This document shows positions 1-33,470 of a stretch of DNA of 33,470 bases, in pieces (within the stretch, counting starts at the first letter, position 1; every line of letters begins with the position of its first letter). Position numbers and translations under genes: made by a program. The notes below the pieces were generated by a model. It was not told where the DNA came from, ran no database searches, and was given only the letters and a program-made list of their open reading frames with translations. The DNA lies in the IMG/VR virus record IMGVR_UViG_3300011412_000014, positions 1 to 33,470 of that record. One strand, 5' to 3'. The stretch comes from a virus. Its lineage: Duplodnaviria; Caudoviricetes.

Positions 1-21
1 AACCATTTACAACTCCAAGTA

Positions 22-60
22 AAGCCCAGCGCCGGCCATGACACGGCGCTGGGTTTCTTT
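22..60 (+). terminator. Rho-independent terminator-like hairpin
   Basis: CCCAGCGCCG-N9-CGGCGCTGGG followed by TTTCTTT. Confidence 0.6.
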
Positions 61-81
61 CGTTTCAGGGAGGGTGTGAGG

Positions 82-381
82 ATGGCAAGGCGGGGACGAA
101 AGCCGGCGACGAGGGAGAGCGGGCGGATAGACCCGGCGGAGGAGGGCCGGCCCCGGCTGGTGCCGAAGCAGGTAGGCTGGCGGAAATGGATCGGTCCGTT
201 CGCCTGCTCGATGGCGCTCGAGGAGAAGCAGTTCTTTGACCTGGTGCGGGAGGAGTTGGGCTGGAGCCGGCGGCACATGATCCGCCTGGGCTGCGCGCTG
301 GCGGTGGCTGGGGAGGGTTACGGGGACGATCTGCCGGAGGCATTGCAGCTTATGGTAAAGGAGAACCGGAGGGCAGGGTAG
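82..381 (+). CDS. hypothetical protein, possibly small DNA-binding
   Basis: ORF preceded by AGGGAGG; ATG at 82; converges on the leftward operon. Confidence 0.55.
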   Translation: MARRGRKPATRESGRIDPAEEGRPRLVPKQVGWRKWIGPFACSMALEEKQFFDLVREELGWSRRHMIRLGCALAVAGEGYGDDLPEALQLMVKENRRAG

Positions 382-403
382 CTGCCCTCCGGCCGCGTGG
401 CCG

Positions 404-637
404 TCATTCGCTGGCGGTGATGTACCGCGCCCCGTCACTGTGGACGACAATGGTGATGGGTAGTCGCTCGGCAGGCATTTCGTCCGACACGTATTCCCGC
501 CCATCCCGGTCGATGCCCACGAACCAGTGTTTGCCGTCCTCCTCGTAACTGTCGCCCGTCGAGATGTCCCCGTTGCTGAAGCTAAGCCGGGATTGCTGCC
601 CTATTCGGAATATCCGCTCGATCACGTCAGCTTCCAT
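404..637 (-). CDS. hypothetical protein
   Basis: ATG at 637 after GGAAGGA; tandem packing with 640..834. Confidence 0.65.
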   Translation of the reverse strand: MEADVIERIFRIGQQSRLSFSNGDISTGDSYEEDGKHWFVGIDRDGREYVSDEMPAERLPITIVVHSDGARYITASE

Positions 638-639
638 GG

Positions 640-834
640 TCAATCCTTCCAACGCTTGAGGGCCTGGCGGATCGCCTCGGCCTGGGAGCACTCCTCACTG
701 TCACAGATGGAGCGGAGCAGCGCCTCCTCGCCCAGGGTGAGGTAGACCACGAACCGGCGCTGGGGGCCGCGGGACTTCGGCCCAGGCTTGCGGCCTGGGC
801 TTGCTGCTGTTGGTGTTACCATCGGTTCAGCCAC
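640..834 (-). CDS. ribbon-helix-helix (CopG-like) DNA-binding protein
   Basis: RRFVVYLT..EEALLRSICD..ECSQAEAIRQAL pattern; GGAGG before GTG. Confidence 0.7.
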   Translation of the reverse strand: MAEPMVTPTAASPGRKPGPKSRGPQRRFVVYLTLGEEALLRSICDSEECSQAEAIRQALKRWKD

Positions 835-964
835 GCGCTGCCTCCTTCTGCTTCTGCTCCTCCCGCTTGCGGAGCTGCTCTAGCGCCGCCGCTTTTACTC
901 CTGGCTTGTGCTCCCAGTCGTGCAGCATCCGGCGGATCGTCTCGCGGATCTCCAGGTTAGTCAT
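827..964 (-). CDS. hypothetical protein (45 aa)
   Basis: GGGAG RBS, overlaps both neighbours as in a coupled operon. Confidence 0.5.
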   Translation of the reverse strand: MTNLEIRETIRRMLHDWEHKPGVKAAALEQLRKREEQKQKEAARG

Positions 965-1328
965 TGATCTGCTCCCGGTTATAGATGATCCGATCATAGG
1001 CGCCATCATCCAGGATGAGCGGAACGCCGATCAGGTCGTCCGGCTGGGCGTGGACCCAGATACAAGAGAGGGTGAACGCCGGGCCGGCGGGGCGATGAGC
1101 CAACGGCAGCCCGGACCACCAGAGCCGGATCTCCACGCCTCCTTTGCCGCCGAGAACACCCTTCCGGTACTCGCACTCGCAGCGGTGGAGGCGATAGCCG
1201 GCTGCGCTGCCGATGCGGTTCAGTTTAGCGATGGCGTGCAGATTGTCTCTGACGGCCTCGTAGAGGTCTCTGCCATGGATCTCCATATCAGCACCGCCGG
1301 CATTTTGAACAATCCAGGTGTCAGGCAT
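957..1328 (-). CDS. hypothetical protein
   Basis: start overlaps stop of upstream gene (ATGCCTGA); operon context. Confidence 0.6.
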   Translation of the reverse strand: MPDTWIVQNAGGADMEIHGRDLYEAVRDNLHAIAKLNRIGSAAGYRLHRCECEYRKGVLGGKGGVEIRLWWSGLPLAHRPAGPAFTLSCIWVHAQPDDLIGVPLILDDGAYDRIIYNREQIND

Positions 1329-1665
1329 GGACGGCAGCCTCGCTCTTTTCCTGATCGGTGCCCAGCCATTCCTCGGAGAGTTCCAGCCAATTGACGCGGC
1401 CGAGGGCGGCGGTGAGGAGGCTATGAGCGAGGTAGTCGGTATCGGTCTTACAATCCATCTCGCGGTCGTCTACGCGCAGGTAGGCATCCTCGACCAGCCC
1501 TTGCAGCATATCCGCGAGGATGATCCGGGCGGGCGGATGGCAGTTCGGATCGGCGCTTGTCGTCTCTTCCTGCCGGCTGACGCTCTCGGCCAGCGCCCAG
1601 GCCCGCTTATAGACGGGTTGATTGTTCGCCAGGAAAAGGGCTATATGGAATGTCTCATTATTCAT
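1321..1665 (-). CDS. hypothetical phage early protein
   Basis: ATG at 1665 (MNNETFHIALFL..) after GAGGAG, directly downstream of a sigma54-type promoter. Confidence 0.7.
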   Translation of the reverse strand: MNNETFHIALFLANNQPVYKRAWALAESVSRQEETTSADPNCHPPARIILADMLQGLVEDAYLRVDDREMDCKTDTDYLAHSLLTAALGRVNWLELSEEWLGTDQEKSEAAVHA

Positions 1666-1693
1666 TGGTTGGTTCTCCTCTGGTTGGTTATCA

Positions 1694-1710
1694 AGCAATT
1701 TATGTGCCAA
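1694..1710 (-). promoter_or_regulatory. sigma54 (-24/-12) promoter
   Basis: TTGGCACATAAATTGCT versus consensus YTGGCACG-N4-TTGCW, with correct GG-N10-GC spacing; intergenic. Confidence 0.65.
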
Positions 1711-1734
1711 TTCCTGCAACAAAGAGGAAGGCGG

Positions 1735-1766
1735 GCGGTTGCTCCTAGATATCTAGGAGCAACCGC
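1735..1766. repeat. perfect 32-bp palindrome
   Basis: GCGGTTGCTCCTAGAT|ATCTAGGAGCAACCGC, no spacer. Confidence 0.9.
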
Positions 1767-1775
1767 TGTTTTTGG

Positions 1776-1931
1776 TTACTGCCGGTCATAGCCCATGCTC
1801 TCCAGGTACTCCCGCACGGCGGAGCGGAGGACCTCGGCCAGGCTGACGCGGCGCCGGGTGGCGAGCTCCTGGAGCTGTTCACGCTGCCATGGCGTGACGT
1901 AGGCGCGGATCTGCTGCTCGTAGGCGCTCAT
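1776..1931 (-). CDS. ribbon-helix-helix (CopG-like) protein, 51 aa, not in the ORF track
   Basis: MSAYEQQIRAYVTPWQREQLQELATRRRVSLAEVLRSAVREYLESMGYDRQ; ATGA overlap with upstream stop. Confidence 0.75.
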   Translation of the reverse strand: MSAYEQQIRAYVTPWQREQLQELATRRRVSLAEVLRSAVREYLESMGYDRQ

Positions 1932-2305
1932 TGGGTAATGTCCCTCTCTTCAATGGTCACGTCAGCGCGTCCGGCTTCCTCGAGGATATCCTTCTCGGTA
2001 AGGGCAGCCTCGTAGGTGGGGCACCCCAGGCTGAGCGGTTTCCCGGTGGAGCTAATCCAGCGGACGACGTAGCGAATGGTCTCGTCCTCGTCGTCGGTCT
2101 CGTCCTCGTCGTCGTCGTCGGGCTCGGGTTCCCCGCCTTCGGTGAAGTCGGCCACGACCTCGCCATCATCGAAGTCGAACGTGTGCCTGACGACTTTCCA
2201 GCCCGCGGCCTGGGCGACTTCCTCCGCTTGCGAGCGGAGGGTAAAGACGCTGACGGAACAGCCGACGCCATCGGCGTCGGCAAGGCTGTAAACGGTGATT
2301 TTCAT
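1928..2305 (-). CDS. hypothetical protein with acidic linker
   Basis: ATG at 2305 overlapping upstream stop; D/E-rich central tract. Confidence 0.65.
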   Translation of the reverse strand: MKITVYSLADADGVGCSVSVFTLRSQAEEVAQAAGWKVVRHTFDFDDGEVVADFTEGGEPEPDDDDEDETDDEDETIRYVVRWISSTGKPLSLGCPTYEAALTEKDILEEAGRADVTIEERDITQ

Positions 2306-2715
2306 GCCGTCACCTTCAGCCTTCGGCAGTGGAGAAGCTGGGTGTTCTCGCCGTATTGGACACCGTACCACTCCTGGCCGCAGTAGGTAAACCACACGTC
2401 GTATCGGGTACGGGCGATGTTATGCCGTCCCTTGCGGATATGGACCATGGTGGTTTGGAGGTGTCCGCTCCAGTTAGAGACGCGCCAATCGAGCTTGGTG
2501 ATGATGCCATGCTTTTTCTGAAAATCCGACGGCTCAACAATCCGGCTAAGGTAAAGGGTCGCGCGGCCGTCTTTTAGCATCGCCTCACCTTCTAGTGTGG
2601 CGGCGCAGGGGTAGCAGAACGGATTGTCGTCCTTGTCTGTCGCTTGGCCGACGCCCCAGGCGCCGGGTTCGTAGGTGATGGTTTCCGCACAGCGGGTGCA
2701 TGTAAAGCTAACCAT
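2302..2715 (-). CDS. hypothetical phage protein with N-terminal CxxC..CxxC
   Basis: GGAGG RBS; CTRC and CYPC motifs. Confidence 0.75.
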   Translation of the reverse strand: MVSFTCTRCAETITYEPGAWGVGQATDKDDNPFCYPCAATLEGEAMLKDGRATLYLSRIVEPSDFQKKHGIITKLDWRVSNWSGHLQTTMVHIRKGRHNIARTRYDVWFTYCGQEWYGVQYGENTQLLHCRRLKVTA

Positions 2716-2741
2716 TGTAATCCCTCCGCATTAGTCTAAAC

Positions 2742-2810
2742 TCTCCCGAGAGAGGGAGAAACCCGCCGCGCGGCTTGAACGCGCCTTTGCATGCCGTCAC
2801 GGGTGGTGAG
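2742..2810 (-). ncRNA. mini-tRNA-like intergenic element, copy A
   Basis: ACCCGT-GACGGCATGCAAAG-GCGCG[TTCAAGC]CGCGC-G-GCGGGT, then CTCCC-N6-GGGAG hairpin and RBS. Confidence 0.7.
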
Positions 2811-2822
2811 GCTCGGGCTGGT

Positions 2823-3065
2823 TTAGCTGATCCGCACCGTATGGCCGAGAAGAAGGGCGTACCGCACGACTTCCTGTAGGTCGGTCGTGCTGACATAGAT
2901 CAGTTCGGATAACTTCTTGTCGGTAAACTTCACCTTGCCCATAAACGGCGAGATTTTCGGCATGCAGTATGCTTCCCTGACGGCTTCGACCATGGCGACC
3001 GACGGACCGACGGCCACATAACCGGCCGTCCCGTCATACTTCTTGATCTTGATTTCCGGTTTCAT
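2823..3065 (-). CDS. hypothetical protein
   Basis: AGGAGG RBS; downstream of a sigma54 motif. Confidence 0.7.
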   Translation of the reverse strand: MKPEIKIKKYDGTAGYVAVGPSVAMVEAVREAYCMPKISPFMGKVKFTDKKLSELIYVSTTDLQEVVRYALLLGHTVRIS

Positions 3066-3112
3066 CAGTCTATCCTCCTGAAAAATGGTTGAATGTTGCC
3101 ACTAAAGGATGA

Positions 3113-3129
3113 TGCAATAGCCGTGCCAA
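3113..3129 (-). promoter_or_regulatory. sigma54 (-24/-12) promoter
   Basis: TTGGCACGGCTATTGCA, an exact match to YTGGCACG-N4-TTGCW; intergenic. Confidence 0.75.
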
Positions 3130-3156
3130 ACGGGGCTTGACACGGGTGGGTCGCGT

Positions 3157-3411
3157 CTAGAGACGGCCGCTCCACGCCCGCTCACAGTCGTGATAGGCGA
3201 GAGTGTCCTCTGTTGTGGCCATGATATGGTCTAACGGACCGACGAGAACGCCGGGCTCGATTTCCCACTTGCGCGCCAGATGCTGCTTCAGTAGGCGCCC
3301 AGCCCGGCAGAGAATGCGATAGCCGGGCGACGCCTGGCCGCCGTGCCAATGGTAGGCAAGGGTATACATGACGCGAAGGCGTTCCTCACGGTTGGCGAAT
3401 GGTGTTCTCAT
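3157..3411 (-). CDS. hypothetical protein
   Basis: ATG at 3411 after AAGGA, overlapping upstream stop. Confidence 0.65.
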   Translation of the reverse strand: MRTPFANREERLRVMYTLAYHWHGGQASPGYRILCRAGRLLKQHLARKWEIEPGVLVGPLDHIMATTEDTLAYHDCERAWSGRL

Positions 3412-3599
3412 TTCAGTTCCTTGCCCATGAACCCAGGATCGGCCCACATTAGATTTGCCATGGCGGTATCCGCTTCACTCTCGCCTAACAGCCGTACCAG
3501 GTTTGACCATACGGAGCCGTTGCACAGGTCTCGCTGCCGGCGCGCTTCTCGGATGGCCGCGATGATCCGTTCCTTGCGTTCGCCGTGTATCTGCTTCAT
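3408..3599 (-). CDS. hypothetical protein (63 aa)
   Basis: ATG at 3599 after GAGAGG. Confidence 0.6.
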   Translation of the reverse strand: MKQIHGERKERIIAAIREARRQRDLCNGSVWSNLVRLLGESEADTAMANLMWADPGFMGKELK

Positions 3600-3600
3600 G

Positions 3601-3918
3601 TCAGCCTCTCGCCAGCCAAACGACGCGGCCGTTCTGCAGATCCCGGCGATGCTCGCGCAATTCCTGGGCGGAAACGAAGACCTCTTTGGCTGCCTCCTGG
3701 CCGACGCCGCTCCACACGAGGTCCGGGTTGCAGAACTGACAATCTTCCTCGTGATCCGGCTCGTCCCATGTGGCGCAGCCATCCTTTGAGCTTTCCTCTT
3801 CCTCGGCTATCGCCGCGTCAATGGCCATGGTCACGGCCGTGTCGGATAGGCCGACGGCCACAGAGGATGGATCGCAGTCCCGGTGCCAATAGCACGCGAC
3901 GTAATAGGTTAAAGGCAT
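3601..3918 (-). CDS. hypothetical protein
   Basis: ATG at 3918 after GGAGG. Confidence 0.65.
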   Translation of the reverse strand: MPLTYYVACYWHRDCDPSSVAVGLSDTAVTMAIDAAIAEEEESSKDGCATWDEPDHEEDCQFCNPDLVWSGVGQEAAKEVFVSAQELREHRRDLQNGRVVWLARG

Positions 3919-3940
3919 TGTCAGACCTCCAAGGTGAACG

Positions 3941-4013
3941 TGCTCGAGAGTGAGCAATCCTGCCGTGCGGATCGAACGCACGCCCGGGCTGACCCGAGGA
4001 CCTTCGCAGGGAA
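3941..4013 (-). ncRNA. mini-tRNA-like intergenic element, copy B
   Basis: CCTGC-GAAGGTC(CTCGGG-TCAG-CCCGGG)-CGTGCG[TTCGATC]CGCACG-GCAGG, then TGCTC-N6-GAGCA hairpin. Confidence 0.75.
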
Positions 4014-4018
4014 CAACT

Positions 4019-4282
4019 TCAGGCGATGGAGTAGTTAACTTCTTCGCCGTTGGTGAGGAAGAACAAGCAGTCCCCACAGATGGAGTAGGTGCACTCGGTG
4101 CGGTTTACGCGATTGGGCGGCAGCGAGAGCAGCCCGACTGCTTCATACCGCTCTCCCCAGTACGGACTGCAGCAGCTCTCGCACGGCTCGCGGGAAAAGC
4201 CGAGGTCCTCACCTGTCGGCTCAAGAGAGAGCAATCCCTCGCGGGCGAGCATCTCGGCAACGGCAGCCTGAAAAGCAGTCAT
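4019..4282 (-). CDS. hypothetical phage protein, Cys-rich
   Basis: GGAGG RBS; FSREPCESC..CGDC motifs. Confidence 0.7.
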   Translation of the reverse strand: MTAFQAAVAEMLAREGLLSLEPTGEDLGFSREPCESCCSPYWGERYEAVGLLSLPPNRVNRTECTYSICGDCLFFLTNGEEVNYSIA

Positions 4283-4307
4283 GGTCTAAAATCCTCCATT
4301 GGTGATG

Positions 4308-4373
4308 GCTCCGGAGTGAGCAATCCTGCTGCACGGCTTGAACGTGCATGCCTGCCGGTGCAGGAAGGTGAGA
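4308..4373 (-). ncRNA. mini-tRNA-like intergenic element, copy C
   Basis: TCCTGC-ACCGGCAGGCA-TGCACG[TTCAAGC]CGTGCA-GCAGGA, then GCTC-N6-GAGC hairpin. Confidence 0.75.
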
Positions 4374-4586
4374 CTAGACGGGAATGGTCTCTCCCGCCGG
4401 AACGAACGGTGCGACGAACTTCTCAGCATAACGAATAGCGTCGTCCCTGGCCGGGAAAGTGTAAGTGCAAGGCAGGAACTCACCTGCGTCCGTGTCCATA
4501 AGGTTGACGTGATACCCATGCCGGCCACAGGTGACGACTGCAGCCACGCCTGTATCGGTGTTCTCAAGCCGGATGATTAAGGCCAT
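4374..4586 (-). CDS. hypothetical protein
   Basis: ATG at 4586 after GGAGG. Confidence 0.7.
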   Translation of the reverse strand: MALIIRLENTDTGVAAVVTCGRHGYHVNLMDTDAGEFLPCTYTFPARDDAIRYAEKFVAPFVPAGETIPV

Positions 4587-4608
4587 GTCTATCCTCCGTA
4601 GGGGAATG

Positions 4609-4675
4609 TGCCCACAGTTGGGCAATCCCGCCGCCGGGCTCGAACCGGCGTGCCTACCAGTGCGGGAAGGTGAGA
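4609..4675 (-). ncRNA. mini-tRNA-like intergenic element, copy D
   Basis: TCCCGC-ACTGGTAGGCA-CGCCGG[TTCGAGC]CCGGCG-GCGGGA, then TGCCC-N6-GGGCA hairpin. Confidence 0.75.
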
Positions 4676-4933
4676 CTAGACGCCGCTTTCCTCCGCAGCC
4701 ATCCAGGGCTGGTAAAACACGGGGAACTCATCCCGGTGAATGCCGAGACGCGGGTTCCGACTGTCGTCAATCCGGATGCCTTCTTCCTCTAAACGATCGG
4801 CCGCTGCCTGTTCCTCGCATTCGACTTCCCAGCAATGCTCACACTGCGGACCTTCATACTGCCCACTGTGAATGTGCCCGTGTGGCTTGCCGAACTCAAT
4901 TGTGCTGCATCCGCCACAAAACCAATGCTCCAT
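4676..4933 (-). CDS. hypothetical protein with CxxC motifs; first gene of the leftward operon
   Basis: ATG at 4933 after AAGGAGG. Confidence 0.65.
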   Translation of the reverse strand: MEHWFCGGCSTIEFGKPHGHIHSGQYEGPQCEHCWEVECEEQAAADRLEEEGIRIDDSRNPRLGIHRDEFPVFYQPWMAAEESGV

Positions 4934-4954
4934 CGCGTTCCTCCTTGCGTTCGC

Positions 4955-5300
4955 TTGAGAGTAGAGGGAAGGTAGTCTAAAACCTACTCCCTCTGCTCGT
5001 CTCTCTCCACCGTCTGTCGTTTGCGCTAACCTCTCGGCAGCTCCGGCGCGCCGTCCTAAATGGATGGCTTGCCTGCTGACCGACTTGGTGAGTGCAGTGT
5101 CACCAGCAGCATACCGGTTTGGATTAGCACATCGCAACTGTAATAGCTAACTTTCTTTTCAGCCGAGGGTTGGTATGTCAGTCTGCTAACGAGGAAGGCG
5201 TATCGTCACTGGCTGACGCCACAAGGTAACGCGACACCTTATAGGCGTAGGCACGGACGGTAGGTCTACTACTAGCGTAGTGGATACCTACTACGCTAGT
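4955..5300 (+). other. hairpin-rich non-coding region, candidate structured RNA
   Basis: several stems; G-U wobbles in three of them favour the + strand; 11-bp inverted repeat at 5271-5281/5290-5300. Confidence 0.4.
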
Positions 5301-5673
5301 CTGGTTCCGATATAACATAAACTGTTGTCATGCTACGCGCGTCAGAGGTAGGCACTACAGGTGTAGGGTTGAGGGGTGCTGCTACGGTTGTCATCGCAAT
5401 CATAGGTAGGGGGTGGGCCGTCCAGCGCCTGGCAAACTCCTATAGGTACCCCCCGCTCTCTCTGGCCTGAGTGGTTTTCCCATCCCACCTGCCTGCTGGA
5501 TTTCGAGAAGCTTTATGGGTCCCATCTGCGAGAGGATTTGCGGTACACGCAGGCTTTGCAGCGACCTACGGGTTATGGCTGGGGGCGCGGAGCGCTATTG
5601 ACGGTCTGCTCCGCTGCGCTTCGCAATACCTAAGTCCTAATAAGGTAGTATACATGCGAGGATGTTCGTTCAC

Positions 5674-6132
5674 TTATTGTGAATGCGGACATTTCCTGAC
5701 ACCGGAGAGGGGATTGACTCCCTGTTCGATGAAGAAGCGGGTGACGATGCGGTCGATATCGTCCCAGGTTTCGGGGGTAGAGATGTTGGGGTTGGAGATG
5801 CGCCAGAAGTAGTGGTTAGGGGTAAGTTCGGCGCTGACCATCTGTGAGGGTGATTGAAAGACGGCGGCAGCTATCCTGGCTGCCTCGCTGGCGCGATGGT
5901 GGTGTGCGGTCCAGTAGAAGGGGGTGTCCGCTCCTGGGCGTGGTCTGGAGGTCTTCCTGGGGCGTGGGTTGCGGTGAAGGCCACGGTGGGTGCCCTGGCG
6001 GACAAGGACCGCATCTTCATCTACGTCCCACGATTTGCCCCGCATTTTTGCTGGTAGTTCCCCTTCGCGAATGAGCCTTCTGGCGTGCTGCTCCGTTATC
6101 GACAGCGCTCTTGCCACTTCTGTGATTGTCAC
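5674..6132 (-). CDS. helix-turn-helix (excisionase-like HTH_17) domain protein
   Basis: MTITEVARALSITEQHARRLIREGELPAKMRGKSWDV. Confidence 0.8.
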   Translation of the reverse strand: MTITEVARALSITEQHARRLIREGELPAKMRGKSWDVDEDAVLVRQGTHRGLHRNPRPRKTSRPRPGADTPFYWTAHHHRASEAARIAAAVFQSPSQMVSAELTPNHYFWRISNPNISTPETWDDIDRIVTRFFIEQGVNPLSGVRKCPHSQ

Positions 6133-6137
6133 AAGTA

Positions 6138-6180
6138 ATTATAACCGATCCGGACGAGAACATACCATATTCGGTATAAT
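6138..6180. promoter_or_regulatory. divergent back-to-back sigma70 promoters
   Basis: TATAAT on - strand (6138-6143) and on + strand (6175-6180), each 5-6 nt before a GTG. Confidence 0.65.
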
Positions 6181-6735
6181 ATGTTTGTGGATACTTTACT
6201 GGCAAAGGGATTGAATGGCGGCACTGTGCCGGTGCGGATAGACCCCGAGGATTACGAGTGGGCGTCGAAGCATGGCTGGTATCTCAAATCCGGATACCCG
6301 TGTCGATACGTCCCGGTCACAAGGCGGGGGGCTGGGGACTGGACGGAGTACTTCTTGCACCGCGAGATTATGGGGCACCCGGAGGGAAGCCGGAAGGTTC
6401 ACGTCCACCACATTGATGGGGACATCCTCAACTGCCGCCGGTCTAATCTGGTTATCCTATCAGCGAGGGAGCATTACCATGCACATGACCGCACGGAGGT
6501 TGTTAAGCAGTGCGTTTACAACGCGCCCGCGCGGGCCGCGAGTGGTTATAAGGGGGTCTGCCGGCACGAGAAGTCACAGAAGTGGGTGGTCCAGTTTGCT
6601 GTGGACGGTCGGAACCGGACCATCTACGCTACCTCCGATAGTGCGGAGGACGCTGCCGTGGTCTACGACGCGGCCGTGATTGCCTACCGGCCGAAGGGCT
6701 CGTATACCAACTTGATAGAGTGGGAGGAAGAATGA
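6181..6735 (+). CDS. HNH homing endonuclease with AP2-like C-terminal domain
   Basis: LHREIMG..VHHIDGDILNCRRSNL; SGYKGV...KW...AAVVYDAA; start may be GTG 6187. Confidence 0.85.
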   Translation: MFVDTLLAKGLNGGTVPVRIDPEDYEWASKHGWYLKSGYPCRYVPVTRRGAGDWTEYFLHREIMGHPEGSRKVHVHHIDGDILNCRRSNLVILSAREHYHAHDRTEVVKQCVYNAPARAASGYKGVCRHEKSQKWVVQFAVDGRNRTIYATSDSAEDAAVVYDAAVIAYRPKGSYTNLIEWEEE

Positions 6736-8583
6736 CCATCCTCCAGGGTGACGCGCCGGCGATGCTCCGCACTCTGCCGGATGAGTGTGTCCACATGGTA
6801 GTCACGAGCCCGCCGTCAAACCCCGGCGCGGTTGAGTTCTTTACAACGCAGCCGGAGTGCGTCACAGCGGGCGATGTATTCGTCGGAGAGACATGTCACT
6901 GGGACCATTCGCACGGTGCCGTATTTGTTCGGGAAGTTCTTCTCACCGATGACTTTGGTCTTGTGTTGAAACCGGGTGGACTGAAGGGCGCGAAGCTCGA
7001 GTGTTTTCTCTGCCGATGCCCGCTTGACGCGCAGGTACGGCAGGACCGCCAGAATGGCTTTCTCGGCCAACAGGTCACTCGCCTGGTAGCAGTAGAGCGG
7101 GCGTCCATTCTTACAGTTGGGTTTCTCCCGGTAGTAGTTGCCACCCATCGTATCAGCGAGAAACCGGATGGCGGCTTCATCGACCATTCGGACTTGAATG
7201 CGGGCGTGGTAGCCTGGGGTAGCGCAGTCTTTTCGCACGGTGCTTTTCTTGATGCCGATGTAAGCCTCTCCATCCAGTAGCCCGGCGAGGTAGGCGATAT
7301 CTGTTTCTTTAATCAATGTATCCCTCCAAGTAGAGTATACATTACTACTGGTGGATTGTCTTGATATCTGAGAGGGGGTGGTCTTGTGGGGTGTGAAATC
7401 CTCATGGGGGACGCAGTACAGATGCTTCGCACGCTGCCGGATGAAAGCGTGCATTGTGTCGTGACTAGTCCCCCTTACTGACTGGGGCCTGCGGGACTAT
7501 GGAGTGTCGGGCCAACTCGGGCTGGAGGCCACGCCCGAGGAGCACATCCTGCGGTTGGTCGAGGTGTTTGCCGAGGTTCACCGGGTCTTGCGCTCGGATG
7601 GCACCCTCTGGCTGAACTACGGGGACTGCTATGCAACCGGGGCAGGTAAGGTCGGTGAACATCCTGGCGGTGGTGAGCAGGGAGAGCGGTGGAAGGGGTA
7701 CCGGGGCACGCGGGACGGCGCGCCCAAACACGCCGCTGGTGCGATGGGGCCGATGACCCAACCGAACCGGATGCCGCAGAAGGGGCTGAAGCCAAAGGAC
7801 CTGTGTATGATGCCGCACCGGGTCGCTCTCGCCCTTCAGGCGTGGGGCTGGTGGGTCCGCTCGGACATCGTGTGGCACAAACCGGCGCCGATGCCCGAAA
7901 GCGTGACCGACCGCCCTACCCGCAGCCACGAGTATGTCTTCCTGCTAACGAAAGCAGAGCGCTACTACTACGATGCCCAGGCTATCGCTGAGCCTTCCGT
8001 AGCGGGTCACGGAATTGGGAATGGCTATAAGAGACCTTCCCTGTTGTCCTACGCCGACAAGAATGGGGCCAGGGGAAATGATACTCCGTGGCAGCCCGGA
8101 GGCACCAGGAACCGCCGAACAGTGTGGACGATACCCACCCGCGCCTATAGCGGCGCTCATTTTGCGGTGATGCCTGTCGCACTGGTGGAGCCGTGCCTTC
8201 TTGCGGGCACCAGCGCCCACGGCGCCTGCCGTGCCTGTGGCGCTCCGTTTACCCGGGTGGTGGAGAAGACAAGTGAGCAGCGGCAATCTGAATGGAATGG
8301 CAATGATCGCAAGAATGGCTGTCTTGCTGGGGGTGGTCACAAAGGACGAACGGGGCAATGGTTCGGTGAGGTAACGACCACCGGGTGGAAACAGGGGTGT
8401 GAATGTTGGCCGTGCGACCCCGCCCCGTGCGTGGTCCTGGATATTTTTTCCGGCAGCGGCACCGTCGGTGAAGTGGCGCTCCAGCACGGGCGGGACGCCA
8501 TCCTGATTGAGCTGAAGCCGGAGTACTGTACTCTCATCCGAAAGCGCCTGTCACGGGTGCAGCCGAAGCTGCTAGGGACTTGA
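6732..8583 (+). CDS. DNA methyltransferase (N4-C/N6-A, beta class), interrupted at the SPPY motif by a 664-bp insert (6817-7480)
   Basis: 5' part MTILQGDA..LPDECVHMVVTSPP plus T(6816) joins AC(7481) to give YWGLRDYG; body has DIVWHKP, HFAVMP and VLDIFSGSGT motifs. Confidence 0.85.
6816..7316 (-). CDS. LAGLIDADG homing endonuclease, antisense within the methyltransferase
   Basis: IAYLAGLLDGEAYIGI motif; LPYLRVKR; TTG start after GGAGG; AAGACA-N17-TATACT promoter upstream. Confidence 0.85.
   Translation of the reverse strand: MIKETDIAYLAGLLDGEAYIGIKKSTVRKDCATPGYHARIQVRMVDEAAIRFLADTMGGNYYREKPNCKNGRPLYCYQASDLLAEKAILAVLPYLRVKRASAEKTLELRALQSTRFQHKTKVIGEKNFPNKYGTVRMVPVTCLSDEYIARCDALRLRCKELNRAGV
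7386..7481 (+). other. recoded duplicate of the methyltransferase 5' end carried by the insert
   Basis: GTG-started MGCEILMGDAVQMLRTLPDESVHCVVTSPPY* with its own RBS-like GAGGGGGT. Confidence 0.85.
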
Positions 8584-8594
8584 GGGAGGGCGAG

Positions 8595-8969
8595 ATGGTC
8601 GAGACGATGCAAAACGAGGTGGCGGGGGTGCGGATGTGGGTGGAGAACCGCCTGCCCATCCCTCCCTGCTGCCCCGTCTCGACCAATCCCCGTCCCGGTA
8701 GCACGCTCACCTTGCGCTACCGGGCTCCCAACCGGGTGCTGGAGGTCTACTCGCTCAAGCGATATGTCGATGAGTTCATCGGCGGTCACGCGGACGGCAC
8801 CAGGAATATGGAGGCGATGATCCGGAAGATCGCCCAGACGGCAGCCGATGCGCTCGGCGTCCCGGTGCGGGCGGTTGCCGACCTATACCTGCTGCCCGCC
8901 CAGGAACTGCGGCTGGTCTGCTCTGCGAGGCCAGGGAGGCCAAATGAACCCGAGAAAAAACACGATTGA
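8595..8969 (+). CDS. QueF-like T-fold protein (7-deazaguanine pathway)
   Basis: CCPVSTNP and VLEVYSLKRYVDEF motifs; ~125 aa; near a DpdA-like gene. Confidence 0.7.
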   Translation: MVETMQNEVAGVRMWVENRLPIPPCCPVSTNPRPGSTLTLRYRAPNRVLEVYSLKRYVDEFIGGHADGTRNMEAMIRKIAQTAADALGVPVRAVADLYLLPAQELRLVCSARPGRPNEPEKKHD

Positions 8970-9540
8970 CGATGTTCTGAAACGGCTGGTGATTTGCGAG
9001 CCGTCTACGATGCCTACGGGTTGTTGGGAATGGCCGGGGGCCAGGGCGAACGGATATGGGCGGGTCGGATTTGGCGGAAAGTGCGCTGTTGTGCATCGAC
9101 TGGTCTACGTGCATTTTGTCGGCCCGGTGCCGGACGGATTGGAGCTCGACCATCTCTGTCGTAATCGGTGCTGCGCTAACTTTGAGCATTTGGAGGCTGT
9201 TACCGGCAGAATGAACAAGCTTCGCGGTGTAAGCCCCTCCGCCCAGTGTGCCAGGAAGACTCATTGCAGTCGTGGACACGAGTTCAGTCCCGAGAATACT
9301 CGGGTGACGCCGCTTGGGAAGCGGTCTTGCCGGAAGTGCCATGTCATCCACAACACGGCGAACAGAAAGCGCAAGTGGAAACCGCCGCCTCCCCGGCAGC
9401 CCAAGACACACTGCCCGCATGGGCACGAACTGTCTGGAGATAATCTCATCAACGACGTGGTTGGTGGGCATCCGGCGCGGCGGTGCCGGACGTGCCGAAG
9501 GGAACAAGCTCGTCGTTCCGAAGCCAGGAGGCAATCGTGA
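8944..9540 (+). CDS. HNH homing endonuclease with C-terminal zinc-binding repeats
   Basis: GCWEWPG..GYG..HRLVY..LDHLCRNRCCANFEHLEAVT; two KTHC..GH..N..R.C..C repeats. Confidence 0.85.
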   Translation: MNPRKNTIDDVLKRLVICEPSTMPTGCWEWPGARANGYGRVGFGGKCAVVHRLVYVHFVGPVPDGLELDHLCRNRCCANFEHLEAVTGRMNKLRGVSPSAQCARKTHCSRGHEFSPENTRVTPLGKRSCRKCHVIHNTANRKRKWKPPPPRQPKTHCPHGHELSGDNLINDVVGGHPARRCRTCRREQARRSEARRQS

Positions 9541-10303
9541 CCTTTTTTTTGGCACCCACCAGGCGGACTGGCTGGCAAAAGTGACTGTCCCGCTGTTCGT
9601 CTCCCGGCGCCGGCTGATGGACCGGAAGACGCTGCCCAGAGCCACCTGTGACTGGTCGCTTGACAGTGGTGGCTTCTCCGAGCTCTCGCTTCACGGCGGC
9701 TGGAGCATCACCCCGAAGGAGTACGTGGCCGAGGTCAGGCGCTACCGGGAGGAGATTGGTCGATTGCTCTGGATGCCCACCATGGACTGGATGTGCGAGC
9801 CGCACATGACCGAAAGGACAGGGCTCTGTGTGGAAAGCCACCAGCGCCGCACGACCGAGAGCTACCTCACCCTGCGGGAGATGGCTCCCGACCTGCCGTG
9901 GGTGCCTGTCCTGCAGGGGTGGGAAGCGGACGACTACCTCCGCCACCGGCAGCAGTATGCGGATGTGGGCGTGGACCTGGAAGCTCTTCCGCTCGTGGGT
10001 CTGGGCAGCGTCTGCCGCAGGCAGCACACACTGGAAGCAGAAAGGATTGTCAGAAGCCTGAAGGGCCTGAAGCTCCACGGGTTCGGCGTGAAGCTGACCG
10101 GACTGGAGCGGTTCTCGGACGCATTGACCAGCGCGGACTCTCTGGCCTGGAGTATCCACGCTAGGAACCGCAAGCCGATGCTGCCCGGCTGCACGCACCG
10201 GAGCTGCTCCAGTTGCCGCCTCTGGGCACTGAAATGGCGCGAGAGTGTGGTAGCCAGGGTTCGGACGGCAGACAAGACGCCAAGACAGTTGGCGCTCTGG
10301 TGA
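9537..10303 (+). CDS. DpdA/TGT-like deazaguanine DNA modification protein; start out of frame at a T8 tract
   Basis: LDSGGFSEL, DWMCEP, PVLQGW, VGLGSVCRRQ, LHGFGVK and SADSLAWS motifs; AGGAGG+GTG at 9537 needs one more T to join the ORF. Confidence 0.75.
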
Positions 10304-10316
10304 CAGGGAGACTTGA

Positions 10317-10679
10317 ATGACCACCAAAGAGGTTCTAATCGAAGCAAGGGAGTGGCTGGACGCGAACGGCTGGTGCCAGGACGCCAACGCCAGGACGGCG
10401 GACCGGATGCCGTGCATGCCGACCAGCGAGGCGGTGGCTTTCTGCTGCGCCGTGGGCGTGCTGACCCACCTGCTCGCAAAGCGCGGCTCTCACACCTGGA
10501 CGATGAAAGACGCCCGCCCGCTGAAGCAACTGGCCTGCGCGCTCCGAGCGGGAGGTCAGACGGATACGGAAGGGTTTGGCGATATGGACCAGGTGCAGCG
10601 GTGGAACGACGCCCCCCACCGCAAGAAAGCCGAGGTGCTGGACCTGTTCGACCGGGCGATTGCCCTCTGCTTCCAATGA
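10317..10679 (+). CDS. hypothetical phage protein (GWCQ..FC..G..WND..R..EVL..FDRAI family)
   Basis: GGGAG RBS; recognisable conserved pattern. Confidence 0.7.
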   Translation: MTTKEVLIEAREWLDANGWCQDANARTADRMPCMPTSEAVAFCCAVGVLTHLLAKRGSHTWTMKDARPLKQLACALRAGGQTDTEGFGDMDQVQRWNDAPHRKKAEVLDLFDRAIALCFQ

Positions 10680-10984
10680 TGGAGCTCACCGAGAACTTAC
10701 TCCGGGAGACGCTCGCTTTTCTTGCTGCCTACGGGAAGTCTCCGGCTGATGTCCGCTGGGTAGGGCGAGAGGACGAGGAAGGAAGCTGGGAAGCCTTCGC
10801 CGCGCTCGCCGACCGGGAATACGATCCCGGCTTCGGCGGCGCCGAGGTCCTCCAGGACCTCGTGGTGGTCGGAGATGACTGGTGGCTGGAGCGGGAAGAA
10901 TATGACGGCAGCGAGTGGTGGGAGTTCAAACGAAAGCCCACGAAGCCGGGGGGAGGTCCGCTTACGGACCTGTTCTGCAAATAA
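10676..10984 (+). CDS. conserved phage hypothetical protein
   Basis: YDPGFGGAEV..DLVVVGDDWWLEREEYDGSEWWEF; ATGA overlap with upstream gene. Confidence 0.75.
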   Translation: MMELTENLLRETLAFLAAYGKSPADVRWVGREDEEGSWEAFAALADREYDPGFGGAEVLQDLVVVGDDWWLEREEYDGSEWWEFKRKPTKPGGGPLTDLFCK

Positions 10985-11151
10985 TGAGCGAGAAATGGAT
11001 CGCGATCCACCACATGATAGTGGGCCTCCTGTTCATCTTGCTCCAGTATCTGCCGCCGGTAAAAGGGACTGATTGTGTCTATGCCTGGATTGGCTGGGTC
11101 TTCGTGGTGATCGGCATCCTGCTTTACGCGCTGGACAGGGAGAGAGAATGA
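10984..11151 (+). CDS. small membrane protein (2 TM)
   Basis: TAATG coupling; two hydrophobic stretches. Confidence 0.6.
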   Translation: MSEKWIAIHHMIVGLLFILLQYLPPVKGTDCVYAWIGWVFVVIGILLYALDRERE

Positions 11152-11321
11152 CAATCACGATTACCAGCCACGCCAACGGCTGGACCGTCACCAGCATTGG
11201 GGAAAATGGCTGGGAGAGGAAGCGTCTGGTCTACGAGATGGAGAGTATCTCCGACTTGAAGCACGATCTGCTTGATGCGATCGATGAAATGGCGAAAGAG
11301 ATCAGCAAAGGGAACGGATGA
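11148..11321 (+). CDS. hypothetical protein
   Basis: ATGA coupling; GGGAG RBS. Confidence 0.6.
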   Translation: MTITITSHANGWTVTSIGENGWERKRLVYEMESISDLKHDLLDAIDEMAKEISKGNG

Positions 11322-11524
11322 CCGCCTGCCCGCACAACTACTACCGCGAGGTGGAAAGCTGCGCCATCTGCGAAGCTGAAGAAGAACGCGACGAGGCCAG
11401 GAAGGCAGCCCGGGCGATTTTGAGGGACCTGGATTATGCCATCTGGCCTGGCAGATCGAACTGGATGGAGAAATACCCCTGGCTGATTGAAAAGGAAACA
11501 GGAGACGAAGAATGTGCGGATTGA
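11318..11524 (+). CDS. hypothetical protein
   Basis: ATGA coupling; CPH..CAIC followed by a coiled coil. Confidence 0.6.
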   Translation: MTACPHNYYREVESCAICEAEEERDEARKAARAILRDLDYAIWPGRSNWMEKYPWLIEKETGDEECAD

Positions 11525-11784
11525 AGATTAGCCTCTTGCCGATCTGTCGGCAGATGGCGGACCTGGAGTTCAAGATGGAACAGGCGCTCGCCCAGATGAG
11601 CGACACCTCCATCCGTTACGAGCGCTCCCTGATCGTGGCTCGCCAGGACCAGCGCTCCCTGGCGATCATGGACAGCTTTGACCGGGTGAGGAACTGCCTG
11701 CCGCAGTCCGAGGCGCAGACCAACGACTATGACCTGGCCCAGCTAGGAGCGGGTACCCCCCGAAGGGAGGGTGGAGATGAGTGA
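11512..11784 (+). CDS. hypothetical protein
   Basis: AGGAG RBS; operon packing. Confidence 0.5.
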   Translation: MCGLKISLLPICRQMADLEFKMEQALAQMSDTSIRYERSLIVARQDQRSLAIMDSFDRVRNCLPQSEAQTNDYDLAQLGAGTPRREGGDE

Positions 11785-11974
11785 GGACCGCCTGACCGAG
11801 CTGGAGCGCCGGATGGCTGACCTGGAAGAGAATGCTAACCCGATGGCCGTCTGCCGCCACTGCGGCCGGCTCGCGGTCAAGAAGGGCCTGATGGGCGGCA
11901 AGTGCCGGCACTGCGGAAAACGGGCGGGAGAGACCAGCAAAAAGGAGAGGGATACGAATGCCGAAGGGCGATAA
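11777..11974 (+). CDS. small zinc-ribbon protein
   Basis: two CRHCG motifs; GGAGG RBS. Confidence 0.6.
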   Translation: MSEDRLTELERRMADLEENANPMAVCRHCGRLAVKKGLMGGKCRHCGKRAGETSKKERDTNAEGR

Positions 11975-12272
11975 GCAAGCGACGGAGTTGGAACAGGCAG
12001 TAGCGGCGCTGAAGGAACTGGACCAGTGGAACGCGGACGACCTGAAGCTCAATCCGGGCCTTGTCTCCACCCGCGTGAAAGGGTTCGTCATCCAGGTGCT
12101 GCACAATCCGGGCGGCGCGATTACGCTGCACGTCCACGAGAATAGGGACCTCCTGCGCTGGTACCGCCGCGCGAAGGCGCTGGTGAAGCTGGTCCCCGGC
12201 AAGCCGATGGTGGATGCGATGGATGAGACGAGGCGCTCCCCCGAGGCCCTCTCCCGAAAAGAGGTGGCATAG
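11958..12272 (+). CDS. hypothetical protein
   Basis: GAGG RBS; last gene of the operon. Confidence 0.65.
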   Translation: MPKGDKQATELEQAVAALKELDQWNADDLKLNPGLVSTRVKGFVIQVLHNPGGAITLHVHENRDLLRWYRRAKALVKLVPGKPMVDAMDETRRSPEALSRKEVA

Positions 12273-12327
12273 TACTGTACCGCGCATGCGCCCGCGCCCG
12301 CGCGAGGGCTGCCTGCGCCGCGAGTTG

Positions 12328-12336
12328 TGGTATAAT
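12328..12336 (+). promoter_or_regulatory. extended -10 promoter for the ncRNA unit
   Basis: TGG-TATAAT in an intergenic region. Confidence 0.65.
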
Positions 12337-12468
12337 GTATCCACGCTAGAATAATTTCGGGTGGCGATATGCACTAGAGAGGTAATGTCGTTACCCACAG
12401 AGGTGGATACTGGTCGCCACATCCAAGCTAGGTCGCACCCAGCACACCAGTGCGGTAGAAGCAGTAGA

Positions 12469-12541
12469 TCGGCGGTGGCCTAATGGCAAGGCGAAGGAGC
12501 GACGGCTCCCAGGATTGCGCGTTCGAGTCGCGTCCGCCGAT
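12469..12541 (+). ncRNA. tRNA-like RNA with no canonical anticodon loop
   Basis: 7-bp acceptor TCGGCGG/CCGCCGA; D arm GCCT-AATGGCA-AGGC; T arm GCGCG-TTCGAGT-CGCGT; middle arm GGAGC-GACG-GCTCC has a 4-nt loop; no encoded CCA. Confidence 0.75.
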
Positions 12542-12583
12542 TGTCCGGGTCCGGTCCTTTAAGCTCCCATGGTTTCCATAGCC

Positions 12584-12617
12584 ACAGCGAGGCGCCCCAA
12601 GCACCTCGCTGTTTTTT
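12584..12617 (+). terminator. Rho-independent terminator
   Basis: ACAGCGAGG..CCTCGCTG followed by T6. Confidence 0.75.
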
Positions 12618-12681
12618 CGCCTCCCTCCGCTAGTTGCGTTACATCCCTCTGTGGTGCTACACTGCATCAGGAGGAACTCCA

Positions 12682-12957
12682 GTGGCAGCAGACGGCAAGA
12701 TGTCGAAGGAAGAGGTAAACAGGCTAGGCGGAAACGCGCGCGTGGCCCGGATGAGTGAGGACGAACTGCGCGCCATGGCCCGGAAAGGCGGCACCGCCAC
12801 GTTTGCCCGCTACGGGAAAGACCACTACCGGGAGCTTGGCCGAAAGGGCGGTAACGAGACGAAGCGCCGGGGCAGGGTCAGTTATCAGTCGATCGGCAGG
12901 CTGGGCGGGAGGGCGCTTACCGCCCTTGCGCCGAAACGAGATGAGGGCGTGCTCTGA
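12682..12957 (+). CDS. KGG-repeat (general stress protein-like) small protein
   Basis: RKGG repeats (MARKGG, ELGRKGG, IGRLGG); AGGAGG before GTG. Confidence 0.75.
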   Translation: MAADGKMSKEEVNRLGGNARVARMSEDELRAMARKGGTATFARYGKDHYRELGRKGGNETKRRGRVSYQSIGRLGGRALTALAPKRDEGVL

Positions 12958-13373
12958 TGGCAAGGACTGGACGAGAGGGTGAAGACCAGGAGGATTACGA
13001 CATCGAGCGGTCGCTTCGCCTCCTGTACCGGACGCTGACCGGCAAGAAGATGGCCGCGGAAGTCGATCCGCACGAGGAGATATCTCGCCTGCAGTTCAGT
13101 GAGACGAACGTCAGGCGCCTGGGCTTCTACTCACTGGCCGTGCTGAACGACGGCGCCCACCGGGGCGTGGTGCGCTGCGCCGAGGATATCGTCAAGCTCG
13201 CGTTCAGCCAGGCGGATAAAAGTTTCGAGGACCGGGTGGCGAGCACGAGCCTGGACCAGACGAAGGACCTCTTGTTCCAATCCTACGTTGCCACAGGACT
13301 TACAGCCAGGGAAGCCCGTGCGAAGGTCATGGACGATTTGAAATCAGGACTGCTTGGAGACGGCGCGAACTAG
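12957..13373 (+). CDS. hypothetical protein, terminase small subunit candidate
   Basis: position immediately upstream of the large terminase; helical-looking. Confidence 0.5.
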   Translation: MARTGREGEDQEDYDIERSLRLLYRTLTGKKMAAEVDPHEEISRLQFSETNVRRLGFYSLAVLNDGAHRGVVRCAEDIVKLAFSQADKSFEDRVASTSLDQTKDLLFQSYVATGLTAREARAKVMDDLKSGLLGDGAN

Positions 13374-13388
13374 CAGGCGAGCTAACTT

Positions 13389-14246
13389 ATGGCCTTCAAG
13401 TCGTCGCCTAGACCCACTCCAAGTACTCAGCAATCTCCCGCGCTCAGGCGCTTAATTGGCGACCCCGTGGTCCCCACGCCGGAGGTGCCGGAGAGCCCCT
13501 ACGACCGGATCGCCATCCTCCGGACGCGCTTGCGCCAGATTGTGAACCCCGACCGGCCCAGAGCGCAAACGGATTTCCGCTACTTCCTCCGCCATTGCTA
13601 TACGAAGGATGAAAGTAGGGCCGGCAAGGTTGCCCCGTTCCCCGACTGGCCGTTCCTGGACGAACTGTGCGATCACCTGATAACGGAGCGCCTCCTGTTC
13701 ATCGAGAAGGCCCGCCGCGTGATGGCCTCCTGGACCGTGTGCGCGTTCGATCTCTGGCTGATCGCGGGCGGGCAGGACCCCCGGTGGACACACCAGGAAA
13801 TTGATCTGTCCACGGGACAGTCGAGGGTGGTCCAAACCCTGATGTCCAGCACTGAGAACAGGCAGGTTGTCATTGTGGCCCGCAAAATGGAGGACCTGAG
13901 CGGATCAGCGTGGTATCTGTCGCAAAGAGTACAATTTATCTACGAAGAGTTTGAGCGTCGCGGGTTCAGAGAGCAGTTCTGGCCGGACTTTCCCAGGATT
14001 GATTTCTCGTTTGCCAGGGCAAGAGCCACCAATGGAGGGCAAATCGACTGCGTCCCACAGGGGAAAGATAGCAGCAGAGGGCCTGGAGCGACGGTTGTGC
14101 ACTTCGAGGAGGTCGCCTTTGCAAACCAGGTAAAGGAGACGATGGAGGGAACCTTACCTGTTTTACAAGGAGGCGGCCACTGCATAGCGATCACGACAGC
14201 CTCGGCCTCCTCGACCTGGTGTGTCAATTTGGTCAAAGGGCCTTAG
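13389..14246 (+). CDS. terL: terminase large subunit, N-terminal ATPase part
   Basis: IEKARRVMASW (Walker A-like), RG..ATVVHFEEVAF (Walker B), ITTAS (motif III). Confidence 0.8.
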   Translation: MAFKSSPRPTPSTQQSPALRRLIGDPVVPTPEVPESPYDRIAILRTRLRQIVNPDRPRAQTDFRYFLRHCYTKDESRAGKVAPFPDWPFLDELCDHLITERLLFIEKARRVMASWTVCAFDLWLIAGGQDPRWTHQEIDLSTGQSRVVQTLMSSTENRQVVIVARKMEDLSGSAWYLSQRVQFIYEEFERRGFREQFWPDFPRIDFSFARARATNGGQIDCVPQGKDSSRGPGATVVHFEEVAFANQVKETMEGTLPVLQGGGHCIAITTASASSTWCVNLVKGP

Positions 14247-14907
14247 TCTTTTCTCGGGGTCGCTTGAACCATTTCCCTCTGGGGACTGGCGGGGTAGTGA
14301 GCGCGTCTTCCAGGCTCCAACCTCTGGATAGTCGCCGCATTATCCCCGTGGGGTTGATGCCGATTTCGGCTCCCCACTGACTGAGATTTTGGGTTCGCCC
14401 ATTCAGGGTAAACTTGCGGTTGTAGTCAGGTCGGTTGTTGCTTTGCTCCAGCGGGGTGGCCCAGCGGCAGTTCTCCGGGCAATAGTGGGATTTGCCTCCG
14501 GCTATTCGGTCTATGCTGTGGCTTGGAGACGGGCAGGCTCCCATATCGTGAAGGAAGACCTCGAAGTTATCCCACTCGGGGCAGACACGGACGCCCGCAC
14601 CGCCATAGCTGACGAAGTCGGAGTTGTTCGGGTTGTTACATCGGTTTCGCATGTCTGTCCAGCGACGATATTCCGGGGTTTCGGTCTTTCCGTGGATTGC
14701 GTTGGCATGCCGACTGCATGTGGCGCACGATTGAGATACACCGCTCAATATTCGATGAAGCTCAACGATGTCAATTGAACCGCACGTGCAGGCCACTATG
14801 ACAAATCTTCGTCTCTTTCCGGAAGGGGGAGGTGCTGCAGCGAGGACGGTGCGCTTGCCAAAGGTTTGGCCTACAGGAATTTCGGGGAGTTTTGCCGAAC
14901 TTGCCAT
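14233..14907 (-). CDS. HNH-like homing endonuclease, antisense between the terminase halves
   Basis: CTCG, YRRWTDMRNRCNNPN..YGG.GVRVCPEW..F..DMG..SIDRI..YCPENCRWAT; AAGGAGG RBS. Confidence 0.85.
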   Translation of the reverse strand: MASSAKLPEIPVGQTFGKRTVLAAAPPPSGKRRRFVIVACTCGSIDIVELHRILSGVSQSCATCSRHANAIHGKTETPEYRRWTDMRNRCNNPNNSDFVSYGGAGVRVCPEWDNFEVFLHDMGACPSPSHSIDRIAGGKSHYCPENCRWATPLEQSNNRPDYNRKFTLNGRTQNLSQWGAEIGINPTGIMRRLSRGWSLEDALTTPPVPRGKWFKRPREKTKAL

Positions 14908-14992
14908 TGTTCTCGCGCCTCCTTTGCGCGTGGGCCAAGGTCCGGGCGGCTGTCACCGCGCCGGGCCAATTCTATAAGTAGATTGCTCCAAA

Positions 14993-15979
14993 GTGGTAGA
15001 AACTCCTCCAAATTCGGAACTGGAAGAGCGCAAACCTTCCTCTCCAATCTTGCGCCTCACCCGGAAAAAATCCGGGTGGTCTGTGTTGACAATTCCCTGG
15101 ACCGTGGTGCCCAACTATAATTATGAGGCAGCCTGCCAGGGGATGTCGCCTGAAGCGATCCGAATGGAATTGGAGATAGACTGGACAGCTTCCCGTGGCC
15201 TGAAGGTATACCCGGAGTTCAGCCGGGACAAGCACGTTGCCCTGGATAAGATCGAGGCGGATGTCGAAAGGCCGTTCTACATTGGCTGGGACTGGGCGAC
15301 TTGTCCTTCGGCTGTCATCACTCAAACGAACGCGTACGGCCAGTGGCTAATCCTGGATGCGGTCACAACAGGCGAGGATGAATCCAGAGAGGTGTATGAG
15401 TTCGGGATGCGCGTGGCGGACTTCCTGACCCAGAACTATGCGCTTCCAAACGGCATCGGGTTGGAGGATCTGCGAATGATCCATGTGGGCGACCCTGCCG
15501 GACAGGCGCGGCTGCCGAGGACGGGAGAGCGGCCGCAGGACACGCGCAGTTATTTCGAGATCATTCGCCGGGGGCTCGACGTGTTCGTGGGCGAGGATAT
15601 GCACGGTCGCCCGATCATTGAACGAAAGAAGGGGCTGGGCTGGAAGATCATCGCCGGTCAGGTGGGTATCCCGATCCGCCTGGAAAGTGTGCGCGCTCGG
15701 CTGACCACGAGCTTGAAGGACGGTGTTCCCGCACTGGTCGTGTCTCCGCAGGTGACATCAGTGATCGACGCATTTTCAGGCGGATACCATTATCACGCCT
15801 ACAACGATGGGTCGTACTCTCGCGATCCGGAGAAGAATTGGGAAGCGGACGTAATGGACGCTCTGGGCTACATCGCGACCCGCCTCTATCCTACGAGCAA
15901 GGTGCGAAAGACCGAAGAAGAGGACGAAGATTACGACCGGGGGCCGAGGGTGACCTCGGTTGCCGGCAGGCGTTACTAA
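14993..15979 (+). CDS. terL: terminase large subunit, C-terminal lid + RNase H-like nuclease part
   Basis: ELEIDW..G.KVYPEF..H, YIGWDW, GDPAG and DVMDALGY motifs. Confidence 0.8.
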   Translation: MVETPPNSELEERKPSSPILRLTRKKSGWSVLTIPWTVVPNYNYEAACQGMSPEAIRMELEIDWTASRGLKVYPEFSRDKHVALDKIEADVERPFYIGWDWATCPSAVITQTNAYGQWLILDAVTTGEDESREVYEFGMRVADFLTQNYALPNGIGLEDLRMIHVGDPAGQARLPRTGERPQDTRSYFEIIRRGLDVFVGEDMHGRPIIERKKGLGWKIIAGQVGIPIRLESVRARLTTSLKDGVPALVVSPQVTSVIDAFSGGYHYHAYNDGSYSRDPEKNWEADVMDALGYIATRLYPTSKVRKTEEEDEDYDRGPRVTSVAGRRY

Positions 15980-15992
15980 AGGAGAAATTTTG

Positions 15993-16586
15993 ATGACGAT
16001 CACGAATGACGAGGAGCTCAAGGCGGCGCAGATCACCGTGGCCGACCTGAACACGCAGATCCTGCGGCTCTCCGACCAGTCGCACGGGAGTGTGAGCCGG
16101 GAGGCGCTGGCCACCGATCGCAAGGGGGAGCTGGCAGCCATTGAAGCGGCGATCGAGGAGTACGAGCATCCGCACAAGAAGCACCCCGGCTCAAAGCACA
16201 AGGACGAAGAGAAGAAGCCGACCGCCAGGCACAAGAGCGACCACGAGAAGCGCTCCGAGGACGAGCCCCGGCTGGCCTCCACGAAGCCGGAGAAGGGCGC
16301 CCATCCGGACACGCACCCGGTAGCAAAACCGGGCATCCAGCACGGGAGAGGGGCTGACGGTGACACGGAGCCGAACCCAAACTTCCCGGGTGAAGCGATT
16401 GGCGAGCCGAGAAATCCGGGGACGCCTCGCCCGCCACTGGTGGTGACGAAGACCCAGGATGAGGACCGGCGGGCGATCCCGTCACCGATCACAACGCCTC
16501 CTCCGCCGCCTGACGCCCCGACCAGCCAGAACCCGAAAGGTAGGATCTGGACCCCCGAGTGGGAAAAGAAAGATAAAGATCCTTGA
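15993..16586 (+). CDS. hypothetical protein, coiled-coil N-terminus and Pro/Lys/His-rich tail
   Basis: AAAGGAG RBS; GC3-rich codon usage. Confidence 0.65.
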   Translation: MTITNDEELKAAQITVADLNTQILRLSDQSHGSVSREALATDRKGELAAIEAAIEEYEHPHKKHPGSKHKDEEKKPTARHKSDHEKRSEDEPRLASTKPEKGAHPDTHPVAKPGIQHGRGADGDTEPNPNFPGEAIGEPRNPGTPRPPLVVTKTQDEDRRAIPSPITTPPPPPDAPTSQNPKGRIWTPEWEKKDKDP

Positions 16587-17260
16587 TCTGGGCTGATTTT
16601 CGCCCCCTTCTTACCTCCTACCTGGTGCGGATTAGCCAGGGCGTTGCCCAAACCCCCGGTGGCATATGGCTGCCGGACGAGGCCAGGGACCGCCATTGGG
16701 AGGGGGAGATCCTGGCCGCGGGGCCGGGCATCCGCATCCCTTACGCGAAGGGCGAGCGCAGCGAGATGTGGTGCCTCGTGGGTGAGAGCGTAGTCTTCAA
16801 GCGGGAGCACCTGGAGGTGCTGGACGAGCGCGAGCGGTTGGGGATTGTCCATGACGAGGAACTACTGGCGGTAGCCTACCCGGACCGGCCTTCTCCCTGT
16901 AACGACTGGGTGATGATCCAGCCGGATGCGAAACAGGCGCGGGTGGGCCTGGTGGCGATTTCCGAGAAATACCGGGAAGCGCCCACCACCGGCCGGGTGG
17001 TGGGCGTGGGGCCGGGACGGCTTACGCTGGTTGGTTCCTTGCGCGGCACTCGCGCCACGGTGTATAAGATTGTGGGGACGGTGTTGGAAGTAGGGGACAG
17101 AGTTTACTGGGATGCGGCCACGGAAGTGGTGCAGATCGGCCGCGAAGCCGTGGAGTATTTCCTCATCAAAGCGAGTGACCTCGTAGCCTGGGAGGTGGAA
17201 TGTGCCGACCGTCAAAAAGATCAAGAACGGCAAGCTGACCGCCATGCACTTTCCTTATGA
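16583..17260 (+). CDS. groES: co-chaperonin GroES-like protein with two tandem domains
   Basis: RPL..YLVR...TPGGIWLPD..GEILAAGPG and P.NDWVMIQP..GRVVGVGPG..VGDRV..SDLVA. Confidence 0.8.
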   Translation: MIWADFRPLLTSYLVRISQGVAQTPGGIWLPDEARDRHWEGEILAAGPGIRIPYAKGERSEMWCLVGESVVFKREHLEVLDERERLGIVHDEELLAVAYPDRPSPCNDWVMIQPDAKQARVGLVAISEKYREAPTTGRVVGVGPGRLTLVGSLRGTRATVYKIVGTVLEVGDRVYWDAATEVVQIGREAVEYFLIKASDLVAWEVECADRQKDQERQADRHALSL

Positions 17261-17330
17261 CAAGGAAGGCATGAAAGATGCGGCGGCCGCGAAGAAGAAG
17301 ATGGCCGCGAAGAAGAAGAAAAAGATGTAG
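17202..17330 (+). CDS. small Lys-rich protein (42 aa), not in the ORF track
   Basis: GGAGGT RBS; MPTVKKIKNGKLTAMHFPYDKEGMKDAAAAKKKMAAKKKKKM. Confidence 0.65.
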   Translation: MPTVKKIKNGKLTAMHFPYDKEGMKDAAAAKKKMAAKKKKKM

Positions 17331-17361
17331 CGTCCGGGGCCTTTTGGCCCCGGACGTTTTT
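17331..17361 (+). terminator. Rho-independent terminator
   Basis: CGTCCGGGGCC-TTTT-GGCCCCGGACG-TTTTT. Confidence 0.85.
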
Positions 17362-17450
17362 AATCCCGCTGGTTGCTAGACGAGCCCCAGGCTTCGCCGC
17401 TGGACATCAATGTGTTTCAATCCCCAGCCACCACAGAGGGTGGCTGCAAA
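17356..17450 (-). CRISPR. CRISPR mini-array: one full repeat, one 35-bp spacer, one degenerate repeat
   Basis: 37-bp TTTGCAGCCACCCTCTGTGGTGGCTGGGGATTGAAAC (17414-17450, internal 8-bp hairpin, ATTGAAAC end); spacer 17379-17413 matches portal 17629-17663 at 30/35; remnant repeat TAGCAACCAGCGGGATTAAAAAC. Confidence 0.75.
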
Positions 17451-17508
17451 GAAGGCGCCTGCCGTTCCAGCGCTTAGTTTACCCGGTTAGGATCAAGAGA
17501 AAATCAAA

Positions 17509-19785
17509 TTGATACCACCTGAAGACCAGAGCGGATTTCCGCCCGAGATGCCGTTCATCCCGCCCGGCCCCCCGGCGATGATGCCGGGGGTGATGCCCCC
17601 GATGCCGGGGGTGGACGACGACGAGGAGGACGAGCCCCAGGCTTCGCCCCTGGATATTGACGTGCGGATGTCCCGGGACCGCCGGGAGAAGCTCGGGCGC
17701 ACCCTGGGTGATCTGGTCCGCCAGTATAAGCTGGAGACCCAGATGCGCCGGGAGGACGCGGCCGAGTGGCGGCGGGACTTTCGGGTAGCGCCCACCGGGG
17801 CGAATAACCGCTGGACTGGCTGTTCAGACCTGAACAGCAACCTCACCCACATCTTCTGCTCGTCGCATTCCACCCGTCTGAACACGCAGATCCTCCGCAC
17901 GGTCCCCCCGATCTCGGCGGTCACCAGGGATCCCGCCCTGATGGACCAGGTGGCGGATATCGACGCGGCGATGGCCTCCATCCTGGAAGAGACCAACTGG
18001 GAGGCGGAAGCCGCGAACTGCCACAACGACCTGCCGGTGGTGGGCACGGCATTCATTTGCGTGACTTATGAAAACGAGACCATCCGCCGTCCACGGGAGA
18101 TCGTGGATCACGACGAGGAAACAAGCTACGACCTGGTGCGCGCGGGTGTGGAGCCCGGCGACGCCCTGGTGTTGGGCCTTGGCACGGACGAGGAGGGCAG
18201 GCCGAAAACGAAGCTGGTCTGGGAGAACCGGACGGTAAGGTCCGGGGTCCGCATTCGGTTCATCCCCTGGGAGAATGGGCTCATCTTCCCCACCACCATC
18301 GAGCGACCCGAGGAGGCCTACTGCATCGGGGAGCGCAAGCGCATCCGGGGCAGCGACCTCTTGAAGGGAGCCCGCGAGGGGGTCTATCTCCGGGACGCCG
18401 TGGACAAACTGCTGGAGCGCCCCGGCGACCCGCTGCCGGAGGAACGGCAGGAGACGCTCTCCGACCAGGGGGTGGATAGCAGCCCGTTCAACCAGCACGA
18501 CGAGGACCACCTGTACGCGGAGTATGAGTGCTACGACCTTTGCTACCTGATGGACGCGAACGGGGACCGGGAGATGGAGTGGACGGTGGTGACGGTCCAC
18601 GAGGCCACGGACTGCATCCTCCGCCACAAGTTCCTCCCGTATGAGCATGGGATGCCGTACTACAACTTGATGCGGTATGAGGAATTGCCCGGTCAGATCT
18701 GGGGGTTTTCGATCGCGGAGAAGATTTCCACCTACCAGAAAGCCGACGCCGCGATCCAGTGCGCGCTGGCTGATCTCGCGGACCTGTCCCTGAACGTCAG
18801 CGGCAACTTCTTCTACGACACCACGAGCGGGTTAGACCCGGCGAAGATCAAGCTGCGCCTCGCGGAGCCGATCGAGGTGGACGACGTGCGGGGGATCCTG
18901 CCGTTCCCCCACCCGCAGTTCCCGAGCGATCACTATCAGCTCAGCGCTAAGCTCAAGGAGATGTGCGATTTGCTGACCGCCTCCTCCGACCCCACCATGG
19001 GCCGAACCTCCGAGGGCTCAAAAACCCTGGGCGAGATCCAGATCGTGGCCGGCGCCAATTCGATGGTTTTCGAGGAGCGCGCTTCTCAGGTTGCCCGGCA
19101 ATGGGCTCCGATTTTCGATCAGGTCAGGTTTTTAGAGGCGCAGTACGGCGGGACCGGCCCGCTGGTGCCGTACCGGATCTCCGCTGCTCCGGGGAAGTTC
19201 ATCCAGCAGGTGGACGGCACCAATGTTCCGGCGGCCATGGGTCCGATGGGGCAGCTTGTCCCCGCACCGAATGGCTCGATCCCTGGCTTCATTGACCGGG
19301 AACTGCTCAAGAGCAAGGTCGATCTGGTCCCCACCGGATTGACTCAGTTATCGGATATGCAGACCCGCATCAGCGTGGCCACGCAGGTCCAGGGAATGCT
19401 GCTTGCCAACCCGATCACCGGGCAGGACCCGAGAATTCTCGCCATGGCTCTTGATGTCGTGCTGCAAGCGGTCAGGTACCCCCGGAGAGAGGAGATGATG
19501 GCGCTGGTCCAGCAAAATGTTGACAAGCTAATCGGGATGGAGGCTGCTCAGCAGCAGGCCCAGGCGCTGATGGGCGAGGCGCTGCTTTCCGGACAGGCGC
19601 CGCCGGGAGGAGGGGGTCAAGCGCCGGGAGCGCCTGCCATTCCGGGCGCCAATGGCAGCGGCGGCCCGCCCGAGGCGCAGGGTCCACGCGGGTTCCCCCA
19701 AGGCGGCAGTAAAGGTACAGCCACGGGCGTGAACGGAACTCCGATGCCGAACCCGCCAAACGGGGGCAGAAAGCTGGCTACCTAG
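17509..19785 (+). CDS. portal protein
   Basis: 758 aa after terL; GTAFICV, WGFSIAE, MGRTS..KTLGEIQI motifs; low-complexity Q/P/G tail typical of podovirus portals. Confidence 0.8.
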   Translation: MIPPEDQSGFPPEMPFIPPGPPAMMPGVMPPMPGVDDDEEDEPQASPLDIDVRMSRDRREKLGRTLGDLVRQYKLETQMRREDAAEWRRDFRVAPTGANNRWTGCSDLNSNLTHIFCSSHSTRLNTQILRTVPPISAVTRDPALMDQVADIDAAMASILEETNWEAEAANCHNDLPVVGTAFICVTYENETIRRPREIVDHDEETSYDLVRAGVEPGDALVLGLGTDEEGRPKTKLVWENRTVRSGVRIRFIPWENGLIFPTTIERPEEAYCIGERKRIRGSDLLKGAREGVYLRDAVDKLLERPGDPLPEERQETLSDQGVDSSPFNQHDEDHLYAEYECYDLCYLMDANGDREMEWTVVTVHEATDCILRHKFLPYEHGMPYYNLMRYEELPGQIWGFSIAEKISTYQKADAAIQCALADLADLSLNVSGNFFYDTTSGLDPAKIKLRLAEPIEVDDVRGILPFPHPQFPSDHYQLSAKLKEMCDLLTASSDPTMGRTSEGSKTLGEIQIVAGANSMVFEERASQVARQWAPIFDQVRFLEAQYGGTGPLVPYRISAAPGKFIQQVDGTNVPAAMGPMGQLVPAPNGSIPGFIDRELLKSKVDLVPTGLTQLSDMQTRISVATQVQGMLLANPITGQDPRILAMALDVVLQAVRYPRREEMMALVQQNVDKLIGMEAAQQQAQALMGEALLSGQAPPGGGGQAPGAPAIPGANGSGGPPEAQGPRGFPQGGSKGTATGVNGTPMPNPPNGGRKLAT

Positions 19786-20034
19786 ATGCTGCGAGGATTG
19801 GACGAAGCGGATGTTCGCGAGGAACATGAGGGCCAGTTGCTCGATATGTTGGGATCTGTTGGCTTTCGAGAGGTGTTCCTCCCGGCGCTGATTGCCCGGC
19901 GGGACAAGACGCTCAGGATGCTGGCAACCACCCACGCGGAGTTGGATGTGATGAGACAACTGCAGGGCGAATTCAAGATCCTAAACGCGATGATCGACAA
20001 CCCCAAGGCTTTCATCCTGGGGCGGGAGAGATAG
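19786..20034 (+). CDS. hypothetical protein (small helical protein after portal)
   Basis: adjacent to portal stop; RQLQGEFKIL pattern. Confidence 0.65.
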   Translation: MLRGLDEADVREEHEGQLLDMLGSVGFREVFLPALIARRDKTLRMLATTHAELDVMRQLQGEFKILNAMIDNPKAFILGRER

Positions 20035-20379
20035 ATGCTACTACCGACAGACATGCTCACAAAGCTCTTGCTGAAGTATTTCGGGGACGCCGGCAAGGAT
20101 GCGGTCAAGAAGAAGATGACCTCATCGATCGCGAAGATCGTGGCTGGGATGACCGAGAAGGGAATGACCCTGGAGAAGGCCCAGCCGGACCTGGTTATCC
20201 GGGACGCGCTGTTTCGCCTCTGGCGGAGTGTGATCCCCTCCGGGGACATCGCGGATATGGTCAGGGATGCCCAGGAGGAGAAGATCAAGCCGAAGGTGGC
20301 GGCAAAGCTTTCGGGCGCCGCCACTCTGACGCAGGTTGTGGAGATGACCAGGGACGAGGCCATCGAGTTGGCGTTCTAG
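20035..20379 (+). CDS. hypothetical protein
   Basis: GGGAG RBS; tight packing. Confidence 0.65.
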   Translation: MLLPTDMLTKLLLKYFGDAGKDAVKKKMTSSIAKIVAGMTEKGMTLEKAQPDLVIRDALFRLWRSVIPSGDIADMVRDAQEEKIKPKVAAKLSGAATLTQVVEMTRDEAIELAF

Positions 20380-20392
20380 GGAGGGGTGCAGC

Positions 20393-21325
20393 ATGCGATG
20401 GCCCTGGAGCCCGAGTGAGAAGGAGATAGACGAAGTGGCAGACGAGCGCGTGGACGACGAACTGGATTACGAGGACGATGAGGCCGGCGAGGACGAAGAG
20501 GTTTCGCTGGACGACTTCGACGATGAGACCAGAGCGAAGGTGGAGCGGCTGCAGGCGAAGGAGCGGGAGGCGTCCGACCAGCGGGTGGCGACGATGCGCT
20601 CGATTTGGCAGGAACAGGGCCTGGATATCACCCCGGACGGCAAGGCGGTGGTGGCGGACCCGAACCGGTTCGCGGGCTGGATGGGCGGCACGGGGTCGCC
20701 CGCACCCGCAGCAGCAGCGGCGGGCGAGCCGGAGCCGGAGGAGATGCCGGACCCGTATGACGACAAGCCGGGGTATCAGGCGTGGCTAAAAGCCCAGATC
20801 CGAGCGGAAGCGAAGCGGATGCACGACGAGGATATGAAGCCGATTTTGGAGGCGCAGCAGCAGCAGCAGCAGATCTTCTACTCGAGAGAGACGGAGCGCG
20901 CGCTTCAGACGCTGCCCCAGGCGCTCCAGCAGTATAACCCAATGCTCACCCAGGTGACGGAGCACCCGGATTTCGCCGGCCAGTTCTCCCAGGCGCTTCA
21001 GGCGATCCCGCTTTCGCAGTGGCGGGAGCCGGTGAACCTGGCCCAGATCGCGGGCGTAGTAGCCACGCAGTTGGACTACTCGAAGGTGAGTAAGCAGCGT
21101 CCCCGGAGCCAGCAGACCGGTCGCTACCAGGCAGGGTTCGCGGCGGTGGCGCCGTCCAGAGGCAGCGCGGGCCGTGATGCGGAGCTCGCGGACGAGCAGG
21201 CAATTCGCGGGCTGGTGGAGCGCCACGGCGGGACAAGAGATGAGTGGGAGGCGCTCGCCCAGGACGACAGCATCGACGGCTACCGGGCCGCGAAGTCGAA
21301 GGCCCAGGCTCGAGGTAAGCGCTGA
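20393..21325 (+). CDS. putative capsid scaffolding protein
   Basis: acidic N-terminus, coiled coils, basic C-terminus; lies between portal and capsid. Confidence 0.6.
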   Translation: MRWPWSPSEKEIDEVADERVDDELDYEDDEAGEDEEVSLDDFDDETRAKVERLQAKEREASDQRVATMRSIWQEQGLDITPDGKAVVADPNRFAGWMGGTGSPAPAAAAAGEPEPEEMPDPYDDKPGYQAWLKAQIRAEAKRMHDEDMKPILEAQQQQQQIFYSRETERALQTLPQALQQYNPMLTQVTEHPDFAGQFSQALQAIPLSQWREPVNLAQIAGVVATQLDYSKVSKQRPRSQQTGRYQAGFAAVAPSRGSAGRDAELADEQAIRGLVERHGGTRDEWEALAQDDSIDGYRAAKSKAQARGKR

Positions 21326-22170
21326 TGCCCAAATGTCATTTTGTCACGGCGGCTGGAACGGACTGCAAGATCAATGCCCCGGAGGGGGAGACGGTCTGCG
21401 TCATCCACAAGAAGAAGCTGTTGGGAGAAGAGAAACCGATGAGTGAGGAAGACGCAGTGAGGGTCGCGGATACAGCAGATCCGGGTATCGCCGGCGGGAC
21501 TGTGCAGACTGACTTCCACCCGCAAGGGGTGCCGGAAGAGATCGCGAACGCGGAGGCGTATGCCCTGCGCGGCGGTCAGAAGCCGAAAGGCAGGCCGAAG
21601 AAGAAGTCCAACCTGGACGCGGAGGCGCTGGCTCACAAGACGGCGCTCGCCCAGGTAGCGGCGGACAGGAAGGCAAAACAGGACCGCCTGATGGCCAGGG
21701 GCGATATCGGTAAGACCTCGGAAGGACCGCCCCGGCAGCCGTATGGGGTGAAGGCATACCATTCGGAATACATCCACGACCCGACTGCCTGGGTAGATGA
21801 GAAGGGCAAAGACCTCCGGAAACCGGACCGGATCTACCGGCAGGTGCGGACGATGGACCATCACGACCGGCAAACCCAGGCGGCGGTGGATCTCTTCAAG
21901 CGGTATGGAGGCGAGGTCACCCTGGGCAAGGACGGCAAGCCGGCAATGGTCGGGCGGGACACAATCCTGATGGACCAGCCGCCCGAGGGCTATGTGGAGA
22001 AGGTGCGTCATCATACGGAAGAGAGTCTGCCGTCCCGGGAGGATGCCGAAGAGGGCTTGCGCGAGAGCGTGCGCGGAGTAAACCGCGCCGCTGGGAACCG
22101 GGTCCTCCAGGTAGTGGCCACCGCATCGCACGGGCGGATGGAAGCGGGCAGGGATTTCGACGACGAGTAA
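21325..22170 (+). CDS. hypothetical head-module protein
   Basis: TGATG coupling; GAGGT RBS. Confidence 0.65.
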   Translation: MPKCHFVTAAGTDCKINAPEGETVCVIHKKKLLGEEKPMSEEDAVRVADTADPGIAGGTVQTDFHPQGVPEEIANAEAYALRGGQKPKGRPKKKSNLDAEALAHKTALAQVAADRKAKQDRLMARGDIGKTSEGPPRQPYGVKAYHSEYIHDPTAWVDEKGKDLRKPDRIYRQVRTMDHHDRQTQAAVDLFKRYGGEVTLGKDGKPAMVGRDTILMDQPPEGYVEKVRHHTEESLPSREDAEEGLRESVRGVNRAAGNRVLQVVATASHGRMEAGRDFDDE

Positions 22171-22313
22171 TCAGGAAGGCTAGTCGGCTGCTTGCGCCCC
22201 AAAACTTTCTGTGTTCTACTTATCCCGAGGTGGGATTATTCCCGCCGATACAGGAGACCAGAAGGGGAGCGAATAAACCGGGTCAGGCTTCCCGATAGAA
22301 AGAGGAACCTAAA

Positions 22314-22877
22314 ATCGCAACCAAAGTTTTGCAGCAGCCGTGCTACGCCTACAGCCAGAACCAGGACGAGGCCGTCCTGATGGGCGGGATCGGGTTCGAC
22401 AACCAGTACCTGGAGGTCGCATCGCAGTCATGGACCAGGGCCGCGTTGATCCACGCGGATGCCAACGGCGCCATGGCGATCTGCACCGCCACCTCAGCGA
22501 TTGGCGGCGTGGCCGTGAACAAGGCCACCGGGGTGACCGGGACCAGGGTTCATTTCCGCCCGATCAAGCCGGCGGATGTCTACATCATGAACGTCTACCA
22601 CGCCACCGCTGCTTCAGCGATCACCGCGCTCACCCAGGTCGGAGATGCGTTTGGAATGATCGTCGTCAACGGAAGGTTTCATATCGACATCGAGGATGTC
22701 ACAATTGAAGACGGCTCGGAGGCGTCGGCCAGAGTGAAGATCATCGGCTTCCCGGACAAGCATAACGGGGAGGTCTGCACCATCGGTGACATCTACGGAC
22801 TGGCCTACGTGACGTTCCTGCCGTTCTCGATCGCATCCGATGGCGCCCCGATGATCCGGGTGCTTCAATTCGCCTAG
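22314..22877 (+). CDS. putative head decoration/capsid-associated protein; probable ATC start
   Basis: directly upstream of the major capsid gene; GAGG RBS then ATC GCA ACC AAA GTT in frame with the tracked ORF 22329..22877. Confidence 0.65.
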   Translation: MATKVLQQPCYAYSQNQDEAVLMGGIGFDNQYLEVASQSWTRAALIHADANGAMAICTATSAIGGVAVNKATGVTGTRVHFRPIKPADVYIMNVYHATAASAITALTQVGDAFGMIVVNGRFHIDIEDVTIEDGSEASARVKIIGFPDKHNGEVCTIGDIYGLAYVTFLPFSIASDGAPMIRVLQFA

Positions 22878-22906
22878 TGTAACAACGCTTCCCGGGCCTG
22901 GCTCTA

Positions 22907-22940
22907 TCCGCCAGTCCCTGATTTAGAAAGGACTGGCGGA
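22907..22940 (+). promoter_or_regulatory. 11-bp hairpin overlapping the RBS of the major capsid gene
   Basis: TCCGCCAGTCC-N12-GGACTGGCGGA ending 2 nt before the ATG. Confidence 0.55.
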
Positions 22941-22942
22941 AA

Positions 22943-23860
22943 ATGCCACTTTTTGGGACCCCTACTACGAGGGGACACATACCCTCAGAGATGGAGGTCG
23001 GGCTTCGGAAGGTGTTCTTCGACAGCTACGAGCTGTATGGGAACGAGTATCCGAAGATCTTCAACGTGGAAAGCTCAAAGAAGCGGCAGGAGACGGACAG
23101 TGTGATCTCCGGGCTTGCCACCTTCCCCGTCCGCGCGGAGGGTGGTCCGACCACGTTTGACAGCATCCAGGAAGCGTGGACGAAGGTCTACCTCCATCCG
23201 ACCTACGCCCTCGGCGTGCGGATTACCGAGGAGGCCCGTGAGGACGACCTGTACAACGTGGTCAACCGCACGGTGCAGCAGTTGGGAGTTGCCGCCGCCT
23301 ACACCCAGGAAGTGGATGCGATGGCGATGTTCAACGACCTGGCCGCCACCCTTTACACGGCGGACGGCACGAACTACACGCTGCTCTCCACCACGCAGTT
23401 CCGGGCTGACGGCGGCACCTTCCAGAACCGGCCGACGATTGCCGCGGACCTCTCTCTGGAGAGCCTGGAAGCCGCGATCATCCTCTGGAACACGGACATG
23501 AAGGATCAGCGCGGCCGCAAGATCAACGCGATGCCGAAGTATCTCCTGCATGGCCCCTCCGATATGTTCATGGCCCACCGCATCCTGAAGGCCACGAAGC
23601 GCCCGTTCACCTCGGACAATGACCCGAACTCGGTGGCCGATCTGTTCGACATCGAGCCCTTGCGCTCCAACTTCCTCACCGATGACGGCCGCTGGTTCCT
23701 CCTGGCCGACAAGTCAAAGACCGGCATGGTCTGGTTCAACCGGCGCCAGCTTCGCTTCCGGCAGGAGACGATGGTAGAGAGTGGGTCAGATCTTTTCGTG
23801 GGCAGTTATCGTTCTTCGAGCGGTGCTACTCACCCACTCGGAATTTTCGGCTCGCCTTGA
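22943..23860 (+). CDS. major capsid protein (HK97 fold, Mu gpT-like group)
   Basis: 305 aa; IFNVESS...E, EGG..FD, YALG.RIT.EA.EDDLY, PKYLL.GP, FLTD..WFL motifs. Confidence 0.85.
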   Translation: MPLFGTPTTRGHIPSEMEVGLRKVFFDSYELYGNEYPKIFNVESSKKRQETDSVISGLATFPVRAEGGPTTFDSIQEAWTKVYLHPTYALGVRITEEAREDDLYNVVNRTVQQLGVAAAYTQEVDAMAMFNDLAATLYTADGTNYTLLSTTQFRADGGTFQNRPTIAADLSLESLEAAIILWNTDMKDQRGRKINAMPKYLLHGPSDMFMAHRILKATKRPFTSDNDPNSVADLFDIEPLRSNFLTDDGRWFLLADKSKTGMVWFNRRQLRFRQETMVESGSDLFVGSYRSSSGATHPLGIFGSP

Positions 23861-23945
23861 TGTAATGTCATTGCGGGGGTTGACGTTCAGTATCAGTCCC
23901 GCGTAGAGCGGTGGCTGCCCGAATTACGGGAAAGGTGGTAACAGG

Positions 23946-24701
23946 ATGGCAAGGCGTGGATTTGACTCAGGCCCGGCGAACTACGGGCCGGTGCGCTCGA
24001 AGTTTCGCAGTCCTACCCAGTCGCGCGAGTTAGAGGATGAGAGCCTCAACTGGAACCCTCGCGCCCGCGTCGATCAGATGTGGGATTTCATCGGGATCTA
24101 TGACAGCACGGCGACATTAGGAGAGGGACTGACCTCGGCGGTGGCGGGAACCACGCCCACCGTGGCCCAGGTGGCCAACTCGATCAACGGGCTGGTGGCG
24201 CTTACTCTGACCTCCACCTCGGAAGCGCAGAGCGCCCGGATCGACACGGGCGATGTGCTGAACTTCGACCCCACCAAGCAGCCGATGATCCAGGCGTATA
24301 TCAAGACGTTCGGCACCGCGTTCACCTCCGTGCAGAACCTGGTGTTCGGGTTCGCCTCCGCCTACAACGCCACGCTGGACAGTGTAGCATCCAACATGTG
24401 GTTCAAGCTGGCCGGCTCGAACGTGCTGCGGGTAGAGGGCGACGACGGGACCACGGACACCGATGACCAGACGACGGGGAGAACGCTTGCGGTCAGCACC
24501 TGGTATCTCCTGACCGTGTTTGCCCGCACCCTGAACCGGGTGGAGTTCTGGCTGGACGACGACATGGTGGGAACGGTCAGCGTTCCGCTGTTGACTGCCA
24601 CGCAGGTCCTGCAGCCCGCGCTCATCCTCCAGAAGGCTTCAGGAACCACGGTCCCGGCGGTCCAGGTAGACTATATCAGAGCCTCCCAGAATCGTTGGTG
24701 A
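23946..24701 (+). CDS. virion structural protein, beta-rich (lectin-like)
   Basis: follows the major capsid gene; T/S/G-rich; VDYIRASQNR C-terminus. Confidence 0.65.
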   Translation: MARRGFDSGPANYGPVRSKFRSPTQSRELEDESLNWNPRARVDQMWDFIGIYDSTATLGEGLTSAVAGTTPTVAQVANSINGLVALTLTSTSEAQSARIDTGDVLNFDPTKQPMIQAYIKTFGTAFTSVQNLVFGFASAYNATLDSVASNMWFKLAGSNVLRVEGDDGTTDTDDQTTGRTLAVSTWYLLTVFARTLNRVEFWLDDDMVGTVSVPLLTATQVLQPALILQKASGTTVPAVQVDYIRASQNRW

Positions 24702-24707
24702 AATAGA

Positions 24708-24914
24708 ATGAGAGCCAGGCGAAGACCCGGTAGGCCCTGCCGCATTCCTGGGCGTTGGTTTCGGCTGGGGCCGCTGGTGGAGGATCAGGTGACCGGCTGG
24801 AAGGTGCCGATCCGCTTCTGTGTCGAGCAGCGCGGGGGCCTGGTGGATGCGAACGAGCGCCGGGGCGGCTCCAGAGATGAACCAAACGATGCCCAGACCC
24901 GGGGAGGCGGCTAG
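24708..24914 (+). CDS. hypothetical protein
   Basis: fills the gap between flanking genes. Confidence 0.45.
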   Translation: MRARRRPGRPCRIPGRWFRLGPLVEDQVTGWKVPIRFCVEQRGGLVDANERRGGSRDEPNDAQTRGGG

Positions 24915-25427
24915 ATGTACGCTAACAAGAATGTTGTGCGCTATGACCTGGCGACCGGCGCGGCGACGCAGACCTTGAACCTGGAGATCCCGATGGATCT
25001 CTCGCACGCCCGCGCCTTGACTTTGGAAGTAATCATCACCGAGGCGATCACAGACGCCTCGGATACCCTGGACATCCGCCTGCAGGACACCTATGACGGG
25101 GTGACCTGGAACACCCGCATCCGGATGTTGCAGATGATCGGCACGCTGTCGCCATCCGCCACGGCGCCGGAGTATCAGCGCTCCGTGGTGAGTGCTGATG
25201 TATTACTCACCACGCCGGAAGAAAATTACGAATGCACCGGAAGCGTAGGCGCCACGGACCTGACCGCCGGGACGGTCAGGAATGGGCCGTTTGCCCCGAT
25301 GCGGAGAACCTCCGGGGTGAACGGCAGGCAGCCAGCGCACAGAATTCAAGTCATCTCGACAGAAGGTGGCGCATCCAACGCTAACTGGGCTGGCCGCATC
25401 TTTCTCTCGGCGCTCACGCAGTACTAG
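24915..25427 (+). CDS. virion structural protein (putative)
   Basis: GGAGG RBS; LDIRLQDTYDGVTW motif. Confidence 0.65.
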   Translation: MYANKNVVRYDLATGAATQTLNLEIPMDLSHARALTLEVIITEAITDASDTLDIRLQDTYDGVTWNTRIRMLQMIGTLSPSATAPEYQRSVVSADVLLTTPEENYECTGSVGATDLTAGTVRNGPFAPMRRTSGVNGRQPAHRIQVISTEGGASNANWAGRIFLSALTQY

Positions 25428-25435
25428 GAGATCTG

Positions 25436-25864
25436 ATGCCTACGCCTAGCGTTCCCAGTCCTGATTACGATCTCACGGTAGCCATCTCAGGCGCATCCAC
25501 CGGCACCTCGATTGGCTCGGTGGTGATCTCGAACGGGTCCTTGCAGGTCGGGGCCAGCACGCTTGAGGTCAAGCAGGCACAGATCAATATCTCGGCCTCG
25601 GGTGACAACACGGTAGTGGCGGCGGTGACCGCCAAGAAGATCCGGGTCGTCGGGGTAATGTTCATCTGCGCGGCCGATGTGACGGTGCAGGTGAAGAGCC
25701 TGGCCACTTCCAAGATCGCGGCGATGAGCTACCACGCGAACGGAGGTGTGGCGCTCTGGTGGCCGGAAGGCTTCTGGGTAGAGACGGCATCCGGCGAGGC
25801 GCTGGTGTTCGCGCTCGGTGGCAACGTGCAGGTTTCGGGGTCGCTCAACTATGTGGAGGTCTGA
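25436..25864 (+). CDS. virion structural protein (putative)
   Basis: AGGAG RBS; SGDNTVVAAV..KKIRV..ETASGEAL pattern. Confidence 0.65.
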   Translation: MPTPSVPSPDYDLTVAISGASTGTSIGSVVISNGSLQVGASTLEVKQAQINISASGDNTVVAAVTAKKIRVVGVMFICAADVTVQVKSLATSKIAAMSYHANGGVALWWPEGFWVETASGEALVFALGGNVQVSGSLNYVEV

Positions 25865-25875
25865 GTGGAGGAGCA

Positions 25876-26067
25876 ATGAAATCGCCTGGTGAGATGATTG
25901 TCGATAACGGCGCCATGCCACTGGTCCGGTTAACGGGGGAGCAGAAGCGCGAAGTTCTCAATCAGCGATTACTTCAGCAAGAGATGCTGATGGAGGAATA
26001 CCGGTTGAATTACGAGGCGGCAAAAGCTGCCTGGAACGCGATCCGCATTCAGGTTGAGGAAACGTAG
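25876..26067 (+). CDS. small coiled-coil protein
   Basis: GGAGGAG RBS, ATG at 25876. Confidence 0.6.
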   Translation: MKSPGEMIVDNGAMPLVRLTGEQKREVLNQRLLQQEMLMEEYRLNYEAAKAAWNAIRIQVEET

Positions 26068-26081
26068 GGGGCTAGAAACCA

Positions 26082-27752
26082 ATTCCACTCGGCGTCTTCA
26101 TCCCATCTCAGCTAAACGATCTTTCAGTGGACGTGGCTCTTGGCACGCCGGCCAGGGGCGCGATTATGTACCGCGGCGCCACGAAGTGGAACGCGCTTGC
26201 GGCGGGAACCTCAGGCGAGGCGTTGACGACCCAGGGCGCGGGCGCCGATCCGATCTGGGGATCGCCTACCGCTGACATCTCTCCGGCTGTAATCCTCCTG
26301 CCCACCAGTTCCGCGAGGAACGTCATCCAGCCATCCGGCGCGGCCGTCATCCCGCTCACCGTCAAGGGGTTTGCCAGTCAGTCGGCAACCCTGCAGGAGT
26401 GGCAGGATAGTGCGGCCAACGTGCTTGGCTCCATCAGTGCGAGCGGACTGTCCACGAACACCGTCCTGGACGCGGCGACCAGTACCAGTTCTGACGTGCA
26501 ACTGCTCGGCCACAATAGCAGCGGCACTCCGGCTGCCGGGTTCGCCTCCCGCACAGGGTGGCGGCTCCACAGCACGACCACCGTCAACACGGAAGCGGCC
26601 GAGCTAGGGGTTAGCTGGGTAGTAGCGACCCACGCCAGCCGCACGGCCAGGGCAGTCCTCTCGGTCTACGATACGGCAGCCCGCGAGGTCCTCCGTGGGC
26701 AGGCGTCGGGCACGGCGCCGATGATCGGGTTTCTCGGCGCTTCTGCCGTGGTTCGACCGGCATCGACCACCGATCTGCGGCAGGCGCTGATTGATCTCGG
26801 GCTGTATACCACCGGCGGCGCGAGCCCGCTGAACCTCAACGGTGGCGCGTTTGTCACCAGCGGGTCTGTTTCCAGCACGGGCGCGGGGGCAAGCAGCGAG
26901 CGGTTCGGGGCTGGGGCGCTGGCTGGGGGGATAAGCTCAACCTCTGTCGGTAATGCTGCGTCGGCGTCGACCCAGCAATGCACCGCTATCGGAGCAACCG
27001 CCACTGCGTCCAACACAGCGTGCACGGCGCTTGGCTTTGGCGCTGTCGCTTCAGCAGTAGGGTCTACAGCGTTAGGTTTTAGTGCTAACTCAGCATTTGG
27101 TTCGTCAATCGCAATTGGGACAAACTCGGTCGCCACAGCCATCGAGCAATGTATTATCGGTGGGACAACAGCATCGGGCCGAATTGCAACTGTGTATATC
27201 GGCAACGGCGTTGTGAACGCAGCGCCAAGCGCCGTCACGATCAACGGGACCGGTGGCAGCGGAACAGACATTGCGGGCGCATCGCTTACCATTGCGGGCG
27301 GGCGCGGCACCGGCTCGGCGGTGGGCGGGGCGATCATCTTCCAGAGCACGGCCGCGGGAGCGTCGGCAACCACTCTTCGCACTCTTGAGGAGAAGTTCCG
27401 GATCTCCAATCTCGGGGTGCTGACCAGCTCGCGAAAGTCCAGCACGCAAGACCGCACCGTGGTGGATATGGAGCCGACTTTTGTCGTCGCGACTGACGCC
27501 AGCCGAACCGGCCGGGCGGTCTGGTGCATCTACGACACGGCAGCCCGCGAGGCAATGCGAATGGAGGCTTCGGGCAGCGCGCCAATGATCGGGTTCCTCG
27601 GCGCTGCTGCTGTTGCCAGGACAGCAGCATACACGCCGACGAATGTTTCCGCTGATCGTTCCTACGATGCAAACGCGACGACACTAGACGAGGTAGCTGA
27701 TGTGCTCGGCACGCTTATAGCCGACTTGCAGCTCTTCGGGTTCCTGGCGTAA
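26082..27752 (+). CDS. tail fibre/adhesin-like protein with YadA-head-like repeats; probable ATT start
   Basis: repeated (S/T)A(I/L/V)G..A.A units; internal ~47-aa duplication; G/A/T/S-rich. Confidence 0.7.
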   Translation: MPLGVFIPSQLNDLSVDVALGTPARGAIMYRGATKWNALAAGTSGEALTTQGAGADPIWGSPTADISPAVILLPTSSARNVIQPSGAAVIPLTVKGFASQSATLQEWQDSAANVLGSISASGLSTNTVLDAATSTSSDVQLLGHNSSGTPAAGFASRTGWRLHSTTTVNTEAAELGVSWVVATHASRTARAVLSVYDTAAREVLRGQASGTAPMIGFLGASAVVRPASTTDLRQALIDLGLYTTGGASPLNLNGGAFVTSGSVSSTGAGASSERFGAGALAGGISSTSVGNAASASTQQCTAIGATATASNTACTALGFGAVASAVGSTALGFSANSAFGSSIAIGTNSVATAIEQCIIGGTTASGRIATVYIGNGVVNAAPSAVTINGTGGSGTDIAGASLTIAGGRGTGSAVGGAIIFQSTAAGASATTLRTLEEKFRISNLGVLTSSRKSSTQDRTVVDMEPTFVVATDASRTGRAVWCIYDTAAREAMRMEASGSAPMIGFLGAAAVARTAAYTPTNVSADRSYDANATTLDEVADVLGTLIADLQLFGFLA

Positions 27753-27762
27753 GGAGGCTGCA

Positions 27763-28050
27763 ATGGCAGTAGAAACTACGGACAAAGCGCTTAATCTCTG
27801 CTCCCGGCTGATGTCGGCGGCAGACCAACTGATGGGCGCGGTGGAGCAACTGGCCGCACTGAAGAATGAGAAGGAGTCATCAGGGCTCGACCTGACAGCG
27901 GCTGCCGTAGAGACGGCGCTTGGCGCGTCGCCAGCACTGAAGCACGCCAGCGGCACGAATTTCAACAACGTCATTACGAGCGGGGCAGCGATCAATGCCT
28001 GGCTGGAAGCGGAGTTTCATGATGATATTATGCAATCTGTCAGACCATAA
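27763..28050 (+). CDS. hypothetical tail-associated protein
   Basis: AAGGAGG RBS; ends DDIMQSVRP. Confidence 0.7.
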   Translation: MAVETTDKALNLCSRLMSAADQLMGAVEQLAALKNEKESSGLDLTAAAVETALGASPALKHASGTNFNNVITSGAAINAWLEAEFHDDIMQSVRP

Positions 28051-28096
28051 GTAAAGACATTTTGCAGATTGGCATCACATTCGCTATGATGGAGGT

Positions 28097-28648
28097 ATGA
28101 AAACATGCACATCATGCGGGATCGAAAAGGATAGTTCGGAGTATTACCGGCACGCTACAACAACTGACAAGCTGACTACTCAATGCAAGGGCTGCATCTC
28201 ATTGGCCGGGAAAAAGGCAAGGGCCGTCGAGTCTGTTGAGGACCGTGCAAAACGACTGGCGAGATTGAAAGAATGGGCAGAGCGAAACCCAGAGAAATCG
28301 AAGGCGATCAAGGAGCGTTGGGCAAAAAAGAACCGGGAGCGACACAACCGGCAGGGGCGGGAGTATTATTACCGACACCTGGAGCGGGTGCAATCTTTCT
28401 ACAGGAACCGTTACCATCAGACGAAAGCAGCGGGCGGGGAATACACTCAAGAGGAATGGCAATCGGTCTGTGCCACAGCGAAGGGGTGCTGCCTTCGCTG
28501 TGGAGAAGTGAAACCGCTGACAGTTGATCATGTTATCCCTATCCGAAAAGGCGGGAGCAATGACATCGGGAACATCCAGCCTCTGTGTGGAACTTGCAAT
28601 CGAAGCAAGGGTGACAAGATTATCGATTATCGGGCGCAAGAGGAATGA
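28097..28648 (+). CDS. HNH endonuclease
   Basis: CTSC..CKGC N-terminus; CLRCG..LTVDHVIP..GGSN.IGNIQPLC.TCN.SKG; GGAGG RBS; TTGCAG-N17-TATGAT promoter. Confidence 0.85.
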   Translation: MKTCTSCGIEKDSSEYYRHATTTDKLTTQCKGCISLAGKKARAVESVEDRAKRLARLKEWAERNPEKSKAIKERWAKKNRERHNRQGREYYYRHLERVQSFYRNRYHQTKAAGGEYTQEEWQSVCATAKGCCLRCGEVKPLTVDHVIPIRKGGSNDIGNIQPLCGTCNRSKGDKIIDYRAQEE

Positions 28649-28676
28649 CGATATATTAGATATCGTCCGTCCATAG
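28644..28676 (+). pseudogene. orphan duplicate of the 3' end of gene 27763..28050
   Basis: reads NDDILDIVRP* versus HDDIMQSVRP*. Confidence 0.7.
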
Positions 28677-28783
28677 CTCGCTCCTGACAGCCGGAGGCAG
28701 GTCCAGGTTTTCATAATATGGCATACACACCTCCCCTTTATGGTAAAATATACGAAAGTGTAATCCATAAGAGGAGGGGACAA

Positions 28784-29449
28784 ATGGCTAAAAAGGGGTG
28801 GGCGCCGGTAGTTGGAGATCGGATCGGAATGTTAACGATTACGGAGACCGAGATTAGGCAGCAATATTCCGGGGGGAAGCGTCTGTTTGCGCGGGCGAAG
28901 TGTGATTGCGGTAAAGAGATATTACGCCGCTACGCCAGCTTGCAAGACCCCAGGTATGTGTCTTGTGGCTGCTTTCATAATGAGCAATTAAGGCAGATGG
29001 CTACGCGGCACGGCGATTCTGCGTCTCGTCTTTACTACACATGGAGAACGATGATCGCTCGGTGCCACGATCCGTTACGGAATGAGTTTAAGTGGTATGG
29101 AAAGCGCGGCATCGCCGTATGTCAGGAATGGCGACAAAGCTACGAAGCATTTCGGAGTTGGGCACTGGCAGCCGGGTACTGTGATGGATTAACCATAGAT
29201 CGGATAGATGCAGATCAAGGCTATCTACCACAAAACTGTCGGTGGGTGAGTCGCTCGATCAATTCCGCGAGGCAACGAACGAACAGGCTAATAAACGCAT
29301 TTGGCGAAGAGAAGCACCTGTCTGATTGGGTTCGCGACCAACGCTGTCGCGTCAGTTATGGAGGGTTGCGCAGGCGATTAGATTTGGGTTGGGCGCCTGA
29401 AGATGCGATTGCCACCCTTCCGAGGATATTGCCATCAGCTACACATTAG
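28784..29449 (+). CDS. HNH-like homing endonuclease (same family as 14233..14907)
   Basis: CDCG..SCGC, LYYTWRTMIARC..YGKRGIAVCQEW..TIDRID..GY.PQNCRWV; GAGGAGG RBS. Confidence 0.85.
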   Translation: MAKKGWAPVVGDRIGMLTITETEIRQQYSGGKRLFARAKCDCGKEILRRYASLQDPRYVSCGCFHNEQLRQMATRHGDSASRLYYTWRTMIARCHDPLRNEFKWYGKRGIAVCQEWRQSYEAFRSWALAAGYCDGLTIDRIDADQGYLPQNCRWVSRSINSARQRTNRLINAFGEEKHLSDWVRDQRCRVSYGGLRRRLDLGWAPEDAIATLPRILPSATH

Positions 29450-30078
29450 ACGTAGGGCTATCACTAGGAGCCGGAAACACCGGACTGGCGTTGGAGATGC
29501 AGCTCACGGACACGGCCGGCGCCAATGTGGGGGCGGCTGTGACCACCGGCTTCGTCGAGTTCGGGGCGACGGGCAATTATCTCTTCCATTATACCGGCTG
29601 GCCGGATGGGCACCGGGGCGCCGCCGTGTTTCAGGTAACTCCCGGCGGGGCGATAAAGACCTCGGTAGCGATCAACCCGGAAGAAGCGGAGTATGTTGGG
29701 ACGCGCCTGCCTGCTGCATTGGTCTCCGGTCGGATGGACTCCTCTGTTGGGGCGATGGCCGCCGGAACCGTGACTGCTGCTGCTGTCGCTACCGATGCCA
29801 TTGACGCGGACGCCCTCGCCGCAAATGCCGTGACCGAGATCGCCGCCGGCCTCCTGGCCACTGCGCTCGTGGAATTGGGCGTGGCGAAGCCATCGGCTAC
29901 TCCGACCGTGGCCGAAGCGCTGATGCTCTTCTTTATGTCAATCAGGAACAAGCGCACCGTGGACACGGCGGCTGGAAAGGACACGATCTTCAACGACGCG
30001 GGCACGGCCATCTTCCACCTGCCGGTGACGGACGCGGCGGGGGTGTTCACTTCTGATGAGGCAGTCAGCGGAGCGTAG
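29434..30078 (+). CDS. virion structural protein; probable ATC start
   Basis: GAGGA RBS then ATC AGC TAC ACA TTA in frame with the tracked ORF 29491..30078; A/T/D-rich repeats. Confidence 0.65.
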   Translation: MSYTLDVGLSLGAGNTGLALEMQLTDTAGANVGAAVTTGFVEFGATGNYLFHYTGWPDGHRGAAVFQVTPGGAIKTSVAINPEEAEYVGTRLPAALVSGRMDSSVGAMAAGTVTAAAVATDAIDADALAANAVTEIAAGLLATALVELGVAKPSATPTVAEALMLFFMSIRNKRTVDTAAGKDTIFNDAGTAIFHLPVTDAAGVFTSDEAVSGA

Positions 30079-30087
30079 CCATCGCAA

Positions 30088-30531
30088 TTAGGTCTTGTAG
30101 GAATTCTTCTGGAAGCACTGCCTGGAACAGAACACGCGCTTTAGCCGAGGAAATCGGCGGGGGCGGAAGGTGACACCGCATCCGTCACAAACAACTGGGA
30201 CGATGCGTTCTGTCACTTCAGGTCGGAAGAAGACGGGTTCGTGCTGGAGAAGATGAGAAGCACGCGTATGGAGTTCCAAGTTTTCGATCCGGTTGTCGAG
30301 TTTGTCCCCATTCTTGTGGTGGACGATCTCTCTCTTCTCAAGAAACCGGCCGAGGTGTTCCATCATCACAAGCCGATGTTCGAGAATGTAGCCTTTGGCG
30401 TTGGAGCAAGGATGCTCTTGGAAAAGAACGAGTTTATACCCATGGCTTATGAACCAGCCGCTCCTGTAGGCGTTGGAGGCAGGGCCTTTTTTGCCAAGAA
30501 GATGCATGCCGGTGTTTCCGCGTTTTCCCAT
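30088..30531 (-). CDS. HNH homing endonuclease (antisense)
   Basis: GY...EHP..GYILEHRLVM..HLGR.L...EIVHHKNGDKLDNRIENLEL; C-terminal C..CG..FCSRQC. Confidence 0.85.
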   Translation of the reverse strand: MGKRGNTGMHLLGKKGPASNAYRSGWFISHGYKLVLFQEHPCSNAKGYILEHRLVMMEHLGRFLEKREIVHHKNGDKLDNRIENLELHTRASHLLQHEPVFFRPEVTERIVPVVCDGCGVTFRPRRFPRLKRVFCSRQCFQKNSYKT

Positions 30532-30594
30532 ACCTATATAATGACGCAAAAGGGTGGGTAATGGCAACGAAACAGGATATAGCAGGAACAAAAA

Positions 30595-30795
30595 ACGGCT
30601 ATTGACTCAAGGAATAAACGTGCCAGCGCGATGTGTCACTGGCTCTACGCTCCGCTCCCGGACGCCGACGGAACGATCGACAAGAACGATCGCCGCCAGG
30701 TGGCGTGCATCTACTGCGCCGATGCGACCGAGGACCTGCCGGTCGAGGGCGGCGACGACTTTGCCTATGACCTGCTGCTGTTAGGCGTGGGCTAA
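30595..30795 (+). CDS. small virion-module protein; probable ACG start; not in the ORF track
   Basis: (M)AIDSRNKRASAMCHWLYAPLPDADGTIDKNDRRQVACIY..LLLLGVG*; stop 1 nt before the next ATG. Confidence 0.6.
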   Translation, partial: TAIDSRNKRASAMCHWLYAPLPDADGTIDKNDRRQVACIYCADATEDLPVEGGDDFAYDLLLLGVG

Positions 30796-30796
30796 C

Positions 30797-32791
30797 ATGC
30801 CGCTTGCAAGCGCTGGAGTTTGGTATGTCCGCCCCGGCGGCCACATCCACAACGGCGGCGGGGTCAACCCGGCGAATGCCTCGTATAGCACTAATTACGC
30901 TAATCAGGATACCGCCCAGATCACGGTCACGAACGCGGCCTGCGCGGGCACGACCACCCTCACCTCAGCCACGGCGAACTTCGACAGCACGCACCACGGG
31001 AACTACATTGGGCTGGTGACTGGTGGCGGCAGCTTCATCAATTACTACGAGGTGGTCTCCGTTACGAACTCCACCACCGTGGTCCTGGACAAGGCCGGCC
31101 CAACCGATACGGGGATGACCCTTCGCCTGGGTGGGGCGCACGTCCTCTCCAACGTGGGCCTCCCGTGCGTTCAGATCGGCGGGGCGGACGGGGTGGCAGT
31201 CGGCGGCAACGTGATCCACGTCAACGGAGCGAGCGGATATGCGCTCTCCTCCACGGGGATTACGCTTTCTTCGGACGGATCGAACACGAATCCGATCACG
31301 ATCATTGGGCACAGCACGGTGATCGGAGATGGCGGCAGGCCGGTCATCACTAGGGCGGCTTCCACGATCAACCTCTTGTGGGTCAGCACTGGCGACAACT
31401 GGATCCTCAAGAACCTGGAGTTTGATGGCAACGGCGCGGGGAACGACTGCATCCTGATCGACGGCAGCGGCTGCTATTTTGAGAATGTCGTTGCCCGCCG
31501 GGGTGTGGACGCGCTGCAGCTCAACGGGTTCAACAACTACTTCACCGACTGCTGGTTCAAGGACGGGCAATCCTCGTCCGACGTGTCGGTTCGGATATCC
31601 GGCGGGGCCGGTAACGTGTTCAACCGCTGCGCGATCTCCGACTCGCTCGGGGTAGGCATTCTGTCCGTCAGCGGGGGGCCGAATACGTTCCGGCACTGTT
31701 TCATCTACAACCATGCGACTGACGGCGTTCAGCAGGAGTCCACCGGCCAGTATGGGCTGGTGTTTGAGCAGTGCGCGATCTGGGACAACGGGAGAGACGG
31801 CATCCGGTTCTCCTCCACGGTGGCCGTGACCGGGGCGCTGCACAACGTTTTCGTGCGCGGCACGATCTTCGGGAAGAACCTCGGCTACGACATCAACTAC
31901 ACCGTCAGCGACATCTCGGCTTTGACCGGCACGATCCAGTGGGTCGCCAGCCATTTCGATTGCAACGCTTTTTACACCACAGGTCTTGGCAAGATGAACC
32001 AGTTGCCGGCAAACTCCGGCGACCTGACGCTCACGGCCAGTCCGTTCGCATCAGATACCTCATTCGTTCTCACCGGCGCGGGTGGACAGCAGATCGTCGA
32101 GAATGTCTGTTCCACGACCCTGCCGGATGGGAATACCGTCAGCCTGCTATCGGGAGCAAGCCAGGTCACGGCCGGCGCGGGGGTGTCGGGTGCGCTGAAC
32201 CTCTGGCGGGAGTGGGCTGGCGGGGAGTTTAACACAACAGTAATTCCGGATAGCACCATCCAGGATTTTTACTTTGACCCTTCCTGCAATGAACTGAACC
32301 GCAGGGTGGGTTACCACCTTAGCACCACCACGATCACGCTGGCGGCGGGCACCCAGTCGTATTCGCTGCCCGAGGACTTCGTATCTGTTGTCTACGTTTC
32401 CCACGCGGGGAAGAATTTGCAGAAGAAGTCAGAGGAAGACTGGCAGCGGGAGGGCACGGCCTATCGTGAGCAGAGCGGATCGCCCGCTGATTATGCCATC
32501 CAGGGGTCCACGCTAATCCTGCGGCCCATCCCAACAGCGGCCACCGTAGCTGATGCGAGTGTGGTGAGTATCCGCTACGTGTCGAAGCCTGCGGCGACAG
32601 GGGTGAGCGGCTTCGCGCAGTTGTCCACGCAGGACATCGAGGTAGTCGTCAGGCACGCGGTATTTTTGTGGTGGGCCGCGAATGGTTATGGCACCGACGT
32701 GAGCGGGCGGGCGAAATTCTTCTATGATCTCTTTGAGCAAGGCGCAACTCGAATTGCTGGTCAGTATGCTGGCCGGTTGGTTGAACCTTGA
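30797..32791 (+). CDS. right-handed beta-helix (tailspike-like) protein with C-terminal adaptor-like domain
   Basis: repeated parallel beta-helix units (N.F..C.I....GI); C-terminal AGTQSYSLPEDF..GSPADYAI..LILRPIP. Confidence 0.7.
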   Translation: MPLASAGVWYVRPGGHIHNGGGVNPANASYSTNYANQDTAQITVTNAACAGTTTLTSATANFDSTHHGNYIGLVTGGGSFINYYEVVSVTNSTTVVLDKAGPTDTGMTLRLGGAHVLSNVGLPCVQIGGADGVAVGGNVIHVNGASGYALSSTGITLSSDGSNTNPITIIGHSTVIGDGGRPVITRAASTINLLWVSTGDNWILKNLEFDGNGAGNDCILIDGSGCYFENVVARRGVDALQLNGFNNYFTDCWFKDGQSSSDVSVRISGGAGNVFNRCAISDSLGVGILSVSGGPNTFRHCFIYNHATDGVQQESTGQYGLVFEQCAIWDNGRDGIRFSSTVAVTGALHNVFVRGTIFGKNLGYDINYTVSDISALTGTIQWVASHFDCNAFYTTGLGKMNQLPANSGDLTLTASPFASDTSFVLTGAGGQQIVENVCSTTLPDGNTVSLLSGASQVTAGAGVSGALNLWREWAGGEFNTTVIPDSTIQDFYFDPSCNELNRRVGYHLSTTTITLAAGTQSYSLPEDFVSVVYVSHAGKNLQKKSEEDWQREGTAYREQSGSPADYAIQGSTLILRPIPTAATVADASVVSIRYVSKPAATGVSGFAQLSTQDIEVVVRHAVFLWWAANGYGTDVSGRAKFFYDLFEQGATRIAGQYAGRLVEP

Positions 32792-32857
32792 GGCATATGA
32801 AGTTGGGATAGACCATCCGATCTGGTATCATAGGGATGTTAGCGGCTAGGTGCGGGG

Positions 32858-32888
32858 GTGCGGACTGCTGATGTGGTCCGCACTTCTT
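32858..32888 (+). terminator. hairpin, possible terminator
   Basis: GTGCGGAC-N10-GTCCGCAC-TTCTT. Confidence 0.45.
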
Positions 32889-32914
32889 ATGTAGGGGGAG
32901 CGATGGAGAGTTAG

Positions 32915-33470
32915 ATGACAGCAGCCGAGTTGTATCGATCGACAAGAGCCCTGATTGGGAACCCGGGGGTGAACGACATCTCCAATGATCGTCTGCTGGA
33001 GAACATCCTGCCCAGCCTGCAGTGGCTCTGCGCGGAATTGGAGTACGGGATCGTAGACGATGTGGACATGCTTGGCCTGGTCGCCGGTCAGACGGAGTAT
33101 CAGTTGCCGTCCGATCTCGCGTTCATCCTCTCCATTGACTGGAATAACCTGATCCTTACTCCGAACAGCTTCTATGCCTGGGAGCGGGATGGTACGCCCT
33201 GGCGGACGGCCTCGGCAACCAATCCCACGGGATATGCCGTCCAGGGACGGCAACTTCTCCTCTCCACCCCGCCCACGGCGGCATCGATCACATCCGACGC
33301 TTTCCTGCGCCTGCGTTATATCACCACCAGTCCGGGGATGAATGAGACGGGAACCCCCGGACTGTCCGATCTGGACCAGGAGTTGGTTACTGTCAAAGCC
33401 GCGATCCGTTTCTGCCGGACCCACCCCAGCGAGTTGAATGCGGCCAGGCTGCCCGGTCTGGAAGCGGAAC
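32915..33470 (+). CDS. head-tail adaptor/tail tubular-like protein (partial, runs off the window)
   Basis: GGAG RBS; MTAAELYRSTRALIG..LVAGQTEYQLPSD..PTGYAVQGRQLLLSPPP; paralogous to the C-terminus of 30797..32791. Confidence 0.7.
   Translation, partial: MTAAELYRSTRALIGNPGVNDISNDRLLENILPSLQWLCAELEYGIVDDVDMLGLVAGQTEYQLPSDLAFILSIDWNNLILTPNSFYAWERDGTPWRTASATNPTGYAVQGRQLLLSTPPTAASITSDAFLRLRYITTSPGMNETGTPGLSDLDQELVTVKAAIRFCRTHPSELNAARLPGLEAE

Follow-up and report, generated by a model that had tools for sequence, protein, structure and literature searches.

A homing endonuclease cassette in a phage DNA methyltransferase gene and a likely miniature translational bypass behind it

The window, a phage contig of 33,470 nucleotides, originates from sediment and carries homing endonuclease genes at five loci where conserved genes are interrupted or altered (Table 1). 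The original prediction for this DNA proposed that each of these nucleases travels with a recoded spare copy of the gene end that it disrupts. All motifs quoted for that proposal are present where it placed them, and in each of the five cases a nuclease stop codon falls on one of the junctions or next to it. Of the duplicates claimed, three proved to be real (the start of the methylase, the end of gene 27763, and the MAYT start), while that at the antisense-HNH locus is a two-codon remnant and that in terL looks like nuclease-promoter DNA. Reading the ends of two further HNH genes (6181-6735 and 8944-9540) revealed no duplicate.

Table 1. Features of the five nuclease-associated loci in the window.
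Feature	Position	Strand	Remarks
Orphan 5' stub (N1) of N6/N4 DNA methyltransferase, M..VVTSPP	6732..6815	+	no hairpin signal, fold z +0.39
Predicted single-motif LAGLIDADG endonuclease, I-MsoI/I-CreI-like	6816..7316	-	TTG start after GGAGG
Replacement N-terminus (N2), ends SPPY	7370..7478	+	own SD 7370-7378, GTG start 7386
Predicted 70-nt mRNA hairpin	7404..7475	+	ends just 5' of take-off codon
Take-off TAC, stop TGA, 4-nt gap TGAC	7476..7482	+	
Predicted landing GAC	7480..7482	+	2/3 match; decoding would resume at TGG, 7483
Methyltransferase body, PF01555	7483..8583	+	366 open codons, motif I DIFSGSGT present
terL first piece, ATPase core through TTASA motif	13389..14246	+	last two residues = nuclease's antisense end
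HNH-type endonuclease phrog_374 splitting terL	14233..14907	-	
Nuclease upstream DNA, homologous to L067 intergenic DNA	14957..15021		
terL second piece	14993..15979	+	no clear SD before GTG
Conserved 95-aa gene (gene 27763)	27763..28050	+	ends in in-frame copy HDDIMQSVRP*
HNH endonuclease PF01844	28097..28648	+	sigma70-like promoter match 28061-28090 in front
Orphan C-terminal copy NDDILDIVRP*	28644..28676	+	lacks invariant His; 8-bp hairpin fold
MAYT stub fused in frame to phrog_374 endonuclease	28718..29449	+	
Host gene, replacement start ISYTLDV	29434..30078	+	ATC 7 nt after GAGGA; overlaps nuclease end
Remnant start ATC GCA ATT at native position	30081..30089	+	
HNH endonuclease PF13392	30088..30531	-	
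Small host gene xAIDSRNKRAS	30595..30795	+	ACG 7 nt after AGGA; relatives start GTG

The two methylase N-termini agree in 21 of 26 residues and 53 of 78 nucleotides (third positions 10/26), a score reached by the two copies only among 66,780 six-frame positions. The duplicate predicted here is thus real; the frame, however, is not restored, as the second copy ends in TAC TGA C (7476-7482) with the remaining gene in +1, a feature the original prediction had missed. The gap is an exact 4-nt repeat, and the putative landing codon mismatches at its first position. An assembly error was ruled out because the contigs of runs X1 (perhaps the source of the window), X3, and X7 that cover the methylase junction are identical across the gap region. 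Eight public runs were also searched for nuclease-free joints and gave none; they delivered pieces of the same strain or unrelated ones, which are uninformative either way. A single contig from an RNA run spans 8140-8352 only, with the junction outside; its share is small, and it gives no evidence of expression.

By its sequence, the nuclease of this cassette is classed as a single-motif LAGLIDADG homing endonuclease. The profile of its alignment (A2) matches I-MsoI (E 1.8e-10, monomer) and I-CreI, and PF00961 is matched by 5 of the 10 members, the window's own protein not among them. The latter has Ala beside the catalytic acidic residue, a position occupied by Gly in 9 of the 10 aligned members. 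Nuclease and gap proved to be linked from both sides. Among metagenome loci selected by the nuclease (80 fetched), 53 of 54 readable junctions are interrupted, and in 53/53 the stop follows directly after the take-off codon. None of 120 loci selected for an intact methylase has a nuclease match or a second N-terminus (75 of them with at least 900 nt upstream), so that nuclease-free alleles also lack the duplicate. In 24 gap alleles, neither a stub nor a related nuclease shows across at least 700 nt upstream, and two loci (L300 and L302) combine an intact junction with a related nuclease at the same place.

Stops at this junction also emerged from a scan that was blind to them. Viral loci with an insert of 1-12 nt at PPY^WG-LR-DY were collected, and in all 22 an in-frame stop directly follows TAY (16) or TAY TGG (6); inserts of 1-2 nt were not found, with about 1,300 intact stretches as comparison, and gap-bearing alleles make up about 2% of the matching ones. 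Altogether 81 distinct gap alleles were compared, leaving out L259/L260 and L305, whose longer inserts do not fit the simple rule. The take-off codon is Tyr in 57, Trp in 18, Pro in 5, and Phe in 1, and the stop is TGA in 56, TAG in 14, and TAA in 11. Gaps measure 3-11 nt and fall in all three frames (14/53/14), two alleles having a bare 3-nt TAG. With wobble counted, the landing codon matches the take-off codon at three of three positions in 19 alleles, at two in 61, and at one in 1, and it changes together with the take-off codon, as in the Phe-Phe pair of L240; a perfect landing is seen in 0/57 Tyr alleles. Among TAY-TGA-Y alleles (10/36 aside), 12 are an exact repeat and 24 deviate from one.

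N2 is open in 81/81 alleles, with a start codon in 80 and an SD in 65 (intact alleles: SD in 99/122). The N1 stub reaches SPP in 19 of 50 loci, stops short of it in 22, and is weak or absent in 9; it ranks its own N2 best in 15/25, a figure biased by the stubs having been delimited using their own N2. Gap alleles are scattered through the methylase family (nearest neighbour also a gap allele in 41/70). The pN/pS of 0.43 for N2 and 0.32 for the body is a weak indication, as pS is near saturation and the divergence may predate the gap.

The N2 segment is also spelled in a way that favors folding. In the window, the predicted hairpin has a free energy of -35.8 kcal/mol (z -3.87; 0/200 synonymous shuffles). 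Against such shuffles, the gap alleles reach a mean z of -2.17 with 46/81 below -2, versus -0.20 and 8/122 for intact alleles (p 8e-17), and at paired loci N2 folds better than N1 (p 0.01, n=14), although both p-values overstate independence since the alleles are related. Downstream of the junction, gap and intact alleles fold alike. The hairpin is found with the nuclease (33/56) and without it (12/24). Its stem end shifts with the take-off codon in four main registers: a perfect 6-nt arm at the stem end occurs in 37/57 Tyr alleles versus 0/122 intact ones and in 10/19 Trp alleles versus 1/122, and in the Trp class a stem pair is altered on both sides. In the Pro class (n=5) the 6-nt arm test does not separate gap from intact alleles, and 35/81 gap alleles have no strong hairpin.

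The other four loci are simpler. Gene 27763 is a plain end replacement, its duplicate comprising 7/11 residues including the stop and 20/33 nt, a score found at 2 of 66,870 positions. Its nuclease-free relative L381, not a close one, has a single end without duplicate, whose tail matches the left copy at 19/33 and the right copy at 17/33. At the MAYT locus the duplicate is likewise real, and the downstream copy ISYTLDV lacks a standard start. Of the 20 best homologues other than the protein itself (P0015-P0034), 13 begin with MAYT, and P0017 has it at residue 7, while matches of the host gene to viral relatives do not extend to its start. The fused endonuclease has a second ATG at 28784, whose SD lies inside a predicted hairpin. 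At the antisense-HNH locus only a two-codon remnant was found, with a score occurring at 543 of 66,918 positions, and it is its position that speaks for it, the relative L032 having an identical 11-base stretch ahead of its GTG start. Neither side has a standard start (ATC left, ACG right). For both loci we favor a replaced start at which translation likely begins with ATC or ACG, unless the gene is weakened.

The proposed terL duplicate (CVNLVKGP and CSKVVETP) was rejected by comparison with a single relative, L067, whose terL is 76% identical and uninterrupted and which has a related nuclease between terS and terL. Window positions 14957-15021, from which the second terL piece takes its GTG and initial codons, align without gaps to the non-coding DNA upstream of the L067 nuclease (19/19 followed by 30/46 nt). 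Compared with this DNA, the stretch coding for CSKVVETP agrees at 15/24 nt and that for CVNLVKGP at 14/24, so the segment looks like nuclease promoter or upstream DNA. A single occurrence in the window was counted for the motif shared with L067. A hop of 760 nt over the insert was likewise discarded, there being no hairpin signal (z -0.47, +0.54). The gene likely works as two pieces. This recalls the genes in pieces described for MobE in Aeh1 nrdA and MobA in genes 39/60, in that a nuclease splits the gene and supplies element-derived ends; here, the element contributes no more than about 2 and 9 residues, and assembly of the pieces is putative.

For the methylase we consider it likely that the gap is a miniature hairpin-driven translational bypass resembling that of T4 gene 60. 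A hairpin-aided hop over the 4-nt stop gap would probably still deliver the enzyme, while the gap likely breaks the cut site of the nuclease and shields the allele. Two features of known bypassing are present, a stop directly after the take-off codon and a predicted 5' stem-loop stimulator. The nuclease would cut intact alleles near SPPY^WG, and repair would copy the cassette in, stranding the old start N1. A ribosome would then stall at the stop with tRNA-Tyr in its P site, the hairpin would close behind it and push it 4 nt forward, tRNA-Tyr would re-pair 2-of-3 on GAC, and decoding would restart at TGG. Subsequent loss of the nuclease would yield the gap alleles that lack it. Somewhat more cautiously, we lean toward minimal stop-hops of this hairpin-driven kind forming a widespread class, with 3-11-nt gaps in any frame and 2-of-3 landings. 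Homing nucleases would use them to settle in a catalytic motif that does not vary, and the spare N-terminus would be spelled anew so that it folds into the stimulator, in four or more registers.

The gap could instead be a repair scar that kills both methylase and cut site, making the cassette a gene-destroying parasite whose intact-looking flanks come fresh from each host allele. I-CreI-type enzymes leave 4-nt overhangs, and the repeat in the window, which itself creates the TGA, is what a mis-repaired staggered cut would give; the scattering and rarity of gap alleles fit as well, and because the methylase is probably dispensable, a dead gap allele could ride along. We nevertheless hold this to be improbable, as it leaves unexplained the TAA and TAG stops, the four different preceding codons, landings that match, a hairpin moving in step with the take-off codon, and an N2 that stays open inside the cassette. 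It is similarly unlikely that the stop is a true end, with the enzyme made in two pieces or extended by single-base frameshifting or readthrough. Phage enzymes that are split next to a homing nuclease are on record, and the bare TAG gaps could reflect readthrough or a TAG-reassigned code; against this, there is no common restart codon (the first in-frame ATG, GTG, or TTG stands anywhere from codon 2 to 88), and gaps in all three frames cannot obey a single frameshift rule.

Removal of the insert at the RNA level, by splicing of N1 to the body or by a polymerase that skips the gap, is very improbable. Group I introns follow a U/G rule at their splice ends, and in the window an in-frame joint would result between the last T of the stub and the bases that follow a G. 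Within the window, however, no Rfam match at gathering score was found when a group I/II ribozyme core was looked for, and the truncated or absent stubs and the 24 alleles without stub or nuclease speak against a splice partner. Hardly credible is the original prediction as written, in which, at all five loci, a recoded spare end suffices to restore the gene and to abolish the cut site. It fits gene 27763 fully and the methylase and MAYT loci in anatomy, and N1 and N2 are indeed diverged (mean identity 61%, 35% at four-fold sites; 15 loci). Intron- and intein-free cassettes with a diverged replacement terminus are supported for these three loci. Restoration is contradicted by the stop and frameshift in the methylase, the ATC and ACG starts, and a two-piece terL without duplicate; for the methylase and terL the sequence itself already contradicts it.

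Cassettes of a nuclease plus a replacement gene end are not new, and the five-locus idea is by itself of modest interest. In fungal mitochondria, mORF gene hybrids occur in Allomyces atp6 and in Glomus atp6, atp9, cox2, and nad3 (PMC3630166, in its available part). They share with gene 27763 a nuclease, a foreign in-frame terminus, and a stranded native one, mirrored at the methylase and MAYT loci; in all three a duplicate terminus lies beyond the nuclease ORF, and for the methylase and gene 27763, the two with empty-allele DNA, such alleles lack it. Unlike mORFs, the present elements reside in a phage and include N-terminal versions, and a coding gap is not described for mORFs in that part of the source. 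The T4 MobA element combines a homing nuclease, HomR, and the gene 60 bypass, a cassette termed unique in the accessible portion of the preprint (Manning and Atkins, bioRxiv 10.1101/2022.08.31.505936). Both systems have a free-standing nuclease inside a gene, an insert-borne homologous replacement segment (HomR with 67-81% DNA identity, clade-specific; the methylase counterpart with 68%, usually closest to its own stub), a stop right after take-off, a bypass that outlives the nuclease, and a swappable nuclease family. The methylase locus is not the MobA element itself (HNH MobA in Topo2L, ~50-nt gap), since nuclease, target, and gap length differ: LAGLIDADG in a methylase catalytic motif versus HNH in a topoisomerase, and gaps of 3-11 nt with Tyr, Trp, Pro, or Phe take-off versus about 50 nt with Gly. 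Here, landings are mostly 2-of-3, the whole N-terminus is replaced, the gene is unsplit, and the bypass is putative. For MobA, according to the part of the account at hand, polymorphisms did not stop nicking and the bypass insert did; a bypass would explain how an intron-less nuclease breaks a site that it cannot recode.

Natural bypassing with bench support is confined, in the consulted part of PMC10732093, to T4 gene 60, phiHau3, and Magnusiomyces mitochondria. The Streptomyces phage phiHau3 terminase has a 10-nt bypass with a proposed 5' stem-loop (PMC10732093), and Magnusiomyces byps show imperfect landings (as described in PMC5009743); both share short coding gaps with the methylase. Their trigger is a sense codon that is rare or not used at all, instead of a stop, and the available text describes no nuclease cassette. 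The same 2016 review (PMC5009743), as far as available, knows no natural in-frame stop-hop, and the proposed class would include such hops (Trp-stop-Trp, as in alleles L274 and L292, and Pro-stop-Pro). Since take-off, stop, gap length, landing, and hairpin register all vary among 81 natural alleles within the same 100 nt, minimal hopping rules become directly testable, and some of the phage genes annotated as frameshifted pseudogenes may be functional. Cultured phage records gave 4 weak nuclease matches among 50,697 and 247 methylase matches. A genome scan returned 11 matches, 8 by chance and 3 true methylases with a TGAC gap, all in MAGs.

The spare methylase start (N2), which lies beyond an antisense LAGLIDADG gene of the single-motif I-MsoI/I-CreI kind, has its own Shine-Dalgarno (SD) sequence and a GTG start. 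The original prediction that it duplicates the orphan 5′ stub (N1) is correct and the match is far above chance (21/26 amino acids, 53/78 nt), but the spare copy ends in a stop and a frame change that had been missed: it closes with TAC TGA C, after which WGLRDY follows in +1. This junction is unchanged in contigs of the public sequencing runs X1, X3, and X7.

In a stop-blind scan of viral records, 22 loci (some duplicates) had 1-12 nt inserted between PPY and WG-LR-DY. An in-frame stop directly follows TAY or TAY TGG in all 22, and none has an insert of 1-2 nt. Intact alleles are estimated at approximately 1,300, and neither a nuclease match nor a second start was seen in the 120 intact loci fetched. 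Among metagenome loci selected by nuclease (the best 80 of 393), the junction was readable in 54 and interrupted in 53 of these. Nine of 84 viral nuclease loci were readable, comprising five short gaps, one long insert, and three intact junctions whose nucleases are distant, two of them on the gene’s 3′ side. Two loci (L300 and L302) have an intact junction despite an identical layout, and at 24 gap alleles no related nuclease or stub was seen. The gap is not confined to loci with LAGLIDADG, because L077, an 8-nt gap allele, has a different sense-strand nuclease-like ORF between N1 and N2 (in L011, upstream).

The pool of 81 distinct alleles includes stop-pattern scans and excludes the longer inserts of L259/L260 and L305 (19-20 nt inserted behind SPPY, the stop coming two codons further on). 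The take-off codon is Tyr in 57, Trp in 18, Pro in 5, and Phe in 1, the stop-pattern part being biased toward Tyr with TGA/TAA. Three stop codons occur, the gap spans 3-11 nt in all frames, and the presumed landing codon matches at three of three positions in 19 alleles, at two in 61, and at one in 1. Most nearest-neighbour allele pairs are divergent at 45-98% of their synonymous sites, but the alleles share a common ancestry. Variant layouts include stubs fused in frame to a sense-oriented LAGLIDADG (L292, L299, L251), a locus lacking the methylase middle, where stub and nuclease adjoin the gene’s last codons (L001), and an in-frame TAG that alone separates Tyr from Trp (L070, L079), a candidate for a hop, readthrough, or a reassigned code.

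In the window, N2 is predicted to fold as a stem of 70 nt whose end lies one base short of TAC (z -3.87; 0/200 synonymous shuffles), and the same test gave no comparable fold in N1. Mean fold z was -2.17 in gap alleles (46/81 below -2) versus -0.20 in intact ones (8/122); the signal depends on the last 12 nt, and none was found downstream. The stem end tracks the take-off site: with a Tyr take-off it lies at the Pro codons (37/57, against 0/122 in intact alleles), and with a Trp take-off the stem extends over the Tyr codon (10/19, against 1/122). The stems fall into four main registers, the window’s being common to 10 other alleles, and pairs outside the class definition are also enriched (0.47-0.73 versus 0.30-0.46). 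The spelling of the spare copy is thus at least partly shaped by RNA structure.

Most likely, the nuclease’s target would lie near SPPY^WG in intact alleles, this site would be broken by the gap, and closing of the stem would push the stalled ribosome across the gap; such a driving force is discussed for gene 60 in the abstract of bioRxiv 10.1101/2024.12.09.627546. The gap could instead be a lethal scar, or the methylase could be expressed split or frameshifted. The N2 frame is open in every gap allele with SD frequency similar to intact genes, and motif I is kept equally often in the methylase bodies (25/37 gap, 43/68 intact). Removal of the insert at the RNA level is a further rival. N1 extends to SPP in only 19 of 50 alleles; in 22 it stops earlier and in 9 it is weak or missing, and it is therefore a remnant rather than an exon.

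We consider this methylase gap family the valuable core of the findings. According to the MobA preprint (bioRxiv 10.1101/2022.08.31.505936), nuclease, replacement segment, and bypass are already combined in that element; the word “methyl” is absent from its main text. Short gaps are put in context by phiHau3 (PMC10732093) and a review (PMC5009743), and a literature search covering few subscription journals turned up no account of comparable gaps in genes for methylases.

All motifs quoted for the five proposed duplicates are present, and the observation is partly confirmed. The gene-end duplicate (case 2; 20/33 nt, far above chance) is a plain end replacement. Case 3 is real, since MAYTL is the start of most homologues and ISYTLDV is found in the downstream copy. 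Case 4 spans two codons, with position as sole support; its relatives start GTG GCN ATH/GTT GAY, and L032 has the 11 bases upstream of the gene in common with the window. The ATC (case 3) and ACG (case 4) each lie 7 nt behind an SD and may be weak starts or mark damaged genes. The proposed nuclease cassettes with a recoded terminus are partly supported; the spare-end idea is already covered by mORF gene hybrids (PMC3630166).

The terL duplicate (case 5) fails against L067, a close relative and the only one found. Its uninterrupted terL has a CVGLVK matching the left copy, and a nuclease of the same family (45%) lies between terS and terL (L067 2143-2890). The window segment encoding CSKVVETPPNSE aligns gaplessly to non-coding DNA upstream of that nuclease, where a 19-nt motif recurs exactly as in window 14957-14975; that this DNA came from terL at an earlier time is conceivable. 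The break point falls just past the ATPase coupling motif, and terL likely works in two pieces, differing from the spliced terL described in PMC10448857.

The window is an entire assembly, one tailed-phage contig, encoding terL pieces, portal, capsid, an N6/N4 methyltransferase, dpdA, and seven nuclease genes. The runs covering it best are labeled freshwater sediment, and the contigs compared with it were almost all ≥99% alike.

Positions of further features in the window
Feature	Position	Remark
HNH gene	6181-6735	no duplicate seen at ends
QueF-like gene	8580-8969	
HNH gene	8944-9540	no duplicate seen at ends
dpdA (PF23859), likely GTG start	9537-9560	overlaps HNH stop; out of frame with gene body
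Segment encoding CSKVVETPPNSE (case 5)	14957-15021	
Orphan C-terminal copy (case 2)	28647-28667	perfect 8-bp inverted repeat; terminator-like score, minus strand
Predicted hairpin	28730-28783	covers SD of case-3 nuclease (z -2.6)

GTAC, CTAG, TTAA, and CATG are depleted across the whole window (0.5-0.63 of expectation), and ATG at the position of either ATC start would create CATG. An eight-T run, on which contigs of X1 and X3 concur, separates the dpdA GTG from the frame of the gene body and is a candidate site of slippage or phase variation.

Follow-up and report, generated by a model that had tools for sequence, protein, structure and literature searches.

The stretch of DNA that we analysed, called the window here, is the whole of a linear virus record of 33,470 bases that is estimated to be 31% complete. 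It encodes a split terminase large subunit, a GroES-like protein, a portal protein, a major capsid protein, a DNA methylase, DpdA and five HNH endonucleases. Between a small lysine-rich ORF and the portal gene there is a CRISPR-like unit made of one full repeat (R1), one spacer and one degenerate repeat (R2). A first-pass annotation had read this unit from the letters as repeat, spacer and degenerate repeat on the minus strand, and both the sequence and an alignment of R1 with R2 bear that reading out. The unit is intergenic and has a single spacer between its repeats, as a mini-array does. Its features are collected in Table 1.

Table 1. Features of the repeat-spacer-repeat unit and of its surroundings in the window.
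Feature	Position	Strand	Description
Small ORF upstream of the unit, outside the array	17202-17330	+	42 aa, lysine-rich; conserved in the related contig L015
GC-rich hairpin	17330-17357		12 bp, with T-rich runs on both strands; fold -27.9 kcal/mol, z -6.63
R2, degenerate trailer repeat	17356-17379	-	Both repeat ends kept, about 14 nt of the hairpin missing (alignment)
Spacer	17379/17380-17413	-	Antisense to portal mRNA; the plus strand encodes a variant portal peptide
R1	17414-17450	-	Full 37-nt CRISPR-like repeat, TTTGCAGCCACCCTCTGTGGTGGCTGGGGATTGAAAC; 3' end GGATTGAAAC
R1 3' tail	11 nt after the 8-bp hairpin	-	GGGATTGAAAC, terminal part ATTGAAAC
Putative short leader	17451-17508	-	Read from sequence
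Portal gene	17509-19785	+	758 aa, TTG start common to L015; Pfam SU10_portal, E 1.4e-18; PHROG 1216
Own protospacer-like site	17629-17663	-	30/35 to the spacer
PAM position of the own site	17664-17666	-	CGC, not TTC

The small ORF matched no NCBIfam family, and its look-alikes in the Atlas are hypothetical proteins. We found no cas family among the 91 window ORFs that we scanned with NCBIfam (90 of the 160 ORFs of at least 70 aa, plus the 42-aa ORF). Since the record is only about a third of a genome by the estimate above, cas or acr genes could lie outside it.

The 8-bp hairpin of R1 has a fold z of -3.56. R2 folds at -0.6 kcal/mol and has no hairpin, so the unit may be decaying. The spacer is 34 or 35 nt long, as its 3' boundary is ambiguous by one base. 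In the putative leader we noticed by eye a TAAACT hexamer (17481-17476) that is a possible -10 element; a sigma-70 consensus scan of the same interval returned no promoter. The GC-rich hairpin on the far side of R2 is likely, judging from its letters and its fold, to be a bidirectional terminator that would end a minus-strand array transcript; on the plus strand, its run of T reaches into the end of R2. It did not appear in the output of a simple terminator scan. A search of the window with a model built from these repeats found no further credible copy.

The spacer resembles the carrier's own portal gene. The match of 30 in 35 that had been noticed earlier lies above both of our controls: 300 shuffled spacers reached 24/35 at best, and none of 500 random 35-mers from the window had a non-self match of 30 or more (maximum 28/35). 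We also reproduced the mismatches, which fall at crRNA positions 3, 5, 6, 9 and 15 and at codon positions 3, 3, 3, 1 and 3, so that the four third-position changes described before are there. All five lie within the PAM-proximal 15 of the 35 nt (P = 0.009), and having four of five at third codon positions is also uncommon (P = 0.045). The distal 20 spacer bases are contiguously identical to the portal. In peptide terms the spacer reads DEPQASPLDIN and the carrier DEPQASPLDID. The own site sits 120 nt inside the portal coding region and 250 bp from the spacer. Such closeness would arise by chance with a probability of about 1.5% in the window or, for a genome as large as estimated, about 0.5%.

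The sequence TTC is the type I-C PAM in B. halodurans (PMC7049708). The flank of the own site is CGC, as the first-pass annotation had it, and its proposal that a sibling with GTG AAR would present TTC is correct as far as it goes, but AAR is too narrow: the TTC flank arises with any AAN codon after GTG, whether for Lys or for Asn. With its seed mismatches and its CGC flank, the carrier's site appears to be altered in a way that would avoid self-targeting.

To look at the direction of the changes we used 78 of 150 listed portal homologues together with L015, aligned; 70 had residues at the site. Asn, the state in the spacer, is present in 14/70 homologues, and Asp, the state in the carrier, in 2/70. 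Val followed by Lys or Asn, the pair that can give a TTC PAM, occurs in 9/70. At the three silent sites the late-gene codon use of the spacer codons is 0.56 (CCG), 0.67 (GAC) and 0.75 (ATC), and that of the carrier codons is 0.26, 0.33 and 0.20, respectively. The carrier thus holds the rarer state at all four changed codons and the spacer the commoner one. This is a weak hint that the carrier has a derived allele that mutated away from the guide, and it is no stronger than a hint because four of four in the same direction would occur about one time in sixteen by chance.

BLAST of the unit led to a plasmid of Deinococcus aetherius, and when we searched plasmids and phages with either the bare repeat or the unit, the Deinococcus array was the sole meaningful match. 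This plasmid has arrays of 66 and 25 identical repeats, with 29/37 and 27/37 identity to R1; 29/37 is the best that we found for a true array. The second array (25 repeats) adjoins cas2 of a complete type I-C operon, and it has a degenerate repeat at its trailer end, the polarity of R2. In D. radiophilus a similar array follows I-C genes, and in D. gobiensis a related array is near a cas6/DevR operon. Altogether we inspected four Deinococcus replicons: two had I-C genes, one had the cas6/DevR operon and one had no cas gene within 12 kb. Among 90 Deinococcus spacers the most common length is 35, which equals the length of the unit's spacer, and the structure of R1 (a hairpin and a tail ending in ATTGAAAC) fits the type I-C form. 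The type I-like character of the repeat holds, and R1 resembles Deinococcus arrays, two of them beside I-C operons. From these sequence likenesses we consider the unit likely to be of type I, with I-C as our best guess; the subtype is not fixed because one related Deinococcus array is near the DevR-type operon.

We compared the 90 Deinococcus spacers with the window, where the best had 24 identities, and with the phage collection, where there was no match; as a result, no PAM can be derived from them. It had also been predicted that a host would have a multi-repeat array with the repeat of the unit. Our searches of GTDB genomes and of metagenomes turned up no such array, and the nearest copies are solitary. 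The GTDB repeat-pattern search gave two single matches of the chance type, which we rejected as arrays. Repeat-pattern searches of viral contigs gave 1, 0, 1 and 0 loci, and the two loci (L003 and L005) are one and the same chance-type single match with no hairpin.

The reading that we believe to be probably correct is that the unit is a one-spacer mini-array that borrows type I machinery of the host, probably I-C, and turns it destructively against a sibling phage infecting the same cell; the carrier itself would escape through its seed mismatches and its non-TTC flank. Minus-strand transcription would run from the putative leader to the GC-rich hairpin. A host nuclease of the Cas5c type would then cut R1 at the base of its hairpin, leaving an 11-nt handle, and the crRNA would be loaded into Cascade. 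Cas3 would destroy a portal allele that encodes D-I-N-V-(K/N) and that has the TTC PAM. Since R2 lacks a hairpin, the 3' end of the crRNA would depend on termination or trimming. In the I-C Cascade structure, as described in the relevant part of PMC7684278, the 5' handle is critical and the crRNA has no 3' stem-loop, so the lack of a hairpin in R2 does not have to mean a defect. Breaking the homology between the repeats of an engineered I-C array improved editing (PMC10758571), so the degeneracy of R2 may protect the spacer from loss.

Our comparisons with published systems draw on portions of the cited papers. Saccharolobus portogloboviruses SPV1 and SPV2 (Medvedeva et al. 2019, PMC6858448) have cas-less arrays with 1–2 spacers, the orthologous site in the carrier is changed by point changes or deletions, and the targets are near the arrays. 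Faure et al. 2019, a study cited in both PMC6858448 and PMC7099407, is the source given in the former for spacers of phages directed at genes adjacent to them in related viruses, and in PMC7099407 near-self spacers are treated as the usual case in viral mini-arrays. Compared with SPV1/SPV2 and the Faure phage mini-arrays, as they appear in these portions, our unit is alike in having 1–2 spacers, no detected cas genes and an intergenic position, and also in having a near-self spacer, point changes that would prevent self-targeting and a target in a nearby or adjacent gene. The first-pass suggestion of a cas-less viral mini-array therefore agrees with the published pattern. The unit is unlike SPV1/SPV2 in that it belongs to a bacterial tailed phage, its repeat is I-C-like, R2 has lost its hairpin and no host-like leader is shown. 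In addition, SPV1 and SPV2 spacers match each other at 100%, whereas for our unit we found no matching rival or host. Repeats of published mini-arrays are usually identical to those of the host (PMC11656645). A near-self portal spacer on a cas-less unit adds a case to an already described pattern. If the unit is directed against siblings, an uncultured phage from sediment would provide a known strategy with an example that is type I-C-like.

We searched for siblings in viral contigs with the portal, a portal alignment and a GroES alignment, and each search returned only one related phage (L004/L015), with a portal that is 77% identical. L015 retains the small basic ORF, a terminator-like hairpin and the TTG start of the portal. 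The gap before the portal is 178 nt in the window and 59 nt in L015, so the unit is either an insertion of about 120 nt here or a loss in L015, and the 14.6 kb of L015 contain neither the unit nor the repeat. This phage cannot be the target because it matches the spacer at only 21/35. An exact protospacer, as predicted for a sibling, gave 0 matches both with a codon-degenerate pattern in viral contigs and with a 24-nt pattern in metagenome contigs. The protein search returned three full-length portal relatives and no short N-terminal portal fragment, and the spacer peptide is absent from the stored proteins, where the best was 6/11. The proposal of sibling targeting with escape through the seed is therefore upheld in its anatomy, in its seed-side mismatches and in its non-TTC flank, but neither the target nor the host array that it called for was found in the collections searched.

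The stretch is present in 24 listed runs, which are mostly sediment, with at least half of the sampled words in three of them; none of the runs is listed as an RNA dataset. We compared four runs. The unit is identical, without one differing letter, in contigs of two of them (X1, which is possibly the source of the window, and X2), and the other two (X3 and X4) have no cover over the array. No variant letters and no host-array contigs were listed for the four runs.

That no target turned up in viral or metagenome contigs, and that R2 has lost its hairpin, would also be expected if the unit were captured from a host array and has no live target, with its RNA either acting as an RNA anti-CRISPR that soaks up Cas5c/Cas7 or doing nothing. 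One such RNA for type I-C, RacrIC1, has been described (Camara-Wilpert et al. 2023, PMC10651486), and the changes in the carrier would fit escape from a host spacer as well as escape from its own. Going by the portion of that paper cited here, our unit is like RacrIC1 and the solitary repeat units in being phage-borne and intergenic with one intact repeat that has a hairpin and handle, but in our unit a second repeat is partly preserved, and the spacer has its full length and a phage target that can be recognised. A Racr is one repeat standing alone, and under the SRUFinder rules a unit is set aside when part of a second repeat lies within 100 bp of it; R2 is 34–35 nt from R1. We also identified no acr neighbour beside the unit, unlike the Racr comparison. 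Nothing is missing from the handle, the spacer matches the portal over its full length, with the 20 distal bases unbroken, and the I-C Cascade structure takes weight from the argument about R2. For these reasons we regard a decoy or relic as unlikely.

Because the RNA would be antisense to the portal mRNA, it could instead dampen the carrier's own portal by pairing with the mRNA or by non-cutting binding of Cascade. The orientation fits, and pairing with the mRNA of the carrier itself is predicted at -61.8 kcal/mol, compared with -77.5 kcal/mol for a perfect match. Precedents exist: regulatory crRNA-like mini-arrays that pair partially (Shmakov et al., bioRxiv 2023.03.03.530964; Cracr RNAs, bioRxiv 2024.10.29.618823) share with our unit a full repeat, a spacer and a degenerate repeat, as well as partial complementarity to a nearby site. 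In the portions of these preprints that we draw on, however, the regulators are directed at cas or toxin promoters, with an identical seed and a PAM, whereas the target here is within a phage coding region, mismatched in the seed and flanked by CGC. A type III reading of the same RNA would expose the carrier, since only 2/8 flank bases pair with the handle. We think self-regulation of the portal very unlikely.

Another reading concerns the closeness of the spacer to its target. Free-standing homing endonucleases of phages, of the T4 SegB/MobE type, are inserted beside a conserved essential gene. Our unit is like them in lying beside such a gene, in that its cut site would be in that gene of a relative and in a carrier allele that differs; it is unlike them in that it has no nuclease of its own and would depend on the Cascade-Cas3 of the host, and copying into the cut genome is hypothetical. 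In this scheme the guide would send host Cas3 to the portal allele of a sibling. Once the cut was repaired with the carrier as template, the array would have been passed on along with the resistant allele next to it. The unit would then be a minimal element of about 120 bp consisting of a guide only, like a free-standing homing endonuclease reduced to its guide RNA. The 250-bp proximity, with the chances given above, is in favour, and so is the location of the unit, as an insertion where L015 has nothing. There are five HNH genes in the phage, and such genes are mobile within this module: one of them interrupts terL in the window, terL is an intact 612-codon frame in L015, and the HNH just upstream of terL in L015 is 45% identical to the one that splits terL in the window. 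I-C cutting with a donor gave precise gene replacement in engineered systems (PMC10758571), and PMC6858448 notes the proximity of targets and calls its origin unclear.

Against homing, we saw neither a recipient allele nor a conversion tract. Cas3 makes long deletions, which were unidirectional in one I-C system (PMC10758571, same portion), and this favours destruction over conversion. Proximity is explained equally well by the joint inheritance of a guide and an immune allele. We therefore hold homing to be distinctly unlikely. If it were true, it would explain why the targets of viral mini-arrays are beside the array, a point that the literature leaves open; our literature search listed no paper on homing by mini-arrays. 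Whichever reading applies, the unit is a compact test case for why such guides sit next to their targets, because the array, a relative with an empty site and mobile HNH genes come together in one packaging module.

The closest copies of the repeat that we found are solitary and lie in the 5' leaders of rpsU and cspA. The metagenome repeat search gave five loci, namely the record of the window itself (L011) and four cellular contigs with one copy each. In L010 the copy is 17 nt behind a 12/12 match to TTGACA-17-TATAAT and 78 nt before rpsU. In L012 and L013 another 12/12 sigma-70 match precedes the copy by 31 nt; cspA lies 96 nt beyond the copy and is followed at some distance by infA. We did not count L009 as independent, as it has 353 nt in common with L012/L013 and then continues into unrelated sequence. 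The copies have 32/37 and 29/37 identity to R1, values that have to be read knowing that the search pattern forced the stem. For the 35 nt that follow each of these repeats there is no match in the window (22/35) or in their own loci (19/35).

These copies raise the question of whether the unit is a CRISPR element in function, or whether a piece of the portal was duplicated locally, next to a hairpin that serves the host lineage as a 5' leader signal. The latter would account for the closest copies of R1 being in leaders and not in arrays, and for its low score with Rfam: at the gathering threshold there were no Rfam matches, and R1 scores 18.7 bits with CRISPR-DR9 (RF01322), below the gathering score of 45. 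With the same family the cspA-leader copy scores 27.4 bits. On the other side, the duplicated piece is exactly the size of a spacer, has repeat-derived sequence on both sides and differs from the portal mostly at third codon positions, toward real portal homologues, and real arrays with 27/34 identity exist. We consider a non-CRISPR origin highly improbable, more so than any of the readings above.

The solitary cellular copies are oriented in the sense that Cas5c would be predicted to cut. Our literature search listed no paper on solitary repeats in the leaders of housekeeping genes. If these copies are upheld, they would suggest that ordinary mRNAs are processed or controlled in a Cas-dependent way, and their presence in the leaders of two housekeeping genes may matter more than the mini-array itself.

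A repeat resembling R1, the 37-nt CRISPR-like hairpin repeat of the phage mini-array, stands alone in the 5' leaders of two cellular genes, rpsU and cspA (32/37 and 29/37 identical to R1), and each copy on the metagenome contigs L010, L012 and L013 has a 12/12 sigma-70 consensus promoter directly upstream. No array or cas gene was found on these contigs, which are short. Through these leader repeats, housekeeping mRNAs could be processed or controlled by a Cas5c-type enzyme. A further contig from the repeat scan, L009, is probably chimeric: its first 353 nt (1-353) are identical to L012/L013, the identity stops just past the repeat, and the sequence beyond nt 353 is unrelated to them. The solitary repeat in the viral contig L014 is followed after 4 nt by an ATG and is a candidate RNA anti-CRISPR.

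Four repeats in the window resemble a tRNA T arm, with a stem of 5-6 bp and the loop TTCRANC. The two longest also have acceptor-like flanking pairing, and GGAGG...ATG starts lie shortly downstream of them. ARAGORN called none of the four; they are possible tRNA-like processing signals in the leaders of early genes.

The terL gene is interrupted by an antisense HNH endonuclease gene. In the related phage L015, terL is unbroken and a related HNH gene lies just upstream. L015 also keeps the GroES-like gene, which is placed between terminase and portal. The DpdA and DNA methylase genes together suggest that the phage genome is modified.

Features located in the window and in other contigs
Feature	Location	Strand	Remarks
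DNA methylase	window 7504-8583		
DpdA	window 9314-10303		7-deazaguanine DNA modification
terL, two ORFs	window 13389-15979		split by HNH gene
HNH endonuclease	window 14233-14907	antisense	
GroES-like protein	window 16583-17260		two Cpn10 stretches
T-arm-like repeats, four	window 2759-2784, 3942-3981, 4308-4380, 4610-4682	-	stem + loop
tRNA-like gene, one	window 12468-12542		ARAGORN; anticodon not assigned
Solitary R1-like repeat	L010:507-543	+	leader position
Solitary R1-like repeat	L012:322-358	-	leader position
Solitary R1-like repeat	L013:1860-1896	-	leader position
Solitary I-C-like repeat	L014:10000-10036	+	viral contig, 59 kb, unrelated
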